Translations under genes and position numbers: made by a program
Part shown: in pieces, positions 1-64,000 of the stretch
Numbering within the stretch: the first letter of the stretch is position 1
Layout of the letters: every line of letters starts with the position of its first letter
Notes under the pieces: generated by a model
Told to the model about the DNA's origin: nothing
Databases searched by the model: none
What the model saw: the letters and a program-made list of their open reading frames with translations, nothing else
Origin: a virus
Taxonomy: Duplodnaviria > Caudoviricetes
DNA length: 64,000 nucleotides
IMG/VR virus record: IMGVR_UViG_3300005445_000001
Span: 1 to 64,000 of that record
Direction: 5' to 3' (one strand)

Positions 1-747
1 TGGCAAGGCGCACCATCGCCCGAGGATCAGGTCAAGGTGTTCGTCGATGCTGCGGGCGACATCGTCAAGGGGAAGGACTTCATTCCAGCATTCGATCTCG
101 AATTTCCAGGCGGTGTGAAGAAAACAGGACGATCGATCTCGGAGATCGGAGATCTCACGGAGCGGTTCATCGTCGCGCTCGAGTCGGCCTACGGATCGCC
201 ACCCGTAGTCTACACGTCGAACGGACAGATCGCCGATCCCGACACTGGGCTCGACAACGTATCGATGCCGTTTCTCGCGCGCTGTCCGCTGTGGGTGAAG
301 ACAAGCTACGTTGTACCGGCTGATCAACCGCTCTACACGGGCACGGTTTCGTGGCCTCACATCGGACCGTTGGGATCTGATCCACACGACTACTACCGCG
401 TGCCCAGACCGTGGGACAAGAGTGGTTTCTGGCTCCAACAGTTTCAAGGTGACTGCATTCGATTCCCGTCGACAAACTTGCAACCGTCCGCGTTTGCGCG
501 AACCGTCGACGTGAACCGCTTTCACTATCTGAGCTCGTCGAGCGGCGTTGATCCACGCATTGTTGATGTGCAGAAGCGAATCGCAATTCTCGGTGGCTCA
601 AGGCAAGGCCCACTCAACGCGACCGGAGTTTGGGACTCCGACACTGACGCCGCGGTCAAGAATTACCAGACGGCCCACGGTCTTCAGCCTGACGGCGTCA
701 TAGGCCCCAAAACCTTTGCTGCGCTCAGCTGGGAAAAGGTGGCGTGA
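1..747 (+). CDS. GH25-like muramidase with C-terminal peptidoglycan-binding domain (lysin), 5'-partial
   Basis: Frame open from base 1. GH25-like motifs PAFDLE, PVVYTS, PLWV, LQQF, VDVNRF; C-terminal PG_binding_1-like TDAAVKNYQTAHGLQPDGVIGPKT. Confidence 0.8.
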   Translation, partial: WQGAPSPEDQVKVFVDAAGDIVKGKDFIPAFDLEFPGGVKKTGRSISEIGDLTERFIVALESAYGSPPVVYTSNGQIADPDTGLDNVSMPFLARCPLWVKTSYVVPADQPLYTGTVSWPHIGPLGSDPHDYYRVPRPWDKSGFWLQQFQGDCIRFPSTNLQPSAFARTVDVNRFHYLSSSSGVDPRIVDVQKRIAILGGSRQGPLNATGVWDSDTDAAVKNYQTAHGLQPDGVIGPKTFAALSWEKVA

Positions 748-1658
748 AGATACATCTCGTCACGAAAGCCAACGGGGTTGGCCTATCGCGAGACATCGAG
801 GTGTTGAAGAAGTTTCTGGGGGAGCTCGGCCATGACGTGGAGTACATGGACTGGGAGCTTGACAATCATCGAAGGAATCCAGAGGCCGATCTCAACATCT
901 ACCTAGAGCTCTTCGACAAGCGTTGGCTTCCCACGGCGCACTGGCACGTCGGCATCTTTAACATCGAATGGCTCGATGCGAGCTACCTCGAACACCTTCC
1001 CAAGTTCACGCAGCTGTGGGCCAAGAGTACGCAGCTCAAAGAGTGGTTCGAGCGGCGTGGACTCGCGAGCGAGTTCACCGGGTTTCTATCGCGCGACATG
1101 AACGATCCGACCGTGCTTCGTGAGGATCGGGCGATTCATGTCGTCGGCAACTCGACCGCGAAGGGAACCAACGCTGTGCTCGATGCATGGTCGTCGAAAG
1201 AGGCGATCGTGTTGCCGTCGCTCACCGTGATCTCCGGCTCGCCGATCGATCGCTCGTTCAACGGTCGGGTCTGGCAACAGCACGTCTCGAACGACACGCT
1301 CAAGCGCGAGATGAATGCAGCACGGTTCCACATCTGTCCGTCTGAGGTCGAAGGATGGGGGCACTACATCGCCGAGGGCCTATCGTGCGGGGCGATCATC
1401 GTGACGACCGACATGGCGCCGATGAGCTATCACGTGCGGCCGAACTACGGCCGGTTGATCGTGGGTGGGATAAGGCATCGCGAGCTCCACACGCGGATGT
1501 TCGTCTCGCCGACGCAGATCACCGACTCAGTAGCTTTCTTGACGCAGATGAGCCCCGATCAGCTCGGCTACATGAGCTATCTAGCCCGCAAGGCCTTTGA
1601 GGAGCATCAACGCTTCTTCAAGCTCAAGGCGGCAGAACTGCTCGCGAGACTCAAATAG
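744..1658 (+). CDS. GT-B (GT4-like) glycosyltransferase
   Basis: E-x7-E motif in CPSEVEGWGHYIAEGLSCGAIIVTTD; GTGA overlap with lysin stop. Confidence 0.8.
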   Translation: MKIHLVTKANGVGLSRDIEVLKKFLGELGHDVEYMDWELDNHRRNPEADLNIYLELFDKRWLPTAHWHVGIFNIEWLDASYLEHLPKFTQLWAKSTQLKEWFERRGLASEFTGFLSRDMNDPTVLREDRAIHVVGNSTAKGTNAVLDAWSSKEAIVLPSLTVISGSPIDRSFNGRVWQQHVSNDTLKREMNAARFHICPSEVEGWGHYIAEGLSCGAIIVTTDMAPMSYHVRPNYGRLIVGGIRHRELHTRMFVSPTQITDSVAFLTQMSPDQLGYMSYLARKAFEEHQRFFKLKAAELLARLK

Positions 1659-1686
1659 TCGCAAACTTGCTTGACAGGATGGGAGT

Positions 1687-2646
1687 TTGTATGGTGACGG
1701 CGTGCTCTCCGTCGTCGTCGTGCCTTGTTTCCAGCGACCGGAGTTCCTCGCTGCGACCTTATCGCGAGTCGCGATGGCGCGCGGCGCCGAGGACATGCTC
1801 TACCTGTTCTCGCTCGATCGCGACCACGATCCTCGCGTCGTCGAGGTGATCAATGAGCTCATGCCCAGTGATCGGTTCCAGCGACGGATCGCCAAGCGCA
1901 AGCACGAGTATCGCGGCACGGCGTACAACTTCATGGAGACGTACCGCGACGCGTACCTCTGCAAGAGTGAGATCGTCTACACGATCGAGGACGATATCTT
2001 GGTCTCGGAGGACTACTTCGAGTTTCACGAGGCCGCGCACGAGCTCGACGACGAAGCGGTGTGTGTCTCGGCGTGCAGGAATCAAAATCTCGGCCGCAAG
2101 ATCGAGCCCACCGAGAGCTTTTTCTCGGACATTGACTATGCCCGCACGAAGAAGCTCCACGACACGGGCGATCTGAGCGCGGTCTACCGCCACATCAGCT
2201 ACCAGTCGATCGGCGTATCAATGAAGACCGATCTCATGTGCGCGTTCCTCGAGCACGCGTGCCGTGCGTACTACGACAACCAGATCGACTACTGCACGCG
2301 CGTCCTAAACGATCCGGATCTTCCCGCTGGCGCGGCTAGCCAAGACGGGCTGATCCATCGCGTGATGCGCAAAAACTTGTGGTGGACGATCTACCCGTTC
2401 GTGCCGCGCGCCTATCATGCCGGCTTCGTCGGCTTCAACCGTCGCAACGGGCGTCACCTCGCGATGCCGTGGCGCGAGGGGATGGAGCGGATCCTCGAGA
2501 TGAGCGAGCGCGAGATGAACGCCGCCGCCGATCCCGAGTTTGCCGACATCGAACAGTGCGAGCTCGCGCGCTCGGCGCCTGCAGAGCTTCGCGTTGTCGA
2601 GCTGCCGTCTTCTATGTCGACGCGTGCGGAGAAACGCACGCTCTAG
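1687..2646 (+). CDS. GT-A fold glycosyltransferase
   Basis: N-terminal VVVVPCFQRPEFL and acidic metal-binding IEDDILVSEDY motif; start uncertain. Confidence 0.7.
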   Translation: MYGDGVLSVVVVPCFQRPEFLAATLSRVAMARGAEDMLYLFSLDRDHDPRVVEVINELMPSDRFQRRIAKRKHEYRGTAYNFMETYRDAYLCKSEIVYTIEDDILVSEDYFEFHEAAHELDDEAVCVSACRNQNLGRKIEPTESFFSDIDYARTKKLHDTGDLSAVYRHISYQSIGVSMKTDLMCAFLEHACRAYYDNQIDYCTRVLNDPDLPAGAASQDGLIHRVMRKNLWWTIYPFVPRAYHAGFVGFNRRNGRHLAMPWREGMERILEMSEREMNAAADPEFADIEQCELARSAPAELRVVELPSSMSTRAEKRTL

Positions 2647-2790
2647 TTGGGAAATCGACCGTGGTTGATCAACTTGAGCTCACACGTGACGCTCGATCGC
2701 GAAGTTAGCAATAGGTGAGTGATCACACTAAATTTGCGCTAACTCGGTGATATCTCCTATGCTTTGTGTACCCGACAAGGAGATCTCATC

Positions 2791-3234
2791 ATGGCGATCG
2801 CCGCAACCCTCGTGAACCAAGGCCAACATCGGCTGCGGTACTTGCTGATCTGCAATACGACCGGCACGACCACGCTCACGATCACGACGACCGGCGGCGC
2901 AACGCCGGATCTACTCACCGACTCGGCCGGTACGCACGGGACGATTCGCCAGATGGCGAAGGCGTTCACGCTCGGTTACGGTCTGTTCGCCGCTGGCGCG
3001 CTCACGCAGGCACAGAGCCGCGCGATCTGGCTCGCCGACAACACGGGCGCCAACCTCGGCAACATCCGCATCCAGCGGGCCATGCAGCTCCTCACGAAGC
3101 GCGAGGTGCTCGCGACCGAATGGCTCATCGATGCCAACGTCGACGGTGGTGGGCACCCCACACTCACTGTCACGGCGAACGGCACCGGTTCCTGCTACCT
3201 CGATATCGCAACCCCCGGCACGATCGGCGCCTGA
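2791..3234 (+). CDS. Putative structural protein, tandem paralog A
   Basis: AAGGAG RBS at 2777; beta-rich Thr/Gly/Ala protein with long blocks identical to 3254-3685. Confidence 0.7.
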   Translation: MAIAATLVNQGQHRLRYLLICNTTGTTTLTITTTGGATPDLLTDSAGTHGTIRQMAKAFTLGYGLFAAGALTQAQSRAIWLADNTGANLGNIRIQRAMQLLTKREVLATEWLIDANVDGGGHPTLTVTANGTGSCYLDIATPGTIGA

Positions 3235-3253
3235 GGCGCAAGGAGAACTCGTC

Positions 3254-3685
3254 ATGGCTATTACCATCGCTCTTGTGTTTCAGGGTCACAATCGGCTTCG
3301 CTACTTGATGACCGCAGCCGGCGTCGACACCGGTACGATCACCTCGACGGGCGCGGCTTCGCCCGATCTGCTCACCGACTCTCTCAACGGACCGATCAAG
3401 AATATGGCCAAGGCCTTCACTCTTGGTTACGGCCTGTTTGCGGCGGGCGCCTTGACGCAGGCGCAGTCGCGCGCGATCTGGATGGCGGACAACACCGGCG
3501 CGAACGTCGGCAACGCCAACATCCAACGAGCTCGGCCGCGCTTGCTCAAGCGCACGACGATCGCGACCAATTGGCTCGTCGATGCCAACGTCGACGGCCC
3601 CGGCCATCCGACGATCACGGTCTCGGCCGATGGTGCCGGTACGGCGTACCTCGATCTCCTGGTCGACGGCGCGATCGGCGCGTGA
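3254..3685 (+). CDS. Putative structural protein, tandem paralog B
   Basis: AAGGAG RBS at 3240; shares MAKAFTLGYGLFAAGALTQAQSRAIW and WL-DANVDG with paralog A. Confidence 0.7.
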   Translation: MAITIALVFQGHNRLRYLMTAAGVDTGTITSTGAASPDLLTDSLNGPIKNMAKAFTLGYGLFAAGALTQAQSRAIWMADNTGANVGNANIQRARPRLLKRTTIATNWLVDANVDGPGHPTITVSADGAGTAYLDLLVDGAIGA

Positions 3686-3879
3686 GCCGTGCTCCTCGCA
3701 GCCACGATCATCGTGACAACGTGGGTGGTCGCCTGGTTCCTAGGCGGTTGCGATCGTCGACGTGGCTCTGGCGAGTAGTCACCAAGCCGACCGATCTAGA
3801 TCTCCTCATCGTGCTCTACACGGGCGGGCTCATCGTCGAGATCGCGCGATTCAAGCAGCTGATCGAGATGCTCGGCTAG

Positions 3880-4119
3880 CTACTTCCTCGCGACGATATC
3901 GATCAGGCGGTCGAACATGACGCAGAGATCGTCGGATGCCTGATCGATCGCAGACGCGATGACGCAAGAGCCGATCACCGTGGCGCGAGCCTCTGGCGTG
4001 TTCGGAAGCGGCATTCCACGCTGGCGAGCGAGCTCGCATGCACGAGTAGGTCGCGCCTCGAATAGTCTCTGAGCTTGTTCCTCTCTCGATAGGATCCTTG
4101 CTGGTTCCGCCATCTTCAT
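3880..4119 (-). CDS. Hypothetical protein
   Basis: CAGGAGG RBS before ATG 4119; coupled to upstream ORF. Confidence 0.55.
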   Translation of the reverse strand: MKMAEPARILSREEQAQRLFEARPTRACELARQRGMPLPNTPEARATVIGSCVIASAIDQASDDLCVMFDRLIDIVARK

Positions 4120-4256
4120 TTCCTCCTGAAGGCACATTCGCAGGCGTCTGTGGGCTCGTAGCAGATCGCGCATCGTAGGCTGCGAGCCGCGTACCGGATG
4201 ATGAACTCGAAGAGCAACAGCACGAACGAGATCGCAACACCGATGATCAGGCTCAC
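4116..4256 (-). CDS. Small membrane protein with Cys cluster (46 aa, not in ORF track)
   Basis: MSLIIGVAISFVLLLFEFII hydrophobic stretch then CxxC...CxC; 4-bp overlaps with both neighbours. Confidence 0.5.
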   Translation of the reverse strand: MSLIIGVAISFVLLLFEFIIRYAARSLRCAICYEPTDACECAFRRK

Positions 4257-4546
4257 TCGAGGCCTCGCTCCTTGATCAGCTCGATCAGCACGTCACCGTG
4301 ACACTGCTCGTGAGGTTTGCAGAAACAGCCAAGACGTTTACCGACGAGTTCAGGGAGCCGCTCGAGTAGCCGGGGCAGCATCAAGATCCGAGCACGGTAC
4401 TTCGCGATCGCTTCGGTGCGTGAGCCCACCTTGATCACGCCAGGAACCTTCGATGTAAGGTGCGTGTACATGTTCCCCCAGATCGACCCTCGGCCTATGA
4501 ATACGTCGTAAGGCTCATCGTTTCGGTTCACGCGAACGGTTGGCAC
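4253..4546 (-). CDS. DUF4326 family protein
   Basis: YDVFIGRGSIWGN and LVGKRLGCFCKP...CHGDVL signatures. Confidence 0.85.
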   Translation of the reverse strand: MPTVRVNRNDEPYDVFIGRGSIWGNMYTHLTSKVPGVIKVGSRTEAIAKYRARILMLPRLLERLPELVGKRLGCFCKPHEQCHGDVLIELIKERGLE

Positions 4547-5109
4547 TATCGACCGCTCGAACCGAATCCGTGATCACCGCGATCGGTGATCGAGAGCTCT
4601 TCAACTTCGACGATGTGCACACGCTCGGTGCGGACGAGCACGAGCTGAGCGATGCGATCTCCAGCGAGGACCTTGTATGGATCGTGTCCATGGTTGATCA
4701 CGTTGACCTTGATCGAGCCACGATAGTCGCGATCGATCGTTCCGGTCACGGCGACGACGCCATGATCACGTGCGATGCCCGATCGAGGTTGCACGAACGC
4801 GCCGAATCCATCGGGGAGCTCGATCGTGATGCCCGTGTCGATGAGCCATCGCCGACCGGGCTCGATGAGGATTGAGTCGCGACCGGTCACCGCGTGGAGA
4901 TCGAGGCCGATCGCTCCTTCGGAATGATACTCCAACGGGTAGCCACTCTTGTTGATGATGCGCATCGTCGTAGGGATCACGTATCCGTGTGGTTCATCCA
5001 AGGCTTCTTCGTCGTCGGGTGACGAGAGTTGATCGATCACAGTTTGTGGGATCTTGGGATCGTCTGCTCGCATCACGGGGGTGGGGATCTCTTCGTTGAA
5101 ATCTTCCAT
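4546..5109 (-). CDS. dut: Trimeric dUTPase
   Basis: All five motifs: GLDL, PRSG, GTIDRDYRG, GDRIAQL, RGDHGFGSSG. Confidence 0.95.
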   Translation of the reverse strand: MEDFNEEIPTPVMRADDPKIPQTVIDQLSSPDDEEALDEPHGYVIPTTMRIINKSGYPLEYHSEGAIGLDLHAVTGRDSILIEPGRRWLIDTGITIELPDGFGAFVQPRSGIARDHGVVAVTGTIDRDYRGSIKVNVINHGHDPYKVLAGDRIAQLVLVRTERVHIVEVEELSITDRGDHGFGSSGR

Positions 5110-5138
5110 CACCCCCAACGTACCAAACGACGAGGAGA

Positions 5139-5453
5139 CTATCCGTTGCCGTGTTTCCGTATCCGCTTCGCAACCTGTCGAGCGTTCGCCTCGTTGATGA
5201 ACGTTTGGACGTCTTCGTAGCGCTCGGGGAGCAACTCGAGCGCGCGATCTACTGCGTCATGTGCAAGCTTCGCCGCGACCGTTCGAGCTTGGGCGTATCC
5301 CTGATCGGTGCTCGGCTGCTCGTTGTAAGCCCACGTGTAGCAGATGTTTCGAATGAGCTCAGCGAGTGACAGGTTCTCGACCTGCGCTCGCTGCACGAGA
5401 ACAGCCTCGAGATCCGGCGGCAAACGCAAGGAAAATGTTCTACAGGGGGGCAT
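5139..5453 (-). CDS. Ribbon-helix-helix (CopG/Arc-like) regulator
   Basis: TFSLRLPPDLEAVLVQRAQVENLSLAELIRNI pattern; start reassigned to ATG 5453; divergent from early operon. Confidence 0.7.
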   Translation of the reverse strand: MPPCRTFSLRLPPDLEAVLVQRAQVENLSLAELIRNICYTWAYNEQPSTDQGYAQARTVAAKLAHDAVDRALELLPERYEDVQTFINEANARQVAKRIRKHGNG

Positions 5454-5758
5454 GGGGGTAAGACTCGGATAGCACTTGGATGCGTCCGAGTCTCCCCAGG
5501 CTTGGGTATAATTCCAATGATTACAGAAACAACCGAATGGTTTCGATAGTTTCCGATTCAATTCGAATAATTTCAATAACTTACCTTCAGCTTGACGCCG
5601 ATCCGACGTCGGATTTCGTCCGAATTCCAGTGAAAACTTGACCTCAGGGGTGGGTATTTTTCGCAACACTATCCGAGTAAATTCGCATAAGTATCCGAAT
5701 TTATTGGGACCGAATTCAGTAGATTTCTGGCACCGATCCAGCAATAATCGTAACCAAG
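5454..5758. promoter_or_regulatory. Divergent AT-richer control region with palindromes
   Basis: Palindrome ATCCGACGTCGGAT 5601-5614; IR TAAATTCG/CGAATTTA 5678-5703; recurring TCCGA/CCGAAT words. Confidence 0.6.
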
Positions 5759-5941
5759 ATGTCGAAGGCCAAAACGAAGAAACCCCGCACGGTGCACGTC
5801 GAGTGTTCCACCCCCAACAATTATCGATGGCTTTGCCTGCACGCTCGTGGCGCCACTCTCACCGATGACGGCTTCGAGGTGACCAACGAGTCGGATTGGG
5901 CGGAGTCCCTGCAGGCGGCTAACGGTAGGGAGGTCAATTAG
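5759..5941 (+). CDS. Hypothetical early protein
   Basis: First ORF of + strand operon. Confidence 0.45.
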   Translation: MSKAKTKKPRTVHVECSTPNNYRWLCLHARGATLTDDGFEVTNESDWAESLQAANGREVN

Positions 5942-5943
5942 CC

Positions 5944-6207
5944 ATGCGGACTCTTACCCTGATCCTCGTGCTCCTCGCCGCGTGCGGCGTCGATGCCCCC
6001 ACGACGCCCGACGCGCCCGACGTGCCCCCGTCCATCGTGAACACGATCGACGATACCGCCGTGCCTGCCTTCCCCAACTTCGATTTGCCTTCGTGCGCGT
6101 CGCTCGGTTGCCCGCCGACCATGCCGCTCCTCTGCCGCTCGGGTCGCGGACCTTGCCTCTGTGACCCTGATAACGACGGCGACGCGATGCTCTGCAACCC
6201 GTTCTGA
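5944..6207 (+). CDS. Small Cys-rich lipoprotein
   Basis: Signal peptide MRTLTLILVLLAAC with lipobox; Pro/Asp linker; six-Cys C-terminus. Confidence 0.7.
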   Translation: MRTLTLILVLLAACGVDAPTTPDAPDVPPSIVNTIDDTAVPAFPNFDLPSCASLGCPPTMPLLCRSGRGPCLCDPDNDGDAMLCNPF

Positions 6208-6235
6208 ACATCAACACCAAAAAGGACACACTCCC

Positions 6236-7645
6236 ATGCTCACCACCGACAACAAGTTCTCCGACGAAATCTCCTACGCCGATGACGTCGACGTGACGCC
6301 GCTGCCGCCCACCCCGGTCGTCGATCGCGCTCGCCAAGCGATCCCGACCATCAAGACCGTTCCCGCTCCGGTCGTCGCGCCGAGCGCTAACCCGCTCGTC
6401 AGCACCGAAGGTGCCCAGCGTGCCAAGAGCGACGAGCTCGTCGCCAAGTCGCTCGGTTTCAGCCCCACGCCGCCGGTGTTCGAGATCGGCACGCGCGTCA
6501 ACGCGACCGGCGTGGACAACTTCCGGCGCTCGCGTGAGGACTGGGAGAAGCAGCCGAGCTTGCCGGAGCTGTCGCGCGCATTCACCGCGCAGATCGCGGC
6601 CGAGCGGCGCGAGGACAAGCTCGTGGACGCGATCGAGCTCGTCGCGCTCCCCGATGGGCGGCTAGGTCATCGCCCCGACCGCGACGCGTGGCTCGTTAGC
6701 GAGCGCGCGATGGATGGCCTCGCGACCCACATCACCCCGGGCGGCGCGAGCTACCTCAAGCAGTGCCCGATGGATCTCCGGGCGACCAACCTCAATCATT
6801 GGCTGTCGACGTCCAAGCAGTTGGACGCCCGTGCGAGCAAGAAAGCGGGCTCGGAGGTCTACAAGAACCGTCAGCTCACGCTCCGCACGCGCGCTCGCAA
6901 GGGTGGCAACCGTGAGGTGTTCTCGGTCGTGGGTCCGCGCTACGCCGCGTTCGACGTGGATCGCGTCGCTCGCGAGGCCGCTGAGGGTATCGGTGGCGAC
7001 GCCCGCGGCACGATCACCTATAACGGCTACCGCATGACGCTGGATGCGGTCTTCCACAGCAACATCCGGCCGGAGCACGCGGTCGCGGGCGAGTTTTTCA
7101 AGGGCTGCGTGCGCATCAAGGCCGCTGACGACGGCTCGGGCTCGGTGAACGTCTCGCTGGGCCTCTGGCGCAACTTGTGCCGCAACCTCATCATCGTTGC
7201 GTTCGACAAGGTTCTCGTGGGCTCGCGCAAGCACATCGGCGCCGACACGATGCAGACCGACATCGCCGAGCTCATGGCCGATGCCAGCAAGCGCATTGAC
7301 CTCATCGTCGGCAAGTGGAGCGAGGCGTCCACCGAGCAGATCCTCGAACGGTACGACCTGCAGGACGTGGACGACGTGTTTCGTGGGCTCGTCGTCAACG
7401 GTGCCATAAAGGCGACGGGCATCAAGGATGACGAGATGGTTGGACGCCTGCACCGCGCATGGGAGCGTGAGCCTGGCTACTCGAAGACCGCCATCCTGAA
7501 CGCGATCACGCGCGCCGCGCACACCGAAGAGTGGCGCTCGTGGGCCGACACCGAGGAGCTCGAGTCCGCCGCCGGTGAGTTGCTGTACCAGCCGGTGTGG
7601 TCGCTGGATCTCGGTGACCGCAGCGCAGAGGAGCTTCTCGCCTAG
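6236..7645 (+). CDS. DUF932-like protein
   Basis: AAAGGACACAC leader before ATG 6236; DDGSGSVNVSLGLWRNLCRNLII resembles DUF932 core. Confidence 0.7.
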   Translation: MLTTDNKFSDEISYADDVDVTPLPPTPVVDRARQAIPTIKTVPAPVVAPSANPLVSTEGAQRAKSDELVAKSLGFSPTPPVFEIGTRVNATGVDNFRRSREDWEKQPSLPELSRAFTAQIAAERREDKLVDAIELVALPDGRLGHRPDRDAWLVSERAMDGLATHITPGGASYLKQCPMDLRATNLNHWLSTSKQLDARASKKAGSEVYKNRQLTLRTRARKGGNREVFSVVGPRYAAFDVDRVAREAAEGIGGDARGTITYNGYRMTLDAVFHSNIRPEHAVAGEFFKGCVRIKAADDGSGSVNVSLGLWRNLCRNLIIVAFDKVLVGSRKHIGADTMQTDIAELMADASKRIDLIVGKWSEASTEQILERYDLQDVDDVFRGLVVNGAIKATGIKDDEMVGRLHRAWEREPGYSKTAILNAITRAAHTEEWRSWADTEELESAAGELLYQPVWSLDLGDRSAEELLA

Positions 7646-7678
7646 AGTGCCCCTAGGTTGTGTCCCCTAAGGACACTC

Positions 7679-7756
7679 GGCGAAAACGGTGGTGCTTTGA
7701 TCGGCGAGCAGCACCACCGTTCCCTGGGGCGGCATCCCTAGGCTGATGAGCCTGCC
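7679..7756 (+). ncRNA. Type II hammerhead ribozyme
   Basis: GAAA 7682-7685; stem III 7685-7696/7710-7721; UUC site 7720-7722; stem I 7723-7729/7736-7742; CUGAUGA 7743-7749; stem II GGC 7679-7681/GCC 7750-7752; pseudoknot GGCA 7731-7734/UGCC 7753-7756. Confidence 0.88.
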
Positions 7757-7781
7757 AACACGAACGAAAGGACACACACCC

Positions 7782-8267
7782 ATGTTCGAGAACGAAACCA
7801 TCCTTGCCAACAAGCCCGAGATCGGCTCGTTGCAGTGGCACGCGGACTACCTCGAGAGCTTTCGCAAACCGCTCCTCGCGTCGATGATGAAGCGCGCCGA
7901 GCCCGAAGGGATGACTCGCGTCGCACGCAAACTCACGACCGCTGACGGCTCGTTCGTCATGCCGGGCACGTTCGGTTACGAGCTCGATGGCCGGATCAAA
8001 TTCCTGTGGTTCGGGGCACGTGACGTGCTCCTTTGGGGGATCGAGGAGTTCCAGGCGAACCCCGACGACGCTCAGAGTCGGCTGTACGCATTCCGTGCGC
8101 TCTTGCAGGTCAAGGGATACACCGCGACGCTTGGCGTGCTCTCGACGATGGACGAAGCCGAAAATCACCCGTTCGCCACGCGCGGCGACGGCTTCGACAT
8201 CATCACTCGCGACGCGTACGACGTGCTCAAAAACGCGCTCGAAGCGGTGATCCGGGGAGGCAAGTAG
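7782..8267 (+). CDS. Hypothetical early protein
   Basis: AAAGGACACAC leader before ATG 7782. Confidence 0.7.
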   Translation: MFENETILANKPEIGSLQWHADYLESFRKPLLASMMKRAEPEGMTRVARKLTTADGSFVMPGTFGYELDGRIKFLWFGARDVLLWGIEEFQANPDDAQSRLYAFRALLQVKGYTATLGVLSTMDEAENHPFATRGDGFDIITRDAYDVLKNALEAVIRGGK

Positions 8268-8269
8268 TC

Positions 8270-9082
8270 ATGCCGCAAGAAAAGATTGCCGATCGAATCC
8301 GCAAGTTGATGAAGCTCTCGGAGTCGACCAACGAGCACGAAGCCGCTCAGGCCGCGGCGCGCGCCGCCGAGCTGATGAGCGAGCACGACATCACTGAGGC
8401 GATGCTCAAGGTCGCGAACGACACCAACGAACCCGAGCCCAACGTTCCCGAGCGCATCGTCGAAGAAGGGATAGAAGATGGACTCACGAAGCAGCGCGTT
8501 GCGTGGCGCGATCGCATCTTGAGCGCGCTCGCCGGCTCGCTCGATCTCGAGGGATACTTCTCGGGCGGCAACCTCAAGGTGTTCGGCCGCGAGTCGCATG
8601 TCCAGACGTGGAAGTACGTCGGGATGTACCTCGTCAACGAGGTGGATCGTCTCGCCGATCAGGCGTGGCTCGAAAACGGTAAGGATCTCGCAGCCGTTGG
8701 GCAGGTGGCACGCCAGTGGAAGGGGGCCTATCGTCTCGGCGCTGCGGACGTGATCCACAAACGACTGTACGAGGATCTGTATGCGCGCCGCGCCAAGGAG
8801 CGCGAATACGCAAACGGGGAGGTGCCCAAGATGCTCGCGCCGAGCTCATCGCACGAGATTCGCTCGCAACACGCACTCGTGATCGTCAACAAGACGCTCG
8901 ACGTGATCAAGCGCAATCGCGCCGAGGTCGTGGAGGAGTTCAAGAAGCGTAGCAAGGATCTCAAGCTCCGCTCGACGCCGAATATCGGCAACTCGGTGCG
9001 CAGCCGTTCGGGCTATTACGCTGGTCGCGAAGCGGGCGAGAGCGTGAGCCTTCGCGGCGGCGGAAAGGCGCTCAAGTCGTGA
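8270..9082 (+). CDS. DUF2786 domain protein
   Basis: N-terminal KIADRIRKLMKLSESTNEHEAAQAAARAAELMSEHDI; C-terminal GYYAGREAGE. Confidence 0.85.
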   Translation: MPQEKIADRIRKLMKLSESTNEHEAAQAAARAAELMSEHDITEAMLKVANDTNEPEPNVPERIVEEGIEDGLTKQRVAWRDRILSALAGSLDLEGYFSGGNLKVFGRESHVQTWKYVGMYLVNEVDRLADQAWLENGKDLAAVGQVARQWKGAYRLGAADVIHKRLYEDLYARRAKEREYANGEVPKMLAPSSSHEIRSQHALVIVNKTLDVIKRNRAEVVEEFKKRSKDLKLRSTPNIGNSVRSRSGYYAGREAGESVSLRGGGKALKS

Positions 9083-9234
9083 AGCTCGTCGGCGAACGCT
9101 CGTTGACTACATTCCATCGGCGCTTCCGTTGGCTTGACAAGACCGTTCGCCACGAGTGTGTGGCGCTCGCTCGGATCATGGGGATGGTGATCTGCACCGA
9201 CGGCATTCTCGATGGGATCGAGGTGGAGTCGTGA
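9079..9234 (+). CDS. Small protein, paralog of 9518-9682 (51 aa, not in ORF track)
   Basis: MKLVGERSLTTFHRRFRWLDKT; GTGA overlaps at both ends. Confidence 0.6.
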   Translation: MKLVGERSLTTFHRRFRWLDKTVRHECVALARIMGMVICTDGILDGIEVES

Positions 9235-9515
9235 AGCGCTTCAGCCAAGAACACGTCGAACAGACCGCCCGCGCGTTCGCGGCCGCGCAGTACCGCAACT
9301 TTACCTGGCGCCTGTTTGGTATCGACATTCGGAACGCACTCATCGACTCGCACGTGATGGAGGAGATCCGCATGGCGCACGTCGCTGACTCCACGCAGAC
9401 GTTCACCGCGAGCGAGATCATCGAGTTTCGCGACGCCGTTGCCGCGTGCTTGGCCGAGGGTGTCGTACCCGCAAACACCCGCGCGATGAAGCGCTCCTTC
9501 AAGGTGGAGGAGTAG
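9231..9515 (+). CDS. Hypothetical protein
   Basis: GGAG RBS, GTGA coupling. Confidence 0.6.
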   Translation: MKRFSQEHVEQTARAFAAAQYRNFTWRLFGIDIRNALIDSHVMEEIRMAHVADSTQTFTASEIIEFRDAVAACLAEGVVPANTRAMKRSFKVEE

Positions 9516-9517
9516 TC

Positions 9518-9682
9518 ATGCGTCTACTCGGCGAACCCTCGCACACCACGTTTCACCGACGCTTCCGTTGGCTTGACAAGACCGGCCGACACATGACGAT
9601 ACCCAACGATTGGGCGCTCTGCGTGCTGCTCGGCAAGCTCTCGGTCCACTTCACCGAGCAACCGCTCGCAAGGAGCAAGTAG
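9518..9682 (+). CDS. Small protein, paralog of 9079-9234
   Basis: MRLLGEPSHTTFHRRFRWLDKT; GGAGG RBS. Confidence 0.6.
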   Translation: MRLLGEPSHTTFHRRFRWLDKTGRHMTIPNDWALCVLLGKLSVHFTEQPLARSK

Positions 9683-9684
9683 TC

Positions 9685-9951
9685 ATGCTGACTAACCAGT
9701 GCCCCAACTGTTGGGGCGGTTCACGACTCGCCGACAACAAACTCCAACCTCGTCGCGATCCGCTCTGTAGGAAGCATCTACCACCCGAGCCCTACGAGGT
9801 GTGGGTCTCGCACGATCGACATGTTCTCGCGTGCCACATGCGGTTCAACGCGAGGTTCACGTTTCAGTACCGTGCGCTGCAAGAGGCTGACTGGTACCAC
9901 GAGCGTGGTTATCGCGTCGAAGTACGTCTCAGCGAACCGGAGCGGAGGTAG
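9685..9951 (+). CDS. Hypothetical protein with CxxC
   Basis: AGGAG RBS; CPNC. Confidence 0.55.
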   Translation: MLTNQCPNCWGGSRLADNKLQPRRDPLCRKHLPPEPYEVWVSHDRHVLACHMRFNARFTFQYRALQEADWYHERGYRVEVRLSEPERR

Positions 9952-9954
9952 CTC

Positions 9955-10137
9955 ATGGCCCGTCGACGCAAACCGGCGATCTACGAGACGCTGATCTACT
10001 TCAACGGTGGCGGGATGTCGATCCGCTACGTGCAGGCGATGAGCCCCGAAGAAGCTCTCGCGATCGTCAAAGGGAAGCTCGCGAGCTCGGCCGCGATGGA
10101 GCGTGGCATCGCGAGCGAGAAAGCGAGGCGAGTGTGA
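9955..10137 (+). CDS. Hypothetical protein
   Basis: GGAGG RBS; packed operon. Confidence 0.55.
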   Translation: MARRRKPAIYETLIYFNGGGMSIRYVQAMSPEEALAIVKGKLASSAAMERGIASEKARRV

Positions 10138-10334
10138 AGGTCACTGCCGACACCATCACCGACGAGCAGATCCGCGAGCTGCACGACGCCGGGCTGATCG
10201 ACTGGCGAGAGTATCAACGCGCAATACGAAAGCGCGATCATTCATTCGAATCGCCGGCTAGCTATAGGTCTATGCGCAAACGAGCACGCGCTCGCTGCGC
10301 TGAGATTTGGAACGCACGGGCGGTTAAGCCGTGA
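10134..10334 (+). CDS. Hypothetical protein
   Basis: GTGA coupling. Confidence 0.5.
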   Translation: MKVTADTITDEQIRELHDAGLIDWREYQRAIRKRDHSFESPASYRSMRKRARARCAEIWNARAVKP

Positions 10335-10528
10335 CTCGAGCGATGGCGCTGACCTATCTCCGCATCGCCGGCTACCATGGTGATCGAGCACTCTGGACTC
10401 GCGTCTACGTCGAGAACCGCATCGGCTACCAGACCGCAAAGAAAGCGTGGGCCGAGGGTGAACGGATGAAAGCAAACGGAGTCGGCTGCACATGTGCCGA
10501 CTGTCAATCCAAGGAGCCATCGCCATGA
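10331..10528 (+). CDS. Hypothetical protein with CxCxxC
   Basis: Coupled ORF. Confidence 0.5.
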   Translation: MTRAMALTYLRIAGYHGDRALWTRVYVENRIGYQTAKKAWAEGERMKANGVGCTCADCQSKEPSP

Positions 10529-10734
10529 GCGATCGCCTTGCTAACCCATTCACCGCACCGCGTGTGCACTTCAGATCCGAAGTGAAGATCGATCATCCTA
10601 AGTTTGGAAAGATCACCAACACGTACTTCGCTTGTCGCAAGTTCAATGCTTCGCTCCGCTCAACGCGCGATTGGGCCAACGTCTCCTGCGCGCGCTGTCT
10701 TGCCAAACGCTACCTCTACGAAACCAAGAAATGA
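10525..10734 (+). CDS. Hypothetical protein
   Basis: AAGGAG RBS; ATGA overlap. Confidence 0.55.
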   Translation: MSDRLANPFTAPRVHFRSEVKIDHPKFGKITNTYFACRKFNASLRSTRDWANVSCARCLAKRYLYETKK

Positions 10735-10748
10735 AAGGACACACAACC

Positions 10749-11117
10749 ATGAAGCTCTATCGAATCCCATCGATGCCGTACATCGGCACGACAGCCAAGC
10801 AGGTCTACAAGCTCGAGGCACAAGCGGGCCCGCTCATCGACAAGGCGTTGCTCCCCTACATCGAGAAAGTGACCGGCGCTGACATCAATCTCGAGAACGA
10901 GCTCTACCAAGTTCTCATTCCCGAGGCCTTGGCCTCGATCCTCAATCGGTACGATCGATCGAGCGCGCTCGCTGCGGTCATCGGCTATCTACGCCACGAG
11001 CACGCGGCCGAAGTCTTTTGGGCCCCGGACGGCTCGGTACAACTCACAGTCGGGCCGAGCAACGCCTCGCTCGACATGATCGATCGCAAGACGTTGCCGC
11101 CGAAGGGGAGACGCTAG
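10749..11117 (+). CDS. Hypothetical early protein
   Basis: Third AAAGGACACAC leader before ATG 10749. Confidence 0.65.
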   Translation: MKLYRIPSMPYIGTTAKQVYKLEAQAGPLIDKALLPYIEKVTGADINLENELYQVLIPEALASILNRYDRSSALAAVIGYLRHEHAAEVFWAPDGSVQLTVGPSNASLDMIDRKTLPPKGRR

Positions 11118-11317
11118 TGAAGACCGCAACCAAACCCGCAACCAAGATCGATGATCTTCAACTCGTCGCGCACATCGCGTTTCATCAGTACGAGGTCGGC
11201 GAGATCAGTCTCGTCGAGCTGATCGAGGCGCTTCAGGAGTGCGTGAACGCGCGTGCTGCTACCAACGGCTACGCCGAGCAACACGGGATGCCGTTCCCGA
11301 AGCGGGTGAAGCGATGA
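11117..11317 (+). CDS. Hypothetical protein
   Basis: TAGTG overlap; GGGGAG RBS. Confidence 0.5.
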   Translation: MKTATKPATKIDDLQLVAHIAFHQYEVGEISLVELIEALQECVNARAATNGYAEQHGMPFPKRVKR

Positions 11318-11568
11318 GGCTCATCAAGGGAACGTTCATCGGCGACAACGATGTGCCGAGCTACATCGGCGTGTTCGTACCCGATGGAGCCGACCACATT
11401 CGGTTCGTCGTCAGCGACGCAACCCAACCCGAGCGGCCTCAGGTGATCGTGCTCACCACCGATGCAGGCGATGCGCTCGCGCTCGCCAAGGCAATCATCG
11501 ACGCAGCGCTGATCGTCGATCCTGGGTTGAACGTGGAGGCGATGCTGAAGACTCCACACGGAGAATGA
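11314..11568 (+). CDS. Hypothetical protein
   Basis: ATGA overlaps at both ends. Confidence 0.55.
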   Translation: MRLIKGTFIGDNDVPSYIGVFVPDGADHIRFVVSDATQPERPQVIVLTTDAGDALALAKAIIDAALIVDPGLNVEAMLKTPHGE

Positions 11569-11863
11569 TCATGGACGGTCTTTGTCCAAACTGCTCGTCG
11601 AGTGAACACGCTGCGTGCTGCGCCCGTTGCGGCAACGTCTGTGAGGAGAACGCAACGTTTTGCAGCACGCATTCGGCTGACCGCAGCCACACGTCGCGGG
11701 CTGCGCGCAGTTCGTTCGCTCGCTCAAATCACCGTCGACAATGCCATCGACATGACGGGTGCTGAGCTCAGCGAGATGAAGCTCGCTATCGGGTGGCTCG
11801 ACAAGCAACTCGCCAAGTTCAAGGATGATCTTCCGATGCCCTACGACGAAGTAGAATAGAGCC

Positions 11864-12916
11864 ATGAACCAACGCAACAAGAAGCTCTACGGCCGTGCTC
11901 TTCGGGGGATCCTAGGCTACGACGGCTATGGAACTTTCGGCCAAACGAAGAAAGCCACCCTCTTCGTTGGCCGCGAGGTCGGGCTATCGACCGGACCCAA
12001 GCCCGAAGGAACGATCCTCACAGAGAATCAAGTCGTGGGCAAGGTGATGGGGCTGCGCGTCGAACAAGCCGGGCCCGCTGCAGGCGCCACGATCGTCTCT
12101 GCCAAAGGCGTCTATAAGGGTAAGCACGAGCCGAGCGTCAAGATCGAGCTCGTCGATACCGGCATCGATCGGGGCCCCAACGGCTTTCAGCGCAACGTGA
12201 AACAGCTTGCCGAGAACGTTGCCAAGGAGCTCGGTCAGCGCGAGGTGATCATCGAATGGCAAGACGGCAAGAAGACCACGACGGCGACCGCTTCGCCGGC
12301 CGGTGCGCCGTCTCCAACATCTCCCAAGTTCTGCGATTGGGTTCGTCGCAACAGCGAAAGCGCTCGATCGAATCCACAGGATGCTTGTTACGAACCTGAA
12401 CGGAAGGCAAAGAAGATGAAGAAGCAATCTGGTTTTACTCTCATCGAGCTCATGATTGTGGTTGCAATCATTGGCATTCTCGCAGCCGTCGCGATTCCAG
12501 CGTTCATGGATTATATGAAGCGTAGCAAGCGCACCGAAGCGAGCTTGCAGCTCAAGTCGATCAGCGAGAAGACCAAGACCTATTGGATCTCGAGAAACGA
12601 CTTCCCGCCTAGCTCGGCGACGGATCTGCCGGGCGCCGATGGTGCGGCATGTCCAAACAAGTTTCCCGTCGCCGCGCTCGCGCTGTGGGAAGCAGATCCA
12701 GCATGGGGCTCACTCGACTTCCACATCGACGAGGAAGCACTCTTCACGTATCACTTCACGAAGGTGAGCTCGACGGCTGCGAACGCAACCGCGGTCGGCG
12801 ATCTTGATTGCGATAGTACCAAGATCAGTTACTCGCTCGATCTCGTATCGAACGGCGGAAATGTCGGCGGCAAGATCTACTCGCCCGATGACTTCACTCC
12901 GCCGCAGAAGGATTGA
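11864..12916 (+). CDS. Fusion: ferredoxin-like (SAM-lyase/DUF3574-like) domain plus type IV pilin
   Basis: No stop between ATG 11864 and pilin ATG 12416; N-domain motifs [11 protein letters not shown] and [16 protein letters not shown]. Confidence 0.6.
12416..12916 (+). CDS. pilA: Type IVa pilin (PilA-like); internal start or C-terminal part of fusion
   Basis: Prepilin site [30 protein letters not shown] with Glu+5; GDLDCD near C-terminus; GGAAGG before ATG. Confidence 0.9.
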
Positions 12917-13212
12917 GCCGTGACGAGCAGCCAATGGTTCGATTTGCTCTGCGTGATCCTAGGTTCGGGCATCACGCTAGTTGCGATGGAGATTGCAGAT
13001 CGAAGGGGGAGACGGTGAAGGTCGAGATCCTAAATGGCGAGCTAGACGCGCTCACCGAATGGCTTCGCAACCCGTTCCCAACGGGCCGAGACCTCGCCAA
13101 GGCCAAAGACATCGTCGATCGCATCGTGATGCGAGCGCAGACGCAAAAACTGTTCGAGGAGCTGCAACGCGCTCCGACTCGAGACATTCAACCGAAGGAA
13201 CCAAAGAGGTAG
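12913..13212 (+). CDS. Hypothetical protein
   Basis: Operon-packed ORF; start uncertain. Confidence 0.45.
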
Positions 13213-13214
13213 TC

Positions 13215-13457
13215 ATGTCGGAGTTTCCCGAAGAAGAGATCACCCAACCCGTTGTGTACGAATCGATCGATGACGTCTCGGAACGCTGGCGTATGGCGCA
13301 GCGACGCCCCGAGCCGGGCCCAAGGTGCTGCGCGCTCGGTTGCGTCGAGGAAGCCTACGTCACGCACGGGGTCACGTTGCCGTTCTGCTTCGCGCACGTG
13401 AAGGACGAGATGCTGATCGAAGCGTGGGAGGATCTGTGTCTCGCATCGCAACGCTGA
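13215..13457 (+). CDS. Hypothetical protein with Cys/His cluster
   Basis: GAGG RBS; TAGTCATG junction. Confidence 0.55.
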   Translation: MSEFPEEEITQPVVYESIDDVSERWRMAQRRPEPGPRCCALGCVEEAYVTHGVTLPFCFAHVKDEMLIEAWEDLCLASQR

Positions 13458-13458
13458 C

Positions 13459-13483
13459 TCGCATCGTGATCGAGGCGATGCGA
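13459..13483 (+). terminator. Hairpin directly after operon end
   Basis: TCGCATCG/CGATGCGA 8-bp stem, 9-nt loop; weak U-tract. Confidence 0.4.
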
Positions 13484-13508
13484 CTTGCCTCCCAGGCTCC
13501 CAGTGGTT

Positions 13509-13536
13509 AGTAGTAATAAGCTGGCTTATTACTAGA
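13509..13536. other. dif-like tyrosine recombinase site or palindromic operator
   Basis: AGTAGTAATAA-GCTGGC-TTATTACTAGA: 11-6-11 geometry with ATAA-N6-TTAT core. Confidence 0.55.
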
Positions 13537-13569
13537 GCTGCAATCCATGTAATATTGAGGAGTTACGAA

Positions 13570-13875
13570 ATGCTGATGATCGAGGTTTCCAACGCCGAGC
13601 TCGCCGCGCTCCGAGATTGGTTGAGCCGCTTCCAAATAGAACGGTCCCACGGAGTGGGCGTGATCTACCAAACGATCGCCAACATCGTGCAGCGAATAGA
13701 CGAGTCAAACCCATCTACCGATCGCGAGCTCCTGGCCCACATGGCGACGGACATCTACGCGTCTCTCACGCCAGCGGCTTGCGGCGAAACGCTTCGGCCT
13801 TCCGAAGCCGCTAATCGAGCGATCGCAATCCTGACCGCGATCGATCAGTACCGAGCCAACCGGAGCGGCAAGTGA
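13570..13875 (+). CDS. Hypothetical protein
   Basis: GAGGAG RBS before ATG 13570. Confidence 0.65.
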   Translation: MLMIEVSNAELAALRDWLSRFQIERSHGVGVIYQTIANIVQRIDESNPSTDRELLAHMATDIYASLTPAACGETLRPSEAANRAIAILTAIDQYRANRSGK

Positions 13876-14117
13876 TGCTTCTACACTTCATGATCAAGGG
13901 TGTTCGCTACCGGATGCGCGTAGCCAAAGTACATGAACATCCCGGCGAACGCGATCGCATAGAGAAAGCAACGCTCGACATGCTTGGCGACGTCAGTTGG
14001 CACCCTCTTCCCGACGGAAGTCTAGAGGTGCCATCACCAGAGTGGTTAATCAGGCGAACGCTGTGGAAGTATGACAGGGTGATCGGCGACACGATCGACC
14101 TGGGGAAGCTGTCATGA
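13872..14117 (+). CDS. Hypothetical protein
   Basis: Coupled ORF. Confidence 0.5.
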   Translation: MMLLHFMIKGVRYRMRVAKVHEHPGERDRIEKATLDMLGDVSWHPLPDGSLEVPSPEWLIRRTLWKYDRVIGDTIDLGKLS

Positions 14118-14386
14118 GCTGCGAGGTTAGGGGGCCTGGTTGGCTGCTGTTCGAAACGGCCGATACGATCGTGCTGCGGTTCAACAGCAAGCCGGATTCG
14201 AAAACGCTCTACGAGCTCAAGCAGTTCATGCGATGGAGCCCCAAACAGCGTGCGTGGGAATGCTCGCTCGATCCCAGGCTTCGCGAGCGAGCACTCGAAA
14301 TCGCGTGGGAAGCTCAAACCTGGGAGAGCGTCGGCGAGCCGGAGCCTTCGATGTGGGACTCCGACGACGCGCCGGATAATTGGTGA
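14114..14386 (+). CDS. Hypothetical protein
   Basis: Coupled ORF; LKQFMRWSPKQRAW. Confidence 0.5.
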   Translation: MSCEVRGPGWLLFETADTIVLRFNSKPDSKTLYELKQFMRWSPKQRAWECSLDPRLRERALEIAWEAQTWESVGEPEPSMWDSDDAPDNW

Positions 14387-14583
14387 TGACGATCAAGGAA
14401 GCATTCGAAGCGTTCGCCGTGCTGCTTGAAGAGCGCTCGAAGGAATACGATCGCTACGTCGCTGAATCGCGATCGTCCTATCCAGGAGAGATCGGCCGTC
14501 TAGCTTCGGTCAACGATAGCCGCAAGGCAAACGACTATCGAGAGATCGCAAGCCTTGCTCGAAAGGTTGCCAAGCAGGTATGA
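14380..14583 (+). CDS. Hypothetical protein
   Basis: Coupled ORF. Confidence 0.5.
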   Translation: MVMTIKEAFEAFAVLLEERSKEYDRYVAESRSSYPGEIGRLASVNDSRKANDYREIASLARKVAKQV

Positions 14584-14903
14584 AGCCTCTGACCTCAACC
14601 ATGCGACGTGTCATCGATACGCTTCGCGATGCCGGGAGGCCCAAAACAGCTAACCAGATCGCATACGAGCTTGGATTCTGGACAGGCCAAGATGACGGTA
14701 GGCACTCGCACAACGGTCGCGCGATGGCACCAGCACAACGAGTGATCTTCCCGCTGATCGGGCTGATCAGTCGAGGGCTCGTTACGCGAACGACCCGAAC
14801 CGACGGACTGTCAGGAACCGCTTTCATGATCACAGCAAAGGGCCTCGAGTATCTCGAGTGTGTCGATCTCTACGGTGGACGATACCCAGACGGAGCGACA
14901 TGA
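14580..14903 (+). CDS. Probable winged-helix DNA-binding protein
   Basis: TANQIAYELG helix; LISRGLV and ITAKGLEYL wing pattern. Confidence 0.55.
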   Translation: MKPLTSTMRRVIDTLRDAGRPKTANQIAYELGFWTGQDDGRHSHNGRAMAPAQRVIFPLIGLISRGLVTRTTRTDGLSGTAFMITAKGLEYLECVDLYGGRYPDGAT

Positions 14904-15844
14904 AGTACCCAAGCGAGCTCCATCAGATCGTCTCCGAGAGTCCGCGGCTAGCTCCGTTGACCAAACGTAGCTACATCACGGCGATCAACAGGTGGATCGC
15001 GTTCGCTGGGCCTGATCCAGCTGGATGGAATCGGAACGTCGCGCACCGCTTCTACCTGCAACTCATCAACAGCGGGATCAGCGTACGGTCGGCAAACACG
15101 ATGATGAACTCGCTCAAGTACGCCGCGAAATGGTGGGCTGATCGCTCGCCGGGCGCACGGATCGACTTCACGCACATCGAGCTCGCTCCCAATAGCCCGA
15201 GCACACCCCGTGAAGCACTCGATCCAACGCAAGCGCTCGCGATCCTCGATACCACGCTCGTCGGAACGCCGATCGACATCCGCGATCGCGCGCTGCTCGT
15301 GGTCGCGCTCGAGACGGGGATGCGTTCGATGTCGCTCGCTGGGATGTCGTGGGACGGCCTCAAGTCGAACTATCCTCGCTGCTCGGTACCGCTCAAGGGA
15401 AAGGGAGAGGTTCCCTACGACGTGCCGCTTTCAGATGCCGCGATGCTAGCGCTCGGTCACTGGCGAGCGTGGCTTGCCAAACACAAGGTGAAGGGTGGCG
15501 ACGTCTGGCGTCGGCTGTTGCCCGGGATCGATCAGAAAGGCCTACGCGCGTACGAGATCAGCGACGTCGGCATCTCGCAACAGGCGATCTACAAGATGGT
15601 CGTCTCGAGGGCTGAGCGCGCTGGCTCAGGCCACGTGCACCCTCACATCTTCCGGCACACCTACGTGACGTGGAGAACCGAGCTCGGCATGCCCCTCGAG
15701 CAAATCATCTCGATGACCGGTCACAGCCCAAGCCATTCACTCGGCTCGGCCGGCGGCTACATGGATCGAGGCCGACTCGGCGCGATCGCACGCCAAGTCA
15801 CGCCCGAATGGCTCGCCAACTGGTGTCAAACCAACTGTCGATGA
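14900..15844 (+). CDS. Tyrosine recombinase (XerC/D-like)
   Basis: RDRALL..LETGMR, PLKGK, HPHIFRHTY, MTGHS and distal Tyr; N-terminal core-binding domain. Confidence 0.9.
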   Translation: MKYPSELHQIVSESPRLAPLTKRSYITAINRWIAFAGPDPAGWNRNVAHRFYLQLINSGISVRSANTMMNSLKYAAKWWADRSPGARIDFTHIELAPNSPSTPREALDPTQALAILDTTLVGTPIDIRDRALLVVALETGMRSMSLAGMSWDGLKSNYPRCSVPLKGKGEVPYDVPLSDAAMLALGHWRAWLAKHKVKGGDVWRRLLPGIDQKGLRAYEISDVGISQQAIYKMVVSRAERAGSGHVHPHIFRHTYVTWRTELGMPLEQIISMTGHSPSHSLGSAGGYMDRGRLGAIARQVTPEWLANWCQTNCR

Positions 15845-15875
15845 TCTCCCTGCGATGTGAGAAAGTTGAAGGGTC

Positions 15876-16169
15876 ATGATCATCAAGCCGCGTAAAGGCG
15901 CACCGCTTACCAAGCGCGAGCTCGAAGTTGCTCCGCTCGTCGCCGAGGGGTTGAGCAACAAGCTGATCGCGGATCGGCTCAACATCACCGAGAGCACCGC
16001 GCACTATCACATCGAGCAGATCCGCACGAAGGTCGGCGCCTCCAATCGTGTGCAGGTGGCAGTATGGTGGGTCTCGAAGAGCTGGAACGCGGCCTTGACA
16101 GCCTACCGAAAGGGTAGCGTCGACGAATTGCTCTCCGTGTTCCGGGAAGCCGTCTATGAACGAGGATGA
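15876..16169 (+). CDS. Solo LuxR-type HTH regulator
   Basis: LTKRELEVAPLVAEGLSNKLIADRLNITESTAHYHIEQIRTKVG. Confidence 0.9.
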   Translation: MIIKPRKGAPLTKRELEVAPLVAEGLSNKLIADRLNITESTAHYHIEQIRTKVGASNRVQVAVWWVSKSWNAALTAYRKGSVDELLSVFREAVYERG

Positions 16170-16401
16170 TCGATTCAAGTGCGCGACCGCGGCACTCATC
16201 GCAGCGGGCGTCGAGAAACGGCCTAGCGAAGCGGTCGCACAGTCGCTCATCGACGCGATCACGATGCTCGTGATCACGTACAACGATCCCGACGTCGCGA
16301 TGACCTCCGTCATCAACGAGCTAACGAGGCTTGTGGACATGGGATCCCTGCCCGACCTCAAGATCGCGAACGACGCCGCCGTCAAGAAAGCCGGACGATG
16401 A
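16156..16401 (+). CDS. Hypothetical protein
   Basis: Operon-packed. Confidence 0.55.
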   Translation: MNEDDRFKCATAALIAAGVEKRPSEAVAQSLIDAITMLVITYNDPDVAMTSVINELTRLVDMGSLPDLKIANDAAVKKAGR

Positions 16402-16646
16402 CTACACCTGAAGCCGACGCGATCGCGCTCTACGCGATCGGAGCTAGAGACTGGCTCGATTTCATCGAGATGGTCGCCCAACCGAAGACGATCTCTCTCA
16501 GGGGCCTAGAGCTCCTTCGAGACATGCTCGCGACCAAACGTGAGGGGACCGACAACGAGCTAAATGCTCTTTTGCTCCCCATCGTGATCAAGCAGATCGC
16601 AGTGCGAGTCGCTATGGTAGACGCTGGTCTCCTCCCTCGATCGTAA
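16398..16646 (+). CDS. Hypothetical protein
   Basis: ATGA overlap. Confidence 0.55.
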   Translation: MTTPEADAIALYAIGARDWLDFIEMVAQPKTISLRGLELLRDMLATKREGTDNELNALLLPIVIKQIAVRVAMVDAGLLPRS

Positions 16647-16655
16647 GATAGTAGG

Positions 16656-17051
16656 GTGGCAGACAGGCGACGACTTCCCTCCGAGCGATCGGGTCTCAGC
16701 CGGAAATTCAAGATCCCGTATCTCCTCGAAGACGGCACGCAAACCAAGCTCAAGTTCTACGTCACGGTGGGGCTCTACGAAGATGGATCGCCGGGCGAGA
16801 TCTTCATCCGTGGCGACCGCCTGGGATCGTTCATGTCGGGGATCCTCGACACGCTCGCCGTGATGATCTCACTTGGCTTACAGCACGGTGTGCCACTCGA
16901 GACGATCGTCGAGAAGATGCGCTACGCCAAATTCGAGCCCGCCGGGATGCTGCCTAAGGACCAAGAGATCCGCTCTTGCACGAGCGCCGTGGACTTACTG
17001 GCCCAGTGGATGGAATTGAAATTCATCAAGAAGAAAGAAGTTAGCCAGTGA
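16656..17051 (+). CDS. Stand-alone TSCPD-like domain (class II RNR C-terminal domain)
   Basis: KFYVTVGLYEDGSPGEIFI, ISLGLQHGVPLETIV, FEPAG, CTSAVD. Confidence 0.8.
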   Translation: MADRRRLPSERSGLSRKFKIPYLLEDGTQTKLKFYVTVGLYEDGSPGEIFIRGDRLGSFMSGILDTLAVMISLGLQHGVPLETIVEKMRYAKFEPAGMLPKDQEIRSCTSAVDLLAQWMELKFIKKKEVSQ

Positions 17052-17365
17052 GGAAGAAGAGCAAGACCGATTCCGGGTTCCCGATGAGTTCCGTTGACCC
17101 GACCTTCATCGACCCCGAATGGATTTTCGAGACGGTCTTGACGAGCATCGATCATCAGGACTTCGAAGGAGCAGAGCTCTTCGTGGAATGCCTCGATCTT
17201 GAGCTCGTGCAGCCATATGCCGTGCTCGGGCTGCTCGATCTGTTCAAGCAGCATCAACATCGGTTGCTCGATCACGAGGCGTTTCTCCGACGCGCCGAGA
17301 CTAGGCTTCACAATGCGTTCGGCGATCCGGCCCACGTCGACAACCTCATGCGAGCTAGACGATGA
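17048..17365 (+). CDS. Hypothetical protein
   Basis: Coupled ORF. Confidence 0.5.
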   Translation: MRKKSKTDSGFPMSSVDPTFIDPEWIFETVLTSIDHQDFEGAELFVECLDLELVQPYAVLGLLDLFKQHQHRLLDHEAFLRRAETRLHNAFGDPAHVDNLMRARR

Positions 17366-17952
17366 GCTCAACGGTCAAACTCGAAAAAGCTCTCGCGCTG
17401 TGCAACGCCGCTGGGATGCCGTACCGACGATCGAAGCCAGAGGATTGGGGACAGCTAGGCAGTGTGTACAACCATCGAATGGCTCTCTCCCACTCTTGGA
17501 ATGGGCACGAGCTGATCATTTCGACCAAAGAGGATTCAACGTGTCCTAGAGATGGTGACGACATTCTCCACGAGCTTTGCCACTGGCTCGTATCTCGTCG
17601 GAGACGTCAACCCGAGTTTGGCCTCGGATCAGCGCCGTACGCTGACGTCCATCGACACTACGATCAAAGAGACGACAGCACCAAAGCTCAACGCGAAGAG
17701 GTTGCTGTGTGCGTCCTACAGCTCTACTTTCTACGCTTCATGCATCTGCCTTGGAGGCCACAAGCCGATGATTTTTCGCTCGGTCCTTACTACGTGAGCT
17801 CCAAAAACTCGCCCAAGCCGTGGGACAAATTCATCAACGATCGATTTGAGTATCCAATAGCTGACACCGAATCTCTTTGGAGCTCTAACCAGCGACTCGA
17901 GAGACGCGGTCTGATCAAGGTCGCCCGCAAGCTTGTGAAGGCTGTAGCGTGA
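17362..17952 (+). CDS. HExxH metal-binding protein (EpmC-like or metallopeptidase-like)
   Basis: ILHELCHWLVSRRRRQPEFGL...EEV. Confidence 0.5.
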   Translation: MSSTVKLEKALALCNAAGMPYRRSKPEDWGQLGSVYNHRMALSHSWNGHELIISTKEDSTCPRDGDDILHELCHWLVSRRRRQPEFGLGSAPYADVHRHYDQRDDSTKAQREEVAVCVLQLYFLRFMHLPWRPQADDFSLGPYYVSSKNSPKPWDKFINDRFEYPIADTESLWSSNQRLERRGLIKVARKLVKAVA

Positions 17953-18086
17953 CCGAGGTTCGCTGCAAGGTCTGCCATGAACGCGTGTTCGTCGATGATC
18001 GAGGCCGCGTGTTGATGCACACCCACAAGAGTTTTGTGAAGCCTCTTGTCTGTCCGGGCAGCACACCGGGCGCGAGACCAAAGTAG

Positions 18087-18506
18087 ATGCTGATCCGATT
18101 CATCACTTACGGTCTGATCGGTTGGGCGCTCGAGATCGTGTTCACGGGGATTCAGCAACCCTACGAGAGCAATCGGATCAACGATTGGCGACTCGAGGGG
18201 AAGACGCAGCTGTGGACGTTCCCGATCTGGGGCTCGCTCGTGTTCCTCTACGAGCCACTACATCGATTTCTCGCGCCGGTCGCTTGGCCGATCCGTGGAC
18301 TCGTCTACGCAGAATGCTTCATGCTCGTGGAGCTCATTGCAGGGCTCGTGATCAAGTACGTGATCGGCCGAATCCCTTGGGACTACAGCAAAGCGACGCC
18401 GCTACACGTCGCCGGAGCAGTCCGCTTAGACTACCTTCCGCTGTGGTTCGCCGCGGGCATGCTCCTTGAGCCAGTTCACGATTTCCTAGTGTCTGTGGTA
18501 CCCTAG
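18087..18506 (+). CDS. Multi-pass membrane protein, PF06541-like
   Basis: RFITYGLIGWALEIVFTG, WTFPIWG, IPWDYS, VRLDYLPLWF. Confidence 0.75.
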   Translation: MLIRFITYGLIGWALEIVFTGIQQPYESNRINDWRLEGKTQLWTFPIWGSLVFLYEPLHRFLAPVAWPIRGLVYAECFMLVELIAGLVIKYVIGRIPWDYSKATPLHVAGAVRLDYLPLWFAAGMLLEPVHDFLVSVVP

Positions 18507-18511
18507 CTGGG

Positions 18512-19429
18512 ATGCTGATGGCACGTCTACACGGTCTTGGAACGGCCATATCGATCTTCCCAACCGGGGCCAACAGCCAGTTTCCAATCACTACGCTCCC
18601 TACCGGTGGAGGTGGTGGCGCTGGTTGGACGACAACGACACCGACGCAAAACGTGACGAGCTGGCAGTTGCCGCCGCAGTGCCCGACCGGTCAGGTGTGG
18701 GATCCGGCGAGCTCGAAGTGCGTGCAGTCTCAACCGTGCCTCCAGACGCGCGCATGCCCGACTGGTTCGACGTGGGACTGCAACAAGATGGATTGCGTAG
18801 ACACGCGGATGTGTCCGTTGTGTCCGGCCGGGATGACGATGGGTCCGCCGCCCGGACCGTGCTGTGTGCCGATGCCGGCGTGCTCGTCATGCGACGGTGG
18901 CATGATGGTCTGCGGCAACAATCCGCAGCCCGGACAAACGTGCTCGTGCAAGGTGAATGGTTGGCAGATGCAGTGCATCGTTCCACCGCCTGATACGAGC
19001 AGCGGAGGTGGTGGCGGCGGCGGAGGGGGATGCTTTCAGACGCACGCGTGCACAGGCGGCACGCATTGGGACTGCGCGATCGGGGACTGTGTTGCCGACG
19101 TTATCGTGTCTCCTCCACCCCCACCCCCAACTGATGGTGGCGGCGGCGGCGGAGGAGGTGGCGGCTTCGTTCTCGACCCTAACGGCTTCACCTGCCTATC
19201 GACGAGTCTACTCTCCAACGGCTTGTGCCCAGGCTCCTCGAGCTCGCAGCCGACCGACAGTGGTGGAGGAACGTTGCCGCCCGCTGGGCCCGGCGTGGTC
19301 GTGACCTCCGCGCCTCCTGTTCCTGTGATTGCTGATGCCGGATTCAAATGGCCGTGGTGGGCTCCGTATGCTGGGCTCGCCGCTGCCGCCGGTATCGTCT
19401 TGGGATTCGTCCTGCACGCACGAAAGTAG
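18512..19429 (+). CDS. Cys/Gly/Pro-rich C-terminally anchored putative virion protein
   Basis: N-terminal LHGLG; repeated CPxG..W..C modules; Gly/Pro linkers; C-terminal TM then HARK. Confidence 0.75.
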   Translation: MLMARLHGLGTAISIFPTGANSQFPITTLPTGGGGGAGWTTTTPTQNVTSWQLPPQCPTGQVWDPASSKCVQSQPCLQTRACPTGSTWDCNKMDCVDTRMCPLCPAGMTMGPPPGPCCVPMPACSSCDGGMMVCGNNPQPGQTCSCKVNGWQMQCIVPPPDTSSGGGGGGGGGCFQTHACTGGTHWDCAIGDCVADVIVSPPPPPPTDGGGGGGGGGGFVLDPNGFTCLSTSLLSNGLCPGSSSSQPTDSGGGTLPPAGPGVVVTSAPPVPVIADAGFKWPWWAPYAGLAAAAGIVLGFVLHARK

Positions 19430-19435
19430 GTCTTC

Positions 19436-19801
19436 ATGCTGTTCGCTACCTCTACAGGTCTGGATCCAACCATCATCGATCCGCACGCGTTCGATCCCGA
19501 TGCGTGGGGAGCTCAATCGCCGTACGACACGCAGCCAGCGGTCGCGTCGGAGTGGGGAACCAACATCGATCAGTCTGGACTGCTCACGCCGGGCGGCGTT
19601 CCGATGATCGATCCCGTGCCCAAGCCGCCGACGCCGATCGTCGGTCCGCCGCCCGCGGGCCCCGCAGCGGTTCCGGTGCCACCACCGATGCCGATGCCGA
19701 TGGTCGCGATCAGCACCGGAATGCCGTGGTGGTTGCCGATCGGTGGGCTTGCAGCCGTCGCGGGCGTCGTGGGGTTGCTCGTGTGGCGGTCACACCGGTG
19801 A
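19436..19801 (+). CDS. Pro-rich C-terminally anchored membrane protein
   Basis: PWWLPIGGLAAVAGVVGLLVWRSHR tail. Confidence 0.75.
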   Translation: MLFATSTGLDPTIIDPHAFDPDAWGAQSPYDTQPAVASEWGTNIDQSGLLTPGGVPMIDPVPKPPTPIVGPPPAGPAAVPVPPPMPMPMVAISTGMPWWLPIGGLAAVAGVVGLLVWRSHR

Positions 19802-20064
19802 GCGGCGAGCGCACCTACGTGGCTCCGCAGCCACCATCGCCGGGGCGCATCGTGCTCTACTTTTTTCGTGGACCAGATCAGACGGTCCGCAACCGTCCGG
19901 CGATCGTCACCTCGATCGTCGATGTTGACATGATCAACCTTCACGTCTTCTTCGAGCCCGGTGATCAGGTCAACGATCCTTACGCGATGAGCGTCTCAGC
20001 TCACGCCGAAGGCCCTAATGGGCCTTTCCATGCGCACACGTGGTCGTGGCCACCAAGGGTGTGA
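19798..20064 (+). CDS. Conserved phage-type small beta protein
   Basis: PSPGRIVLY..PAIVT..INLHVF..WSWPPRV; GTGA overlap. Confidence 0.6.
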   Translation: MSGERTYVAPQPPSPGRIVLYFFRGPDQTVRNRPAIVTSIVDVDMINLHVFFEPGDQVNDPYAMSVSAHAEGPNGPFHAHTWSWPPRV

Positions 20065-20067
20065 GAG

Positions 20068-20634
20068 TTGGCCAAGTCGTTCGCATCCGATTCAGTCACC
20101 ATCGGATCGCCCAAAATCGTTCACGGCTCAGATCTTCCTATCCTTGGGGCAGGAATCTCAGCACCGATCGGATCACTCTATATCTGCGATGCGGATGGAA
20201 CACATTGGGCCAAGGCCAAGGGCGGAAACAATATTTGGTCTCCACTCGGCGCAACAGCAGACGCAAACAACGGAGACACTGTCACGTTGGTAGCCGGAAC
20301 GCCCGTAGTGAGCGTAGCTGGTATGTTTCGACGCGCCGACGCATCGTCATCTAGCCTATCAACGGTGACCGGTCTAGTCATTTCAGATGCTGACCCAACG
20401 TTGCCAATGCAGATTATGCCAACAGGATCTCTTGAGCTCCTCCCCGAACAATGGGACGTAGTCACTGGAGATACTGGAGGACTGATCCCGAGCGCTGATT
20501 ACTACTTGGACGCAATTCTCGGAAGGATCACCACAACACCGCAGACCTTGCCAGGCCGATCGGTGGTGAACATTGGCCACGCTGTTTACCCAGAGTTGAT
20601 GATCATCGCCATCTCACGGCCGATTCTGCTTTAG
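20068..20634 (+). CDS. Putative spike/cement protein
   Basis: Shares QWD-V-G-TGGL...YYLD...G motif and C-terminal ILL with 20663-21139. Confidence 0.65.
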   Translation: MAKSFASDSVTIGSPKIVHGSDLPILGAGISAPIGSLYICDADGTHWAKAKGGNNIWSPLGATADANNGDTVTLVAGTPVVSVAGMFRRADASSSSLSTVTGLVISDADPTLPMQIMPTGSLELLPEQWDVVTGDTGGLIPSADYYLDAILGRITTTPQTLPGRSVVNIGHAVYPELMIIAISRPILL

Positions 20635-20662
20635 CAGAAGCTTCGGGTGTACACTTTAGGAC

Positions 20663-21139
20663 ATGGCCGTACGCAAACCTCTCGTCATCGTCAACGGACA
20701 AATCCAGCAACTCCAGTCCGGTGACACGATCTCCGATCAGGACACGGAGTTCAACCAGGTAAACGATGAGGCGACCTCGATTGTTTGCGGTACCGTCGTC
20801 TACAACGATGCCGCAGGTGGCGTGAAGAAGGCCCAAGCGAACGCGGCAGCGACCGCAAAGCCGGTCGGTCTTGTCGCTCAAGTCCCGAGCATCGCGAACG
20901 GCGTCGCCGGCGCCATCTCCGAGCAAGGCATCTTGACGCTCACCACAGCGCAGTGGGATGCGGTTGCCGGCACGACCGGCGGGCTCGCGTTCAACACGAA
21001 GTACTACCTCGATCCGGCTACTGCTGGAAAGCTGACCTCGGTGGCACCGACGACCGTTGGTCAGTACGTCGTCGAGCTCGGCCAGGCTCTATCGACGACC
21101 GATTTCAAGATCAACATCCAGACGTCGGTTCTCCTCTAA
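20663..21139 (+). CDS. Putative spike/cement protein
   Basis: Paralog of upstream gene; TTAGG RBS. Confidence 0.7.
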   Translation: MAVRKPLVIVNGQIQQLQSGDTISDQDTEFNQVNDEATSIVCGTVVYNDAAGGVKKAQANAAATAKPVGLVAQVPSIANGVAGAISEQGILTLTTAQWDAVAGTTGGLAFNTKYYLDPATAGKLTSVAPTTVGQYVVELGQALSTTDFKINIQTSVLL

Positions 21140-21354
21140 TGGCAACCCGGCTTCCTATCGTCGTCGCAACAGGTCAGCTCGAACAGCGACAAGCTGGTGA
21201 CAGCATCGACTGCGGAGTCGCGGTCGGATCGTACGCGCCCGGTAGCTTCACGCTCGCGGACGGCCAGTACGCACGCATGGTCAAGGAGCTTCGGCTCGTC
21301 GGCGCCGATCGTGCGACGCTTGCGGGCGACTCGCGCCTCGTGATCGAGGATTGA
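21139..21354 (+). CDS. Small structural protein
   Basis: TAATG overlap; N-terminus MATRLPIVVATGQLEQRQAGDSI parallels MAVRKPLVIVNGQIQQLQSGDTI. Confidence 0.65.
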   Translation: MATRLPIVVATGQLEQRQAGDSIDCGVAVGSYAPGSFTLADGQYARMVKELRLVGADRATLAGDSRLVIED

Positions 21355-21355
21355 C

Positions 21356-21991
21356 ATGGCCGACATTCTCCTCGACAACCAAACCGTCCCGACGGCGCCG
21401 GCTGCGGGCAAGGCGATCTTGTTCGTCGAGACGGGCGGCAAGCGTTTCAGCGTCAAGAATGATGCTGGCGCGATCGCCACGCTCGGTGGCGCGATCCGCA
21501 ACTGGAACACCGCAGACGTCGTCGCTAACGCGGCCGACACGTACATTACTGGCTCGAATCTTGTTGTACCAACCGGAGAGACCCTGCAAGTTGGAACGGT
21601 CTTCCGTTGGAAGATGTGGATGACGAAGACCGCAGCGGGTGTTGCTACGCCAACGTGGATCGTCCGCATCGGAACGCTCGGCACCATAGCAGACGCGGCG
21701 ATCTTGACGTTCACGGGACCTGTTCAAACCGCAGCTATCGACGCGGGGTTTGTCGAGATCATGGCTGTCCTGCGCAACGTGGGTGCTGCAGGCATTCTCG
21801 CTGGTGGACTAGCACTCACGCACAACTTGGGGACCACAGGGTTTGCAAACAGCAACACCCCAACGTTGCAGGTGACCTCATCAGGGTTTGTTACGACGAC
21901 GGCCGGTCTCATTGTCGGCCTCTCCGTGAATCCCGGTGCTGCAGGCGTCTGGACTCATCAGGTTGTGTCAGCCGAGATGCTAAATATGTAG
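21356..21991 (+). CDS. Putative fibre/receptor-binding protein
   Basis: Thr/Ala/Gly-rich beta composition; PTAPAAGKAILFV N-terminus; closes structural cluster. Confidence 0.55.
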   Translation: MADILLDNQTVPTAPAAGKAILFVETGGKRFSVKNDAGAIATLGGAIRNWNTADVVANAADTYITGSNLVVPTGETLQVGTVFRWKMWMTKTAAGVATPTWIVRIGTLGTIADAAILTFTGPVQTAAIDAGFVEIMAVLRNVGAAGILAGGLALTHNLGTTGFANSNTPTLQVTSSGFVTTTAGLIVGLSVNPGAAGVWTHQVVSAEMLNM

Positions 21992-22454
21992 CTACGAGAA
22001 AAGTCTCCTCAGGGCTTGATACGATGGCTAGGTGACGGACGGTAACGAGATCTGGATCTTTCACTTCGGCCAAATGATCTTCGTCGTCGGGAACGAGCGG
22101 ATCGGAATCGGCCTCCAAGTAGCAGCGAAACAAGGCGACACCTCACCCGAGGTTCTCCATCGCCGACGTCTAGCGCGTGCCTCTTACTACCGACGTTGGC
22201 GAGCTCAGAACCAAAAGAGGGCTGCGTGAGACAGTGATGGGCCCCGTATTCGAACCGATGTTCTTTGTCGAACTGTACTGTTGTGGTCGAGACGACGGCT
22301 ACTTTGGTCCAGTAACATGGAGCGAGGCTGACTCGTTTCGCGAGGACTATTGCACAGGTCCCGGTGTTGGTCCCAGCGGTCACGATCGAGTCGGAATCAT
22401 CATCGCGGATACAACAGGATCGATCTGGCCCGTGCCGATCTGGAGGTACAAGCG

Positions 22455-22727
22455 ATGAGGTACTTGATCCTCATCGCGATCACCGCATGTCATCAAGCCA
22501 AGACGACCGAAGTGTTGTCGGTCGCGATCACCGCGTGGCCCGCACCACTCAAGCCGAGCTGTGATCTTCCACCTGTGCCGAGTCCATATCTGATCGTCGG
22601 CTTTCCCGTCGAACAGAAGATCTACGTCACCGCGTCCGACCTTCTAGGCCTCGTGGACTATCAAGCCAAGCTCAACGCCTGGGCACAGGACGTTGCGATC
22701 TGCCTAGCCAAATTCACGCAACCATGA
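22455..22727 (+). CDS. Lipoprotein, possibly o-spanin-like
   Basis: MRYLILIAITAC; Pro-rich PAPLKPSCDLPPVP; second Cys near end. Confidence 0.5.
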   Translation: MRYLILIAITACHQAKTTEVLSVAITAWPAPLKPSCDLPPVPSPYLIVGFPVEQKIYVTASDLLGLVDYQAKLNAWAQDVAICLAKFTQP

Positions 22728-22894
22728 AGCGATTGATCTTCGTCTTGCTCGCTGCGTGTACTCGATGGGTGCCTGTGGTCGTTCCTCCACCACCCACAAC
22801 CTACGAAGTAGTTCGCGTCATCGAGATCGACCTGATTGAAGGTGAAGATCTGATCGAGGCGTTCCGCGAGGTATTCTTTCTATGCTTGGTCTGA
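22724..22894 (+). CDS. Small lipoprotein (56 aa, not in ORF track)
   Basis: MKRLIFVLLAAC lipobox; ATGA overlap. Confidence 0.55.
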   Translation: MKRLIFVLLAACTRWVPVVVPPPPTTYEVVRVIEIDLIEGEDLIEAFREVFFLCLV

Positions 22895-23085
22895 TCTACT
22901 ACTTCGTCGCCGTTTGCTTCGTGCCGATCGTTCTCGAGGTCATGCATCGGCACGATCGCAAGCAATGGCAAGGTGTGCTCGAACGCGAACGCATCATGCG
23001 CTACCAGCTCCAACAGGACTACGCGGATCTGTGGAAGGCCGCGCGGCGGCGCGCCGAGCCCAACCATAACTTCGAGCTCAACTGA
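22882..23085 (+). CDS. Small N-terminally anchored protein
   Basis: Hydrophobic N-terminus then charged helix. Confidence 0.5.
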   Translation: MLGLIYYFVAVCFVPIVLEVMHRHDRKQWQGVLERERIMRYQLQQDYADLWKAARRRAEPNHNFELN

Positions 23086-23104
23086 CCGTGGTAGAATCGT
23101 TCGC

Positions 23105-23797
23105 ATGAACGCGCGAGGCGAGCGAATCCTGATATTCGGAGATTCTCTCAGCCATCCAGGCCCAGATAACGGCCCAGAAGCATTCGAGATTACCCAAGAC
23201 TCGAACCGTGTGAGCTCGGCGCCCGGCGATCTACTTGGTTCGCTCCTACTCGAGCAAGGAGCCGAGGCTGTGAGGCTCGACGCGCGCGTAGGACGCTCAG
23301 CATGGAACTTTTGGGGCCGAGAGTCAGCGAATGACCTCATCGCAGCTGACGCTGCCTGGGGGCCTACCAAGGTCGTGGTGATGCTCGGGACGAACGACAT
23401 CGGGCTCCAAGGCGACGGCGAGCGGCAAGCGATGCAAGCGATCAAAGACGCCTACGAGGCGATGGGCGCCGAAGTGTGGGCGATCGGGCCGTTCACGTAC
23501 ACCGGTCAAGGCGGACACCTCAACCCGGGCGCCGAAGACGTCGCCTCGATGATGAGCGACGTGTTCGGTTCACGGTTCATCGACGGCCGACCACTCTCGG
23601 TGAACGTGGATCGCGCTCGTGATGGCATCCACTTTCAGCCAACCTCCGCGATGCAGACGGCGTACAACCTCGCCGACGCGCTCATCTCGAGCTCGTCGAG
23701 GCCGCTCTGGCAGACCGTCTTGATCGGCGGCGCATTGATCGGTCTGCTCATCGCGGGCGGAACGTGGTGGAAGAAACATCGAGCTCTCCGCGCTTGA
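23105..23797 (+). CDS. SGNH/GDSL hydrolase with C-terminal membrane anchor
   Basis: IFGDSL, VGRS, MLGTND, DGIH; C-terminal TM then WWKKHR. Confidence 0.85.
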   Translation: MNARGERILIFGDSLSHPGPDNGPEAFEITQDSNRVSSAPGDLLGSLLLEQGAEAVRLDARVGRSAWNFWGRESANDLIAADAAWGPTKVVVMLGTNDIGLQGDGERQAMQAIKDAYEAMGAEVWAIGPFTYTGQGGHLNPGAEDVASMMSDVFGSRFIDGRPLSVNVDRARDGIHFQPTSAMQTAYNLADALISSSSRPLWQTVLIGGALIGLLIAGGTWWKKHRALRA

Positions 23798-23812
23798 TCG
23801 TATGATCGCTAG

Positions 23813-24409
23813 GTGATCAGCTACTTCGATTTCGGCGCGCATCGAGGCATCAAGGCAGCAGAGTACGCGAAGCTTGTGGAGATGTCCGAGGCGTTCCTCT
23901 ACGAGCCTAACCCAGCGATCAAGACGGCCAAGATCCCAGGCGTGCCGACGGAGATTCATCAAGCCGCAGCTTGGGACTCCTACGGCCGTGAGCTGCTCTA
24001 CGTAGGTCAAACCGACGACGCGACTGGTAGCTCACTGCTCAAGGAAAAGACGACCGGCGATCTCGACAAGAAGCATCCGATCATAGTTGCGACGTTCAAC
24101 GCCGCCCAGATGCTCCTGAGCGCGTCGATGTGGGCCAAGGATCCAATCGAGATCAAGATGAACATCGAGGGAGCCGAGTATCGAGTGTTTCGACGAATGC
24201 GTGAGCTCAAGGTGCTTGAGAACGTCCAGATCAAGGCGATCCACCTCTCGCTTCACTCCCACAAGCTCGACATGAGCAATGACGATGCATGGGACGCCGA
24301 TCTGAAGATCGTGAATTACCTCGTCGAGAACGGATTCAAGCTCGAAGGTCGTACGGACACCCAACCATCAAGCCCATTCGGTCAGGGCTTCACGACGTGG
24401 CGACGCTAG
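23813..24409 (+). CDS. FkbM-family methyltransferase
   Basis: FDFGAHRG, YEPNP, AAW, IKMNIEGAEY. Confidence 0.85.
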   Translation: MISYFDFGAHRGIKAAEYAKLVEMSEAFLYEPNPAIKTAKIPGVPTEIHQAAAWDSYGRELLYVGQTDDATGSSLLKEKTTGDLDKKHPIIVATFNAAQMLLSASMWAKDPIEIKMNIEGAEYRVFRRMRELKVLENVQIKAIHLSLHSHKLDMSNDDAWDADLKIVNYLVENGFKLEGRTDTQPSSPFGQGFTTWRR

Positions 24410-24633
24410 CAGATCGTCGTGCCTGGGATCGGCGTGTACCAGTCACTGCAGAAGCTATCAGGCTGACAGGGAATCGACTTGGTCCCATAGAAGAGCGCGT
24501 AGTTAGGTTCATGACAGATGCCGAACGGAGCGTGGTTAGCTTCGTAGTAGATGCAGTTGGAGCAGTTGGCTCCACCCTGGGCGACCGGCATCGCGGGATG
24601 ATGATGCTGCGGCAGATGAAAGCGGCGCTTCAT
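24406..24633 (-). CDS. Cys-rich small protein (HiPIP-like motif)
   Basis: CSNCIYY...GIC...FCSDW. Confidence 0.5.
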   Translation of the reverse strand: MKRRFHLPQHHHPAMPVAQGGANCSNCIYYEANHAPFGICHEPNYALFYGTKSIPCQPDSFCSDWYTPIPGTTIC

Positions 24634-24830
24634 CGCGGGGTCAAGATTGATTGCACGCGCGTTCCGACCTTGCAGCGACCACGCTTCCAGTGACCTCTAC
24701 CAGCTGGGCAGCAAATCACCGCACGCTTCCCCTTGCCGAGCTTGATATTTCTGAACGAACCGCGGGCACATTTCTTGGGCGAAAATTGCCTCGAGCGGAT
24801 CCAGTTAGCTGTAACGTCTCGAAGGGGCAT
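24630..24830 (-). CDS. Small basic Cys-containing protein
   Basis: High Arg/Lys content; coupled ORF. Confidence 0.55.
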   Translation of the reverse strand: MPLRDVTANWIRSRQFSPKKCARGSFRNIKLGKGKRAVICCPAGRGHWKRGRCKVGTRVQSILTPR

Positions 24831-24832
24831 TG

Positions 24833-25441
24833 TTACCTCCGAAGCTTGCCGCGCTCTTTGGGCATGAATGCAAAGACGAGCGCACCGATCGCGACGAGCC
24901 CACCCATCAAGATCGCCGGGCCGAACGAGTCGGAAACGCCTTGCAGGTGAACACCTGCGGGCATCGGATACGCCATCTTGGTGTAGCCAAACTGTCGGCT
25001 AGCGAAGCTACCGCACGGCGGTAGACCACAAGCCGGATTCGAGCAGTCAGGCTCCGGGCACGTTCCCTTGATACGCGCCATCGGTCGTGAGGCGAGCTTG
25101 CGAAGGAACGACGCGAACGAGAACACAGGCAAGCCGAGCGTGCCGTGCATTCCCGTCTGAGTCATCTTGTGTGCCTCTTTCGGCGTGAGGCGACGTACGA
25201 CCTTTGTGCCGGCGCGTTCGGCCAAGCACGAGTTGTCGTAGATCCGACCGTCGACAGCGAGCACCGGCATGTAGTCGGCCGAGCACGCGGCACGTTCCTC
25301 GACGACGAAGACCTCAGGGCCGTAGCTCCAAGGTCCGGGGTATCCCCAACCTCCGCCCCAACCTCCGCCACCCCAATGACCGCCACCACCGTGGTGATGA
25401 CCGCCGCCACCGTGGCCCATGCATCCATTGCAGTACAGCAT
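24833..25441 (-). CDS. Gly/His-rich protein with Kazal-like domain and C-terminal anchor
   Basis: CSADYMPVLAVDGRIYDNSCLAERAG; AAGGAG RBS; TM then KERGKLRR. Confidence 0.7.
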   Translation of the reverse strand: MLYCNGCMGHGGGGHHHGGGGHWGGGGWGGGWGYPGPWSYGPEVFVVEERAACSADYMPVLAVDGRIYDNSCLAERAGTKVVRRLTPKEAHKMTQTGMHGTLGLPVFSFASFLRKLASRPMARIKGTCPEPDCSNPACGLPPCGSFASRQFGYTKMAYPMPAGVHLQGVSDSFGPAILMGGLVAIGALVFAFMPKERGKLRR

Positions 25442-25704
25442 CAGCGTCTCCTTCGTGGACGAGCGCGCATCGTGTAGACGTGATGCTTCCCGTATTTGTA
25501 GTGGCAAACCTCAGAAGTCGAGAAACGCGTCGACGCTACCAACGTAGGATCGTACTTGCCGCCGATCTTGGTGATCCTCGCACAGTGATCCACGCGAGGA
25601 AGCTTCCGACCTTGCCGCTTGAGCGCCCGCGACAACGCGAGGAGCTGTTTCCTCGACAGTCGATCGATCTTCCGTCCGTCGAAGAGCTTGATCGATCGGC
25701 TCAT
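25441..25704 (-). CDS. Arg-rich basic protein
   Basis: Ends RARPRRRR. Confidence 0.6.
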   Translation of the reverse strand: MSRSIKLFDGRKIDRLSRKQLLALSRALKRQGRKLPRVDHCARITKIGGKYDPTLVASTRFSTSEVCHYKYGKHHVYTMRARPRRRR

Positions 25705-25892
25705 CGATAGCCTGCGACTTTCTTCGCGTGCGCGATCTCTCGGCCTGCACGCTGGCAGTAGCCGTGCCGCGCAGAATCAGCGGCGAGCCGTAGAACGTGA
25801 TCGAAGAGCGGACGGAACCGCTTGAGCGGCTTGTGCGAGCGCTTCACCGCTGCGATCTTGGCGTCGATCGCTGAGAGGTTGCAGGCCTTCAT
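25701..25892 (-). CDS. Small basic protein
   Basis: GGAG RBS; ATGA overlap. Confidence 0.55.
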   Translation of the reverse strand: MKACNLSAIDAKIAAVKRSHKPLKRFRPLFDHVLRLAADSARHGYCQRAGREIAHAKKVAGYR

Positions 25893-26110
25893 CGGCGTCT
25901 CCTACGACGTCGACGCGAGCCAGAGAGTGCGCCGTAGCTGCGTCCACGGCGACGAGCTCGGCCGTCGCAGACTTCGATCGGCGTGATGCGCGAGCCACGA
26001 TAGCGACTCTGCAGCGCGCGCGCGGCGCTTCGGCTCGTGAGTTGACCGAGCCGCGTGGTCGCCACACCGGGAACCGAGAGCGTGACCTCGTATTCGGTCC
26101 GGCAAGACAC
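25889..26110 (-). CDS. Arg-rich protein ending ALSGSRRRRRRRR
   Basis: Poly-Arg tail after LSG. Confidence 0.6.
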   Translation of the reverse strand: MSCRTEYEVTLSVPGVATTRLGQLTSRSAARALQSRYRGSRITPIEVCDGRARRRGRSYGALSGSRRRRRRRR

Positions 26111-26113
26111 GGC

Positions 26114-26785
26114 TTACCGCCGCTTCTTCTTGCCGCCGAGCGCGCGACTCGCGAGGTAGACGCCGATCCCGAGCCCGCCGATCAGGAGGAGCGGGTTGCC
26201 GGTGATCGTGTCCATGATGCCGCCGAGGCCGGAACCGTGAAGGTTCGGGAACGACGGCAACGGCACGTTGCGCGCGACGGTCGTGGTGGGCCACGGAGCG
26301 CAGACCGCACCGGGCGGACACGACGTGAACCGATAGCCAGGCGGCGGCGGACGCGTCGGAAGCTGCGTCGTCAGCACTGGACCGATCGGATACTCGGCGA
26401 TCGGCACGCCGAGCTGAGCGCCGGAGAGGAACTTGGCGTGCATCGTCTGCTCCTGCAGGTGATGCAGCGTACTGCCCCAGGTCATCGGGTGGCCGAGCGC
26501 GCTAGAACGGATGATCGACTGCCCAGCGGCGGGTGGAGCGATCGTCGAGTGACGAGCCGTCTCGTAGCCTAGAACGTCACCCCATGTCGGAGGCGAGCTC
26601 TGGTCGTACGAGAACATGCTGCCGAGGCCGGAGAGGAACTTCGCCGGGGCGCTGATGACGGCGCCGAGCAAGCCCTTGACGCCGCCCGACGCTTGTCGCG
26701 CGTGGCGGCGCATCATCCAGCGGAATGGTGGGCGCGTCATGCCAATCTGAGGACCTGACAGATCCATGATGTAACTTAGTGACAT
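26114..26785 (-). CDS. C-terminally anchored putative virion protein
   Basis: FLSGLG, LHGSGLGG motifs; TM then GGKKKRR. Confidence 0.75.
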   Translation of the reverse strand: MSLSYIMDLSGPQIGMTRPPFRWMMRRHARQASGGVKGLLGAVISAPAKFLSGLGSMFSYDQSSPPTWGDVLGYETARHSTIAPPAAGQSIIRSSALGHPMTWGSTLHHLQEQTMHAKFLSGAQLGVPIAEYPIGPVLTTQLPTRPPPPGYRFTSCPPGAVCAPWPTTTVARNVPLPSFPNLHGSGLGGIMDTITGNPLLLIGGLGIGVYLASRALGGKKKRR

Positions 26786-26788
26786 GAC

Positions 26789-27097
26789 TCACCTTTTCCT
26801 TCGACGGTGACCGGACAAGCCGAGTTTGCGCTTGATCCCACCTCCGAATTTTTGCCACCCGAAGTAGCCGAGCGCCGTCGAACCGGCGAGCACTGCAAGC
26901 GTCATCATCCAACCCGGGATCGAGTCGGTGATGTCGCCGAGCGCGCCGGTGAGGCTCTTCGCCTGGGTCGGGACGACCTTCCAGTACCACGAGCCGTACG
27001 TGCCGGGGATCCCCGCGTACTGCACGCGCTCGACGCGGTTCGGATCGAACGGGTCGAAGAAGGGCTGTTGTTCGTAGGTTTTGATATACGTGCTCAC
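26789..27097 (-). CDS. Small membrane protein with basic tail
   Basis: GGAGG RBS before GTG 27097; LTGALGD; TM; LGLSGHRRRKR. Confidence 0.7.
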   Translation of the reverse strand: MSTYIKTYEQQPFFDPFDPNRVERVQYAGIPGTYGSWYWKVVPTQAKSLTGALGDITDSIPGWMMTLAVLAGSTALGYFGWQKFGGGIKRKLGLSGHRRRKR

Positions 27098-27178
27098 AAG
27101 ACCTCCAGTTGGAGATCGCGTGCATACCAACGCCTAGTCGAATTCAGCCCACGCGCCGCCGAGCTCGACGGCTACGTA

Positions 27179-27277
27179 TCACCGACGGTGCTTGCGCGAC
27201 TTGCGGTGCTTGCGGCAATGTCCCTTGCGCCTGCCACGACTTACAAGACCGAAACGGCAATGCTTTTTCTTAGCCAT
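27179..27277 (-). CDS. Protamine-like 32-aa peptide (not in ORF track)
   Basis: AAAGGAG RBS; MAKKKHCRFGLVSRGRRKGHCRKHRKSRKHRR (16 of 32 Lys/Arg). Confidence 0.65.
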   Translation of the reverse strand: MAKKKHCRFGLVSRGRRKGHCRKHRKSRKHRR

Positions 27278-27334
27278 CTGAATTTCTCCTTTGGGTCAGA
27301 TCGTCAACCAACAAATGGTCGCACACGCTTAGCC

Positions 27335-28204
27335 CTAGGTCAAACGCTTGAGAAATTCGATAAATTCGCTCACCGTCTTGGCGCTCTTGGATTGGTTACA
27401 ACGCTGACAAGCCGGTCGATAGTTGGCCGGCCAGTTTGTGCCTCCACGAGACAGCGGGATCGCGTGGTCTAAATGCTCGTAGGGACCACCACAATACGCG
27501 CATCGACCACCATAAAACGCGATCCGGTTTTTGATCTGCTCAACGGTGGCCGAACCTCTAGCGTTTCGCGCGTTCCATCGATAACGAGCAATCAACAATT
27601 TGGCTCGCTCTGGATTCTTCCTTCGCCAAGCTTTGGCGTAGGCTTTTTTGGGCTCTGGATTCCTACGATAGGCAAGATGCTTTAACACTCTAACCCTATC
27701 AGGATGAGTGCTAATCCACCATTTACTATAAGCCTTAGTCTTATCCGGGTAACGAAGTCTATATCTCCTCGATTGATTGCGGTGCGTCTCTGGATTGGAC
27801 TTATACCTTTCACGATCCTTGGCACGCGCCAATTCAACATTACGAGCGCGTAACTCACGAGCATACGCTCTGTAGTGTTCACGATTGGCGGCGCGACGTT
27901 CTCGTTTCTGAGCGTTCACGAGATCTTTGTTGGCCGCACGCTTCTCCCTCTTGCGCGCATTGATCTCATCCTTTCGAGCTTCTCGCCACGCTTTCTTGTA
28001 GGCCCGATGTTTCTCGATGTCGCGTGCATACAAAGCACGCGAGGCTGATTTGTACTGCTCAGCCCTTGCGGCCTTGCGTGCCCGACGCTTAACTAGATCA
28101 GGACGATCGCTAGCCACACCAAACCTAGAGGTTCGAAGATCGAAATCGGTGAGCAACACTCTTGATGTGCGAGCCCCAAAACGCCTTGATCGCGTCGAAT
28201 GCAT
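27335..28204 (-). CDS. HNH endonuclease with long basic helical N-terminus
   Basis: CAYCGG..EHLDHAIPLSRGGTNWPANYRPACQRCNQSK; start uncertain. Confidence 0.85.
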   Translation of the reverse strand: MHSTRSRRFGARTSRVLLTDFDLRTSRFGVASDRPDLVKRRARKAARAEQYKSASRALYARDIEKHRAYKKAWREARKDEINARKREKRAANKDLVNAQKRERRAANREHYRAYARELRARNVELARAKDRERYKSNPETHRNQSRRYRLRYPDKTKAYSKWWISTHPDRVRVLKHLAYRRNPEPKKAYAKAWRRKNPERAKLLIARYRWNARNARGSATVEQIKNRIAFYGGRCAYCGGPYEHLDHAIPLSRGGTNWPANYRPACQRCNQSKSAKTVSEFIEFLKRLT

Positions 28205-28586
28205 CCTCGTCAGTGTTGTACTCTCTCACGATCGCAGGGAAAATCGAGCGCTCGAACTTCCCACTCACGTATATCGCACGTCCAGCCTCAGCTTGTTCGA
28301 GTGAACGCTGCGCAAGTGACACCGCGTAGCCAAGCTCGAACGCGGCTCCGAAGCTGTGCGCTCCGTATGGCATGAGCAGCCAGAACAGTGGAGCGCGCTC
28401 GATCTGAATGAGATCACCGACCGCGTAGCCGGCTCGGGCAAGCGGATCACCGGTCGGGTTGGCCGCACCAACAGCGCCGATCGCCTCAGGCCACGAGCAC
28501 GTCACGCCGATCGCAGCGGCGCGCAGCGCGTTCATCCATTTCACAGCCCGATCCATTTCTTGAGAGCTCGCGGCGACGTAGATCAT
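28125..28586 (-). CDS. Nucleoside 2-deoxyribosyltransferase-like protein
   Basis: IYVAAS, GDLIQI, GAAFELGYA. Confidence 0.7.
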   Translation of the reverse strand: MIYVAASSQEMDRAVKWMNALRAAAIGVTCSWPEAIGAVGAANPTGDPLARAGYAVGDLIQIERAPLFWLLMPYGAHSFGAAFELGYAVSLAQRSLEQAEAGRAIYVSGKFERSIFPAIVREYNTDEDAFDAIKAFWGSHIKSVAHRFRSSNL

Positions 28587-29107
28587 AGTGCCGTCACGAT
28601 CTCAGCGGCTCTCCACTGCTCTTCGACGTCACCTAGACGTTCGTCCATCGTTTGCTCGTCTTCGATCCTAAGGTGAGCATCAGAGACGATCGCGTAGTAG
28701 AGCTGTCGCCAGAATTGGGCGACCTCTAGATCGGGATGCTTATAGCCGAGGATCTCGGCTGCGTGCATGAGATGAAGCTGGAAGTGGTGAGGGAGCTCGT
28801 CGACGTGTCGAAGATAGACGCCGACAAACTTATCGAGGTGCCCATCGCACTCACCGGTGCCGTGAAGATGCAATGGACCTGTGAACGAGCCGCCACCTTC
28901 CTCGTATGGATCCCATCTCACCTTGGAGTCGAATGCGCAGATCATGAACGATCGTCGCAGATACCGCAGCAAGACCTTGACCGGATGATCCTTGCGAATG
29001 CCGTCGGGCCCACGCACTGCACAGATCAGAACTGACTGCATCATGAACGTGATGTCGTTCGTCCAGTCTTGGAGAACCGATCGGCCTGCCCCCTTGCTGT
29101 ATCTCAT
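28583..29107 (-). CDS. Conserved phage hypothetical protein
   Basis: SVLQDW, RGPDG, HFQLHLMHAAEILGYKHPD. Confidence 0.7.
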   Translation of the reverse strand: MRYSKGAGRSVLQDWTNDITFMMQSVLICAVRGPDGIRKDHPVKVLLRYLRRSFMICAFDSKVRWDPYEEGGGSFTGPLHLHGTGECDGHLDKFVGVYLRHVDELPHHFQLHLMHAAEILGYKHPDLEVAQFWRQLYYAIVSDAHLRIEDEQTMDERLGDVEEQWRAAEIVTAL

Positions 29108-29252
29108 TACCGATCCCTCCGAGGAACCTGCTTCTTGAGCTGCTCGAGATTACGAAGAGCTGCCGCCCGTAGCTTCTCGTTGCCGGTGTACGTTGCCGAT
29201 TTGATCGCCTCGGTCATCCACCTAATGTCGTGCTCCTTGACACTTTCTCCAG

Positions 29253-30137
29253 TCATGGCTTTCTTCCCCTGATTAACAGACATTTTTTCTTGCCTCGACT
29301 AGAGGCCTTTGCGCTCACTGCGTGTCGCTCGTCAATCTCTTCAATGTGCGCCCACTTGTAGATCTCACGGATGAACGGTGTGTCATTGTTGGTCGCCCAC
29401 ACTTGCGCGCCGGTCGAAGCAAAGAACTTGAGCTCCTCAGCGAGCGAGAGTTGCTCGTCGCGTGAGAATCCGCTGCCGTCGTAGTCATCGAACATCGAAT
29501 CGTAGGGCGGATCGGCATACACCGCGATGTGCCGAGCGTCTTGCTCGCGCCAACGAGCTAGCGTGAGATGGAAATCGCCATCACAGAGCGTCGTCTGGCC
29601 GGAGCGCAGATATGTCGAGTAGCTCTCGATCTCCTCGAGCGACAGCTGACGTGGGTTCGTGAGATCACCCCACGGCACGTTGAAGAAGCCCTTGGAGTTG
29701 GTTCGCCAAAGTCCGTTGAAGCAACGAGCGTTGATAAACAGCGCATGCGCCGCCCGCTCACACCACATCAACCGATTCTGTCGGATCATCTCGTTGAATC
29801 GTGCACGCGCTTGGTAATAGCCATGCTCGGAGTTGCCGTACTTATCTTCTAGCTCGCGAAGTGCTTGGTTGAGCGGCACGGGCATCGCGCGCAGGCAACG
29901 CCACACATCCATCACGACCACGTTAACGTCGGAGAGGATTTTGATTGGGATCGTCGGTATCGACAGCGCGATCGCACCACCACCTAGAAACGGCTCGATG
30001 TATACGCGTGCCTTGCTTGCTAGGATCTCGGGTACGAGCTTGCTAGCCAGCCATCTCTTACCCCCCACAAAACGCATGAAGGGATCAAGAGGTTTGGGCG
30101 GCGCTGGCAGTGCATTTTTCGCAGCGGTGTTGCGCAT
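29253..30137 (-). CDS. dam: Dam/D12-class N6-adenine DNA methyltransferase
   Basis: FMRFVGGKRWL, YIEPFLGGG, CFNGLWRTN..FNVPWG, YADPPY. Confidence 0.9.
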   Translation of the reverse strand: MRNTAAKNALPAPPKPLDPFMRFVGGKRWLASKLVPEILASKARVYIEPFLGGGAIALSIPTIPIKILSDVNVVVMDVWRCLRAMPVPLNQALRELEDKYGNSEHGYYQARARFNEMIRQNRLMWCERAAHALFINARCFNGLWRTNSKGFFNVPWGDLTNPRQLSLEEIESYSTYLRSGQTTLCDGDFHLTLARWREQDARHIAVYADPPYDSMFDDYDGSGFSRDEQLSLAEELKFFASTGAQVWATNNDTPFIREIYKWAHIEEIDERHAVSAKASSRGKKKCLLIRGRKP

Positions 30138-30468
30138 CCCTAGCTCCAATGTCTGAGACTCCACTCCAACCAATATCACGCGCCGCGGAGAGCACCTTCG
30201 CTTGGGCCGGCTTGGGCGCGAGCGCGACGATCTTCGATCCACATCCGTCACAGGTGAGGATGTAGCGCTCGTAGATTGGATACTCACGTTCGTTTCGCTC
30301 TTCGACAATGCGAGATAGGCGATCGATCTCTTGCAATGCTGAGTTATAGAGGCCCTTGAGCCTGACGTACGCTGCAAGCTCAATCGTCTCATCCAATCTG
30401 CTAGCTTCTTCGCCATCGTTGCTCACGGGGTCAACAGCCCCTTGACGAAGTCGACGATCTCGAGCCAC
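30085..30468 (-). CDS. Hypothetical protein with two CxxC motifs
   Basis: CDGC and CEKC. Confidence 0.5.
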   Translation of the reverse strand: MARDRRLRQGAVDPVSNDGEEASRLDETIELAAYVRLKGLYNSALQEIDRLSRIVEERNEREYPIYERYILTCDGCGSKIVALAPKPAQAKVLSAARDIGWSGVSDIGARDAQHRCEKCTASAAQTS

Positions 30469-30605
30469 TCTGGCGTGCTCAAATCTACCTCGCGACGGAT
30501 CACCCAGCCACGACGATGGAGCTCCTCGCGCATCCGATCACGAAGCTGCTCGTAGCTGATCACGTACTCGCCGGGGTCTACGTGACGAAGCATTACGGCA
30601 ACCAT
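30423..30605 (-). CDS. Hypothetical protein
   Basis: Packed ORF. Confidence 0.5.
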   Translation of the reverse strand: MVAVMLRHVDPGEYVISYEQLRDRMREELHRRGWVIRREVDLSTPEWLEIVDFVKGLLTP

Positions 30606-31243
30606 CCATCTGGAAGAGGAGCGATCGCTGTCATTCCGTGTTGAGCATCGCCACCCGAGACAACACCGATGAGATCACCATCGCCATCATAGACGCCTGC
30701 ACCACTGTCGCCGTGCTGCGTCTTGACTTTGATGAGTAAATCACCAGAGCCACATTGAACTCCTCGTGATAGTGCTACACAGCGAAGCTGATCCTTGCGC
30801 CAAGATAGCTTGGCCGGAACCACGTCGAGGACTTCGGCCGAAGCGATCTCGAGGAGCGCTACATCGGCGTCGATGTCCTCGCGAACGACGACAACCCGAC
30901 GATGCGATCCATCGCTCATACGAATACGAGCCGTAGGAATCACCGGGCACATCGTCACGTGCGCGGCGGTCAGCAGATGTCGCCCATCGATGAACACGGC
31001 CGAGCCGCTGCGACGTGGATACCACTCGATCGTGTCGGTCGGCGGCAGTCCATCAGGATGCGGCGCGAGCATGTCTAGCTCGGAGCACCACACGGTGATC
31101 GTTGCGGAGTAGGCGGCTTGGCTGATCCACGAACGCGAGGTCTTCGGCTCGGTCGGAGCCTTCGGAACCAGGCAAGCTGAGAGCAACATCAAGATCACAA
31201 ACCTCATCACTTGTTCCATGCTTATCCGGTTGTCACCCCTCAC
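30593..31243 (-). CDS. Trypsin-like serine protease, predicted lipoprotein
   Basis: LTAAHV (His), DVALL (Asp), GDSGAG (Ser); MRFVILMLLSAC lipobox from Met13. Confidence 0.85.
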   Translation of the reverse strand: MRGDNRISMEQVMRFVILMLLSACLVPKAPTEPKTSRSWISQAAYSATITVWCSELDMLAPHPDGLPPTDTIEWYPRRSGSAVFIDGRHLLTAAHVTMCPVIPTARIRMSDGSHRRVVVVREDIDADVALLEIASAEVLDVVPAKLSWRKDQLRCVALSRGVQCGSGDLLIKVKTQHGDSGAGVYDGDGDLIGVVSGGDAQHGMTAIAPLPDGWLP

Positions 31244-31854
31244 AGGTTGACCGCCTTTGTTAGTTGCTGAGTTGGCGCGGCGGTTGCCGCGATCGAAATA
31301 AGGAGATCACGAAATGGTGGCGGTGTGGCGCGGCGTTGCTTCCTCGACATCCGTTGTACGGCGCCGATGCGGCGCTCACGCAAAGGATCACGTCCGGGAC
31401 GCGGCTTGATCTGTGCTTCGCTCGGACCCCACGTTAGCGCCGGAAGCTCGGTGTGCGCCGCGTAGAGCCACGTGGCCTTGCGCGCGCGATGACCGTAATG
31501 GCCTTGCTCTACGCAGCACGTCCAGCCGATACCATCGCCAGCAGAGATCCAGCCACCTTTTCGCGGGGGTGCAGTCAGTCCGTGGATGCGCCAAGCGAGT
31601 GAATCGGCGGGATGCTCGATCACTCCTCCGAACACGCGAACGGCAGCTAGTGCCGACGCAAAACAGCCGTCATCTTGCCCGACGTTGGGACCCGCCCAGC
31701 GACCAAAGCGCTCGCACGGCGGGTGTGCGATCACGGGGTGCGGTCCTGCGTACAGCCGCGCATCTCGCACGACGTCCCAGGGCTCGATACCATCGAGCCC
31801 GAAGTAGCATCCGCCCGTCGCAACGAACAATGCCGCTATGTAGGTGGCAGTCAT
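31240..31854 (-). CDS. Short C5-cytosine methyltransferase-like protein
   Basis: IAALFV, RDARLY.GP.PVIAHPPC (PC motif), QGHYGHRARKATWL. Confidence 0.6.
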   Translation of the reverse strand: MTATYIAALFVATGGCYFGLDGIEPWDVVRDARLYAGPHPVIAHPPCERFGRWAGPNVGQDDGCFASALAAVRVFGGVIEHPADSLAWRIHGLTAPPRKGGWISAGDGIGWTCCVEQGHYGHRARKATWLYAAHTELPALTWGPSEAQIKPRPGRDPLRERRIGAVQRMSRKQRRATPPPFRDLLISIAATAAPTQQLTKAVNL

Positions 31855-31879
31855 CGTGCGCTCGTCACGTTTGGGGGTG

Positions 31880-32110
31880 TTAACCGGATAAGCATGACTT
31901 GTTCTCCTCTGACATCAACCTACGAAGCTCTTTCCAAGCCGCGACCGATTCGGGGCTCGGGTCATAGATATTGACCGTCACCAACGATTGGTTCTCGGTT
32001 CCGTTGATCGCCTCGAAGATCCGCTTGAACATCGTCGTTTCGTTCTCGCTTGTGTTAACCAGGACTTCGAAGCGCAAAAATCTTCCACCATGTTTTGGTT
32101 CGGTATTCAT
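31880..32110 (-). CDS. Hypothetical protein
   Basis: ATGA overlap. Confidence 0.5.
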   Translation of the reverse strand: MNTEPKHGGRFLRFEVLVNTSENETTMFKRIFEAINGTENQSLVTVNIYDPSPESVAAWKELRRLMSEENKSCLSG

Positions 32111-32604
32111 CTAGATCTCTCCACGTAGTCGGCTAATCCTCTAAGTACAAGAGGATCATCGTTGCAATGACCTAAGGCCAAATTGCAGTGATGACAGAGA
32201 ATTCCCCTAACTTTAAAGGGGTCACGTTGATGATCAACATGCCAAAGATCCCGCTTGTTTTTGGGATGAACGCTCTTACACACAGCACAACATTTTCCTT
32301 GGCTATTGAATAACTTATTCCAATCCTCAATCGTGATTCCAAATTTGGATCTCAGATTGTGCTCACGCTTGTAGTCTGGGTTTCTCTCTAACCATATCTT
32401 TCTATATGCCTTCTTTTTCTCCTTGTTCTCAGGCTTTGACTCATATTTAGCCCGGCTTCTCTTGCCGCTATCTGGGTTTCTAGCTCGCCAAGCCCTTTGA
32501 TACTCTTTCCCAAACTTAGATCGATGTTTGCGGGCAGAGTCATTTACGCTATCGATATGAGCCGCCCTCCAAGCTCTTTGGTACTCCTTATTTGCCGTGG
32601 TCAC
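32107..32604 (-). CDS. Endonuclease VII-like homing endonuclease
   Basis: QGKCCAVC, HVDH, VRGILCHHCNLALG; visibly AT-richer. Confidence 0.85.
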   Translation of the reverse strand: MTTANKEYQRAWRAAHIDSVNDSARKHRSKFGKEYQRAWRARNPDSGKRSRAKYESKPENKEKKKAYRKIWLERNPDYKREHNLRSKFGITIEDWNKLFNSQGKCCAVCKSVHPKNKRDLWHVDHQRDPFKVRGILCHHCNLALGHCNDDPLVLRGLADYVERSR

Positions 32605-33134
32605 TTCATCAAACTCCCATCTTGAGCAAGCTCGTGGAGAAATTCTGCGAGCGTGGCGTAGATGATCACTTGCAGCTGAAGGAGCTGCAGTTTGCCGGGA
32701 TCGGTCTCACCGGCGATCTTGCCCCGGCACGCAGAGACCTTGCTCGTGCAGCGTGTGGCGATCTTCATGAACGTCCGCGAGACGATCTGATCGGTTCCCA
32801 AGAGCTTACCGAACATTGATCCCTTCCCTTCGAACGATGTTTGCAACTCCCCAACGCTCACAGCATTCGTTAGCGCCGATCGATGCTGGGCATTCGCCGA
32901 ACGTCTTGCAGTTGCAGGACGCGACCCACACCGTTGGGTGGTAGAGAATCTTGCTGACGGTCTCATCAGAGTAGAGGCTTCTGATCTTCGCGATGAACGC
33001 AAGGCCAGGTTGGCCATCGTCGGGCAACCACTTGTTGGTGTAGATGACCTTGCGAGCTCGACGGCGCGAGACGATCTCGAGCCGGAACACCTTTACGGTA
33101 TCGGCCATGCTCGGAGGTCGGCAAAACGGGTGCT

Positions 33135-33443
33135 TCACGGCGGCAGACCATCTCCTCGAAGACCGAGCTCGATCTCGAGCATCTCGAGAACATCGAGGCA
33201 CATCCTGAGATGCATCTCAGGCGTCTTGTCGATCAGCTCGCCACGAACGCTCTTGATCGCGTTGGTAACGTCATCCAGCGAAAAACCGCACGTGTGAAAA
33301 TGGGTCTTGCTAAGAGACTTGACAGAGTCACATAGCCTCTTGACTGATCGACGAAGATCACGGTTCTCTTCGAGCGTTAGGTTGAGCATCCTAACGTAAG
33401 CGGCTGCTTCGGGCGGAGGATTGTCTAGATCGATCGAGCTCAT
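33135..33443 (-). CDS. Hypothetical protein
   Basis: TGATG overlap with thyX. Confidence 0.55.
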   Translation of the reverse strand: MSSIDLDNPPPEAAAYVRMLNLTLEENRDLRRSVKRLCDSVKSLSKTHFHTCGFSLDDVTNAIKSVRGELIDKTPEMHLRMCLDVLEMLEIELGLRGDGLPP

Positions 33444-34285
33444 CACTTCTCCATCGTCACGAACAGGTTGGGCCATCGAGCAAGCGCAACACGCTTCCAC
33501 GTGCGGGCAAAGCGGCACATTTCCATATCAGCCGCTTCATCGTCACGCTCGGCAAAGAATTTCATCATGGCCATTGGATTGGTGGTCCAGATAAACGACG
33601 TGCCGCAACTCATCAAGAGATCACCGGCCGTCGACTCGTAGATCCGTTTCTTGTCGAGGCCCTTCGGCTCAGCCCCTTTATGAAGATGTCTATATCGATT
33701 TACCTTTTGTTCGATCGTCCCAACATAAGCGCTATAGTTACTCTGAGCTAGATCTCGAAAGTGGCTGAGTTCTACCTCGTCTTCGAGGTAGTACGGATGC
33801 GCGATGTAGACGCCCGGATGATGCGTGAACCGCGTCGACTCCTGCGACGGCGAGCCTTCCTCGTCGCGATCGGCGCCAACGTAGTTGCGGATCAGCTCGT
33901 GAGATACGCGCCGCGAGATGTGCGCAAAGAAGAAGGTCATCTTGGCGTGGTAACCCGTCGAGCGATGCGGGATTCGTCCCTGCCACATCGAGCGGAGATA
34001 CTCTTCATTTGTCCGCTTAGCGCCGGCTTCGGCGAAGCTGTCGTAGCACTTCCGACCTGCAAGCTCGCACAGTAGCTCGTTGTCGGTGATGCGAAAACCG
34101 TTCTCGCGTAAGCCGTTGTGAGGAACAAGATCCAGCACGTCCTCGAATCCGCCTTCGGGGACGCAGTTGGGTCGATACGTCTGGACCCAATCCGCCATCT
34201 CGATCACACCAAGACGATCTAGCCTCATGTCAGCGAGTACGACGACGATCGGATCGTCGGTGATGATGGTTGCTTTGGCGGTCAC
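33443..34285 (-). CDS. thyX: Flavin-dependent thymidylate synthase, variant motif
   Basis: ELAGRKCYDS, ISRRVSHELIRN..SQESTRF. Confidence 0.8.
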   Translation of the reverse strand: MTAKATIITDDPIVVVLADMRLDRLGVIEMADWVQTYRPNCVPEGGFEDVLDLVPHNGLRENGFRITDNELLCELAGRKCYDSFAEAGAKRTNEEYLRSMWQGRIPHRSTGYHAKMTFFFAHISRRVSHELIRNYVGADRDEEGSPSQESTRFTHHPGVYIAHPYYLEDEVELSHFRDLAQSNYSAYVGTIEQKVNRYRHLHKGAEPKGLDKKRIYESTAGDLLMSCGTSFIWTTNPMAMMKFFAERDDEAADMEMCRFARTWKRVALARWPNLFVTMEK

Positions 34286-34330
34286 TTGAGCGGCTCCCCG
34301 AGTGTTCCCTTGAGTTGGGCGATGCGGCGC

Positions 34331-34783
34331 CTACCACAAAAATTCATGATCTTGATCTCCCAAACGGACCCTAGCCATTGCTAGATATTGTCTCAGCAAC
34401 TCTACTCTATGAGATTGCTTGTTAAGCATTCCATCTAGGGCATTGCAAAATCTGCACAATACCCCACGAATTTTCCCAGTCGTATAGCAATGATCAACAC
34501 AAGCTGTTCTATGAGAAAGGGGTAACCCGCACGACTCACATTTGAGTCCACTCCTAGCAATAGCTAGACGAACCTCTTCAACTGGAACACCTAATCTCCA
34601 AGCCCTCTGATGATCTCTCCTAGATTCTGGATTTTTCTTCTGTCTATCAATTATCCCCTTGATTAGGCGCTTCCTATTTCGAAGATATTTCTCCTTAGCT
34701 GTTATCCTACAGCATAGGATACAGGCTCCGTGTTTATTCCTTTCGGGGTTTGGGTGCCCCCTCTTGCAGTATTTGATCGTCAT
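34331..34783 (-). CDS. Endonuclease VII-like homing endonuclease
   Basis: CESCG, CVDHC..TGKIRGVLCRFCN; AT-richer. Confidence 0.8.
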   Translation of the reverse strand: MTIKYCKRGHPNPERNKHGACILCCRITAKEKYLRNRKRLIKGIIDRQKKNPESRRDHQRAWRLGVPVEEVRLAIARSGLKCESCGLPLSHRTACVDHCYTTGKIRGVLCRFCNALDGMLNKQSHRVELLRQYLAMARVRLGDQDHEFLW

Positions 34784-35181
34784 TTCAATGAAGGTGGAGC
34801 CTCTCCCCTCATCTGTGCAATCTTGCGTTCCAGGTACCACTTACTCTTTAGTAAGTCCTCCAAACCAGCCTTTTGTTTATGGCGCAAGATGTACTTCACC
34901 ACATTGCCAAGCTCAAATCCAAGGTCGAAGGTCTCGATGATCCGCATCACGAGGTCACCCTTGTAGTGGCTCGGGTTGACCGGATCATCTCGATCACACT
35001 CGAGACACGTGCCATCAGAACGCATCAACTTACTTCCATGCTTCGAGCAAATCGGTTGGGGTGACGTCGTCTTGCTGGGTAGAACTCGACGGGCCTTATC
35101 AGCGATCTCGGTTGATCTTCTACCTGCATCCTCTTGCATGATCCTCATCCCTTCCAGATCCATTGGGTCATCCTTATCCAT
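34780..35181 (-). CDS. DUF3310 domain protein
   Basis: DPVNPSHYKG, GNVVKYILR, EDLLKSKWYL. Confidence 0.85.
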   Translation of the reverse strand: MDKDDPMDLEGMRIMQEDAGRRSTEIADKARRVLPSKTTSPQPICSKHGSKLMRSDGTCLECDRDDPVNPSHYKGDLVMRIIETFDLGFELGNVVKYILRHKQKAGLEDLLKSKWYLERKIAQMRGEAPPSLK

Positions 35182-35414
35182 CAGATCTTGCCTCGTTTGC
35201 CTGGATGAGTCTGGCGAGCACGCCGACGCTTTGCAGCCCAATCAGCAAGACTCATCTTGTCGATGGCTGATCCGCCACCCTTTACCGTGGTGCGAACGCG
35301 ACCATCCTTGTCGGTGCGCACCACGTAGCGAACGGTGGGAATGTAGTTGAGAGGCCTGGCCGGCTTCGTGCTGCTCTTCATCGCTCGATCAGCTTACGAT
35401 CTTGCGAGGAGACC

Positions 35415-35921
35415 TTAGGCGGCTCGCGGGAAGTTGAGGCGCGCAAACTCTCCGAACAACTCCATCGCTGCGCGATCATAAGCTAGTGCTGCTTCCTCTC
35501 GCGTATCGTAGGAACCTAAGTTGATCGATCGCCTCCTCGACTTGATCCATGCGCCCCACCGTCTACCACGTTTGGAGACGCCTTTGAATCCTGAAGTGTT
35601 GTGACTCGGCCTAGCGGCATTTTGAAGTTGTTGCTCACGTGTCGCTAACCGCAAATTCGAGCGTCTGCAGTCCAACGGATTCCCGTTCCTGTGATCAACT
35701 TCTTGTGTTGGATAGGCTCCCAAGATCGCGCGCATCACTTCGCGATGTAGATACAACGTAGACCTCTTCCATCTTCGACGACGAACGTAGAATTTCCCAT
35801 GCGTCGACTTCTTGACCTCCCAGTCAATTACAGCAAGGGGCTGATCCTCATCGTCGATCAAAGCAACGACAAGGTGTGATCCGTGCGCGATCTTGATCTC
35901 GATCACGCTGCCCGCGCCCAA
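35415..35921 (-). CDS. HNH-AP2 homing endonuclease
   Basis: [25 protein letters not shown]; AP2-like SGFKGV..WGAWI..LGSY..AALAYD. Confidence 0.9.
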
Positions 35922-38900
35922 GTTTGAGAGATTCGTGATTCGATCGGGAATGGAATCCTATGTCCGTCCCTTTCATACTCTTGAGGAAAGACTCGATCGA
36001 GGTCAGCTTGAAACTTTTCCGCATCATCTTCCCAAACCTCAAATACTGAAGCGTCGTGGACTTGGACGATTGGAAAAGCTTGCTTGTAGCAAGCACACAC
36101 CTCTATCATTCTCTCCATTCCTGTATTCATGATCGCCGCTCCGGTGGCTTGGGGGACAATGTTCAAAGCTTCGTTAGCATCGACATTTCCAAGAGGCCAC
36201 CAGCGCGTGCGACCGTCGACGAAATCGTAGAGTTTGAATGGATACGTGGAGGCCTTGAGCACCGTCTCGCGTTGCCAACGCACGACGCCTGCCATCCGGC
36301 GCATGAGCAAACCAACCGCGCGCTCGACATCAGCAAGCTTGAGATCGTAGCCATCCTTGAGGAGCGTCTTCCACAACGTGTCGATCGACCCACCATAAAA
36401 CGCGCCGTACTCGACATTTTTTGTGACCGAGCGAGCCCGTTTCTGTTCACCCTTGACGAGCTGATCCCAGTTCGTGAAGATCACCTTGGCGCATTCGGTG
36501 TGAACATCCTTGCCGGTCGCAAAGACGTCGAGTAGGAATGGATCGCCAGAGATGATCGCGATGATTCTCGCCTCTAGCTGAGCAAGATCGAAGCTCACAA
36601 ACTTGCGCCCGTGCCGTGCCACAAACTGTCGTTTGCTCGTCGGACGCTCAATCGCTGCGTATGCCTCCCCCTTATCGATGCATCTCTGAATGTCCTCGGG
36701 CTTGACCTTGTAGAACCCTCGAGACACCAAACCCCTTGCGAACAGGTTGGCATCCGTTTCACCCTCAAGTCGAACCGTCTTGATGAGCTCCTTGAGTGGA
36801 TTGGAGACAACCGGATCACGACTTGCCCAGCGGCCAGAGATCTTGTGAGTAGACCAAATGCTATGGCATCGATCGTTCTCGTCGCAGAATCCATACTGAA
36901 TGACGTCACCGCTAGCGGTGTACCGATCGAACATCGGCCAGATGAACGTGCCTAGCGCTTTGTCTTGCTCGCGGTACTTGAGAATGTTCCGAACGATCGG
37001 AAGGTGGGCCAGCGACTCGAGGATCTCTTTCTTCGTCGAGACCTCACCGGTTTCGGTCTTCTGATGGAGGCTCACGCCCATCGCTAGGAGCAACGCCGCA
37101 ATGTGCTTGCCGGCATTGATGTTCCACTTCCAGTCGGACTCGGTCTTCATCTCGCGCAAGCGAGCGTTGTATCGCTCCTCGTAGTCATCGGGATCGTCTT
37201 TGCGCTGCTTGCTCGCTTGCTGAATCGCAAGATGGTGGAAGATCGCTTCACGGATCTTGGGATCGGCTGCGGCATCATCTACCTTGCGACGTTCCTCGGC
37301 AGCGATCTTCGAGAACGAGTTGAGGAGCTCGGTGTTGACCTCACGACTCACCGGCATCCCATCGAGGTGCATCTGGCTCGCGAGCATCGCCATCTTGCGA
37401 TCGCGCTCGTAGACACGCTCGACGTTGTTTTTCTTCACCATGATCTCGAGCGGTGCACGTAGGGCTCGCGTGGCGAAGGTATCAAGCGCGTTGTACGTCG
37501 TCAGCTTTTCGGGCGTCTCCTCAGCATTCCTAAATTCCGACTTCCATGGTTGGATGCAAAAGAACTGCGTGGCGACGTTCTGCAACCGATGGCTCACCCC
37601 AGGAAACGCTGCGTGGTGAGCAAGAAGCGTGTCCGCGAAGCTAGTATCGTTGATGATGAAGCCGTACGCTCGAAACACCGTGTAGTCATAGAGCCCGTTG
37701 TGGAACGTCAATCGGACCTTGCCGAACAGCAGTTGCATCAAGCTGTGCGTCCACGCCGGTAGCAGATCCCACATCACAGAGACGGCACGATGCTCGGTCG
37801 CGAGCCCGAGCGCACGAATGCGAGCGACGTAGGCCATCAGCGCGTGATGACGATCCGGATCCTCGACGTAGGTCTCGAGGTCGATCGCGAGCTCGCCTTC
37901 CTTGAGCGCTTGCTCGAACATCTCGAGGAACAGCCGCAGCGCGCGATCGGCGTCGGTGAATTCGATCTCAATGTTGGGATGGAGCCTAAGGTCATCGCCT
38001 TTAGCGAGCCGATCGACCTTGAGCGCGTCGTACATCAAGTTGACGTAGGCAAGGTCTGGTGAGTGGGTGCCACCTATCGTCGCGCCACCTCCACGCAGTA
38101 GCGCCGCAGGGTGGATTGCGGGTATAAGAGGCCTAGGGCCAGAGCCATCCACATCGACGTCAAACGTCGCTGACATGATGTCGGTGATCTTGATCGGCTT
38201 CTTCTTTTTAGGCTTGACCTTGCCGCCGAGCTTCTTCTTGAGCTCTTTCTCCTTGAGTTTCTCGGCGTAGACGTCTGGTGCATCGGCCTTCACCTTTCGT
38301 TCGATCGCGGCTCGATCCTTCGCCATCTGCGCGATGATGTAGCGCTGGCTCGGCTTCCTACGATGAGCCTTCCAAATCTCATCGCGGATCTGTTTCTCTC
38401 GATAGAGAAGAACCTTCTTGAGGAGCTGCTTTTCGATTTTCTCGATCGCCTTTTTCTGGCGCGCAAGGAGCTTTGCCTCGATGCGCTGACGATCCTTCTG
38501 TCCACGCTTCATCTTCTTCGGCGCATCGGGCGGATCGATCGCGTCGAGCACGGCCTTAGGAATCACCGACCGCGCTGCGACCGCACCGAGCGTCAAGATC
38601 GGCTTGCCGGGCCATTGCGCGAGCTCGCGTCTGAGCCTCTCCTTGCAGGCCTCAGCCGCTTTCTCTCGTAGATGCTCAGCCGATCCATACGGGGGCATGC
38701 AAAGAGTACTGTTAAGGATGGCGACCTGTTCTCGAGGTCGACCGATCTTCGCGAGCAGCTTGTTGACGACTTGCCCAGACTGGCCGACGAATGGCCGTTT
38801 GAGCATGATTTCTGTTCGGCCCGGGCCTTCGCCAATTAGAATCCACTTCGGATTCTCAGGGAACTCAGAGAACACAGGCTTGGTAGGAACCCCGCACGTA

Positions 38901-38992
38901 GAGAACGGACATTCGTCGCACTTGGCTCCATCAGCCGTGCCACGTAGAACCGGAAGCGCAATGCGCTCCGGTGCCGTTTGTGCTGTAGCCAT
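35903..38992 (-). CDS. polA: Family A DNA polymerase with N-terminal uracil-DNA glycosylase and 3'-5' exonuclease domains
   Basis: UDG: [20 protein letters not shown]; exo: IDLET, HNGLYD, YNALD; pol: [22 protein letters not shown]. Confidence 0.95.
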
Positions 38993-38998
38993 TGCTGG

Positions 38999-39559
38999 CT
39001 ATTCGGGCTCTGAGCTCGCGGCTTCGATCTGCCGCACCACGACCGACGAACGGATCCCGAGTGAAGCAGCGAAGCCACCTGGCCAACCATTCGGTGATGG
39101 ACCCGCATCGACTAGCTCGGCGAGCATTTGTGGATCATCCACAAGTCGCGAGCCGCGACGAAGGTACACAACGAGGCGTTCACCAAGATCGACTTGGACA
39201 ATGCGACCAGAGCGCGCGAGCGACTGCAAGTGGTAACGCAGCTGGCGCATCGCCGTGTCTTCGCGTTCGGCGAGCGATCCATACTCATCGAGCACGTCTT
39301 GGTAGATCTCGAAGGAGCGCTTGGGAATCGTGTCGCTCAAGCAAGCCTCGATGAGCTCGTCGAGGATCTCCGAAGAAGATTTCTTCCAAGGCTCGCGCAG
39401 CGGTTCGGTTGGTTTCGTCTTGCGTCTTCGCAAGCACAGTCCATGTGACAGCGCCTTGATCGCAGCTAGCGGCGCATCATGTGCTGGATGAATTTCTTCG
39501 CGGTCGCAGTCCTCGTCACGACAAATCTTCGACGGATCTAGATCCTCTTCTGCGTACAT
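38999..39559 (-). CDS. Hypothetical protein, possible winged helix
   Basis: LRYHLQSLARSGRIVQV. Confidence 0.55.
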   Translation of the reverse strand: MYAEEDLDPSKICRDEDCDREEIHPAHDAPLAAIKALSHGLCLRRRKTKPTEPLREPWKKSSSEILDELIEACLSDTIPKRSFEIYQDVLDEYGSLAEREDTAMRQLRYHLQSLARSGRIVQVDLGERLVVYLRRGSRLVDDPQMLAELVDAGPSPNGWPGGFAASLGIRSSVVVRQIEAASSEPE

Positions 39560-39726
39560 GTACCCGCCCCCGGGGTTGATGTGGTGGCCCGATCGACATT
39601 CGGGCTTTTGGTCACGTGAGCAACACGATCACGGAGCCTCTAAGATAACCTGACCCGGGGAGAATCCGTTAGGATCTTGATCTGGCAAGGTTATGCCAGG
39701 GGTAACCGCTCTTACTTACGCGTCGC

Positions 39727-40194
39727 CTAAGCCCTCACCCTGGCTGAGATCACCCTATCGAGAATTTTGTGAGATCTCGGTCGAAAGTGATGGTGGAGAT
39801 CGCACGCATCGACACCTCGCCGCACGAACACGTGGCCTCGACGACACGCTCGAACGAGTCCTAGACCACCACCATACGCAAGGTCGGCGCACCATTCATT
39901 GCCGCGACAGATCGACAGCCACTGCTTCCAGTGCACCGCTCCGGTCAAGTAGCCACCGACGAGCGACGTCTCGAACCTTGAGCACGGCGATCGATGAGGA
40001 ACTGGTGTCAACGCTCCGCAGCTCACGCGGCCTCCAGGTTCACGCGTGATGACGTTCGCCGTGAACCTCGACTCGTGCCATGCGATCGCGAGCAACCGCT
40101 CGTGAGACACGCCCGTGATGAGCTCGGCGAACCGTGCAGCCGCTTCGTGATCGCGTGGAGAGGATAGGAACAGACACAAGATGAAGATTTTCAT
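39727..40194 (-). CDS. Lytic transglycosylase-like secreted protein
   Basis: Signal-like N-terminus; LLAIAWHESRF resembles SLT catalytic ES motif. Confidence 0.55.
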   Translation of the reverse strand: MKIFILCLFLSSPRDHEAAARFAELITGVSHERLLAIAWHESRFTANVITREPGGRVSCGALTPVPHRSPCSRFETSLVGGYLTGAVHWKQWLSICRGNEWCADLAYGGGLGLVRACRRGHVFVRRGVDACDLHHHFRPRSHKILDRVISARVRA

Positions 40195-40210
40195 CTTGCC
40201 TACATAACGC

Positions 40211-40497
40211 AACGGGCCCGCCTAGGCGAGCCCGTTTCGTGCCTCTCGATGGTCAGTCTTCTAGGCTGAATCTCTCACAGGCCATCGTCCCGTGCTACGT
40301 GGGAGCCTGTTCCACTCGCAGGCAACTATAGATCCTTCGATCGACGCTCGTGAAGCTAGTGAATCAGCTTGCGCTGCCGATGGTGTTCCACCGAGTCACG
40401 AACGGCTGTCCCGGGTTGCTGAAAAGGATCGTCGACGGTGATTGGCTGTCTCCAGCCATTGGTGAGGGAGTTGTCTTGCGATGAGATCACCATCGAC
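40211..40497 (-). ncRNA. Candidate structured non-coding RNA
   Basis: Nested stems, GAGA and GCAA tetraloops, and three + strand C-A mismatches that become G-U pairs on the minus strand. Confidence 0.6.
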
Positions 40498-40504
40498 GAA
40501 AACG

Positions 40505-41053
40505 TTACGCGCGACGAGCAGCGCCCGCGGTGCTGTTCGCCGGCTTCGCTGCCGGCGCTGCAGCCTTCCCCTTGTTCGCAACCGGCGGCGTCGCTGCCGG
40601 AGCCGCTGCCGCTGGCGCATCCTCGAGCGGGCGCTCGGAGACGACGTTCGCGAACGTCTTGGCTTCCTGCATCTGGCCCGTCGCCGGGTCGACGCGCGCA
40701 TCACCTTGGCGATGAACGATCGTCGCGCGAAGCCGCGCGCCCATGATCTCCGACGCCCGGAACTTGTCGAGCGACGCGCCGCACGCAACCATGAGGGTCT
40801 TCAGACGACCCCATGACTGCTTGAGCAGCGAGTAGTTCCCCCACGCGCGCGAGCCAGCATGCGGACTGTCCGAATCCTCGGGGACCTGAAACGTCACCAC
40901 GATCATCGGGTTGTTCTTGCTCGATGGCTTCTGCTCGACTTTGATCACGTCGAACGTGTAGTCACCGGGCGGGATGAGCTGGAAGCTTCCATCCATCTCG
41001 GGGACGTCGGTCAGGTCGATCTCTACTTCGAAATCTGCGAATTCTGCGGCCAT
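40505..41053 (-). CDS. DUF669 family ssDNA-binding-like protein
   Basis: AGGAG RBS; LIPPGDYTFDV..SSKNNPMIVVTF. Confidence 0.8.
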   Translation of the reverse strand: MAAEFADFEVEIDLTDVPEMDGSFQLIPPGDYTFDVIKVEQKPSSKNNPMIVVTFQVPEDSDSPHAGSRAWGNYSLLKQSWGRLKTLMVACGASLDKFRASEIMGARLRATIVHRQGDARVDPATGQMQEAKTFANVVSERPLEDAPAAAAPAATPPVANKGKAAAPAAKPANSTAGAARRA

Positions 41054-41075
41054 TGCTGTTTCTCCTGTTGGTTTT

Positions 41076-41960
41076 CTACTTGCGAACGATAGCCGGCGCG
41101 GATCCACCGCTCGCGGCCTTGGAAACTTGCTTGATGACGATCGGCGGTTGCGCGGCCTTCGCTGCAACGGGCGGCGTCGCGGGCGCAGCTACGGTGATCG
41201 ATGAGAACCTAGGCGTTGCAGCGATCTTCGGCAACGCAGCACGAAGCGCGCCGACGTCGTAGCCAAGCTCGGTGAGAAATGTCGAATAGGTGCCGACCAG
41301 CGGATCAGGTGGCATCGCGCGATCGCTCATTCCTCGACGGTGACCGACGAGGTAGCTCGCGTAGCGCTTCGTGCGAACCTCGAACTTGGTGCCGTTGACG
41401 CGCGAATACCAGATGTAGTCACACGCCCCAGCAATCTGATCCTTGGCTCGTCCAGCGATCAGCGGCTTGCCAAGCGGCTCGTCTTCACTTGGATCTTGAA
41501 CGAGCGCCAGCCAAACCACGTTGACGCCCAAGGAGTGAAGATCAACGCGAACCTGTCTCATGTGCGCGCCAAGGTCACCATACGCACGACGATTGTCCGC
41601 CTTAGTCATCGCACCCATGATCGTCGCGAGCGCGAGCTCGGCGTAGAACGTCGCCGAGTCGATACCGATGGTCAACACACGACCCGACGCGATAAGTTGC
41701 TTGAGCCGCGGGATCGCCTGCGTCTTGATGTCGCCGGTGTTCTCGATCGCCCACACGATCGGCTTCACGCCGGGCTCGAACAGGTGTTCGTCTGGGATGT
41801 CGATCAGCGACTCCCAACCTTTCTCCGTCGAGTCGGAGAGGATCAACGGACGCGGGAAGCTCGCAAGGAATGTGGTCTTGCCAGTGCGCAACGCCCCATA
41901 GATCAGGAACGTATTGATCGGCAGCTTGTTCTCGTCGGCGACCAGATCGATCTCACGCAT
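41076..41960 (-). CDS. AAA_24 / Sak4-like ATPase
   Basis: LIYGALRTGKTT Walker A; IGIDSAT Walker B. Confidence 0.8.
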   Translation of the reverse strand: MREIDLVADENKLPINTFLIYGALRTGKTTFLASFPRPLILSDSTEKGWESLIDIPDEHLFEPGVKPIVWAIENTGDIKTQAIPRLKQLIASGRVLTIGIDSATFYAELALATIMGAMTKADNRRAYGDLGAHMRQVRVDLHSLGVNVVWLALVQDPSEDEPLGKPLIAGRAKDQIAGACDYIWYSRVNGTKFEVRTKRYASYLVGHRRGMSDRAMPPDPLVGTYSTFLTELGYDVGALRAALPKIAATPRFSSITVAAPATPPVAAKAAQPPIVIKQVSKAASGGSAPAIVRK

Positions 41961-42444
41961 TGCGCTGCTTCCTTCGCGGACCACGCCCACGCGCGGCGAC
42001 GTTGTGCACCGCGTGCACCTCTTGGATCGCGCACCGCTCGTCACGGCACGGAACGAAATCAGGGTTGTCGAGCAAGTCATCCTCGCTTGGAGGAACTGGC
42101 TGATCGATGTGTAGTTGACGGTTGTCCATTGCCCCGTTCAAGGGTTGTATCACCTCATGGGGAGACTTCAGGGCCTTCATCATTTTTCCGTTCTCGAGAC
42201 TGAGCTCATACACCTCTTTAGCCAACCTCGACGAGTACTCCTTCAAATGAACCACTTGACCCTGAAGCTCTAGAACCTGCTTCTGCAGATCGTTGGTCTC
42301 ATAGACCCGAGGCGCGTAGTCGCCGATCCCGGTCCGCCACGCGATCAGCTCGCGAATCAATTCGACCGGATCATCCTCGATTTGATCCTTGTAGTTTGGG
42401 TCATGAAGGTAGAGGAAGCGCTTCGCACGCTCTACCGGATTCAT
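41953..42444 (-). CDS. Coiled-coil hypothetical protein
   Basis: Heptad-rich middle. Confidence 0.55.
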   Translation of the reverse strand: MNPVERAKRFLYLHDPNYKDQIEDDPVELIRELIAWRTGIGDYAPRVYETNDLQKQVLELQGQVVHLKEYSSRLAKEVYELSLENGKMMKALKSPHEVIQPLNGAMDNRQLHIDQPVPPSEDDLLDNPDFVPCRDERCAIQEVHAVHNVAARGRGPRRKQRNA

Positions 42445-42659
42445 CGCTCGGCCGTCCGATTGATCTCATCGTCGACACGGATCTCCTTCACACCGATATG
42501 GCCTTCCGATTGATAGAACACGCTCGCGCGAGCTCGAATCTCAGGAAAGCCCGTCGAGCGAAGATGATCTTGGATCATCGCAGCGATCTGATCGGCTCGA
42601 GTCCAATCAACGTCGCCAACGACAGGTAGATCTACAGCAACGGTTACATAGCTCTTCAT
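42441..42659 (-). CDS. Hypothetical protein
   Basis: ATGA overlaps. Confidence 0.5.
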   Translation of the reverse strand: MKSYVTVAVDLPVVGDVDWTRADQIAAMIQDHLRSTGFPEIRARASVFYQSEGHIGVKEIRVDDEINRTAER

Positions 42660-42916
42660 CCGGGATCCTCTAATTCTCGACGGTTGATCTTGTTCGGCTT
42701 GCTCACTAGCTTGATGCGTGAGTCAGGAACGCCCAAGATTCGCCACGTTGAAGTCTTGCCATTGAATTCGACCTTGATCAGCTCTGCATCATCGTGAAGT
42801 CGAACCCAATGTCCCTTGTCGGGCTCGAGCCCAACGTACGTAGCGCGCTCCCACTTGCACCAACGATGCGTGTTGCGCCGAACCCAAACGAGTTGACCTT
42901 CGGTGAAGCTCTTCAC
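42656..42916 (-). CDS. Hypothetical protein (SH3/Tudor-like pattern)
   Basis: FTEGQLVWVR..WERAT. Confidence 0.5.
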   Translation of the reverse strand: MKSFTEGQLVWVRRNTHRWCKWERATYVGLEPDKGHWVRLHDDAELIKVEFNGKTSTWRILGVPDSRIKLVSKPNKINRRELEDPG

Positions 42917-44034
42917 GATTCACCCGAACTGCAGTGGTTGAACTCTTGGCACGTGCCGAAGCGGTTCGCACAATTGTTGCGGGCTCGCGGCCAACTGTTA
43001 TTGGCCCTCGAGAGCTGGATCAGTCCTTCCCACCGTCGAAGATCTTCCTTGTGCTGCTCGAGTTGGAAGCTCGTCGGAGCCACTAGCGTACGATGAAATT
43101 GTGGCTCCTTTTGCGTGCCGCAGAGATTCATGATCACGCCTTGGAGCTCACCGAACCGCTTGTCTAGGCCAAGCCGCTTCCAAAGCATCACCTGACCCAA
43201 CACCTCCCCGTCATTTCCCCAGCCGTTTACGAAGAAGTCGTCAAAGCGACCTGAGCTCTTGTGCTCGACGATGTACGTCCCTGCAGGTCGACCTTCGATC
43301 GCCTCGGCGTAGAACCCAACCAAGTCGAACCGGCATGATTCGTTCGTGCGCGGATCACGAAGGTTGTACTCCACAGCAAGCGTCTGGATCGGATCGTGTT
43401 GGTACAGAAACGTGTAGAGGTAGAAGACGCGGTAGCCTTCATCGACGAGTGCCGGATCTGCCTCGGAGCGCATCCGATCGCGAAACGTCTCCGGCGTGAG
43501 TGGATAGTCCGGCTTGATCGTCCGTAGGTACCAGATCGCGAGCAGCGCGTGGATGATCGAGCCGATCGCCAGCGCCGGAGACTCCTTGTAGCTCGGCGTC
43601 GACGTTGAGACATAGACCGTCGGCCGATCGTACTTCCGTTTCCACAGATACGGACAACGTTGGTAGACGCCAAACGAGCTCCAACCTCGTCCGGTTGATG
43701 CACCACCAAGACGCGGCACGTTGTGCTCGGCAAACGCCTTGTGCATCACGCTATCGACCGTTGGGTAGACGGTGACAGGAACCGCGAGCTCGGAGAGAAA
43801 GTCGTCGTCGGAACCTTGAGGCTGAGACGGATCTTCAAGATCCTCTTCTTCGATGGCGACGCCGAACCGATCGGTGAACTTGACGAGACAGCCGTTCGCT
43901 TTGTTGGCCGCGTTGGGATGAATCTGGAAGCCGTTCGTGCGCGCGTAGTCGCTCGATGCAGGCCAGAGCTTGCGACCGCAGAGCAAACAATTCGACTTGA
44001 TCACGTTCATCTGAAGTTGTCGTCTCCATCCCAT
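42913..44034 (-). CDS. PD-(D/E)XK (Cas4/RecB-like) nuclease
   Basis: CPYLW, RFDLV, IVEHKSS, C-terminal CANRFGTCQEFNHC. Confidence 0.8.
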   Translation of the reverse strand: MGWRRQLQMNVIKSNCLLCGRKLWPASSDYARTNGFQIHPNAANKANGCLVKFTDRFGVAIEEEDLEDPSQPQGSDDDFLSELAVPVTVYPTVDSVMHKAFAEHNVPRLGGASTGRGWSSFGVYQRCPYLWKRKYDRPTVYVSTSTPSYKESPALAIGSIIHALLAIWYLRTIKPDYPLTPETFRDRMRSEADPALVDEGYRVFYLYTFLYQHDPIQTLAVEYNLRDPRTNESCRFDLVGFYAEAIEGRPAGTYIVEHKSSGRFDDFFVNGWGNDGEVLGQVMLWKRLGLDKRFGELQGVIMNLCGTQKEPQFHRTLVAPTSFQLEQHKEDLRRWEGLIQLSRANNSWPRARNNCANRFGTCQEFNHCSSGES

Positions 44035-44450
44035 TCTCGACGCACTTTATCAGGGGGGTCCGACACCGAATCGTGGGTCACGATTTGGCGATCGTGGGTT
44101 GCGATTTGGCGAGCGAGCGCCGCGACGTAACACTCCGTTCTAGATGCAACAGCAACGTAAGACTGTCCGCAGTAGCAACACGGCATGTCGACATCGTCAT
44201 CGAACATGTGCCAGCAGTGATCCTCTTCGACAGCTCTCGGCAGATGTCCACCTAGCCCAATTCCTTGTACCAGATCTGCAGCAATCTCCGCTGCACGGAT
44301 CTCGATCTGCACCTCGGGTGGAGAATCATTTGAAGGACCAGGTGATACCCAACCATTGCACCATGGGCACCACTTAGAAGAAACGACACCATACTCAGTG
44401 CGGACCGTCATAGTCCGCATGAAACAAGGATTGTGTTTACAACGCATCAA
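44007..44450 (-). CDS. Hypothetical Zn-binding protein
   Basis: CPWC and CCYC. Confidence 0.5.
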   Translation of the reverse strand: MMRCKHNPCFMRTMTVRTEYGVVSSKWCPWCNGWVSPGPSNDSPPEVQIEIRAAEIAADLVQGIGLGGHLPRAVEEDHCWHMFDDDVDMPCCYCGQSYVAVASRTECYVAALARQIATHDRQIVTHDSVSDPPDKVRREWDGDDNFR

Positions 44451-46036
44451 TCCTCCCCCTCGTAGGCGTCGCTCGCGAGCATGTCATCAAGGAAGCGGGC
44501 CATGTCTCCCTCGTCCTTTTCGCCGAACACGTGGAGCCGAAGTGCATCGATCGCATCGACCGCGGCACCTACGCCGAGCGGCTCGCTCGCGCCGAGCTTG
44601 TTCACGAGCGCGCGCACGATTCGCTGATCCACGACATGATCGGCGACGACGTACGTCACGCTGAGTGGCCGATCGGGCCGGTAGCAGCGCATCTCGGCTT
44701 GGCCAATGATCGCCGGCGTGTAGTCGAGCTCGGCGAAGATCTCATACTTGGCGTGTGAGAGATCGATGCCAACCTGCGCGACCGGCATCGTTGAGATCAA
44801 CGCCATCGGTCTCGGTGAGGCCTTCCATGCGGCGATGATTTCCTCGCGATCGTCGACGGGAAAATCGCCGTGGATCATGTGGCACTGTTCGCCCAAATAA
44901 TCGCGGATTTTCTCGGCGAACTGGCGATGCCACGTCCAGATCACGACCGGCTCGCCGTTCTCGATGCATCGTTGAGCTTCGATGACCGTCGCGGCGAGCT
45001 TGAGCGAGCTCAACTCCTTGCGGTAGTGAGCCATGTTGCCGACGGTGTTCGTCCGCTCGGTGCGTAGCTTGCCCGCAAGCACGTCGAGCTTGCGTCGCAT
45101 CGTCTCATTGACTTCGGCGACGACCACGTTTCGCGTGATCGGTGGAAGGTCGTCCTGCACGTCCTTCCACAACCGCCGCAACATGATCTCGGTGAGCCGC
45201 AACTTGAGCTCGTCCTCGTTAGAGATTCCCGTGAACCTCGTGCCGTACGCGCTTGGCTGAGGAGCTCCGTAGCGCATGCAGAAATCCCAATGGCTCCCCC
45301 ACGCGCCGGGCTCGCAGAGGCCGAGCACGTGCCACAGATTCGGCGGTAGGTTCCAAATCGGCGTGGCGGTCATCGCGATCACGCGCTCTGCGCACATCGC
45401 GAGCACACTTGCTGCGTTCGAGCGCAACGTCTTGGGATTCGTCAGCATGTGCGCCTCGTCGAAGATCACCGTCCCCGGTGCCATCGGCGCCTGCCAGCGC
45501 GTGATGATGTTGTAGTGCGCAAAGATGATCGGCTTCCGCACCACCTCAGGATCGAACTTGCTGCCGAGGCACACGCCGATCTCGAGCGCAGGAAACGCGC
45601 GCTTGAGCCAACCGAGCCAGACCGCGCGTGTCATGAGTGGAGCAACCACAATGAGCTTGCCGCTCAACGGATCGTGGCTCATGATCGCTGCGAGCGTCTT
45701 TCCGACGCGCATCTCGTCGCCAAGGAGTGTTCCTCGTCGACGAGTGATGAAATCTACGGCCTGATGCTGATGTCGCCTGAGCTTGAAGCCAAGCGGCTCG
45801 GTCGCGTCATCGCGCATTCGCCAAGCTTGTTGGTCTCGGAGCTCGGTCTGCCAACGTGGTGTGGGCGTCGTGGCACCAAGCAACGGTAGATGGGTTCGAT
45901 GGATGAGCATTCGCTCGTTGCCCATCACCACGGGCGTGTAGTCGACGCCTGGTGAGAAGTTGAGCTGATCCTTCGCTGACGTGGGGACCCAAAACCAACC
46001 GCGCTTGGGCCCCGGACGAGGGTCGATCACTTCCAC
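44447..46036 (-). CDS. SNF2/HARP-like helicase
   Basis: LLGDEMRVGKT, IFDEAH, MTATP, GIDL, QAEMRCYR. Confidence 0.9.
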   Translation of the reverse strand: MEVIDPRPGPKRGWFWVPTSAKDQLNFSPGVDYTPVVMGNERMLIHRTHLPLLGATTPTPRWQTELRDQQAWRMRDDATEPLGFKLRRHQHQAVDFITRRRGTLLGDEMRVGKTLAAIMSHDPLSGKLIVVAPLMTRAVWLGWLKRAFPALEIGVCLGSKFDPEVVRKPIIFAHYNIITRWQAPMAPGTVIFDEAHMLTNPKTLRSNAASVLAMCAERVIAMTATPIWNLPPNLWHVLGLCEPGAWGSHWDFCMRYGAPQPSAYGTRFTGISNEDELKLRLTEIMLRRLWKDVQDDLPPITRNVVVAEVNETMRRKLDVLAGKLRTERTNTVGNMAHYRKELSSLKLAATVIEAQRCIENGEPVVIWTWHRQFAEKIRDYLGEQCHMIHGDFPVDDREEIIAAWKASPRPMALISTMPVAQVGIDLSHAKYEIFAELDYTPAIIGQAEMRCYRPDRPLSVTYVVADHVVDQRIVRALVNKLGASEPLGVGAAVDAIDALRLHVFGEKDEGDMARFLDDMLASDAYEGED

Positions 46037-46127
46037 CAGAAGAGTAGAACACGCTGCGAGGAGAACCTTTCCTCCGTAGCTCTCTGAGGTTACGCCTCCC
46101 CGTGAAAGGGTAGGCTGTTCGCTCTGG

Positions 46128-47780
46128 ATGATGGATCCCGCTGCTCATCGCTTGTCGATCACGCGCATCCTGAACGATAAGAACTTCAACGCATATGGTC
46201 GGAAGCAGGCGGCTTGGAACTACATCATCGAGCAAGAAAACCGCGTAGGCTCTCGATTCATCCGTACGAAGGATGGCGGTCTCTTCATGCTGATCGGCAG
46301 CTCGAGAGACATTGCCCCCATCTCCAAGAGGGGTGGAGATCGAATCACTTCGTATCTCTATAACATGTATGGCATTGCCGATCATGATGCTTACGGTAAA
46401 GCCATCTACAAATTCCTTCACGCACACGCCTACGAGAACGCAACGATCGTCGAGCTCAGACGGTTTTCTGCGTTCGTCTCTAAATCACGTACGGCTTACC
46501 TCTCGGCGTACAACGGAAAGATGTGGAAGATCTCAGGAGACAAAGATCCAGAGCTAATTTCAAACGGTGAAGATGAAATCTTCTTCGCCGATGACGATGG
46601 AGGATTGCCAACACAATCTGATGTTGGCCCTCATGATATCTTGTTCAAACAGCTCACAGATCTAAATTACTCCAAATCTGGGATGAGCGGAATCACGCCT
46701 CAGCAACAAGCAATGGCATTGATGATCTGGGTGTTTGCTCTTGCTTTCCCCGATATGATGCCGACGAAGCCGCTGTTGATTCTCGAGGGCGCCGCCGGTA
46801 GCGGCAAGAGCGCCGGCATCCAACTGATCCAACTTGCGCTGATGGGAGACATCAGACCGATCATCATCCAAAAACACCATGAAGATGATTTTGGTGTCCT
46901 GTTACTTCGTGCCCCAATTGCTATCTTCGACAACACAGATAGCTATATCGAATGGGTTGCAGATGCAGTGTGTAGCTATACGACTCTTGGCAAATTCATC
47001 AAGCGCAAGCTGTATTCCGATGACGAGCAAGTAATCATCAAGCCTCACGCATTTATCGCGGTTGCTTCCAAGAATCCAACCTCTTTCCGTCGAGAAGACG
47101 TCGCAGACCGTTGTGTGATCCTTCGTCTTGATCGACGAACCGGATTCAAGAGGATGGGCAAGCTCTGCGAGCAGATCAACTCATTACGGCCAAGGCTTGT
47201 TGGAGAGTACCTCTGGTATGTAAATCGAATCATCGAGGAGATTAGATCTGGCGCGATGGATGAAAGCGATGAGAACGAAACAAGCCGTATGGCCGACTTC
47301 GCGACGTTTAGTCGTGTCGTCGCCCGCGTGATGAATTGGAAGCCCGAAGCGATCGACGAGCTCATGGACGTGTTACAGCGCGAGCGCGACGCGTTCGTGA
47401 ACGAAGGAGATCCTCTTGTCGAGCTCCTTCGCAAGTGGGTCGCGTACCGCCCACGATTCGGCCCTGCCAACGTGGGTCGCGAGGTCGCGCTCCAAGCGCT
47501 GTTCCTAGAGCTAGAGACCCTTGCCGACGCAAGCGGGATCCAGTTCTACAAGACGCCCAACACACTTGCCCAAAAACTTCGGTCGCCGCACGTCTCGCGA
47601 GACTTCACGATCGAGATGGATGCAACGGGCGGTCACAAAACGTATCGCATCTATCGCAAGACTGATCCTCGTCTCGAGGTCATCGATGGCGGGCTCACCT
47701 TCGATGAATCAGCAGAGACGTTGACCGAAGAAGAAGATCCGATAGGACCAGATCTAGAACCCAAGACCAACGAGAAATAG
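46128..47780 (+). CDS. SF3-like helicase/NTPase (probable replicative helicase)
   Basis: LEGAAGSGKS Walker A; IAIFDN; RKLYSD; DRCV. Confidence 0.7.
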   Translation: MMDPAAHRLSITRILNDKNFNAYGRKQAAWNYIIEQENRVGSRFIRTKDGGLFMLIGSSRDIAPISKRGGDRITSYLYNMYGIADHDAYGKAIYKFLHAHAYENATIVELRRFSAFVSKSRTAYLSAYNGKMWKISGDKDPELISNGEDEIFFADDDGGLPTQSDVGPHDILFKQLTDLNYSKSGMSGITPQQQAMALMIWVFALAFPDMMPTKPLLILEGAAGSGKSAGIQLIQLALMGDIRPIIIQKHHEDDFGVLLLRAPIAIFDNTDSYIEWVADAVCSYTTLGKFIKRKLYSDDEQVIIKPHAFIAVASKNPTSFRREDVADRCVILRLDRRTGFKRMGKLCEQINSLRPRLVGEYLWYVNRIIEEIRSGAMDESDENETSRMADFATFSRVVARVMNWKPEAIDELMDVLQRERDAFVNEGDPLVELLRKWVAYRPRFGPANVGREVALQALFLELETLADASGIQFYKTPNTLAQKLRSPHVSRDFTIEMDATGGHKTYRIYRKTDPRLEVIDGGLTFDESAETLTEEEDPIGPDLEPKTNEK

Positions 47781-47827
47781 GAGAACGACAATGGGACTCA
47801 GACCAACCAAATTCGAGATCGAGCATC

Positions 47828-48034
47828 ATGGGAGCGCATCTCATCAATGGGGAGTTTCAGAGTGACAAGTATCCAACCACGCCCCGCGGCAAGGTTCCGC
47901 TCAGCGTGAAGGACCCAACCGCCCAAGATCTTCTCTGGGAGTATGCTCAACGTCGACGATCGGTCGATGCTGAGTTCTCGGCAGATCTCGAGCTAGCGCT
48001 CATCAATGCCGGCTACGAGCCATCATTTGGCTAG
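47828..48034 (+). CDS. Hypothetical protein
   Basis: Short ORF convergent with 48031-48426. Confidence 0.55.
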   Translation: MGAHLINGEFQSDKYPTTPRGKVPLSVKDPTAQDLLWEYAQRRRSVDAEFSADLELALINAGYEPSFG

Positions 48035-48426
48035 TGCCGACCGAAGAAAAACCACCACACACCGAGACCAACCGCAGCGACCGCGACCCAACCAAGCGGC
48101 GAAAGGCCCACGACTGCTTGTGGTGGTAGCGACACGGGCGTCTGATCGATCGGTGGAGGTGGCGGCATCGGAGGTGGAGGCGTCGAGCCGTCCTGTCCGG
48201 TCTGGTAGTCACCACCCTGATCGACTGCGGGTGGACGGAGCGGATCCATCACGATCGTCGTGCCGTCGGTGTTGATCTGCGCACCGGGAACCGCTACAGC
48301 CCGCACCGACGTAGGGAACGTGGGCGTCTGCGGCGTAAAGCCGGGTAGCGAGGCGAATGAGTACGAGCTCGTACCCGCGGGTGGTACTAGGTCCGGGGAA
48401 AGTCCAAGGCCTCGAAATACGAGCAT
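48031..48426 (-). CDS. Pro-rich C-terminally anchored membrane protein
   Basis: Starts MLVFRGLG; TM then GRH. Confidence 0.75.
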   Translation of the reverse strand: MLVFRGLGLSPDLVPPAGTSSYSFASLPGFTPQTPTFPTSVRAVAVPGAQINTDGTTIVMDPLRPPAVDQGGDYQTGQDGSTPPPPMPPPPPIDQTPVSLPPQAVVGLSPLGWVAVAAVGLGVWWFFFGRH

Positions 48427-48623
48427 GTTGGGATCCTACCAGATTCTCCTCGCGGTTTGATAACGTTGCGAAGTGGAAGACGACCTCTTAGAGAAGCTGA
48501 TCAACATCAGCCCCACATGGGCTTTACAGCTGATCAGCGTCGGCCTCAACGTGTTCGAGCAGCTTCTGAACTACGTCACCGAGGTGTTCGAGCGCATCGA
48601 GCTCTACATGGCGAAGGTCGGCG

Positions 48624-49235
48624 ATGGCCAAGCTCGGGCCGCGTAGGACTATCAAGCGCAAGCCGGCTCGGCCGAAGATCGATGATGATCTAGCCGAGCT
48701 AGCCGATGTGCTCGCTCAAAACACCGGCCCCAAAGGATCAGCCGGTTGGTTCTCGATCCCGTGGCGGTTTGGATGGAACGCGGTGCGCCTCGCATTCGCA
48801 CTATGCGGCAACACGTTGCCTACGTGGAACCGTGATTCAGAAGATCGAAAGTGGTTGGAGGCTCTTCTTGAGTCTCCCAATCCAACGAAGAGCGCTGCAC
48901 TCTACTGGCGCGCACAAGATCTCCTTCTAGATCTAAACGTTCCTAGAGAGAAGACAGCTGCGCGCGCTGCACTTCGTTGCTTGCAGGTCTACGTCGGAGA
49001 ATCCGATGGTGGTGGCGCGCTGTACAACGATATCTTGCGCCCGGTATTCGAAGCCCATGAGGCCAACGGCGTATCGTTCGGTCAAGATCTGATGCTTCGC
49101 TGGCGATGCCAAGACGCGATCTACACAACGATCATTTTGCAGAACGACAAGAATGATCGTTACCGTCGAGCATTTAAGATCGCATGGGAACGAGGCCTGT
49201 ACCAAGCGGCATACGCGATCAGAGAGGTCTACTAA
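48624..49235 (+). CDS. Hypothetical protein
   Basis: GAAGG RBS; globular composition. Confidence 0.65.
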   Translation: MAKLGPRRTIKRKPARPKIDDDLAELADVLAQNTGPKGSAGWFSIPWRFGWNAVRLAFALCGNTLPTWNRDSEDRKWLEALLESPNPTKSAALYWRAQDLLLDLNVPREKTAARAALRCLQVYVGESDGGGALYNDILRPVFEAHEANGVSFGQDLMLRWRCQDAIYTTIILQNDKNDRYRRAFKIAWERGLYQAAYAIREVY

Positions 49236-49441
49236 TGCCAAGGTTTGTCAACGTTCGGATCAACCTGACCGATCTTCCCGGCGCGCTATCCGAGAGCGTT
49301 CGTGCTGTGCTCACGAATCGACAAGTGATTCGTCACTTGATGGAGACTGGATACGCGCCGCATATCATCGAGTCGATCATCAACGAGATCGGCCGAAACG
49401 GAGCACAGAACGTGCTCTCTGTCTCCGAGGAGATCGATTGA
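49235..49441 (+). CDS. Hypothetical protein
   Basis: TAATG overlap. Confidence 0.55.
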   Translation: MPRFVNVRINLTDLPGALSESVRAVLTNRQVIRHLMETGYAPHIIESIINEIGRNGAQNVLSVSEEID

Positions 49442-49820
49442 GCTTCTTCCAACGCATGCTTCGAATCGATCCGAGCTACGGAACTCAAGACCATCAAGTC
49501 AAGTTCATGGAGCGCAGGAACGAGATCCAGAGACGCTATCCGTGCTTCATGGATCATTCAAACGGATTTATGATCTGTCACACGCCGGGATGCAAACATC
49601 CCAACGAGCATAAACTCAACGATCCGCACCGTCATCCCGAGGGGGAACACGGGCCATGCTGCTACAGCGAGGCCGCATGGAAAGAGATCTATGAGTGGCA
49701 ACGCTCGCCGAGGCGAGCGTGAGCTGCCCACAACATCCAGATGCCAAGATGGTGCTCACGCGATCTCATTCGTGGCGTGTTTGTATCTATCCAAGATGTG
49801 AATATTTCGAGGTAACCAAC

Positions 49821-50114
49821 ATGCCGAAGATCTTCAATGTCATCGTCGTTCACGACGTCTACGCCGTCGCTGAGAGTCAAGAAGCCGCCGTTGCTGCGGT
49901 CAAGGAGTTCATTCGCAATGGCGAGCTCAAAGCGAGCGAAACCGCGCTCCCCATCCACAACGATCGAAACATCCGCGACTCGTGGCGCGAAGAGCGCCCC
50001 GTTGTCGGCTCCGATGTTTCCGACGAAGATTTCGACAAGCTCAAAGGCAAAACGACGATCGACATCTACGCCGACCTATACACGAAGCAACCCAACGGCG
50101 CCCAAGCGCGTTAG
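49821..50114 (+). CDS. Hypothetical protein
   Basis: GAGG RBS before ATG 49821. Confidence 0.55.
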   Translation: MPKIFNVIVVHDVYAVAESQEAAVAAVKEFIRNGELKASETALPIHNDRNIRDSWREERPVVGSDVSDEDFDKLKGKTTIDIYADLYTKQPNGAQAR

Positions 50115-50297
50115 GCACATGGCGCAAGCCAAGGCTCGTAAGGCCTACGTCGCCGAGAAAAACGAGCTCAACCGTCAACGATGGAAGCGGATCATCGAAC
50201 GAACGCGCGAGGCCCAAGCTGAGATCGATCGGTTCATCCGTAGTAGACGAGTCGCGTGAGGTCGCTCATCAAACCCTAACTGAGATACAATCTGTGG

Positions 50298-51098
50298 ATG
50301 GCTGACGTCACCACGGCGCTCGCGAATGCGTCGATCCTCCTGAACTGGTGGCATGGCGCCGATGTGCCTTGGGCGACCGTCGAAGTGGCGATGGATGATC
50401 TCCTGGACGCGGCATTCGACGATGGCGTGGTGCGCGCGGCGACGTTCCAATCGAGCGAGCTCGCGCTGTTCTCGACGGCCTTACTCCTCGAGCCTGGACG
50501 GATCCAAGACGCGGTAGGAGCCGATGGAGCGGCGATCGTCGGGAACATCAACACGACCTCACCAGCGCCGCGCGTGAAGATGATGCGCTCGATCACGGCA
50601 TGGAGCCGAGGAACGTGGAGAACAGGCTTCGAGCCGCGCAAAGAAGGTTTGACGGCCTGGATCACGTCGCGCGTTGCGGGCGATGCGCTCGCCGGCACGA
50701 TCGCCGGAGACTGGGATCCCAACGCTCGGATCGAGGCGTTGACGTTGCTCAACAAGACGGCGTACCCGCTCGAGTGGCAAGGCGTGATCCTCACGGCGTT
50801 GAACAAACTCGACGAGGTGCTCCCTCAATTGCCGCTCCTCCAAGATTCGGTCGAGCTCGAAGACAAGACCCGATCGACGATCGCTGCGCTGTCACGCGAC
50901 CTCCGCGGCTCGATCTCGATCCAGCAAGCCGACGTGGCACTAGGTAGGCTACCCAGCTTCGGTGCCAGGCTACCAGACGGTAGTACCGTTACGATACCAC
51001 CACCCCCAGCACAGTCCTGGTACGAGAATAGGAAAATTTGGGTGGGAGTTGGTGGACTGATCGTGGGCGGTTTGCTCGCCTCGCGTCGATCGCGCTGA
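50298..51098 (+). CDS. C-terminally anchored putative virion protein
   Basis: PPPP linker, IWVGVGGLIVGGLL, SRRSR. Confidence 0.75.
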   Translation: MADVTTALANASILLNWWHGADVPWATVEVAMDDLLDAAFDDGVVRAATFQSSELALFSTALLLEPGRIQDAVGADGAAIVGNINTTSPAPRVKMMRSITAWSRGTWRTGFEPRKEGLTAWITSRVAGDALAGTIAGDWDPNARIEALTLLNKTAYPLEWQGVILTALNKLDEVLPQLPLLQDSVELEDKTRSTIAALSRDLRGSISIQQADVALGRLPSFGARLPDGSTVTIPPPPAQSWYENRKIWVGVGGLIVGGLLASRRSR

Positions 51099-51169
51099 AG
51101 GCCTGTTCCACGCGTTCCACGGGGGCGCCACGCGACGATTTATATCGATCCGCGCGCTGGGTGCGGAAA

Positions 51170-51555
51170 CGGTCTAAATTTTGTCTCAGCGAGGCTAGAG
51201 TCCATTTTTTCAAAATCGGTCAATTTTGATGTATCACAAAGTACAAACTCCAAAATTCTACTTCTCAAGTATTTGATCTCTAGTTTATTAGATCTTTTTT
51301 ATGAAAATGTTGTAAAGCCCCGGAAGGTCGTTTTTTTTGTTGTGGAGTTATAGGTATTTAAGTAAATTGTAACTTCTATTGAAATACCTACATTGGGGAC
51401 CCCTTACAATTTAATGATCGTTTGTGAGGAATATATACAGGTGGAGAACACCAAACCTCCAATTGTGTTGGTCTGCCAACGGATCACTAATGCTGTCGCA
51501 CGGATCCAACCAAGCAAAAGATCGACTATTCCAGTCAGAAATACGATTTCTGACT
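51170..51555. other. AT-rich non-coding region between convergent genes (candidate origin or genome-end site)
   Basis: Sharp AT enrichment; IRs 51351-51359/51382-51390, 51363-51372/51404-51413, 51533-51542/51546-51555. Confidence 0.5.
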
Positions 51556-51817
51556 AGGCTGTTGCATGGGGGGTCGAGTCCCCACCTAGCTCACGTATGA
51601 TCTCGTCCACAATTCCTACGAAATCGTCTCGAGTCATACCAGACGCGTCCATGCACATTGCAACTGAGAAGCCAAGTAGCGCATGAGCTAGGAGAACCTC
51701 GTTGTACTTGCCCCGATAGGCCTCGAGCTTGACGATAATCTCGATCAGCATGCGCGCCGTGATCGGATCTTGGTCAGCGAGACCTTCGAAGTGCTTCTTG
51801 AGGTGCTCGATGTTCAT
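51554..51817 (-). CDS. Hypothetical protein
   Basis: Last gene of minus operon. Confidence 0.55.
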   Translation of the reverse strand: MNIEHLKKHFEGLADQDPITARMLIEIIVKLEAYRGKYNEVLLAHALLGFSVAMCMDASGMTRDDFVGIVDEIIRELGGDSTPHATA

Positions 51818-51845
51818 TAATCGAGCGTACCGCTCGACGAGGAGA

Positions 51846-52034
51846 TCACCTTGCGTGTTCGAGGATCAGCACGATGCCCAAGACCACAACCAAGCCGCCA
51901 AGAATCTTCAGCGGCGTCGGGATCAACGGAGCTGTGTCATCGCCGAGGCCCGAGAACATGAGCCGATTTGGCCATGCTGGATCGCTCTTCACGACCGGAG
52001 ACCAAACCGGAAGTCTGTTGCTCGTTCGAAACAT
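51846..52034 (-). CDS. Small C-terminally anchored membrane protein
   Basis: MFSGLGDD then TM and EHAR. Confidence 0.65.
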   Translation of the reverse strand: MFRTSNRLPVWSPVVKSDPAWPNRLMFSGLGDDTAPLIPTPLKILGGLVVVLGIVLILEHAR

Positions 52035-52161
52035 GCTCCTCAGCGTATCACAGAAACGGAAGGGGCATCCTCACTTGAGGGGGCAAGAGTGAGGATGCCT
52101 GGGGCTGCTTGTCGAGGGCTCGCCTTGCCTCCAAACATATCACAGCGTACGGAGACGACCA

Positions 52162-52401
52162 CTAATCAAGAGTCGCGAATCCGATCTTGAGCGCCGCGCG
52201 CGTGAGCTCGACGTTGTTCCTCATCTCGAGCTTCTTCATCACGTGCATGCGATGGGTGTCAACGGTCTTCACGCTGACCTCGAGCTCCTTTGCGATCTCA
52301 TGGTTGGTCAAACCACGAGTCAGTAGCTTTGCGACTTCGACCTCACGACCAGTAAGGGAATCGAAGGCAAGCTTGAGATCTTCGAGAGTAGTCACATCCA
52401 T
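52162..52401 (-). CDS. Solo LuxR-type HTH regulator
   Basis: LTGREVEVAKLLTRGLTNHEIAKELEVSVKTVDTHRMHVMKKL. Confidence 0.92.
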   Translation of the reverse strand: MDVTTLEDLKLAFDSLTGREVEVAKLLTRGLTNHEIAKELEVSVKTVDTHRMHVMKKLEMRNNVELTRAALKIGFATLD

Positions 52402-52431
52402 TTCTAAGAGACTAACTTATCGCGGGGAGAC

Positions 52432-52914
52432 TCAACGCCCGATGTTGGGATCGAGAGCCTGGAGATCGGCCAGTGTTGGCGCCTTAGTCCCATCGGGTGG
52501 TGCCACGTATGGTTCTCCCTCGACGGCACGTTTCTGTGCGTAGCGTTCGGCTTCTTTGGCCATCGTGCGCATCTCACGCGCGAGCTCAGCATCGTCGGAT
52601 GTGTAGTCGGGGAGTGTTGCGATCCGGTTCGCGATCGATCGAAGCGATTCGAACGGCCAGTTGCGGATCGTCTCGGGTGGACAGTTGGCCATCGCGAACC
52701 GAACGATCGCGATCGCGTCGCGTGCAACAATGTTCACAGCGCGCACGAGACTTGATGGATCGCCGAGCTTTGCTTGCACGAGATCACTACGAAGCTTTGC
52801 GGATTCAGTCTCAGCTTCAGCACGCGCCTTTTGAAGTGCCTGGTATTCTTCCATCGACAGCGTTACCTGAGCCACTAGATTCCTCCGAGTAGTTTCTGGA
52901 TCGTTGTTATCCAC
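52432..52914 (-). CDS. Coiled-coil hypothetical protein
   Basis: Intact ORF in operon. Confidence 0.6.
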   Translation of the reverse strand: MDNNDPETTRRNLVAQVTLSMEEYQALQKARAEAETESAKLRSDLVQAKLGDPSSLVRAVNIVARDAIAIVRFAMANCPPETIRNWPFESLRSIANRIATLPDYTSDDAELAREMRTMAKEAERYAQKRAVEGEPYVAPPDGTKAPTLADLQALDPNIGR

Positions 52915-53219
52915 GCGGGTTGTTCGCTCCGCCCGACGACGAATAGGATCGGAGCAATCTTTTCAGTTTGGTTGATCACGTACACAGACTCACGATCTAT
53001 TTCTTCGATGCGAACCGTGTCTCGTCCTGACACCGTGAATACGAGCGCTCGCTCATGCGTCTCCATCGGAGGAGAGATCTTGATCAGGATCGATGTCTTC
53101 GGGGGAAGGATCGTGGTTCGAACGTGACGCATGTCTATTTTCTGCACCGGAGCGGACTGCAGATCGGACTGCAGAGCGGACCGAGCTAGGTTCGATGCGC
53201 GGCTCGTTGGGAAGGACAC
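52875..53219 (-). CDS. Hypothetical protein
   Basis: Start uncertain. Confidence 0.45.
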   Translation of the reverse strand: MSFPTSRASNLARSALQSDLQSAPVQKIDMRHVRTTILPPKTSILIKISPPMETHERALVFTVSGRDTVRIEEIDRESVYVINQTEKIAPILFVVGRSEQPAWITTIQKLLGGI

Positions 53220-53442
53220 CTCCCAAACGGTGAGCGCGTTGAAGAAAGTACGTTTCGCTGATTCCTAGTGCCCCACAGGCTTGGGCCATATCGCCGTCAC
53301 AGACTTCAAGAGCTTCGCGGTAGATCCTTCGCTCGGCATCTCGCATCTGTATGTAATAAGGAGTGTTCCAGTCACGCGGCGGAGAATTTCGTTTTCTACG
53401 CTGAGAGAGATAATAGTCCTTATCCTTAGTTGGCTCTTTCAT
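53053..53442 (-). CDS. Fis-like (HTH_8) DNA-binding protein
   Basis: AERRIYREALEVCDGDMAQACGALGISETYF. Confidence 0.75.
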   Translation of the reverse strand: MKEPTKDKDYYLSQRRKRNSPPRDWNTPYYIQMRDAERRIYREALEVCDGDMAQACGALGISETYFLQRAHRLGGVLPNEPRIEPSSVRSAVRSAVRSGAENRHASRSNHDPSPEDIDPDQDLSSDGDA

Positions 53443-53849
53443 TACTGATCCGAGCCCTCAAGGGAGTACATTGCGCATCCCGGATCATGGTGCCGTCCAC
53501 GCTCAATGTGATCGTCGGCTGGGCATGCACAGACCGCGATCGCTGAGCCAGCTCGGTCAAAGCCGGCTTGCATGAGCCCAGCTCCTAGGGGGGTCCAGAA
53601 AATCATCGAGAGCCCAACTACGATGGGTGTAAGCCCGCCCGTCGACGGCATTCCAAAGAACGAGACGTCGTAGGCTCGGCCGATAGTCAGCGCAAGGAGC
53701 AAGCCCCACCATGCGCCCACACATGCCGGGCAATCCATGAACTCATTCAAATTTGAATTATATCTACTCCAAATGAATCGTGAAATCCTGGCGCGACTTC
53801 CGAGGTACCAAAGTGCTGGAGTCAAGAGCATGTAAATGGAGATATCCAT
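53442..53849 (-). CDS. DUF1360-like membrane protein
   Basis: FMDCPACVGAW plus three hydrophobic segments. Confidence 0.6.
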   Translation of the reverse strand: MDISIYMLLTPALWYLGSRARISRFIWSRYNSNLNEFMDCPACVGAWWGLLLALTIGRAYDVSFFGMPSTGGLTPIVVGLSMIFWTPLGAGLMQAGFDRAGSAIAVCACPADDHIERGRHHDPGCAMYSLEGSDQ

Positions 53850-53850
53850 C

Positions 53851-54303
53851 TCAGTTTCCCTTCTTGTCCTCATCTCCTAGCCGCTCAGCTATTTCCTCAG
53901 GGAGTAGATCAGGGGCTTCACCACCGCGCGCGACGCTAGCGCCTGGCGCACCCGTCCAACTAGGACAGAGATAAGTTGAGGCAATGAAGTCTCCTCCACC
54001 CTTACCAGCTTTGCAGACGCCCCAGATTCCACGCTCGAGTCCTCCATCAAAATCGGGAACCATTCTACGAATGTTCATCACTCTAGGGTCATTTTCTCCG
54101 TGGGGGGATGTCAAAGAGATTTGCACTCCTTTGGCTAGGAGGGAGGCACGCGCCTTTTGCCACCAGAGGTCTTTGGCCTTGTCCACATCGAAATGTCTGC
54201 AATTCCAACATCCTTGAGATCGTTCAAACACTCGATCTGGGAACATTCCTAATTTGGCTGCTTGATCGACGTTTCCGAGGCGCTTTCCGAGCTTTTTACT
54301 CAT
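53851..54303 (-). CDS. Cys-motif protein
   Basis: CWNCRHF...GVC...LCPSW. Confidence 0.6.
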   Translation of the reverse strand: MSKKLGKRLGNVDQAAKLGMFPDRVFERSQGCWNCRHFDVDKAKDLWWQKARASLLAKGVQISLTSPHGENDPRVMNIRRMVPDFDGGLERGIWGVCKAGKGGGDFIASTYLCPSWTGAPGASVARGGEAPDLLPEEIAERLGDEDKKGN

Positions 54304-54379
54304 CTCGAGGCGATACTAGTGACTCTCTGTCCTCAGAGCAAATTTGCGCTCTACTAGCACTAGAGATAAGGATTAACAC

Positions 54380-56479
54380 GTGACCAAAGCCCCGACGAAC
54401 ACCCAAGCAATGCCGTTCGATCCGGCCAAATTCGATACACTCAACGAGCCACTCATCGTACGCGTTGAGAAACTCCGTGGAAACACGCGGTCACCTGTTC
54501 CTCTCCCTTCAACGGAAGAGGGCGGAGTAGGTGGAGTTGGATGGTCGAAGGATGACGTTCGAGGCCTCGAACAGTGGCTCGTAACGGCGTGGGCGGGTGG
54601 CGGGCTCTACGAGATCGTGGTTACTGACTCGTCACAGCCGCAGTCGGTTACGATGCGCTGGCGCTCGTTCTACAGCCCGTCCGAGTATCCAGAGAAGACC
54701 CCTCCGCCGCTTGCTGGCGCTGCGACTCAGCTCCCACAACCCCAACCTCAGGTGCGACAACCTATGAGCTCAGCCTTCCCCAACGGCCTCCCCGTATTTC
54801 CCGGTGTGGGTCAGTTCCCGGCTCCGCAGCCGAATTATCAGCAACCTTCTTACTACTATCCGACGCCACCCCCTACGGGCTACGGGTACGGGATGCAGTC
54901 CAACCAACCAGGGTTCGACCCATCGCGCACGGCGATGGAACAAACGATCCGAGACATGCAAGCGCAGATGGCCCGCGAGCGCGAGACTGCGCTCCAACAG
55001 AAGTACGACGCTGCGATCGCGGCGCAGCGCGAGAGCACACGCGCCGAGACTGCGCGGCTCGAGTCTCGATTCAGCGAGCTCGCTGCAATCGTCACGCAGC
55101 TAGCTCAGGGGATCAAAGACGGCCCAGCGAACCGCATCGACCCTCAGATCGAAGCGCTCAAGGAGAACAATCGTCAGCTCGCTGCGAACGCAGAAGCCGA
55201 ACGGCGCGAGCGTGAGGCAGAGCGTCGTGAGCGTGAGATGAAAGATCTGATCACGCAGATGGCGGCAAACTCACAGCGTCAGATCGAGATGATGCAACAG
55301 CAGTTCACGCAGATGCAACAGCAGATGGTGACGCAGGGTCGTCAACACGATCCACTGATCGCGATGTTCCAAGAGCAACAGCGAATGCAGATCGAAGTCG
55401 CCAAGGAGCAAGCACGAGCTCAACAGGCGAGCGTAGAGAAATTGATCCCGTTCATGATGAACCCACGCGAGGCAGTGGCGCTCGCACGTGAGAGCTCGAA
55501 CGGCATCGACGTGATCACGAACCAGGTCTCGCGCGCGTTCGGCGGCGTGATCGAGCTCCAAGGAAAGGTGATGGAGAACCTCTCACAGATGCAGGGTGGA
55601 GATACGCCGGTGACGTTGATCAAGGATGGCATCGAGCGCGCGACCGATATGGCTCAGCGTTGGATGGCGGGCAAGACGAAAGAAGCGATTGCGACGCAGC
55701 AAGCGCAAGCACAGGTCGCCCATGCTCAGGCGCAAGCGGTTGCTGCTCAGGCGATGTACGCAGCACAGGCTGCTCAAGCAGAGCAACAGCCGCAACCTCC
55801 GCCGCGTGTCGTGCACGCGCCTCCAGCGCCACCGGTTCAACAGCAACTGTCTGGTCCGAACGTGTCTTCGCCGGCACAGAAGAGTGGCGCGACGCAATTC
55901 GAGTTTGCTCCTAACTCACAGGGCTCAGGCGGCTCCAACGGAACCGCTCAACCGATCCCACAACAAGCTGCACCTGTAGCTTCCACGCCCGTTCCTGTTC
56001 CAGCTGGGCCACCGAAACGGCACGGTCGCACCGACGAGGAATGGTTCGGTCCACTCATGCCCGAGGTCTTGAAGATGCGAACGGGCGTGGCGCGCGCGAT
56101 CGAAAGTGCCACGATGAAGCCGCCCAGGCTCGACAAGGCGACACACAAGATCGATGGCATCGAGCCGGATCAGGTTGCGAACTACATCTTGCAGGCCGCA
56201 ATGATCGTGATGCAGCAACGCATGCCAATTCCGGTGATGGTCGAGCTCTTCATGCAACAACAGTTCGACATGATGATGGACGTGCTGTTGCCTGATGCAC
56301 CATTCCCGTACAAGGCTGAGGTGATCCAGTCGCTCGTGGCACAGATGCAAGGCAAGGAACCAGATGAGCCAGACGAGCCCGAAGAAGATGACGACGACGA
56401 AGAAAGTGACGAGAACGACGGCGACGATCGCAAGCTCGAAGAGCGAACGACGAAAGCGCGTCCGTCGGCCCAAGCGTGA
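54380..56479 (+). CDS. Large Pro/Gln-rich coiled-coil protein
   Basis: 699 aa; Pro-rich linkers flank a long Gln/Met/Glu heptad region; acidic tail. Confidence 0.8.
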   Translation: MTKAPTNTQAMPFDPAKFDTLNEPLIVRVEKLRGNTRSPVPLPSTEEGGVGGVGWSKDDVRGLEQWLVTAWAGGGLYEIVVTDSSQPQSVTMRWRSFYSPSEYPEKTPPPLAGAATQLPQPQPQVRQPMSSAFPNGLPVFPGVGQFPAPQPNYQQPSYYYPTPPPTGYGYGMQSNQPGFDPSRTAMEQTIRDMQAQMARERETALQQKYDAAIAAQRESTRAETARLESRFSELAAIVTQLAQGIKDGPANRIDPQIEALKENNRQLAANAEAERREREAERREREMKDLITQMAANSQRQIEMMQQQFTQMQQQMVTQGRQHDPLIAMFQEQQRMQIEVAKEQARAQQASVEKLIPFMMNPREAVALARESSNGIDVITNQVSRAFGGVIELQGKVMENLSQMQGGDTPVTLIKDGIERATDMAQRWMAGKTKEAIATQQAQAQVAHAQAQAVAAQAMYAAQAAQAEQQPQPPPRVVHAPPAPPVQQQLSGPNVSSPAQKSGATQFEFAPNSQGSGGSNGTAQPIPQQAAPVASTPVPVPAGPPKRHGRTDEEWFGPLMPEVLKMRTGVARAIESATMKPPRLDKATHKIDGIEPDQVANYILQAAMIVMQQRMPIPVMVELFMQQQFDMMMDVLLPDAPFPYKAEVIQSLVAQMQGKEPDEPDEPEEDDDDEESDENDGDDRKLEERTTKARPSAQA

Positions 56480-56755
56480 TTGTCGCTGTTGGTTCTGCGT
56501 TGCCAAGCGGCGATACCTCCGCGCGATGTTGTAGGCTCTGAAGGTGGCAGACGAATCTAAAAAACCTCAACCACCTCCCCTGAAGCTCGCAAATGCGGGC
56601 CGTCATCTTCGCAAGCGATCTCGTGTCTACTGCCAAGAACTCGATAAGTTCAAATCGAACCTTGTAACCTTTGCTTGTGTCGAGACTACCGAAGAAGATC
56701 TCGAGGCCTCGGCGCTAGACTTTGCTCGCGCATGGATAGGTTGCGGTGGCTTCCT

Positions 56756-57052
56756 GTGAAGACGATCTTTTGGATCGCGATCTTCTTGACGTGTGCTGGG
56801 ATCAGTTGGGTCGTGTTCGATGACTTCGGCTTTCACTACGTCATCGCTGCGGGTGTTGTCGCGAGCGCATACGTCTTGATTTGTATCGATGGACACCCCA
56901 AGGATCAGCTAACGCCTAAGGAGCCAGATAAACCAAGGAACGGTTTCTTTGTGTTCCTCGTGTCGCTATTGATCGGCCTCTTGTGGCCGGCATTGCCGAT
57001 CCTCATCGCCGCGGGGCGCGTGAAGACCGATGATACCGACGGGGCCGCTTGA
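56756..57052 (+). CDS. Membrane protein
   Basis: GTGA overlap; three hydrophobic segments. Confidence 0.55.
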   Translation: MKTIFWIAIFLTCAGISWVVFDDFGFHYVIAAGVVASAYVLICIDGHPKDQLTPKEPDKPRNGFFVFLVSLLIGLLWPALPILIAAGRVKTDDTDGAA

Positions 57053-57323
57053 GGCCTGCAAGCCCGGTGTGACGAGCATCGAAGATGCGCAGCAACACGA
57101 ACACGCTCATGAGGCCGCTTGCGATCGCGGCGCCCATAAATGCACGTTTAGCATCGATTCCTACTACCATCATGGCGGGCGCGATCAGAATCGTACGCGC
57201 CACTGTCCAACCCGCGAGCCGCAACCCTGAGCCCTTGTCCTTTTCCAACACGTCTGCCGCCGTGCGGTAGGTAGGAAGCGCGAACTGAGCCATGACCGAA
57301 GAGAGTATACCAAACCCAACCAA
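57003..57323 (-). CDS. Membrane protein with basic tail
   Basis: TM segments then GLAGLKRPRRYHRSSRAPRR. Confidence 0.65.
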   Translation of the reverse strand: MVGFGILSSVMAQFALPTYRTAADVLEKDKGSGLRLAGWTVARTILIAPAMMVVGIDAKRAFMGAAIASGLMSVFVLLRIFDARHTGLAGLKRPRRYHRSSRAPRR

Positions 57324-57960
57324 GCACGGTCCACTTCGTCTCGCTTTGGGGCTTCCGGCCTACCGTGGGCACATTCAGGCTGAGCAAGCTCGAATGTGGA
57401 CCGAGCTCGGTGCTGCGCTCGCACAAGACGAGAAACGGGTCCAGCTTGCGGCGTTCATCAACGTCGACACGTGTGGGATAGATCGAGCTCGAAACCTCAT
57501 GCTCGCTGCAGCGATGCAAGCCAACGCTGATTGGCTTTTGATGATCGACAGCGACACGTGGGTCGTGACGAGTGAATATGCAAGTTCAGGATTCCAGCTT
57601 CTAGAGATGATCCACTCAGGTGAGAATCTAGATGCGACGATCATTGGTGCGCCGGTTAAGCGTCGTGGTGGCGAAGGCCTCGCGGTGTACGTGCGCAAGC
57701 ACGACAAGCTGTTCGCCGTGAAAATCACCGACGCAACTGCACTCACCGTTGTCGAATGTGACGCGATCGGTGCTGCGGTGATGGCGATCAACCTAGGCAA
57801 GCTCCAACTTGATGATCGGTTCGTGTTCACTGATCAAGAAGGTGAGGATCTCAACTTCTGTCGCAAGCTTCGCGATCGAGGAGACAAGATCCTCGTCGAC
57901 ACTCGCGTGCAGACCGCTCACATTGCCCGAGGAACAATTCTCCTCAGCAAGGATCCGTGA
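57292..57960 (+). CDS. GT-A fold glycosyltransferase-like protein
   Basis: DRARN, DWLLMIDSD (DxD), GEDLNFC, VDTRVQTAH. Confidence 0.8.
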   Translation: MTEESIPNPTKHGPLRLALGLPAYRGHIQAEQARMWTELGAALAQDEKRVQLAAFINVDTCGIDRARNLMLAAAMQANADWLLMIDSDTWVVTSEYASSGFQLLEMIHSGENLDATIIGAPVKRRGGEGLAVYVRKHDKLFAVKITDATALTVVECDAIGAAVMAINLGKLQLDDRFVFTDQEGEDLNFCRKLRDRGDKILVDTRVQTAHIARGTILLSKDP

Positions 57961-58238
57961 TGGCTAGCGCAGAAGACCTCGAAGACGCGTTCATGCTCCT
58001 CGCGAGCACCGTGCAAGACCTCTCCGATCAAGGCATCCCAGACATGTTCTTGATGGGCGTGATGTTCTCGCTCGCCGCGCGAGGCGCGAAGGCCGTCGGC
58101 GTGTCGCAAGAAACAGCCTCGAAGATCGTCGAGATCGCATGGAAGTACGAAGATCCAGCCGAGGCCGCGGTAGAAATGGCAGATCTGGTTCGTGGTCTCG
58201 AAGATCGTGGGCCAAACGGAAGTGACACCGAGCACTAA
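57957..58238 (+). CDS. Hypothetical protein
   Basis: Coupled ORF. Confidence 0.55.
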   Translation: MMASAEDLEDAFMLLASTVQDLSDQGIPDMFLMGVMFSLAARGAKAVGVSQETASKIVEIAWKYEDPAEAAVEMADLVRGLEDRGPNGSDTEH

Positions 58239-58240
58239 AA

Positions 58241-58414
58241 ATGGATGGCCCCAGAAAGTGCACGGGATGTGGACTCGATTTCACACCTAGTCCCAAGCTC
58301 TGCAAGATCTACCTCGCACGCGGCAAGGATCCGTCACGCATCAAGGTGTGCCCGTCTTGCGTGCTCAAGGTGATCTTTGAAATCGTCGAGGAAGACGACG
58401 TCAAGCCGAGTTAG
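58241..58414 (+). CDS. Zn-ribbon protein (57 aa, not in ORF track)
   Basis: CTGC...CPSC. Confidence 0.55.
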   Translation: MDGPRKCTGCGLDFTPSPKLCKIYLARGKDPSRIKVCPSCVLKVIFEIVEEDDVKPS

Positions 58415-58416
58415 AG

Positions 58417-58635
58417 GTGAAGAAACTCGATCCGCGTGGAGCTCGTCCAGGAGTGATGCCAGAGGTCACGCGAGACGTGACGATCGTGGAGATGCTCCAA
58501 GCGATGAGCCGATACTCAGACGACGATGTGTTTCGATGGTTCGTCGTGTCGAGGATCAATGCCGATGGCGAACCTGAGCACGTCGAGACGCTTCGCTTGA
58601 CTGTTGGCCAAGCTCGAAAAGATCTTGGACTCTAG
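58417..58635 (+). CDS. Hypothetical protein
   Basis: GAGG RBS. Confidence 0.5.
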   Translation: MKKLDPRGARPGVMPEVTRDVTIVEMLQAMSRYSDDDVFRWFVVSRINADGEPEHVETLRLTVGQARKDLGL

Positions 58636-58826
58636 CCGACGACTCTATGATATCTTCGATGAATGTTAGGCTCGTCAGCAACGAGGATCGACCATAGGTG
58701 TCCTCGGTCGCCGACGATCTTAGCGACCGCTTCCATACCTAGATCTCGATTCTTGAGGAGCTCGAACGTCCGTAGATGGAGTGAGATCTCTCGAGTCATC
58801 AACTCGAGCGTCTCGCGAACGCTCAT
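58632..58826 (-). CDS. Hypothetical protein
   Basis: Convergent short ORF. Confidence 0.5.
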   Translation of the reverse strand: MSVRETLELMTREISLHLRTFELLKNRDLGMEAVAKIVGDRGHLWSILVADEPNIHRRYHRVVG

Positions 58827-58861
58827 GTCCGATCAGGTAGCGATCGGCTACGTGTGGGATA

Positions 58862-59395
58862 CTAGGGCTCGTGCTTCTTCGCCTCTTGGCGCATGAGCTT
58901 CGCCGTGCGGATCGCGGTCAGGAGCGCGGACAGCGCGACGGCGAACGTGGAGACGATCGTCAACGTGAACACCTTTTGGTTGTGCTCGTTGATCGACGCC
59001 ATCACGTCTTGGATCGAGGGTGGCGCAATGGGCGCCGCGTCGCCGAAGCCAGGTCGGAACGGGCGATTCCAATCGGCCCACGGGCCCGCCGGACCCCAGT
59101 TATTGGGTGGGCGATACGGAGCCGAGAACCGCCCTTCCTTCGTCGTCACCCACCCCGAGATCATTGGTGTCCAACCGTACTCACTCGTGAGCTCGTCGTC
59201 GGTCGGCACCATGCCTAGGCCTGCTCCACCAAGCGGCGTATCGCTGTAAAATCCTGCTTCCCCGCGCTGATTATAATAAGGGTCGTCTGGACACAACCAT
59301 GTCCCACTTCCCCCATAAGTATACCCTATTTCTGAAGGATATCCAGTGTTTGGAGGTAATTGACCATAGGGCGCCAAGATAATCCCGAGGTTCAT
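58862..59395 (-). CDS. C-terminally anchored putative virion protein
   Basis: LGGAGLG and PGFGD motifs; TM then basic end. Confidence 0.7.
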   Translation of the reverse strand: MNLGIILAPYGQLPPNTGYPSEIGYTYGGSGTWLCPDDPYYNQRGEAGFYSDTPLGGAGLGMVPTDDELTSEYGWTPMISGWVTTKEGRFSAPYRPPNNWGPAGPWADWNRPFRPGFGDAAPIAPPSIQDVMASINEHNQKVFTLTIVSTFAVALSALLTAIRTAKLMRQEAKKHEP

Positions 59396-59910
59396 TTTGA
59401 CGCCTCCAAGTAGTCGGCCGCTTTACGCAAGACAGCTGGACTTTCACTCGCGTGACCGATCATGACATTGCAATAATGGCACAAAACGCCACGCAGTTTG
59501 CCGGTCGAATGATCATGGTCGACGTGTCGCGCCAATCTAGAGTCTTGAACAGCAACATCGTCGAAGCTGGTCTTGCAAACCAGGCATCTCTGATTTTGGA
59601 GATGCAACATGTTCAGATAGCTAACAACGGATATTCCATACTCAATTTTTAGTCTTCGAAATTTTCGGTAGGCCCTAACGTGATCTGGATTATTGGCCTG
59701 CCATTTCTTGGTTCCTCGTAGCAAGTAGCCTCGATATCTGGGATCTACAGCTCTTCTCTCTCTGTAAATTCTAACGAGGTCAGCCTTCTTTTCTGAGCTT
59801 AGAGCAGCATATCGAGCCCGTTCTCGCTTGTTGCGCTCGGCTCTAGCCTCAGGAGTTTGGTTTCTCCTTCGCTCGTATTCAGCTCTTCGATCCCGATCTC
59901 GAATCGGCAC
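59392..59910 (-). CDS. Endonuclease VII-like homing endonuclease
   Basis: QNQRCLVC, HVDHDHSTGKLRGVLCHYCNVMIG; AT-richer. Confidence 0.88.
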   Translation of the reverse strand: MPIRDRDRRAEYERRRNQTPEARAERNKRERARYAALSSEKKADLVRIYRERRAVDPRYRGYLLRGTKKWQANNPDHVRAYRKFRRLKIEYGISVVSYLNMLHLQNQRCLVCKTSFDDVAVQDSRLARHVDHDHSTGKLRGVLCHYCNVMIGHASESPAVLRKAADYLEASK

Positions 59911-60054
59911 TCCTAGAGCTTATCACGAGGCTCGGAGGATTAAGGCGACGCGCTCTGATTCACACGGCAGAAAGGAATCGAAATGCCCGTCGTGGAATCT
60001 CTCCACGCACCACAACGCGCGTCGTGATCCAACACTACCACGCGATGCGGAGAC

Positions 60055-60360
60055 CTATCGACGATGCTTGTAGCCGGCGGCAAAAATGCTCACTAGAATT
60101 GCCGCCGTCGCAACGCCCCCGAGCATTAGACCCAACACTGTGTAGTCAAGTCCCGACTGCCCAAATCCAGTGCCACGCAACTTTGATGCGGTCGCGTACG
60201 GATCCCAAAATCGGCCGACCGATGGTGGACCGATCTCGGCGGGAAAAGAAACTGGAGGGAACGGTGGTGTGATGTACCAACCCGGCTCGTCGGGTGGGCA
60301 AAACGGGAACGGCGCGCCGAGTTGCATCGTGTACGTTCCGGGCGAGACACCGACGGTCAT
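60055..60360 (-). CDS. Small C-terminally anchored membrane protein
   Basis: LRGTGFG; TM then YKHRR. Confidence 0.7.
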   Translation of the reverse strand: MTVGVSPGTYTMQLGAPFPFCPPDEPGWYITPPFPPVSFPAEIGPPSVGRFWDPYATASKLRGTGFGQSGLDYTVLGLMLGGVATAAILVSIFAAGYKHRR

Positions 60361-60629
60361 CGACAGCTCCTGCGCGAGCCGGAGACGCCCGCTGAGCTCC
60401 GCTTGGTGCGCTTGAATGCAGCGAGCGCGATGAGGAGAGCTCCACCAGCAAGCGCCCCAAGGCCAAAGATGTAAGGCTGGATCACTTCCTGAGCCCCTTC
60501 TTCGGCACCTTCTTTGGCCGTCTGCTTGATGAAGTTCTTGAAGTCTTCGAGCTTCTGATCGACCGTTCCGCCGCCGGGAATGATCGCCAGAATCGATCGG
60601 AGATCTGAGATCGCGTCACGGAGCGCCAT
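60357..60629 (-). CDS. Small membrane protein with basic tail
   Basis: TM then KRTKRSSAGVSGSRRSCR. Confidence 0.7.
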   Translation of the reverse strand: MALRDAISDLRSILAIIPGGGTVDQKLEDFKNFIKQTAKEGAEEGAQEVIQPYIFGLGALAGGALLIALAAFKRTKRSSAGVSGSRRSCR

Positions 60630-60644
60630 GATTAGATCTTAACG

Positions 60645-60830
60645 CTATTTGCGTCCCTTGTACCAGCGATAGCCGAAGAAGGCTCCGGCTCCGATGAGGC
60701 CAAGGCCCCACCAAGTCATGTACCAAGGCTCATTGAGGCTCGCGATCGTGACGTTTGGTGGAAGCGCATTCGCGGGCGGAATGATCTGGCCAGGAGGGAT
60801 CGGGGTATCACGAAGACCGACGAACATCAT
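60645..60830 (-). CDS. Small C-terminally anchored membrane protein
   Basis: GGAGG RBS; PWYMTWW, TM, YRWYKGRK. Confidence 0.7.
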   Translation of the reverse strand: MMFVGLRDTPIPPGQIIPPANALPPNVTIASLNEPWYMTWWGLGLIGAGAFFGYRWYKGRK

Positions 60831-60842
60831 GGGATCCTCCGA

Positions 60843-61277
60843 TCACTTGAGCATCATGTAAGCGAGCACCGCTCCGCCACCGAGGACGACGATCATGAGC
60901 GGATTCTGGTACCACGGCTTGGGCGGCATCATCGGCATCGGCGTGAGAGGCACGCACGCGCCTGCTTGGTTAGCGACCGCACCAGGCGGGCACGTTGGAC
61001 TCTGCGGCGTGAGGAAGTGCTTGAGGAACTCACCGATCGCCGCGCCGCTACCAGCGCCGACGTTCGTCCACGTCGATGAGCTCTGTTGCTGTTGCTGTCC
61101 ACCACCTCCGCCACCCGAGCTCGAGTCGGGAATGGCGTTGGGACAGATCGCCATGTTGTTACCGGGGTAGCAACAGATCGCGTCGTCACCGGTGCCGATC
61201 TGCTGATATGGGCACGTGTCGCCGGCCCAATTTGCGAAACCAAAACCGGAAGCGGGCGCGCCGCGGAATACGAGCAT
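60843..61277 (-). CDS. Cys-rich C-terminally anchored membrane protein
   Basis: Starts MLVFRG; CPPG module; PWYQNP then TM. Confidence 0.75.
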   Translation of the reverse strand: MLVFRGAPASGFGFANWAGDTCPYQQIGTGDDAICCYPGNNMAICPNAIPDSSSGGGGGGQQQQQSSSTWTNVGAGSGAAIGEFLKHFLTPQSPTCPPGAVANQAGACVPLTPMPMMPPKPWYQNPLMIVVLGGGAVLAYMMLK

Positions 61278-61305
61278 GTCTCTACTCTATCACGAGCTTG
61301 GAATC

Positions 61306-62478
61306 TTAGGGTGAAGCCGCCGGGGCGGGCTTCGGCTTGTCGGATCCACTGAACAGTAGGAACGTCAACACACCCCCGATGATCAAGATCGGCAACCACG
61401 GAATGCTCGTCGGTGCCGGTGCGCACATCTTCGTCGCCATGTTCATCACGTAGCCGGGCGGGCACTGTGGTAGTTGTCCAGCCTGGCATGCTTGCATGAG
61501 CGATTGAGGGTTTTGTCCCTTGGCTGCTCCGCCCGCGATCACCGAGAGGCCGAGCGCGAGCGCTTGGGCGGCCTCGGGATCTTTGAGTAGCTCGCAAGCC
61601 ATCCCGCCGATCGCTGCGGCGACATCCTTCGCGAGCTCGAGAATGGTCGCGACGATGAACTCACCAGCGTTCTCGATGAACCATCCAATACCACTCAACG
61701 TGAACCCAGAGCAGCCTTGGTCGTCTTTGATGAATTTGACATTGTCGAGATAGCCCTTGACCTCAGCTGGATCCATCTTGCGCGCGCGCATGAAGAGGCC
61801 ATGTGCGACCTTGCGACTTCCCGACGGCAACGTGCCGACTTTGTCTTTGACCCATGCAGGCGTGTATGTATCTGCAGTGAGCTCAGTGTGATCGTCCTTC
61901 GTGACGAGGAAGATGCCCCAAACATCTTGCGTGCCTGGGTACATGAAGATGTAGAGTGGAATTCCCGGATAGGCCGTCTGCCTTCCAATAGGGTCTGTTG
62001 ACGTGACCGGATCTTCGATCAGATTGAGAAGCGCCGGAACGGGGTGTCCACCATCGACGGTGGGAGGATTCAACCCAGGAACCGATCCCTGGTAAGAGAC
62101 GCCTGAGAACCGGCCCCATCGTGTGCCGCGCTTGCAGGTGAATGCATTGGAGTCGTAGCCCTCACCCTTGATCGTCTCCCAAAACGTGCTCGCGGCGTCG
62201 ATCGTGTCGGCGAGCCACGAGTATTGTGGCGGAACCGATGTGATGGGAACGTCGCCACCGTTGACCGGAAACGTCAACGCCAACGGAAGTTGAACCGTTC
62301 CGCTCTTGCGCGTTCCGGTCACACCAAAGGCGCCGCCGATCTGTAGCGCAGCCTCACTAGCCCCGGGCGAGTAGGGCCACGGCAATTGCGTGACCGTCAA
62401 TTGTCCGTTGGCACCGGCTTGGTACGCCTGTTGGTTCTGAAGGTTGATACCGATGATGGAGCCGGCCCAAGTAGCCAT
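61306..62478 (-). CDS. Large C-terminally anchored putative virion protein
   Basis: CPPGYVMNMATKMC module before PWLPILIIGGVLTFLLF. Confidence 0.75.
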   Translation of the reverse strand: MATWAGSIIGINLQNQQAYQAGANGQLTVTQLPWPYSPGASEAALQIGGAFGVTGTRKSGTVQLPLALTFPVNGGDVPITSVPPQYSWLADTIDAASTFWETIKGEGYDSNAFTCKRGTRWGRFSGVSYQGSVPGLNPPTVDGGHPVPALLNLIEDPVTSTDPIGRQTAYPGIPLYIFMYPGTQDVWGIFLVTKDDHTELTADTYTPAWVKDKVGTLPSGSRKVAHGLFMRARKMDPAEVKGYLDNVKFIKDDQGCSGFTLSGIGWFIENAGEFIVATILELAKDVAAAIGGMACELLKDPEAAQALALGLSVIAGGAAKGQNPQSLMQACQAGQLPQCPPGYVMNMATKMCAPAPTSIPWLPILIIGGVLTFLLFSGSDKPKPAPAASP

Positions 62479-62492
62479 GCCGCTAGGGTAAC

Positions 62493-63230
62493 ATGACTTG
62501 TGTTAACCTACTGATCGTGTCCGAAGACCGATTTGCAAAGATCTCTGCGTTCATCGGGATCGGGTTGGTCCTCGTCGGTGGGGTCATGCTCTGGCAACAG
62601 CGACGAGCCACGACCAGTTTCAACGGTCTGGGACGCCCGCGCTATCGTCGAGTCGAAGGAATGGCCGAAGAGGCCCCCGTGATCGATGGGTTCTCGGATG
62701 GCAACATGCACACCGAGATCCGCGCGAGCGATGAAATGCCGATCGAGCAACGGCTAGCGACCATCCAGCGCAAGATCTACGAAGGGACCAAAGACCCCGA
62801 GATGCGCAAGCTAGCGCTCGCGATCACCTCGCAGTGCCCCGAGCGCGATGGGCTCTGCGAGGCCAAGGCGATCTACAAAGCGGTCAAGAAACGGGTCCGC
62901 TACTCTGGTGACATCGCGCCGATCAAGCACCCCAATGGTCAGGTCGAAGGGATCGATCTCTACCAGAGCGCGCGCCGCACGTGGGAGTTCAAAGCTGGGG
63001 ACTGTGACGACACGGCGATCCTGATCAGCACCCTGCTTGCGCACAACGGGATCACTCCACGTTTGCGCGTGACCGCCGAGGATAAACATAGCGATGACGG
63101 TCACATCTACGTGATTGCGCTCCTGCCCAAGTTCAATCCGTCCTACTCTGTCGCGCTCGATGCGACCTTGCCCGGAAACAAGTTCAACGTGGAAGCGCCG
63201 GCGGCGCGCGTGACGGACTTCGACGCATGA
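62493..63230 (+). CDS. Transglutaminase-like cysteine protease with N-terminal anchor
   Basis: GDCDD (Cys), GHIYV (His), ALDAT (Asp); N-terminal TM then FNGLGRPRYRR. Confidence 0.85.
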   Translation: MTCVNLLIVSEDRFAKISAFIGIGLVLVGGVMLWQQRRATTSFNGLGRPRYRRVEGMAEEAPVIDGFSDGNMHTEIRASDEMPIEQRLATIQRKIYEGTKDPEMRKLALAITSQCPERDGLCEAKAIYKAVKKRVRYSGDIAPIKHPNGQVEGIDLYQSARRTWEFKAGDCDDTAILISTLLAHNGITPRLRVTAEDKHSDDGHIYVIALLPKFNPSYSVALDATLPGNKFNVEAPAARVTDFDA

Positions 63231-63436
63231 TGGACAGCCTCTACAACTTCGTGAATCCGAACTATGCCGCAGCGCTTACACTCAAGACGCAGTGTGCTGC
63301 GTCGCCGGTTAGCTGTGTCGAGATCAACAAGGCGTACGATCTCGAGCTCGACATGGCAGTGACTCGCCTGCGCTGGATCGGGTTGGGTCTTTTAGTCGTA
63401 GGTGGAATCGCCATTTTCCGACGAGGAAGAGCATGA
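63227..63436 (+). CDS. Small membrane protein
   Basis: C-terminal TM then RRGRA. Confidence 0.65.
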   Translation: MMDSLYNFVNPNYAAALTLKTQCAASPVSCVEINKAYDLELDMAVTRLRWIGLGLLVVGGIAIFRRGRA

Positions 63437-63846
63437 AGAAGAAACCCTATCTCACGTTCCTCTCCGGCTTAGGCGATGCCGCCACGATCGATCCTGGCTC
63501 GTTCCTTGCTGCGAATCCGACGCCAACCGCGAGCGACGTCGCACAGTTTCTCGCGAGCGTGCCCAACGCGCAGCGCCCGGAAGCGGCACAAGCACTCGTC
63601 GATGCTGGTGTCGATCCCGACGTTGTGCAACACGGTTTGATGTTCGCGAACACGCGCACCGGGTTGAGTTGGTCGTGGTTCACCGGCACGCTCACCGTCG
63701 CCGCGTCGGCGGCGGCAACGTTTCACGGCTACCGACGAAACAAGTCGGTGTTCTGGGCCTTGGTGTATGGTCTAGGTGCAATGATGTTCCCGATCGCCAC
63801 GACCGCGGTCACGTTGGGTCAAGGCTGGGGAAAGCCGAAGCCATGA
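63433..63846 (+). CDS. Membrane protein
   Basis: N-terminal FLSGLGD; two TM segments. Confidence 0.75.
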   Translation: MKKKPYLTFLSGLGDAATIDPGSFLAANPTPTASDVAQFLASVPNAQRPEAAQALVDAGVDPDVVQHGLMFANTRTGLSWSWFTGTLTVAASAAATFHGYRRNKSVFWALVYGLGAMMFPIATTAVTLGQGWGKPKP

Positions 63847-64000
63847 AGCGCAAGATCAAGTGCCGCAAAGGCGAGAAACGGTTCACCGTGCTTGTTGTGA
63901 ATCACGATCCCTACGACTCGCATGCGGGCCGATCGTTCGAGCAAGCGTTCGACCAGGCGAACCCCGATCGGGGTAGCCACATTGAGGTCTACGCGACGTG
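63843..64000 (+). CDS. Hypothetical protein, 3'-partial
   Basis: ATGA overlap; open to window end. Confidence 0.5.
   Translation, partial: MKRKIKCRKGEKRFTVLVVNHDPYDSHAGRSFEQAFDQANPDRGSHIEVYAT

Follow-up and report, generated by a model that had tools for sequence, protein, structure and literature searches.

Genes and features at the locus

The window, i.e. the whole stretch of 64,000 nucleotides that was analysed, belongs to an IMG/VR record that has direct terminal repeats, the 85.65-kb genome of an uncultured dsDNA virus, and all features of the locus described here lie on its + strand. The upstream gene (6236-7645, with the stop codon TAG at 7643-7645) encodes a 469-aa DUF932-like protein (weak Pfam match to DUF932; PHROG 1362), which is the conserved anchor of the locus, and the ribosome site AAAAGGACACACTCCC is found 5' of its ATG at 6236. 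The downstream gene (7768-8267) comprises a Shine-Dalgarno AAGGA (7768-7772), ATG 7782 and an ORF of 161 aa that matches no known family. Between the two genes lies a putative type II hammerhead ribozyme (7679-7756, 78 nt), which starts 33 nt past the stop codon and whose stem II ends 30 nt 5' of ATG 7782 and 15 nt 5' of the ribosome site. A 6-bp hairpin, GUGUCC-CCUAA-GGACAC (7660-7676), is placed between the stop codon and the ribozyme. We note that the 3' half of this hairpin is a copy of AAGGACAC, and that an extended ribosome-site context, AAGGACAC(N)CCC-ATG, is found at 6219-6238 and 7767-7784 of the window and precedes several genes of the virus lineage.

No promoter-like or terminator-like sites were found on the + strand between 5571 and 9400, which weakly fits co-transcription of the genes; the label 'early operon' given to this region in the original prediction can only be inferred from the same-strand small genes with no promoter- or terminator-like sites between them. 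GenBank phage DNA searches with window positions 6100-9100, in both near and distant modes, gave no similarity. The window also encodes a replication set (in the region of 29253-47780 and 54380-62478), including DNA polymerase, helicase, Sak4-like annealing protein, exonuclease and DNA methyltransferase; the large ORFs at 46128-47780, 54380-56479 and 61306-62478 match no PHROG family.

Read from 5' to 3', the element contains the 5' strand of stem II (GGC, 7679-7681, whose partner is GCC at 7750-7752), the core nucleotides G12 A13 A14 (GAA, 7682-7684), the stem III hairpin (7685-7721; 12 bp, 7685-7696/7710-7721, with a 13-nt loop, -20.2 kcal/mol), C17 (7722), the stem I hairpin (7723-7742; 7 bp, 7723-7729/7736-7742, including one G-U, with loop CGGCAU), the core nucleotides C3 U4 G5 A6 U7 G8 A9 (CUGAUGA, 7743-7749), the 3' strand of stem II (GCC, 7750-7752) and a 3' tail UGCC (7753-7756) that can form a 4-bp pseudoknot with GGCA of loop I (7731-7734). 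All invariant hammerhead nucleotides are present: A15.1-U16.1 is the first pair of stem III (A7685-U7721), the standard pairs adjacent to the core are found as well (N1.1-N2.1 = C7723-G7742; N10.1-N11.1 = G7750-C7681), and position H17, which must not be G, is C7722. [quoted passage not shown] The complete type II core order, the 12-bp stem III and the 7-bp stem I of the original prediction were thus confirmed base for base by direct reading, as was the complementarity of loop I and 3' tail (GGCA/UGCC), which covaries in homologues. Its cut site after C7722, which would lie 59 nt 5' of ATG 7782, agrees with the place of C17 in the hammerhead consensus (predicted scission 7722/7723), and the ORF list does open a frame inside the core, at ATG 7746 within CUGAUGA.

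Type II hammerheads typically, though not obligatorily, have a pseudoknot of at least 4 bp that joins loop I to the nucleotides directly following stem II, and hammerheads of type II with such a loop I/3' tail pseudoknot are active (PMC3088659). In the window element the pseudoknot tail adjoins stem II without any spacer, and 4 bp is at the short end of the range; when the pseudoknot of one construct was cut from 6 to 4 bp, cleavage became ~20-fold slower (PMC3088659). The short pseudoknot and the missing spacer count against reading the element as a functional ribozyme.

Descriptor and Rfam searches

With a lenient descriptor of type II hammerheads (minimum stem lengths of 4, 3 and 4 bp), a search of both strands of the 85,650-bp genome gave a single match, namely the window element, and none was obtained in 100 dinucleotide-shuffled genomes. 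At gathering thresholds, no Rfam family reaches its cut-off in the window. The search with hammerhead models that the original prediction had proposed as a check returned, with relaxed thresholds, Hammerhead_II (RF02276) as the top match, which covers the model end to end and stays below the cut-off (21.1 bits vs the gathering cut-off of 37 bits; E-value 0.04 locally and 0.003 for the whole genome). Sub-threshold matches were obtained by the same search in 11 of the 14 control genomes. Two features lower the score: the stem III loop carries an insertion of 24 nt, and loop I and the tail are unlike the consensus. A pattern scan of IMG/VR (GGCGAAA...TC...CTGANGAGCC) found at least 120 stretches, and dozens among the matches listed satisfy the descriptor.

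Copies in related viruses

The DUF932-like upstream protein has 118 homologues, many of them on contigs of 80-94 kb, and 12 related contigs were examined. A type II hammerhead is found directly after the stop codon of the homologous gene in nine of the 12 (L130, L131, L133, L134, L135, L137, L138, L139 and L166), and seven more copies are located 1-4 kb downstream (in L004, L130, L131, L132, L133, L138 and L166). Stem III reaches a length of up to about 75 nt in these relatives. The Rfam cut-off of 37 bits is reached by 4 of the 16 related copies (38.3-43.9 bits), including the syntenic copies L130:5451 and L166:2946. No hammerhead was found in the stretch of L136 that was examined. Searches for related loci with the 161-aa downstream protein found no relative, those with the upstream protein retrieved just one viral contig, and none was found with the upstream protein in metagenome contigs.

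Several candidates were rejected. L129, an extra match of the clade-specific DNA pattern, is a chance match within coding sequence and contains no hammerhead. Weak model matches were obtained at three further places (window 8333-8394, L133:6134-6211 and G001:24899-24983), where stem III or nucleotides essential to the core are missing. The second of these (L133:6134-6211) reads GGCGAG where a hammerhead has GGCGAA; it is devoid of stem III, an intact CUGACGAGCC comes next, and it may be a decayed hammerhead copy.

Two of the related contigs carry a different structured RNA of ~105 nt at the syntenic spot of the hammerhead (L004:4448-4550 and L132:5405-5512). Its outer stem of ~25 bp shows 7 compensatory changes, its inner hairpin covaries, and the two contigs hardly differ in its centre (GTGGCGACATCCAC...CTACAGCCGAG...GATGACGCGCCAGCTGGCGA). 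Rfam gave no meaningful match for this RNA (mir-431 is sub-threshold and on both strands, 30.7 bits with a cut-off of 70), and pattern scans found no further copies; a relaxed pattern added nothing, and the scan matches were unrelated marine-phage coding sequence and chance matches. This RNA may have a role in processing, for instance as an RNase III site. The junction therefore offers a natural comparison, with a hammerhead in most genomes, another structured RNA in two and nothing in one.

Covariation and conservation

For the covariation analysis we aligned 15 copies, from the window virus and ten related contigs (two L166 copies were found later and are outside the alignment). Of the 13 other copies known at that stage, a model built from the window element alone (R1) placed 11 within its 16 best matches, and a model built from nine copies (R2) recovers all 15 then-known copies, with 38-49 bits for the copies it was not trained on. 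In the model-based alignment, which leans to the proposed structure because its seed was built from the window, 97% of stem cells are paired and 17 of the 21 pairs are changed on both sides across the 15 copies, including 10 of 11 modelled pairs in stem III and 7 of 7 in stem I. None of 500 shuffles matched the observed covariation, and registers slid by 1-3 columns pair in 27-40%. As this alignment is fitted to the model, we made a second count by distance from the invariant core, which is independent of the model alignment: positions 1-6 of stems I and III are paired in 11-14 of 14 copies, and a position shows as many as five pair types, in agreement with the model-based count. MAFFT alignments, which misplaced the 3' strand of stem III and the 5' strand of stem I, were left out of the pair counts.

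The core is invariant except at N7 (U, C or A) and H17 (C in 14 copies, U in one), and stem II (GGC/GCC) is identical in 15/15 aligned copies. The pseudoknot takes different sequences, such as GGCA/UGCC (window), UCGUU/AACGA, UGGUC/GACCA, GUGAUC/GAUCAC and UCACCU/AGGUGA. Its complementarity, starting 0-3 nt past stem II, adds up to 61 bp in the family, compared with 35 +/- 3 bp for shuffled tails and 35 +/- 4 bp for tails swapped between members (0 of 5000 as high). A lack of covariation in homologues had been named beforehand as a refutation of the ribozyme, and the outcome is the opposite: the core is kept, and compensatory substitutions are found in stem I, in stem III and in the pseudoknot. 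In three syntenic copies (L131:5476-5566, L133:5491-5602 and L139:5517-5596) we observed a Shine-Dalgarno AAAGGA directly at stem II and no tail; loop I of the L133 and L139 copies contains CCU, complementary to AGG of the ribosome site. In copies of this type, the ribosome site itself may be the pseudoknot partner.

A further model (R3) was built from an alignment of 61 type II hammerheads on unrelated viral contigs, among the matches listed. It scores the window element at 53.0 bits (E 3.6e-12), a score that also leans to the proposed structure since the 61 members were collected and aligned with R2, so that R2 and R3 both descend from the seed built from the window. The element is the sole match of R3 in the window, and the matches of R3 up to E = 1 are exactly the 15 family copies. 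These results bear on whether the element could be a chance resemblance in G+C-rich intergenic DNA, as might be thought from its sub-threshold Rfam score and from the sub-threshold matches in most control genomes. Against this stand the lack of any match in the 100 shuffled genomes, the score of the viral hammerhead model R3 (53 bits, E 4e-12) and the syntenic conservation with covariation; the descriptor, covariation and R3 results effectively refute a chance origin, to which we assign a negligible probability. Judged by its sequence and that of its relatives, the window element is a genuine conserved type II hammerhead.

Conservation of a hammerhead-like structure could also be explained by a structured RNA that does not cleave itself; it might act through stabilising hairpins, bind a protein or be cut by a host RNase, and its core would be an inactive relic. 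The different long structured hairpin, with no hammerhead, that two relatives hold at the same site would fit such an RNA, as would the sub-cut-off Rfam score. The catalytic nucleotides, on the other hand, are kept in 15/15 copies while nearly all stem positions have changed, which indicates that catalysis, and not just the hairpins, is under selection; moreover, four copies in relatives reach the Rfam cut-off, and type II hammerheads built in this way have shown activity both in vitro and in vivo (PMC3088659, PMC8782182). We regard an inactive relic as very improbable, and take 7679-7756 to be, with high probability, a functional type II hammerhead within a same-strand gene array of this uncultured 85.65-kb dsDNA virus.

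RNA folding and the 5' flank

The isolated 78-nt RNA has a folding z of -2.3, and its hammerhead fold is 1.5 kcal/mol above the minimum-energy fold, with pseudoknot and tertiary energy uncounted. When the context of 161 nt (7640-7800) is folded, the minimum-energy fold (-60.3 kcal/mol) pairs a 5' flank (7640-7657, + strand), complementary to stem I and loop I (7723-7743), with the stem I region; the best hammerhead-compatible fold has -56.5 kcal/mol, i.e. it is 3.8 kcal/mol weaker with the pseudoknot uncounted. The flank runs from the last nucleotides of the upstream ORF to 12 nt beyond it, and contains the stop codon (7643-7645). This pairing suggests a conditional hammerhead, in which the flank would trap the stem I region until a ribosome terminating on the upstream gene melts the pairing, so that cleavage would be coupled to translation. 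According to RNAduplex, the flank/stem I duplex has -26.3 kcal/mol vs -17.4 +/- 3.3 kcal/mol for shuffled flanks (z -2.7; 1 of 300 as good), and this value, the minimum-energy fold and the stop codon inside the flank all speak for such coupling. The pairing is not conserved, however: over the 14 family copies the mean z is -0.3, and many copies are without any. The complementarity comes largely from a self-complementary CCUAGG motif, the energy comparison omits pseudoknot and tertiary terms, and a single result at p ~0.003 among 14 tests is weak. We consider a translation-coupled hammerhead unlikely.

A broader idea combines this coupling with the ~105-nt RNA of L004 and L132. The site after the DUF932-like gene might be an RNA-processing slot with interchangeable modules, mostly a hammerhead and in those two contigs an RNase III target or an undescribed self-cleaving motif, and cleavage in the window could depend on upstream translation. 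We offer this as a speculation that is rather unlikely to hold as a whole.

Downstream ribosome sites and proposed role

All family copies have a Shine-Dalgarno 1-25 nt downstream (AAGGA in 14/15 copies), with a start codon after it, and an AAGGAC...CCCATG context is found 3' of all family hammerheads, while the genes that follow are mostly unrelated to one another. The same placement is seen outside the family: of 67 type II hammerheads on unrelated viral contigs among the matches listed, 55 (82%) are followed within 60 nt by a ribosome site and the start codon of an ORF (40 aa or longer), as compared to 12% of random positions, and the median distance from the ribozyme end to the start codon is 25 nt (again for unrelated viral hammerheads among the matches listed). 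Several unrelated contigs contain 3-6 copies; L023, L031, L097 and L115 contain 5-6 each, nearly all of them 13-56 nt before a start codon. We also observed tandem pairs of hammerheads ~10 nt apart in some unrelated contigs (e.g. L023 and L115).

The fixed position before ribosome sites, together with the lack of promoter-like and terminator-like sites in the array, makes self-cleavage of a polycistronic mRNA the best-supported mechanism, and cleavage after C7722 in such an mRNA is the most likely role of the window element as far as its sequence and setting indicate. The element would be transcribed within a polycistronic mRNA, where stems III and I would fold first and GCC would then close the 3-bp stem II; pairing of the tail UGCC with loop I would hold stems I and II parallel, and the 2'-OH of C7722 would attack its own 3' phosphate. 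Cleavage would leave a 2',3'-cyclic phosphate at the 3' end of the upstream mRNA, which encodes the DUF932-like protein and would terminate in the 12-bp hairpin of stem III. The downstream product would carry its 5'-OH on the hairpin of stem I, 59 nt 5' of ATG 7782, and would have the 161-aa ORF as its first cistron. As a net effect, the stability and translation of the conserved upstream gene would be uncoupled from those of the variable small genes behind it. Cleavage, co-transcription with the flanking genes and an effect on expression are steps that we infer. A role in mRNA processing was proposed for prophage hammerheads by Perreault et al. (PMC3088659), and the role of bacterial and phage hammerheads was still called open and unproven in a 2019 review (PMC6765202).

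Comparison with known systems

Phages have been known to carry type II hammerheads since 2011, and a further example is by itself unsurprising to the specialist. The window element adds a well-supported hammerhead lineage for an uncultured family of roughly 85-kb viruses, most copies of which are missed by standard Rfam annotation (4 of the 16 related copies pass, and the window's does not). The distance from the ribozyme to the next ribosome site never exceeds about 25 nt, which makes the idea that it serves in mRNA processing and insulation testable.

Phage T7 has RNase III processing sites between its early genes, where the host enzyme cuts a long double-stranded hairpin. These sites and the window element have in common that they are intergenic RNA structures at which a polycistronic phage transcript is, or in the window would be, divided into units with a stable hairpin at the end. 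The difference is that the window RNA would cut itself. L004 and L132 do have a long hairpin of ~105 nt at this junction in place of the hammerhead. RiboJ is a synthetic ribozyme insulator engineered from a satellite RNA ribozyme. Like RiboJ, the window element would be a self-cleaving ribozyme just 5' of a ribosome site that gives the downstream cistron a defined, hairpin-bearing 5' end; unlike RiboJ, it is natural and of type II.

Type II hammerheads next to prophage genes have been in the literature since 2011 (PMC3088659). The window element shares with RF02276 and the examples of Perreault et al. 2011 (PMC3088659) an identical core (CUGANGA, GAA, A15.1-U16.1 and H17), a pseudoknot of at least 4 bp immediately 3' of stem II, and same-strand phage genes on both sides. 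It differs from them in its long stem III (12 bp with a 13-nt loop), in a loop I and tail that deviate from the Rfam consensus UGGU/GCCA, and in its number, as there is just one copy in the window genome and several copies flank individual genes in the known cases. Three type II hammerheads of Desulfovibrio vulgaris cleave in vivo according to cyPhyRNA-seq, and one of them was shown to adjoin genes of bacteriophage origin (PMC8782182). Those hammerheads belong to the same ribozyme type and were verified experimentally in a cultivated bacterium, whereas the window element is known from the sequence of an uncultured virus.

Follow-up and report, generated by a model that had tools for sequence, protein, structure and literature searches.

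We wanted to look at whether the virus encoded by this DNA could ripen its particles by cutting many of its own proteins at one shared site. A reading of the sequence alone had proposed an adenovirus-like maturation system, made of a recurrent [L/F/M]-x-G-x-G motif and a Cys-His-Asp enzyme. The stretch analysed (64,000 nucleotides, the window) makes up three quarters of a complete circular virus genome of 85.6 kb, and the virus belongs to a group of large, tailless viruses of bacteria that has not been described before. Judging from sequence, its conserved cysteine enzyme probably cuts at a short Gly-Leu-Gly tag carried by many particle proteins that are otherwise unrelated.

A single-jelly-roll capsid in a large genome

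The capsid protein is a single jelly-roll (predicted model pLDDT 86). The top three structural matches of this model were HCIV-1, HHIV-2 and SPV1, with middling Z scores of 7.7, 7.6 and 7.2 (HCIV-1: rmsd 4.3, 133 aligned), and the best Foldseek match was the portoglobovirus SPV1 (E 3e-3). According to the model, the virus would thus share with SPV1 and with the Singelaviria/Helvetiavirae (Halopanivirales; HCIV-1, HHIV-2, P23-77) a single-jelly-roll major capsid protein. A conserved 165-aa neighbour fits the second MCP type by synteny and size, with an HHalign result to MCP1 of only 1%. In contrast to these viruses, replication is PolA-based and no FtsK-HerA/A32 packaging ATPase was found: neither of the two complete genomes, G000 and G005, contained PF01935 or PF04665, and Walker A motifs were confined to the AAA_24 and primase-helicase proteins. 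Simulo- and sphaerolipovirus genomes (16-30 kb) are also much smaller. A DNA polymerase scan found no relatives. About 20 membrane-anchored proteins are encoded (22 in the matrix test described below), which points to an internal lipid membrane. Hosts suggested by MAG bins (Polyangiales, Actinomycetes, Alphaproteobacteria and others) were dismissed as binning noise.

Proteins carrying the tag

Every motif listed by the sequence-only reading was present in its ORF. The tagged proteins are given here together with the enzyme and a candidate scaffold.

18512..19429, plus strand: Cys-rich C-anchored protein with N-terminal LHGLG (ORF list, matrix)
25889..26110, minus strand: small basic protein whose Arg8 tail is preceded by ALSGS; its stop overlaps the next start, which makes a real gene probable
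26114..26785, minus strand: C-anchored protein with two GLG sites, at aa 53 and 186 (ORF list, matrix)
26789..27097, minus strand: C-anchored protein in which ALGD precedes the TM and GLSG the Arg tail; likely start, the ATG at 27097
48031..48426, minus strand: C-anchored protein with the leader MLVFRGLG (ORF list, matrix)
51846..52034, minus strand: small C-anchored protein with MFSGLGD, the site being identical in its L109 homologue
54380..56479, plus strand: 699-aa Gln-rich conserved protein (family of 33) linked to the morphogenesis cluster, probably coiled-coil and a candidate scaffold; no name from Pfam, PHROG or Atlas
57003..57323, minus strand: membrane protein whose basic tail is preceded by GLAG, with similar tails in L036 and L044
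58862..59395, minus strand: C-anchored protein, conserved in 29 orthologues, whose two sites are GAGLG and PGFGD
60055..60360, minus strand: conserved C-anchored protein with a site directly before the TM; family consensus LRGLG
60357..60629, minus strand: C-anchored protein with VSGS before a basic tail
60645..60830, minus strand: small C-anchored protein with a leader ending in VGLRD (matrix score 12.2)
60843..61277, minus strand: C-anchored protein whose first six residues are those of 48031, followed by SGFG
62493..63230, plus strand: transglutaminase/LapG-fold cysteine enzyme, candidate maturation protease (Pfam, triad, model)
63433..63846, plus strand: conserved membrane protein with an N-terminal leader ending in LSGLGD (matrix score 16.3); leader consensus LLGLG across 19 orthologues

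The GLRD variant at 60645 and PGFGD in 58862 had been overlooked before. Further tag sites lie beyond the window, at G000 64088, 66300, 67053 and 71691.

The core motif is [LFM]-x-G-[LF]-G, often followed by D or A, and is narrower than the pattern first proposed. Compared with shuffled sequences in which composition was kept and TM segments were masked, the strict motif was about 8- to 14-fold enriched in C-terminally anchored proteins, both in this virus (4.5 families vs. 0.5 by shuffling) and in related viruses (12.2 vs. 1.5), and it was at chance level in the virus's own non-TM proteins (2.0 families vs. 1.2). Under the same shuffling, the loose form [LFM]xGxG was weakly enriched in anchored proteins (z ~2.2) and is mostly noise. 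In its strict form, the idea of a motif shared by particle-type proteins was supported. When a weight matrix built from the relatives alone was applied to this genome, it flagged 8 of the 22 anchored proteins, against an expectation of 2.15, and 5 of the 81 non-TM proteins, against an expectation of 7.1. GLGD, NGLG and RGLG were among the top words of a de novo 4-mer search in the relatives, beside Arg-rich words, and a looser variant, chiefly L-[AS]-G, was enriched directly before Arg-rich C-tails (11.7 vs. 3.0). As for cellular controls, bulk proteins carried the motif at 0.8-1.1x and C-anchored proteins at 1.5x and 3.1x, from just 2 and 5 matches and with GLGD absent.

LxG[LF]G was enriched (29.8 vs. 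2.5), LxG[not L/F]G was at chance (16.5 vs. 16.8) and LxGG was depleted (12.9 vs. 21.7). Enrichment was strongest at extreme N-termini (8x) and reached 3.8x for sites at most 35 aa before a TM, further sites being internal or after the TM, where GLG was weakly enriched (3.8 vs. 1.7). Since the sites occupy all these positions, they do not follow the layout of C-terminal sorting signals (LPXTG, PEP-CTERM, GlyGly-CTERM), in which the motif has one set place, immediately ahead of a C-terminal TM and a basic cluster. The tag is encoded by 49 different 9-mers and counted 104.8 in frame vs. 3.6-25.9 in the other frames, indicating a signal at the protein level; a DNA element was ruled out by this in-frame excess.

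Membrane-anchored proteins and basic morphogenesis proteins are those in which the tag is enriched and kept, whereas the jelly-roll shell proteins almost lack it. The tag is conserved inside otherwise variable linkers of orthologue families, and in L119 one 10-residue leader ending in LG is common to four unrelated genes. Strict G[LFM]G enrichment was not found in several distant lineages, and L118 carries tags with no enzyme within 10 kb. L102, a capsid locus on a Gemmatimonadota 'chromosome' with the enzyme missing, was considered as a natural negative control; because a 100-N scaffold gap lies exactly at the expected enzyme position, it serves neither as a control nor for host assignment, and no enzyme-lacking relative was confirmed for this use.

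The Cys-His-Asp enzyme and its relatives

The enzyme starts with an N-terminal TM (about aa 17-34), followed by a basic stop, a linker and the catalytic domain. Its predicted catalytic residues, C171, H204 and D223, were invariant in 120 homologues, in agreement with the Cys-His-Asp enzyme proposed earlier. PF01841 was matched above its cut-off (1.6e-6, 28.8 bits vs. 23), LapG/BTLCP PF06035 (Peptidase_C93) gave 15.2 bits vs. a cut-off of 27, and no real relative came out of a sequence search of the PDB. The predicted model (pLDDT 92) aligned with 3kd4 (Z 13.2, rmsd 2.9, 140 aligned), with the triad on the transglutaminase core fold, and its top Foldseek match was 4u65_E (LapG). Fold matches also include BDI_1141 and PeiW/PeiP, and the top ones were transglutaminase-like when the AVP/Ulp1 fold was considered. 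Adenain did not appear among the matches listed, an absence to which no weight is given. The nearest characterised folds are mostly hydrolases (LapG, PeiW/PeiP, CPR-C4); transglutaminases, acyltransferases and cell-wall isopeptidases share the superfamily fold as well. Acidic residues flank the catalytic Cys, as they do in LapG. With the LapG/BTLCP and Transglut_core superfamily the enzyme thus shares fold, C-H-D order and these flanking residues; unlike LapG, it is viral, N-anchored and located among tagged structural genes rather than in an adhesin system.

At least 251 homologues were found in metagenomes, many on 75-180 kb contigs, showing that the system is widespread. Inteins are inserted at the catalytic Cys in three relatives. 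In 7 of 8 distant loci, where capsid identity falls as low as about 23%, the genes for the enzyme and the jelly-roll protein are near each other. The linker of the enzyme itself carries FNGLG (aa 43-47, nt 62619-62633), and this earlier observation extends to the family: of 109 homologues, 103 (35 expected) have LG or L[SANF]G in the segment that joins the anchor to the catalytic domain. Complex prediction for the catalytic domain and the leader of 63433 scored 0.01 and gave no usable answer.

SSIP-1, a cultured tailless membrane-containing phage, has a homologue of the enzyme in gp34, annotated as a structural protein (HHalign 98%, E 2.7e-13, C-H-D kept). The anchor of gp34 is C-terminal whereas that of the present enzyme is N-terminal, and a GMG site again lies between catalytic domain and anchor. 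G[ML]G words occur in gp34, ORF36, gp37, ORF52 and gp53. The SSIP-1 genome (44 kb) is smaller than the present one, and its structural block has a P-loop protein, gp40. No capsid homology between the two viruses was detectable by sequence, nor any link between the capsid-block proteins and SSIP-1 gp44-48 or ORF33.

A probable maturation protease and its alternatives

We regard it as rather probable that the enzyme is a maturation protease whose recognition site is at the same time a tag for incorporation, comparable to the capsid-targeting propeptides of T4. This is suggested by the enrichment tests with their clean viral non-TM and bulk cellular controls, by the conservation of the tag in variable linkers and its presence in the enzyme's own linker, also in gp34 with the opposite anchor, by the invariant triad, the inteins at the catalytic Cys and the hydrolase-type nearest folds, and by the nearby jelly-roll gene and the leader shared in L119; the T4 CTS and the adenovirus AVP are precedents. 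The G-[L/F]-G element would be the recognition site, and tagged precursors and the membrane-tethered enzyme would collect at the membrane patch where the capsid forms, N-terminal leaders of 6-12 residues serving as incorporation tags in the manner of T4 capsid-targeting sequences. We infer that the enzyme would first cut its own linker, then strip leaders and free short anchored peptides, and that basic and amphipathic peptides may be released by it to condense the 85-kb DNA or to prime entry. Cleavage would be either papain-like, with a hydrophobic P2 and the second Gly preceding the cut, or adenain-like, with that Gly following the cut. By the positive-inside rule the catalytic domain would lie in the cytoplasm, and the N-terminal domains of C-anchored proteins could lie opposite to it; sites on both sides of one TM, as in 26789, therefore pose a topology problem. 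The weak enrichment after the TM, the wider functions of the fold, the tags of L118 and the unenriched distant lineages also argue against a protease.

T4 gp21-type systems belong to tailed HK97-fold phages and have unrelated proteases cutting after Glu. The T4 CTS is a 10-residue tag doubling as cleavage site, and in T4 gp21 and giant-phage prohead protease systems, as here, a short N-terminal leader shared by unrelated proteins ends in the (here putative) protease site (PMC9026906). In both cases the enzyme bears its own site. In place of an HK97-fold head and a gp21-type protease, a jelly-roll capsid protein and a transglutaminase-fold enzyme were found, and, unlike in T4, the candidate substrates are membrane-anchored. 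Adenain (MEROPS C5, clan CE) is likewise a cysteine enzyme of a jelly-roll virus in which many internal precursors (pVI, pVII, pX) share a hydrophobic-x-Gly site (PMC4246237). Shell proteins mostly lack the site in both viruses, and sites flank basic or amphipathic segments. However, the adenain triad is His54-Glu71-Cys122 (PMC4246237), in the order His-Glu/Asp-Cys, whereas the present enzyme is C-H-D, transglutaminase-like and membrane-anchored. The adenain consensus, (M/I/L)xGG or (M/I/L)xGxG, leaves x free, whereas the present site requires G-[L/F]-G. Moreover, the present virus has a bacterial host and a single-jelly-roll capsid. Kinship with adenain was thus not supported, while the tag, the enzyme and the tailless jelly-roll context stood, and we lean towards a system that works like the adenovirus protease without being an adenain.

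Alternatively, the tag could be an uncut docking or sorting signal binding the capsomer base or the 699-aa scaffold-like protein, the enzyme being tagged for packaging only and acting elsewhere, on host envelope proteins or on cell-wall cross-links at entry. Enrichment indeed peaks at extreme N-termini, where cutting removes few residues, hydrophobic-Gly units are repeated in the tail of the pre-capsid protein (G000 67053), the anchor-less L117 enzyme still begins with an LG word, and the PeiW/PeiP neighbours are cell-wall isopeptidases. We nevertheless find this unlikely, as the tag stays with the anchor whichever side of the catalytic domain the latter is on, paired tags at G000 66300 flank basic or amphipathic segments, as expected of excision sites, and the virus encodes a lysin separate from the C-H-D enzyme.

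It is quite improbable that the enzyme is a transpeptidase or transglutaminase attacking the tag and transferring its acyl part to the amine of a new N-terminal Gly, of a Lys or of a lipid, which would give a covalent net of inner membrane proteins. The superfamily itself, factor XIII, TG2/TG3 and TglA among the fold matches, and the Gly N-termini that a cut before the last Gly would leave (sortases use N-terminal Gly as nucleophile) are in its favour. Contrarily, the tag matrix has no conserved Gln such as the acceptor of true transglutaminases, QLG is a minor variant (17 vs. 11), and the residues flanking the Cys point to LapG. We give a similarly slim chance to a sortase-like cut-and-join enzyme that would ligate the tagged membrane and basic proteins with one another or with lipid, in a covalent inner shell that would condense the 85-kb genome without a packaging ATPase; we know of no DNA virus using such a route. 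That the motif is only a Gly-rich hinge, or a preference of small viral membrane proteins at the membrane interface, unconnected with the enzyme, is highly improbable and already largely refuted. Tagged proteins are Gly-rich and cellular C-anchored proteins show a slight excess, in small numbers, but among hydrophobic G-x-G words only L (89/22) and F (24/9) were enriched, GVG, GIG and GAG were not, some tagged proteins are soluble and some sites are distant from any TM, and the motif reached 14x in viral anchored proteins, bulk cellular ones staying near 1x.

In a model described by a review of this capsid lineage, the maturation protease joins at the step to eukaryotic hosts (PMC6260650). If the protease reading is true, protease-driven maturation would have arisen independently in bacterial single-jelly-roll membrane-containing viruses. 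Literature searches, with subscription journals largely outside coverage, found neither a description of this virus group nor a transglutaminase-fold maturation protease, so that the fold would be one without such a role in the literature searched; nor did that literature describe a maturation protease in Singelaviria/Helvetiavirae viruses or SPV1, a protease role in SSIP-1, or tag-directed particle ripening in such bacterial viruses. Since SSIP-1 is cultured and has the homologue as a virion protein, the claim is open to direct test, and a portable loading tag of 8-10 residues would be a possible tool for packaging proteins into lipid-containing particles.

A short glycine tag on particle-type proteins

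Genes were called in about 100 related loci, TM helices were masked, and words were counted per family or redundancy-weighted against within-protein shuffles. All the motifs listed by the sequence-only reading were found in the sequence. Without any prior motif, the top words in the relatives included GLGD (22 families against 5.8), RGLG (20 against 7.2) and NGLG (16 against 4.8), and Arg-rich words also ranked high. The shared motif held in its strict form, [LFM]xG[LF]G, which was enriched in proteins with a C-terminal TM helix (C-anchored) both in the relatives (12.2 vs 1.5 shuffled) and in G000, the whole circular record (4.5 vs 0.5), while the looser [LFM]xGxG first proposed reached only z ~2 and GAG, GVG, GIG and LAG were flat. 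Non-TM proteins near the enzyme in relatives gave 11.7 vs 3.6, in part because of the conserved soluble morphogenesis family of G000 66300. A weight matrix trained on relatives alone flagged 8 of the 22 anchored proteins of G000 (2.15 expected) and 5 of its 81 non-TM proteins (7.1 expected). In two high-GC bacterial genomes, the motif stood at 0.8-1.1x in bulk proteins and at 1.5x and 3.1x in C-anchored proteins (2 and 5 hits, no GLGD), compared with 14x in viral anchors. Tag codons vary freely and the signal sits in frame; therefore, selection acts on the peptide. Altogether, these counts confirm and sharpen the original observation.

At its core, the tag reads G-[L/F]-[G>S,R], usually with L, F or M two residues upstream and D, A or G next. 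It was found at the end of 6-12-residue N-terminal leaders (8x), within 35 residues ahead of the C-terminal anchor (3.8x), as pairs that flank a basic stretch of amphipathic character (G000 66300) and, in the form L-[AS]-G, preceding Arg-rich tails (11.7 vs 3.0). In orthologue families, it forms a conserved island amid variable linkers. Variants appear in distant lineages: in one (L119), four unrelated genes open with an identical 10-residue leader ending in LG, and another (L117) uses GLG, GFG and GMG. The tag is nearly missing from capsid-type proteins (1/34, 0/22 and 2/22).

An anchored enzyme of the transglutaminase superfamily

62493-63230 (+), enzyme with an N-terminal TM anchor, FNGLG linker and C171-H204-D223

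This enzyme exceeds the Transglut_core cut-off and is a transglutaminase-superfamily member scoring below the LapG family cut-off. Its model (pLDDT 92) matches BDI_1141 (Z 13.2), TglA, a Cytophaga putative protease, PeiW/PeiP, factor XIII and LapG. C171, H204 and D223 are invariant among 120 homologues. In three relatives, an intein is inserted so that the residue immediately after it is the catalytic Cys; essential active sites are favoured intein positions.

Inteins directly ahead of the catalytic Cys (two with LAGLIDADG traces, one mini)
L106:1489-3174
L093:4844-6022
L113:4343-5995

An LG or L[SANF]G word is present in the post-anchor linker of 103 of the 109 homologues (35 expected), and model confidence falls in this linker, as for a flexible one. 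At 7 of 8 distant loci, no more than 10 kb separates the enzyme from the capsid gene. C115 and C122 (CPxRDGxC) form another invariant Cys pair in the enzyme, possibly a disulfide or metal site with a regulatory role.

In the cultured tailless membrane-containing phage SSIP-1, gp34, annotated as a structural protein, was confirmed as an enzyme homologue with C-H-D aligned. In gp34 the anchor is at the C-terminal end, with a GMG site once more placed between it and the catalytic domain. ORF36, gp37, ORF52 and gp53 contain G[ML]G words too; the count (7/30 late proteins vs ~3.7 expected) is suggestive, although post hoc.

A candidate maturation system

We regard the enzyme as probably a maturation protease with a recognition site that also acts as an incorporation tag. 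The tag, triad, fold, co-location and self-site are observed; cleavage, its order and the roles of the products are what we infer. Short N-terminal leaders would load proteins into the particle and then be removed by the enzyme. For these leaders the best precedent is the capsid targeting sequence of T4: this 10-residue propeptide serves both to load proteins and to be cleaved away (PMC9026906); priming through cleavage of internal proteins has a precedent in adenovirus (PMC4246237). A papain-like cut register, with L/F at P2, would unify GLG-D, GLR-D and the LSG/LAG tails, and an adenain-like register would fit the LxGLG subset only. Basic peptides and anchored basic tails could plausibly condense DNA, since no FtsK/HerA/A32 packaging ATPase was found in the complete G000 nor in a second complete relative.

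The main difficulty for the protease reading is topology: sites flank single TM helices on both sides, which calls for proteins inserted as tail anchors or hairpins, or for membrane sheets that are open while the particle assembles. That the tag serves for docking and is never cut seems unlikely to us. The enzyme, with factor XIII among its matches, could be a transpeptidase or cross-linker, which we hold to be quite improbable, and it is very improbable that the motif, counted against shuffles, is a compositional hinge.

The proposed protease system would work similarly to the adenovirus one invoked by the sequence-only reading, yet the enzyme is not an adenain: catalytic order and consensus differ. 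That interpretation is partly supported. T4 maturation also works similarly, but its capsid and enzyme are both different, and the system belongs to neither type. A review's model has the maturation protease entering jelly-roll viruses in eukaryotes (PMC6260650). The literature searched contained no description of this virus group, nor of this enzyme role.

Capsid proteins and virus type

Just beyond the window lies the gene (G000 67788-68498) for a 236-aa protein of high conservation, with 423 homologues; the model of this protein (pLDDT 86) is a single jelly roll. Its best structural matches were HCIV-1, HHIV-2 and SPV1 proteins (Z 7.7, 7.6 and 7.2), Foldseek ranked SPV1 first, and the Atlas pointed, as a lead, toward PM2/PRD1 capsid families. 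The rank order of these matches, with middling Z values, favours a vertical single-jelly-roll capsid protein. Judged by synteny only, G000 69364-69861 would encode a second capsid protein. In distant relatives, three tandem similar-sized genes at the capsid locus (L117:10001-12281, L118:10001-12205), with related-looking N- and C-termini, are apparently capsid paralogues.

The 85,650-bp record has a 90-bp terminal direct repeat and is classed complete; the window covers bases 1-64000. The window encodes a UDG-PolA fusion, SNF2 helicase, DNA methylase, integrase, peptidoglycan-binding lysin and pilin-type gene, and therefore belongs to a bacterial virus.

35903-38992 (-), family A DNA polymerase with a uracil-DNA glycosylase-like domain fused at its N terminus

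About 20 G000 proteins terminate in a TM helix and basic tail. A GDSL hydrolase (23105-23797, +) and an unnamed 274-aa protein (G000 74623-75447, -) have the same C-terminal aromatic-TM-basic anchor as structural proteins, which suggests virion-borne enzymes. A thioredoxin-like CxxC protein (G000 72603-72965; L001:9603-9965) is conserved close to the capsid genes of many relatives; taken together with the Cys-rich anchored proteins, it suggests that the virus has its own disulfide pathway, as poxviruses do. Likely receptor-binding parts are the paralogous pairs of beta-rich proteins and the long fibre- or spike-like genes (2791-3685 and G000 76155-82930). A 699-aa Gln-rich protein with an acidic tail (54380-56479, +), of no known family, is conserved beside the morphogenesis block; SSIP-1 ORF33 is similar in composition and position, with no detectable homology. 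A DUF87/HerA-type ORF is present in two incomplete relatives (G006 and G008). At L102:6227-6327, in MAG chromosome CP070815.1, a gap of 100 N is all that separates a viral segment from host genes; this junction is probably an artefact of scaffolding. Finally, the pilin-type ORF (11864-12916, +) has, at aa 185-211, an N-methyl motif of the type IV pilin kind, and its true start is probably internal; its product may modify the pili of the host or prevent superinfection.

Follow-up and report, generated by a model that had tools for sequence, protein, structure and literature searches.

A large, putatively tailless soil bacterial virus with membrane and candidate shell genes and no recognisable packaging motor

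Introduction

How does a virus build its particle when the hallmark genes of tailed phages cannot be recognised in it? The question is raised by the genome of an uncultured soil bacterial virus, a single contig of 85,650 bp, of which the window, the whole 64,000-nucleotide stretch analysed here, makes up bases 1-64000 (about three quarters). The first 90 bases of the contig are found again at its end, and IMG/VR classes the record as “direct terminal repeats”; this 90-bp terminal repeat indicates that the contig is a complete genome, so that the sequence flanking the window is fully readable. The original prediction was of a tailless, membrane-containing virus from a large undescribed lineage. 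The reading put forward here, held at slightly better than even chances, is that of a large virus that lacks both a tail and a packaging motor and has a jelly-roll shell and an internal membrane. That it is tailless and contains a membrane is the best reading of hallmark absences, an enrichment of membrane proteins and one fold, of a 337-amino-acid (aa) protein, predicted at medium confidence.

Gene content and clade

The features of the genome are collected in Table 1. Bacterial signals include a peptidoglycan-binding endolysin, sigma-type regulators and a pilin motif, and the PG_binding_1 domain of the endolysin points to a bacterial host with a peptidoglycan wall. The annotated genes show a virus equipped to copy its own DNA, with a UDG-fused family A polymerase, predicted D5-type SF3 and SNF2 helicases and a Sak4/DUF669/PD-(D/E)XK set. 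Further genes encode a dUTPase, a kinase, DNA methyltransferases and sigma-type regulators, and a holin-like pair and the endolysin close the gene set.

Table 1. Features of the genome (positions are the same in window and genome).
Feature	Position	Strand	Basis or remark
Endolysin, weak GH25-like match and PG_binding_1 domain	37..747	+	profile match
Tyrosine recombinase, phage integrase family	14900..15844	+	Pfam E 7e-18
Two paralogous tail-anchored proteins, 305 aa (Gly-rich) and 121 aa, tails HARK and WRSHR	18512..19801	+	no Pfam family
Four beta-rich fibre-like proteins	20068..21991	+	sequence; no Pfam family above threshold
Tail-anchored GDSL-type lipase/acylhydrolase, 230 aa	23105..23797	+	Lipase_GDSL_2 E 4e-7, 31.1 bits, slightly below the 32.9-bit cut-off; 57% identity in relative G001
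Tail-anchored cluster (24833-25441, 26114-26785, 26789-27097)	24833..27097	-	tail-anchor rule
Two very basic small proteins amid this cluster, net +20 and +11	25441-25892	-	sequence
Dam-type N6-adenine DNA methyltransferase	29253..30416	-	Pfam MethyltransfD12 E 1e-38
Trypsin-like serine protease	30593..31189	-	Pfam Trypsin_2 E 3e-8
Low-GC patch	32107..35921	-	the next three rows
Endonuclease VII (two genes)	32107-32604, 34331-34840	-	
ThyX	33443-34285	-	
HNH_3+AP2 homing endonuclease	35415-35921	-	
Family A DNA polymerase, N-terminal uracil-DNA-glycosylase-superfamily domain, 1029 aa	35903..38992	-	Pfam DNA_pol_A E 2e-36, UDG E 5e-16; phrog_17
Recombination module: DUF669, Sak4-like AAA_24 ATPase (41076-41960), PD-(D/E)XK exonuclease (42913-44010)	40505..44010	-	
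SNF2-family helicase	44447..46036	-	Pfam SNF2-rel_dom and Helicase_C; phrog_62 E 7e-68
Predicted D5-type SF3 replicative helicase, 550 aa	46128..47780	+	AF2 fold, Foldseek, VIA
Tail-anchored protein, 131 aa, paralogue of 19436-19801	48031..48426	-	blastp all-vs-all
Q/A/E/P-rich coiled-coil protein, acidic tail, 699 aa	54380..56479	+	35% identity over 707 aa in G001
Two polytopic small membrane proteins (3 TM on +; 2 TM, very basic tail on -)	56756..57293	+ and -	sequence
Tail-anchored protein, 116 aa	58862..59212	-	kept in G001 and L012 (comparison with relatives)
Run of tail-anchored proteins (101, 90, 144, 390 aa; 61-aa ORF between), partly paralogous	60055..62478	-	
Transglutaminase-like Cys-His-Asp enzyme, N-terminal membrane anchor	62493..63230	+	Pfam Transglut_core
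Two tail-anchored proteins, 69 and 137 aa	63227..63846	+	tail-anchor rule
Two tail-anchored proteins inside late block	64088-64405, 75566-76096		beyond window
Very conserved 236-aa protein	67788-68498		beyond window
165-aa partner protein	69364-69861		beyond window
337-aa protein of two beta-sandwiches	70195-71208		beyond window
Pectate-lyase beta-helix “tail spike” protein 1	76729-78846		beyond window; PHROG tail-spike match
Pectate-lyase beta-helix “tail spike” protein 2	78846-81056		beyond window; PHROG tail-spike match

The predicted lineage is borne out by more than 423 relatives of the 236-aa core protein, at 65-86% identity, and more than 214 homologues of the 550-aa helicase, some with inteins, while the core protein has no match in 50,697 GenBank phage records. 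Relatives of the two proteins sit on contigs of 55-220 kb; complete clade members span 77-138 kb and contigs of the clade reach 221 kb, as against 7-18 kb for published bacterial double jelly-roll viruses (PMC5894146). Most likely, this is a widespread, undescribed clade of unusually large tailless viruses. The suggestion of a myxobacterial host has no basis: the MAG bins of relatives are labelled Actinomycetes, Polyangiales, Gemmatimonadota, Alphaproteobacteria and Tepidisphaeraceae, so that myxobacteria are one of five mutually inconsistent assignments. The one match to a “chromosome” does not prove a prophage, because the matched sequence is a scaffold with a 100-N gap.

An integrase, a rich replication and recombination set and the lack of any packaging motor found would also suit a plasmid or other mobile element with a large replication module. 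The genome has, however, a peptidoglycan-binding endolysin, holin-like proteins, depolymerase spikes and a fibre cassette, and there are no conjugation or partition genes among its Pfam hits. Genome size is constant and terminal repeats recur across the clade (in 10 of 21 records), and its small beta-rich core proteins are strongly conserved, all of which makes a non-viral origin highly improbable.

Hallmark genes and the packaging motor

Terminase, portal, HK97 capsid, tail tube, sheath and tape measure gave no Pfam or PHROGs match among the approximately 165 ORFs of the window and the whole genome. Across the clade, Terminase_6N, TerL_ATPase, Phage_portal, Phage_capsid and Pox_A32 were each found in 0 of 21 records, and control genomes were positive in every one of these clade-level searches. 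The original prediction that no terminase, portal, HK97 capsid or tape-measure gene can be recognised thus holds for the window and the genome, terminase, portal and HK97 capsid genes being absent beyond the window too. Its claim of no tail gene stands for tube and sheath, but two proteins beyond the window match PHROG “tail spike” families (E 1e-14 and 3e-10) and carry a Pect-lyase_RHGA_epim domain (E 2e-19 and 9e-12).

Could these hallmarks have drifted past detection? A very divergent tailed phage of the Caudoviricetes, with its beta-helix proteins as short-tail tailspikes, would fit the tail-spike matches and the adaptor module common to five fibres, which recalls multi-spike podoviruses. 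HMM negatives leave room for HK97, portal or tail proteins of great divergence; the 469-aa (6236-7645), 699-aa, 390-aa and 375-aa proteins have no family assignment, which also counts against the best reading; and atlas neighbours of two proteins carry the label Uroviricota, an automatic one. However, the large terminase is easier to detect than any other phage protein, yet both terminase families are missing from all 21 records, as are the portal and HK97 families, and no P-loop protein is left over for the terminase role. Neither the 699-aa protein, a coiled coil of low complexity and a candidate scaffold or size-ruler, nor the 375-aa protein, with 29% glycine, is portal-like, and the most conserved structural protein, at 236 aa, is short for an HK97-fold capsid protein. 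A tailed phage in disguise is therefore given about one chance in ten in our judgement, that is, quite unlikely.

The FtsK/A32-like ATPase expected in the flanks of the window is absent, both by a census of Walker A motifs and by a profile search of the 21 clade records. Only two canonical Walker A motifs occur in all six frames, in the Sak4-like protein and the 550-aa protein, and a relaxed rule adds none. In the clade-level search FtsK_SpoIIIE did no more than touch the P-loop of the Sak4-like gene, at 12 bits, further Walker A proteins in relatives are UvrD-like, RadD/XPB-like and MoxR-like, and no FtsK, HerA or A32 ATPase was found in the genome. The product of 46128-47780 was ruled out as a packaging ATPase or terminase by its confident D5-type helicase fold. 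Its AF2 model (pLDDT 89.6) matches NrS-1, Cch and AsfvPrimPol in Foldseek (E 3e-8), and VIA aligns it with vaccinia D5 (8apl_A; Z 17.7, rmsd 7.9, 387 aligned) and 7ola_A (Z 14.8). It bears Walker A, Walker B and sensor-Asn motifs, and no other replication gene of the clade is as conserved. Since the sole unexplained P-loop protein is thus a D5-type helicase, an FtsK/A32 packaging ATPase is absent too.

Membrane proteins

Tail-anchored proteins were defined by one hydrophobic segment ending at most 30 residues from the C-terminus, followed by a tail of net positive charge. Between 18512 and 64000 this rule picks out 12-13 such proteins whichever of five threshold settings is used, and 15 when the settings are combined; the shortest has 69 aa and the longest 390 aa. 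The predicted class of more than 15 small tail-anchored proteins is thus slightly over-counted and not uniformly small. Genome-wide, 15 of 152 genes qualify, against 5 of 286 decoy ORFs from the same genome (Fisher p 4e-4) and, under the same calling, 2 of 138 in the tailed controls Mx8 and LIT1 (p 2e-3). Five relatives have 5-10 each, and pooled with this genome give 53/800 genes versus 26/1682 decoys.

Two observations count against the best reading: relative G010 shows no excess, and the textbook internal-membrane phage PRD1 has only 1 tail-anchored protein in 23, which means that tail-anchoring as such is no known mark of membrane phages. The premise that internal-membrane viruses carry many such proteins is accordingly sound for small membrane proteins in general and not for tail-anchored ones. 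The overall share of membrane proteins, 38/152 or 25%, lies between that of the tailed controls (13%) and that of PRD1 (35%), and suits a membrane phage better than the tail-anchor count does. In addition, a basic tail behind the anchor is hard to translocate across a membrane, leaving the assumed topology uncertain.

These proteins might instead act in the infected cell, in superinfection exclusion, lysis timing, envelope remodelling or a membrane-bound replication site, the particle being pleomorphic, enveloped or a lipid-free shell. Tail-anchored genes are indeed spread over early and late regions and both strands, not just beside the shell block, and many are not kept in G001; the relative without excess, PRD1 and the basic tails, which speak against simple insertion with the tail translocated, point the same way. 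Against this, the core block of every relative mixes membrane proteins among the shell candidates: an anchored transglutaminase-like protein, a Gly/Ala-rich one, a Cys-rich one with 2 TM and the tail-anchored products of 64088-64405 and 75566-76096. Such a different build is considered unlikely.

The late block and candidate shell proteins

The conserved, syntenic late block runs from 62493 to about 76100 and recurs in 8 related loci, one of them distant. Its first gene encodes the transglutaminase-like enzyme, a clade-wide core protein (35-58% identity), and its other members are the Gly/Ala-rich membrane protein, the 236-aa, 165-aa and 337-aa proteins, the Cys-rich membrane protein and a thioredoxin. 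As to how the 236-aa and 165-aa proteins fold, the sole hint comes from weak neighbours in a language model (0.76-0.77).

The search for a double jelly-roll capsid protein in the flanks, suggested by the original prediction, gave a partial answer in the 337-aa protein. Its model has 8+8 strands at medium confidence (pLDDT 61.8), with a poorly modelled N-terminal half. Among PDB entries, Foldseek ranks highest the coat protein of STIV (E 5e-5, prob 0.96), which is of similar length at 345 aa, and eight PRD1/PR772 P3 chains, all in whole-chain alignments, but with TM-scores of about 0.2 and rmsd of about 20 Å. VIA-align backs the C-terminal jelly roll (Z about 10) and not the N-terminal half, and its matches to this sandwich are generic (GOLD, TNF-like, PRD1 P5, STIV A223); predicted viral structures give a mixture of capsid, fibre and unknown proteins. 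As a trimer, the protein is predicted with a median score of 0.83, versus 0.00 for the best control, contacts agreeing between runs to at least 76% and partner pLDDT being at least 74. In calibration, 20 of the 30 solved one-chain pairs came up to this mark, as did 1 of the 23 single chains; the calibration is rough here owing to the three copies and own alignment used. A beta-sandwich trimer suits a fibre head as well as it does a capsomer.

Is the virus then a giant relative of the PRD1/STIV-type viruses (Bamfordvirae) that once had a packaging ATPase and lost it, with the 236-aa protein in a minor or cementing role? The matches, strand count, length and trimer of the 337-aa protein are all in its favour, as is a family of 277 representatives. 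The low TM-scores and generic C-terminal matches are not; moreover, the 337-aa protein is conserved at 30-35% identity among relatives and the 236-aa protein at 65-86%, the gene of the former is missing between its neighbours in relative L012, and there is no sequence-profile link to PRD1 P3. Such descent seems doubtful.

Proposed assembly

In the tailless, membrane-containing virus favoured here, the late block would provide a protein shell of jelly-roll type over a membrane modified by the virus, in which tail-anchored proteins may sit with their N-terminal domains facing the shell. Five spikes or fibres would dock at the vertices through a common N-terminal module, found by all-vs-all blastp in the product of 20068-20634 and four spike/fibre proteins at 76729-82930, and two of the spikes may be polysaccharide depolymerases that open a path to the cell surface. 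The lack of a packaging motor suggests, as proposed for Sulfolobus polyhedral virus 1 (SPV1), that condensation of the genome probably comes first and that the shell closes around it during assembly, with no pumping into a preformed shell. This is the weakest step; candidates for condensation are the basic anchor tails and the two very basic small proteins.

Comparison with known systems

The two spikes share a pectate-lyase beta-helix and PHROG families with tailspikes of podoviruses and other tailed phages; unlike theirs, the putative docking module matches nothing in 50,697 GenBank phage records, and no tail, adaptor or baseplate gene provides a docking site. The 550-aa protein matches the collar, AAA+ core and C-terminal domain of vaccinia D5, the C-terminal region of the phage NrS-1 primase-helicase, the SaPI5 primase-helicase and SCCmec Cch, but differs in having neither an attached primase domain nor a Pfam family.

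Matsushitaviridae and Salisaeta phage SSIP-1 differ in genome size (about 17-44 kb, SSIP-1 having about 44 kb) and in possessing a packaging ATPase, and gave no sequence match in a phage collection that should contain them. They (P23-77, IN93) infect bacteria and have a membrane inside the shell and a pair of different small coat proteins whose genes lie together (PMC6356626), all features that the present virus, with its two candidate coat proteins, may share.

With Tectiviridae (PRD1, PR772) and STIV the virus shares the best matches of the predicted 337-aa trimer, and with PRD1 numerous small membrane proteins, a holin and endolysin for lysis and, as proposed here, vertex spikes that dock by an N-terminal part. 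Profile comparison showed no similarity to P3, P31, P5 or P9 of PRD1. The 15-kb genome of PRD1 encodes a protein-primed family B polymerase and P9, an ATPase of the FtsK type, whereas the present 85.6 kb encode a family A polymerase and a D5-type helicase, an FtsK/A32 ATPase being absent from all 21 clade records; the tail-anchored fractions (1/23 and 15/152) differ as well.

SPV1 (Portogloboviridae), to which no sequence link was found, has a 20-kb circular genome and a hyperthermophilic archaeal host that it does not lyse, in contrast to the 85.6 kb, bacterial signals, own replisome and fibre cassette seen here. Its icosahedral shell encloses a lipid layer, with subcapsomer proteins between shell and membrane; it has no packaging ATPase, and its genome is thought to be condensed as nucleoprotein and then enclosed, not pumped in (PMC8459092). 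Like its VP4 and VP10, the two small shell-protein candidates of the present virus, of 236 and 165 aa, are encoded side by side.

A complete genome and its P-loop proteins

The record is a single contig of 85,650 bp, of which the window covers bases 1-64000. The contig ends with an exact copy of its first 90 bases; in IMG/VR it stands as 100% complete, under 'direct terminal repeats'. The original prediction, of a tailless membrane virus, left the flanking sequence to be searched; since the genome is complete, that sequence exists in full (L001 and L002, the portions beyond the window), and coordinates above 64000 are genome numbering, continuous with the window.

Canonical Walker A motifs are scarce, two in the six frames together, and loosening the rule brings up no others. 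The first lies in a Sak4-like AAA_24 protein within a DUF669/exonuclease recombination cassette, the second at residue 221 in the product of 46128-47780, a 550-aa protein that matches no family. Across the clade, the undescribed group of related records marked by a 236-aa core protein, the latter is the gene conserved best: over 214 relatives share 50-59% identity with it, and several of the homologues are interrupted by inteins. This pattern of conservation would suit a terminase as well.

Could the 550-aa protein be the packaging motor? Its model, built on a 65-sequence alignment (pLDDT 89.6), is matched by Foldseek to the C-terminal region of NrS-1, Cch and AsfvPrimPol (E 3e-8), and in VIA-align it scores Z 17.7 against vaccinia D5 (387 residues, rmsd 7.9), 17.2 against a further vaccinia D5 structure and 14.8 against the SaPI5 primase-helicase. 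A D5N collar, an SF3 AAA+ core and a C-terminal domain are all present, and Walker A/B and the sensor Asn are seen in the family alignment. Because the likeness of fold runs over all three parts, the protein is, on its predicted structure, a D5-type SF3 replicative helicase. The Foldseek and VIA-align matches to this fold rule out a terminase or packaging ATPase, and the last packaging-motor candidate is gone: with both Walker A proteins placed in replication and recombination, no spare P-loop protein is left to serve as a terminase or an FtsK/A32 ATPase. Four other complete relatives carry further Walker A proteins: two helicases, one UvrD/PcrA-like and one RadD/XPB-like, and an AAA+ protein of MoxR-like type.

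Hallmark genes in the genome and the clade

Pfam and PHROG screens covered about 165 ORFs, 30 large proteins singly and 135 further ORFs in bulk; a second pass took 30 more proteins individually and reran the ten largest unknowns with E up to 10. Across these ORFs there is no family match to a terminase, portal, HK97 capsid, scaffold or head-tail connector, nor to a tail tube, sheath, tape measure or baseplate. In composition, the unassigned proteins of 375-699 aa are unlike portals. The only connector-class PHROG match is a weak one to a pre-neck appendage, via a beta-helix, and 'tail' matches are limited to two paralogues beyond the window, the two longest module carriers in the table. Residues 66-266 of the first (76729-78846) match the beta-helix of pectate-lyase type in Pfam (E 2e-19) and tail-spike families in PHROGs (E 1e-14); judged from sequence, this is a receptor-binding depolymerase domain and not in itself part of a tail. 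Terminase, portal or tail genes outside the window would have spoken against the tailless architecture; the first two gave no match there, and the third appears only weakly, through these beta-helix spikes.

The same picture holds among relatives. A search of IMG/VR with the 236-aa protein brings up 21 records, 39-221 kb long; terminal repeats mark ten of them (77.5-138 kb). Terminase_6N, TerL_ATPase, Phage_portal and Phage_capsid each match none of the 21 (for the capsid this is a profile screen, which a divergent HK97 fold could escape), nor does Pox_A32 at the curated cut-off; the control genomes matched in each case. FtsK_SpoIIIE is absent from all 21 at its curated cut-off, its sole signal being a 12-bit contact with the P-loop of the Sak4-like protein. 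No Caudoviricetes large terminase with ATPase and nuclease is matched, either among the roughly 165 ORFs of the genome or, by two profiles, in the 21 records, and the FtsK/A32-type ATPase that had been expected is missing from this genome, as its two profiles are from the clade. The D5-type helicase is found in 15 of the 21 records. Two long ones, G013 (221,422 bp; locus L026) and G014 (195,792 bp; L027), carry both the 236-aa protein (62-63% identity) and this helicase; if they are single, non-chimeric genomes, the clade extends to jumbo size.

Replication genes and genome composition

The original description of the replication set as unusually full is fair: it comprises a polymerase (a PolA-UDG fusion), two helicases (D5-type and SNF2), a recombination module (Sak4/DUF669/PD-(D/E)XK) and nucleotide enzymes (ThyX, dUTPase and a nucleotide kinase). 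No primase was recognised in the Pfam and PHROG screens of the genome. Dam and FkbM-type methyltransferases, sigma-type regulators and a tyrosine recombinase are also encoded. Against 50,697 deposited phage records (tblastn), the helicase and the 236-aa protein find no match, and the polymerase finds matches only below 30% identity.

Genome GC is 58%, dipping to 52% at 32-36 kb, and three endonuclease VII and three HNH genes account for the low-GC patches. Free-standing homing-endonuclease genes sit in these patches among the replication genes. All five listed in the table were missed by the codon-usage gene caller, consistent with foreign composition; that caller gives 158 genes at a coding density of 87%, to which ten long ORFs it missed were added. 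The genome search found no tRNA genes. A TANNNT box begins 12-13 nt upstream of the start codon in 23 genes of the window (0.66 expected per position), including those at 18512, 20663, 23105, 23813, 48031, 50298 and 61306, and its position points to many leaderless transcripts; a Shine-Dalgarno-like 4-mer is present at about half of the genes in the window. Tandem paralogues of 147 and 143 aa at 2791-3685 are 66% identical to each other and are kept in three of four relatives compared (37-52% identity).

A conserved block of shell candidates

A block of genes lying mostly beyond the window is syntenic in eight related loci and holds the candidates for the shell.

Coordinates of the shell block, the carriers of the shared N-terminal module and the free-standing homing-endonuclease genes
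Feature	Position	Remark
Transglutaminase-like enzyme	62493-63230	Shell block; membrane-anchored; first in block
Small tail-anchored proteins		Shell block; after the transglutaminase-like enzyme
HTH gene	65618-66154	Shell block; after the small tail-anchored proteins
Met/Gly-rich protein	66300-66833	Shell block
Gly/Ala-rich membrane protein	67053-67715	Shell block
236-aa protein	67788-68498	Shell block
165-aa protein	69364-69861	Shell block
106-aa protein		Shell block; between the 165-aa and 337-aa proteins
337-aa protein	70195-71208	Shell block
Cys-rich 2-TM protein	71691-72584	Shell block
Thioredoxin-like protein	72603-72965	Shell block; CPAC motif
Module carrier	20068-20634	In the window
Module carrier	76729-78846	Beyond the window
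Module carrier	78846-81056	Beyond the window
Module carrier	81345-81794	Beyond the window
Module carrier	81803-82930	Beyond the window
Homing endonuclease	27335-28204	HNH
Homing endonuclease	32107-32604	Endonuclease VII
Homing endonuclease	34331-34840	Endonuclease VII
Homing endonuclease	35415-35921	HNH_3+AP2
Homing endonuclease	59392-59910	Endonuclease VII

By far the most conserved protein of the block is the 236-aa one, found at constant length in more than 423 proteins at 65-86% identity and still at 47% where the locus is most distant. All the named Atlas clusters nearest to it are PM2 P2 or PRD1 P3 coat families, at a score of 0.76-0.77 that the tool itself rates as lead-level. Alignment by hhalign of the 236-aa, 165-aa and 337-aa families with PRD1 P3, P31, P5 and P9 and with one another gives probabilities of at most 0.5%. 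In the PDB, the 337-aa, 236-aa and 550-aa families meet nothing, by sequence or by profile, beyond noise or weak RFC P-loop matches.

The 337-aa protein was modelled from 15 sequences (pLDDT 61.8, pTM 0.64) with 8+8 strands. Among PDB entries Foldseek ranks the STIV coat protein best (E 5e-5), with PRD1/PR772 P3 also matched, at a TM of only about 0.2, and VIA-align restricts the likeness to the C-terminal sandwich (Z about 10); among predicted viral structures the list is a mixture of capsid polyproteins, fibres and unknowns. A three-copy binding prediction has a median of 0.83 against 0.00 for the best control, with contacts agreeing between runs at 76% or above and partner pLDDT at 74 or above; of 30 solved one-chain pairs 20 attain the mark, as does 1 of 23 single chains, a calibration that applies only roughly here. 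On these models the protein is predicted to form a trimer. The family counts 277 representatives; a first scan with it found one locus in viral contigs and none in genomes. Since identity is only 30-35% and the gene is missing in one related locus (L012), the protein is treated as a second capsomer or vertex spike and not as the main coat protein.

The Cys-rich and thioredoxin-like pair (71691-72965; L001:7691-8965) is kept across the clade. The pair may give the virus a disulfide system for its particle proteins, recalling that of poxviruses. Within the window, a 699-aa protein (54380-56479), with 35% identity in a relative, combines a Q/A/E-rich helical middle of about 350 residues with proline-rich linkers and a tail that is strongly acidic. 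A scaffold or a ruler of capsid size is a possible role; an Atlas search gave nothing usable, the protein's own model having a pLDDT of 0.50 and a TM of at most 0.21.

Tail-anchored proteins and spikes

Tail-anchored proteins were counted by a fixed rule: one Kyte-Doolittle segment ending no more than 30 residues from the C-terminus and more than 25 from the N-terminus, followed by a net positive tail. Fifteen of 152 genes qualify, 13 of them within 18512-64000, and the count is stable at 12-13 across five threshold settings (union 15). The frequency is lower in composition-matched decoy ORFs of the same genome (5/286, p 4e-4) and in the tailed phages Mx8 and LIT1 with genes called in the same way (2/138, p 2e-3). 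Counts of 10/110, 6/131, 10/132, 7/141 and 5/134 in relatives make the excess a tendency of the clade, if an uneven one. The internal-membrane phage PRD1 has 1 in 23, so that tail-anchoring is a peculiarity of the clade and not a known signature of membrane phages; the overall share of membrane proteins is 25% here, against 13% in the tailed controls and 35% in PRD1. This share and the 15 tail-anchored proteins could point, indirectly, to a lipid membrane beneath a shell. Several of the tail-anchored proteins are paralogous to each other, and one is a GDSL-type lipase slightly below the Pfam cut-off. Their basic tails fit poorly with a tail-translocated topology. As for DNA condensation, our guess at candidates falls on the basic tails of the anchors and on the basic proteins encoded at 25441-25892.

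Five proteins have an N-terminal module of 60-110 residues in common, which finds no match in the 50,697 phage records by tblastn. The spike cassette is swapped for other proteins in relatives, and the module looks to be a docking part shared by interchangeable fibres. At 20663-21139, a fibre-like 158-aa protein matches Pfam XM1_gp53_minor_capsid below threshold (E 0.007, 16.7 bits; cut-off 27).

Host and source

Bacterial signals are plain: the genome encodes an endolysin carrying PG_binding_1, regulators of the Sigma70_r4_2/GerE type and a bacterial pilin N-methylation motif. The last lies mid-protein (residues 185-211; Pfam N_methyl E 1e-10) in a 350-aa protein (11864-12916), with a 180-residue domain ahead of it. 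The source is probably a rhizosphere metagenome, the sole DNA sequencing run with this sequence; the sequencing-run search lists no RNA run with it. Relatives fall in MAG bins labelled Actinomycetes, Polyangiales, Gemmatimonadota, Alphaproteobacteria and Tepidisphaeraceae. The match in a Gemmatimonadota 'chromosome' was rejected as a prophage, since a scaffold gap of 100 Ns falls in the locus and 1.5 Mb separate it from the helicase homologue. Given this gapped scaffold and five inconsistent labels, the myxobacterial host proposed earlier is possible but not indicated.

Possible assembly without a motor and comparison with known systems

The boldest reading of these observations, which we consider less likely than not, is of a cosmopolitan clade with jelly-roll, membrane-lined particles, no packaging NTPase and genomes five to ten times those of any published tailless prokaryotic virus, forming a lineage at or above class rank. 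Complete members measure 77-138 kb and contigs reach 221 kb. New here are the helicase assignment, a screen for hallmark genes across the clade, a tail-anchor census with controls, a spike module common to five proteins and a 337-aa predicted trimer whose gene is non-universal.

To our knowledge, characterised bacterial viruses of this genome size are all tailed, a terminase motor filling a preformed head. If a common soil clade of 77-138 kb does without tail, portal and packaging ATPase, the size range of the jelly-roll, membrane-containing architecture would grow several-fold. How would 85 kb of DNA then be enclosed without a motor? A co-assembly route for very long DNA would be implied, in which portal and motor would give way to tail-anchored, basic-tailed proteins, a lipase bound to the membrane, the thiol-disulfide pair and a long coiled-coil 'ruler'. 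The 236-aa protein and the D5-type helicase offer marker genes for counting such viruses in viromes, where tools at present label them tailed phages or unclassified.

Among bacterial viruses of jelly-roll, membrane-containing build, SSIP-1 has a genome of up to about 44 kb. Published bacterial double jelly-roll, membrane-containing viruses have genomes of 7-18 kb (PMC5894146), and literature searches found no large one. PRD1 and STIV are the closest systems for the 337-aa protein, a likeness that does not amount to family membership; the FtsK/HerA-superfamily (A32-like) packaging ATPase of the PRD1-type Bamfordvirae/Tectiliviricetes is absent here. The closest working analogue is SPV1, which builds a single jelly-roll shell, a layer of lipid and a core of nucleoprotein without an ATPase (PMC8459092). 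The present virus may resemble it in build, short of family membership: no packaging ATPase is seen here either, by the Walker A census and the FtsK_SpoIIIE and Pox_A32 screens, whereas Portogloboviridae have an archaeal host and a genome of about 20 kb, against bacterial signals and 85.6 kb here.

Follow-up and report, generated by a model that had tools for sequence, protein, structure and literature searches.

Conserved RNA structures 3′ of one gene have been described before. The Mu-gpT-DE motif lies after the major head gene of Mu-like phages and the L17DE motif after rplQ; both are presumably included in Rfam 15, and, like the element described here, they are known only from covariation and have no assigned function. 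The two motifs are smaller and simpler, whereas the element combines a multi-helix junction with a pseudoknot and some 40 invariant positions, and neither has a sequence or structure match to it (Rfam 15, E up to 10). Two phage RNAs act in cis to determine the output of a neighboring recombination or replication gene: sib of phage lambda lies 3′ of its gene at the terminator and is a plain RNase III hairpin, while in phage T4 the SSB (gp32) binds a pseudoknot in its own mRNA, 5′ of gene 32. These may be functional analogues of the element, although they share neither its sequence nor its fold. The put RNA of phage HK022, about 70 nt with two stem-loops, is made soon after an early promoter and renders RNA polymerase terminator-resistant. 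Small ribozymes are often found between phage genes, and complex orphan RNAs have repeatedly proved to be riboswitches, ribozymes or parts of RNA-protein machines. From IMG/VR viruses, Fremin et al. 2023 reported 8,495 csRNAs of 29-151 nt (PMC10690425). DUF669 proteins are SSBs that act with an adjacent AAA recombinase, and in 2026 DUF669 and its AAA partner were shown to repair phage DNA cut by CRISPR (PMC13687109).

The DNA analyzed here, called the window, covers 64,000 nt of an IMG/VR virus record that is 85,650 bp long and has direct terminal repeats. All genes around the element lie on the minus strand. They encode a PD-(D/E)XK nuclease (42913-44034), an AAA_24 recombinase-like protein (41076-42080), an SSB-type DUF669 protein (40505-41053; Pfam PF05037, E 4.7e-07), a 155-aa protein with a signal-peptide-like N-terminus (39727-40194; Pfam SLT, E 0.0045, below the cut-off), an HTH protein (38999-39559), and a UDG-PolA fusion (35903-38992). 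The true start of the DUF669 gene is at 41053, and the resulting 182-aa form agrees with database relatives; its stop codon (40505-40507) lies directly 5′ of the RNA element. The SLT-like protein has homologues, and the start of its gene at 40194 marks the 3′ limit of the RNA, the gene itself being outside. A perfect 9-bp hairpin, CAAGAUGAA-AAUC-UUCAUCUUG (40177-40198, minus strand), lies 12 nt past the terminal hairpin of the RNA and contains the AUG of the SLT-like gene (40192-40194). Judging from this pairing, the start codon may be sequestered.

The gap between the DUF669 and SLT-like genes (40195-40504) has stop codons in every minus-strand frame, and a search for a conserved ORF across all seven homologous sequences found no frame open in every one, so that a small protein-coding gene is supported neither in the window nor across the seven. 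As RNA, the minus strand of the whole gap folds at -122.5 kcal/mol, with a z-score of -3.09 against shuffles, and the plus strand has a z-score of -1.62. The sequence-only reading had placed a structured RNA with several domains and about 290 nt on this minus strand and had asked whether it folds better than shuffled controls, which it does (-3.1 for the minus and -1.6 for the plus strand, rounded). Two hairpins were also scored separately, at 40428-40500 (z -6.0 for the minus and -3.3 for the plus strand) and 40205-40240 (z -4.2). The most conserved part, the 3′ domain, has a z-score of only -0.2 when folded alone, no better than shuffles, and is therefore revealed only by comparison. In the window, the consensus nested fold amounts to -105.7 kcal/mol, pseudoknot uncounted, versus -114.6 kcal/mol for the minimum free energy (MFE) structure; the MFE structure of 40205-40504 includes P1, P1a, P1b, the 5′ hairpin and the terminal hairpin, which are described below.

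Is this RNA also present in other viruses? Syntenic loci were reached via DUF669 homologues and their contigs. Six further members were found, all in uncultured viruses (L013, L018, L024, L026, L121, and L122, with the groupings L018/L019/L025 and L024/L108). I refer to this RNA family, which in the window occupies 40211-40504 of the minus strand, as the DUF669 downstream element. In all seven cases, the element is on the strand of the genes and starts immediately 3′ of the DUF669 stop codon. From there to the first helix, P1, are 5-9 nt, or an extra hairpin domain in the window and in L013. The latter is a Logan contig of 54 kb; its DUF669 gene is followed by a gap of 580 nt, in which two blocks share 82% identity with the gap of the window. 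A covariance model (R1) built from the 3′ domain gives the seven members 90-111 bits and everything else 18.6 bits or less, and each positive viral genome has one copy of the element.

The conserved core is about 190 nt in length and consists of a multi-helix junction closed by P1, the P2 hairpin, the S1 and S2 stems, and a pseudoknot that joins the S2 loop to the 3′ tail; all coordinates refer to the minus strand of the window. P1 (GCAAC 40415-40419 with GUUGC 40322-40326) closes the junction and is paired at 100% in the seven sequences of the full-core alignment A2. In L013, P1 is AACGC/GCGUU, making four of the five pairs compensatory, and the covariation of P1 is confined to this sequence. 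Between the P1 strands, every member has the same order: the junction strand CCCGGGACA (40407-40415), whose columns are invariant in alignment A2, then P1a, then P1b. When every sequence was folded separately, P1a (40343-40406) emerged as a variable compound helix, the first helix of which folds independently at the same place in 7/7 while its sequence is not conserved. In the window, P1a is a 9-bp stem (40396-40404 with 40345-40353) capped by two hairpins, one of which has a GCAA loop. P1b is a small hairpin, GAUC-GAAG-GAUC in the window (40331-40342), and each sequence folded alone forms one in 7/7, 3-4 nt ahead of the P1 3′ strand (4 nt in the window). The P1b stems differ (GAUC, GCU/AGC, GGGC/GCCC, GCCAC/GUGGC, GAGC/GCUC, and GACGU/ACGUC), and the loops are mostly GNRA-like.

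P2 pairs GCGAGUGG (40312-40319) with CCACGUAGC (40294-40302) through 8 pairs, of which 5 have double changes, with 85.7% of cells paired. Its 9-nt loop is AACAGGCUC (40303-40311), and the closing G together with the loop reads GAACNGGC, which is invariant. A joining strand, ACGGGA (40288-40293), follows; its ACG and final A do not vary (columns 40-42 and 45 of alignment A1). The S1/S2 domain (40247-40287) comes next. S1 (CGAUGG 40282-40287 with CCAUCG 40247-40252) has 6 pairs, 100% paired, 5 of them compensatory, and occurs as CGAUGG/CCAUCG, CCUAGA/UCUAGG, GCGUGC/GCACGC, GUGGGC/GCCCAC, and GCCCGU/ACGGGC. S2 (UUC 40268-40270 with GAA 40259-40261) has 3 pairs, 100% paired and all compensatory. 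The two stems are separated by a 5′ internal loop, CCUGUGAGAGA (40271-40281), and a 3′ internal loop, GACUGA (40253-40258), in which the blocks UGUGAGAGA and GACUG are invariant. Finally, the S2 loop (GCCU 40263-40266) forms a pseudoknot with AGGC (40241-40244) just 3′ of S1. Its 5 pairs are in register in 7/7, with 94.3% of cells paired and all 5 compensatory. L121 and L122 are otherwise identical in the 3′ domain, and between them the pseudoknot changes from GGGGG/CCCCC to AAUGG/CCAUU and S2 from UAG/CUA to UUG/CAA. In total, about 40 unpaired nucleotides are invariant among freely covarying helices, in the blocks CCCGGGACA, GAACNGGC (P2 closing G and loop), ACG..A, UGUGAGAGA, and GACUG. A tertiary pairing of GGUUCU in the 5′ flank with GAACC in the P2 loop is possible, and its sides are invariant or change without co-variation.

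The pairing was assessed over the only seven sequences known, which come from six lineages. In the nearly gap-free MAFFT alignment of the 3′ domain (A1), in which P2, S1, S2 and the pseudoknot were tested, 93.4% of cells are paired and 18 of 22 pairs have double changes; none of 500 shuffles scored as high, and sliding the 3′ partners by 1-3 columns left 30-44% paired. With P1 added, 94.6% of cells are paired over 27 pairs (again 0/500 shuffles as high, and 31-46% after sliding). Both the collection of homologues and the covariation test had been suggested by the sequence-only reading; with six homologues and double changes in 22 of the 27 pairs, five helices including the pseudoknot prove to be kept compensatorily, and the proposed structured minus-strand RNA is confirmed. 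RNAalifold, run independently, recovers P2, S1 and S2.

Covariation alone leaves the strand unfixed (2 G-U versus 1 A-C cells). The earlier argument for the minus strand, that C-A mismatches on the plus strand become G-U and that loops become GNRA, stands: three minus-strand G-U pairs are C-A on the plus strand, and the GNRA loops are exclusive to the minus strand. Since the element directly follows the stop codon, its relatives have U-tract terminators on the same strand, and the G-U and GNRA pattern agrees, the RNA is assigned to the minus strand.

Two parts of the structure outside the core are worth describing. The optional 5′ hairpin domain (40429-40499; MFE, z -6.0) is limited to the window and L013. 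It has a 14-bp closing stem (40486-40499 with 40429-40442) with one G-U pair and the apical hairpin UGGCUG-GAGA-CAGCCA (40443-40458). Its L013 counterpart has an 11-bp closing helix with the same UCGUCGA/UCGACGA, in which one base pair is deleted on both sides. At the other end, the window has a terminal GC-rich hairpin of 11-12 bp with one G-U pair (40211-40236; z -4.2), which occupies the place of the intrinsic terminators of its relatives. It is followed by GCGUUAUGU without a U tract and was not called by a terminator scan; the next AUG is 16 nt on. L013 (3840-3869) and L026 (762-789) have canonical intrinsic terminators, each followed by UCUUUUCGGG, a few bases past the element. L018 and L024 have a hairpin and a U run at this place by eye, that of L018 not being called by the scan. 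In five sequences the pseudoknot 3′ strand lies 3-7 nt ahead of the terminator stem. In L121 and L122 the hairpin with a U run (by eye) comes only about 200 nt after the pseudoknot. The inserted ~200 nt (L121 ~2285-2480, L122 ~2280-2500) are themselves structured, with a 10-bp long-range helix GUUGUUGAUC/GAUCGACAAC, and are the 3′ equivalent of the optional 5′ hairpin that the window and L013 have. The octamer (U)CGAYGGU(G) occurs at 40246-40253, 40378-40385, 40433-40440, and 40488-40495, and serves three helices of the window: the 5′ stem, the P1a apex and S1. One strand of the 5′ stem is complementary (8/8) to the S1 3′ strand. This is probably a coincidence, because it is not conserved in L013.

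Comparison with the relatives also sorts the stems listed by the sequence-only reading, all of which are complementary in the window but only about half of which are right. The 12-bp stem 40431-40442/40486-40497 exists, as the 14-bp stem 40429-40442/40486-40499, and has its L013 counterpart. The hairpins UGGCUG-GAGA-CAGCCA and CAGC-GCAA-GCUG and the hairpin 40211-40236 are likewise present. The 9-bp stem 40345-40353/40396-40404 lies where each relative folds its own P1a, and 40247-40252/40282-40287 is none other than S1, with its strong covariation. Two long-range stems, however, are unsupported by the relatives. The stem 40240-40244/40320-40324 has 48.6% of cells paired across the homologues, as do the slid controls; its 3′ arm forms the pseudoknot instead. 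As for the stem 40331-40337/40424-40430, the segment 40331-40342 is the local hairpin P1b in 7/7, and the 5′ partner is absent from the five homologues without the 5′ domain. P1, P2, S2 and the pseudoknot were not part of that earlier fold.

No Rfam 15 family accounts for this RNA. The 64-kb window has no match at gathering thresholds among the 4,227 covariance models of Rfam 15, in agreement with the earlier statement that the family was not recognized. With E up to 10, the element matched only through its terminal hairpin, to STnc320 at 17 bits (50 needed), and five homologous loci gave no match over the element. Resemblances to TPP (CUGAGA, GAACCUGAUC), ykkC (CCCGGGAGA, ACACGG), and cobalamin motifs were rejected; the order of elements differs and there is no Rfam match. 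No literature was found on DUF669 together with a structured RNA. The csRNAs of Fremin et al. come from the same data source (IMG/VR contigs) and the same type of evidence; going by the description in that paper, which does not mention DUF669, the ~190-nt core is longer than any entry, and part of the element could be among its candidates (PMC10690425). I class it as a new RNA family among the orphan gene-downstream structured RNAs already known from phages.

The element is not universal among DUF669 loci. With filters off, the R1 model found none in eleven other DUF669-related loci (L002, L021, L023, L119, L120, L123, L147-L149, L158, and L159), and the element is thus dispensable. L021, L023, L119, L120, and L158 have the stop codon, a short spacer, and a hairpin with a U run, and L123 has no clear terminator after the stop codon. 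On a poorly resolved DUF669 tree, the presence of the element needs about three changes, which may represent a single origin with later losses. A 14.5-bit match of the model in the L002 genome lacks CCCGGGACA and GACUG and was discarded as chance. In L002, a 96-aa ORF (2615-2905), unlike the RNA, fills the slot held by the RNA in the window, between a 225-aa ORF that takes the place of DUF669 without detectable similarity to it and an SLT-like homologue (61% identical).

Wider searches suggested that the family is rare. A blastn search against GenBank phages gave no match, and single-protein locus searches in IMG/VR (DUF669, PolA) yielded no relatives. Two exact-pattern scans of GTDB returned 101 loci, none above 18.6 bits, with no prophage copy in ~185,000 species genomes. 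A metagenome pattern scan gave one true match, the source contig of L024, and 11 unrelated ones, and the IMG/VR pattern ACGGGAC...CTGTGAGAG gave only chance matches in coding DNA. Since the exact-pattern scans revealed no further member in 2.9 million IMG/VR contigs, JGI metagenomes and ~185,000 species genomes, the family so far belongs to one lineage of uncultured viruses (78-138 kb). A scan with a 16-mer of block A likewise hit unrelated DNA only, including a tRNA-like array in L163. There, at ~1780-1900 (minus strand of the locus) of an unrelated viral contig, the exact 16-mer UGCAACCCGGGACAAG lies inside an apparent shortened tRNA-Cys(GCA)-like unit followed by a T-arm, and the match was treated as chance. 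The peat metagenome contigs L111, L113, and L116 share GGAACCGGCGCCCUGGGCGCGACGGACUCCGGCGCCUGUGAGAGGAGG, which has internal complementarity (GGCGCC...GGCGCC) and bears no relation to the DUF669 element, L111 scoring 11 bits and neither L113 nor L116 being listed at E 1. From its sequence, this stretch could be another structured RNA or a repeat.

The DNA past the DUF669 terminator has features of its own. L018, L021, L023, L119, and L120 have DnaA-box-like TGTGGATAA/CTGTGGA repeats and AGATCT/GAGATCTC palindromes, and a conserved A-tract followed by GTTGC that looks like a promoter, of which L121 and L122 have a variant. The regions with these features lie at 3750-4000 in L018, ~2560-2800 in L121 and L122, ~3150-3300 in L021, and ~1470-1560 in L023; L013 has only GATC sites and an A-tract-CTTGC site. 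These motifs suggest that the region may be a replication origin with a middle promoter. This DnaA-box-like, GATC-rich, promoter-like region is found in relatives with or without the RNA; since those without it keep the region, the two are separable. L018, alone among the relatives, has a tRNA-Lys(CTT) ~130 nt past the terminator of the RNA (3362-3438; ARAGORN; Rfam tRNA 26.3 bits, just sub-threshold).

These results make it very likely that the RNA structure is real, is under selection and represents a new family. What does it do? From its surroundings I infer its transcription and 3′ end: it would be the 3′ tail of the PDDEXK - AAA_24 - DUF669 transcript, because its strand is that of the genes, no promoter inside it is conserved, and a canonical or near-canonical intrinsic terminator follows closely in the relatives examined. 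Among the homologues, no own promoter is conserved; the sole consensus match inside the element (TTCACG-18-TATAGT, 40354-40325) is conserved in no homologue and was rejected. In the window, the RNA could equally be a 5′ leader, because there is no U tract at the terminal hairpin and the next gene starts directly behind it. Taken as a whole, the data are probably best explained by an uncatalogued DUF669 downstream element, an operon 3′ tail that may act in cis.

A cis role is the first choice because the element is always attached to the end of DUF669 while the downstream genes vary. The pattern of conservation suits an RNA with a specific binding pocket or an active site. The invariant unpaired nucleotides would shape a particular pocket or surface in three dimensions to which a factor binds, possibly the SSB-type DUF669 protein or its AAA_24 recombinase, and in a cis role the element would act on the stability, 3′ processing or translation feedback of the DUF669-operon mRNA. 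By analogy with the phage RNAs mentioned above, I propose this cis-acting, factor-binding mechanism on a recombination operon tentatively; the dispensability of the element agrees with an accessory function no less well than with autoregulation. There is a substantial, if minority, chance that the element stands for a functional class of RNA that is new, with a previously undescribed fold, and is either catalytic or a regulator that senses a ligand or a protein. It would then be an add-on to the SSB/recombinase (Healer-type) module of large uncultured viruses that might tune or protect the expression of the recombination genes during host defence.

The RNA might instead work in trans. A stable noncoding RNA could be processed from the operon 3′ end and end at the shared terminator, serving in an accessory role such as an anti-defence decoy or a binder of a host protein or host RNA. 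Its patchy presence among close relatives, with at least three gains or losses on the DUF669 tree, is typical of accessory or counter-defence functions; it ends at a terminator like 3′-UTR-derived sRNAs, and its conserved loops are exposed. Nevertheless, it occupies the same place after the DUF669 stop codon in 7/7, no conserved promoter or processing site was seen, and the fold is far more elaborate than those of seed-pairing sRNAs. In phage genomes, moreover, sites complementary to two conserved single strands, the P2 loop and CCCGGGACAAG, are at the control level without excess. A trans-acting RNA is thus rather doubtful.

The conservation pattern resembles that of riboswitch aptamers, which like the element have invariant junction and loop nucleotides, covarying helices, a pseudoknot 3′ strand just before an intrinsic terminator, and a size of 100-200 nt. 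A riboswitch-like or put-like element might sense a ligand or modify RNA polymerase and thereby control terminator read-through into the replication genes (HTH, UDG-PolA). The closeness of the pseudoknot to the terminator stem in five sequences would suit this, as would the window, where the order of RNA, hairpin, 16 nt and AUG is that of a leader. The conserved aptamer is there, with invariant junctions and loops among covarying helices and the pseudoknot, but a 5′-leader location with a terminator/antiterminator or RBS platform is not, the window alone being ambiguous: the element otherwise lies at the operon end rather than in a leader. By inspection, no antiterminator pairing is consistent across the homologues, and neither an association with metabolic genes nor an Rfam riboswitch match was found. 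In the relatives, the terminator and the next gene are several hundred bases apart, and in five of them this interval contains the DnaA-box-like repeats and the A-tract/GTTGC promoter-like site. Furthermore, the pseudoknot is ~200 nt from the terminator in L121 and L122, and relatives without the RNA keep the same terminator. With put, the element shares only the position upstream of a terminator; it follows three or more genes, not a promoter. Control of read-through is therefore unlikely.

A self-cleaving ribozyme of a new class that cuts the operon transcript near its 3′ end is more improbable still. The compact pseudoknotted core with invariant internal-loop nucleotides (UGUGAGAGA, GACUG) would suit catalysis, and small ribozymes are common between phage genes. 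However, none of the Rfam models of self-cleaving ribozymes (hammerhead, twister, twister-sister, pistol, hatchet, HDV-like, and glmS) matches even at E up to 10, and the topology, nested S1/S2 with a loop-to-tail pseudoknot and a separate junction domain, is not known from the hammerhead, twister, pistol, hatchet or HDV-like folds.

Least of all do I favor a DNA-level element (a replication origin, iterons, or a single-stranded DNA fold used in recombination): covariation alone separates neither RNA from single-stranded DNA nor the two strands, 120 bp here contain 3 copies of CGAYGGTG versus 22 in the whole 64 kb, and DnaA-box-like repeats lie in the same intergenic region of several relatives with or without the RNA, but the octamer is not conserved in the homologues and forms arms of helices whose sequence changes freely, the window has neither a DnaA-box cluster near the element nor a GC skew turn at it, and the pseudoknot, GNRA loops and G-U pairs fit RNA. 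The iteron reading of the CGAYGGTG cluster was rejected on the same ground, the octamers being helix arms that are changed in relatives; the octamer is over-represented in the window as a whole (22 copies versus 7.9 expected).

The importance of the DUF669 downstream element is bounded by the rarity of the family (seven sequences so far), its restriction to uncultured viruses, and a functional lead that is its position alone. For the search for such RNAs, its conserved core is a case that thermodynamic screens alone would overlook. An RNA partner or regulator of the DUF669-AAA module would be new biology, and it could matter for phage-editing tools that build on this module.
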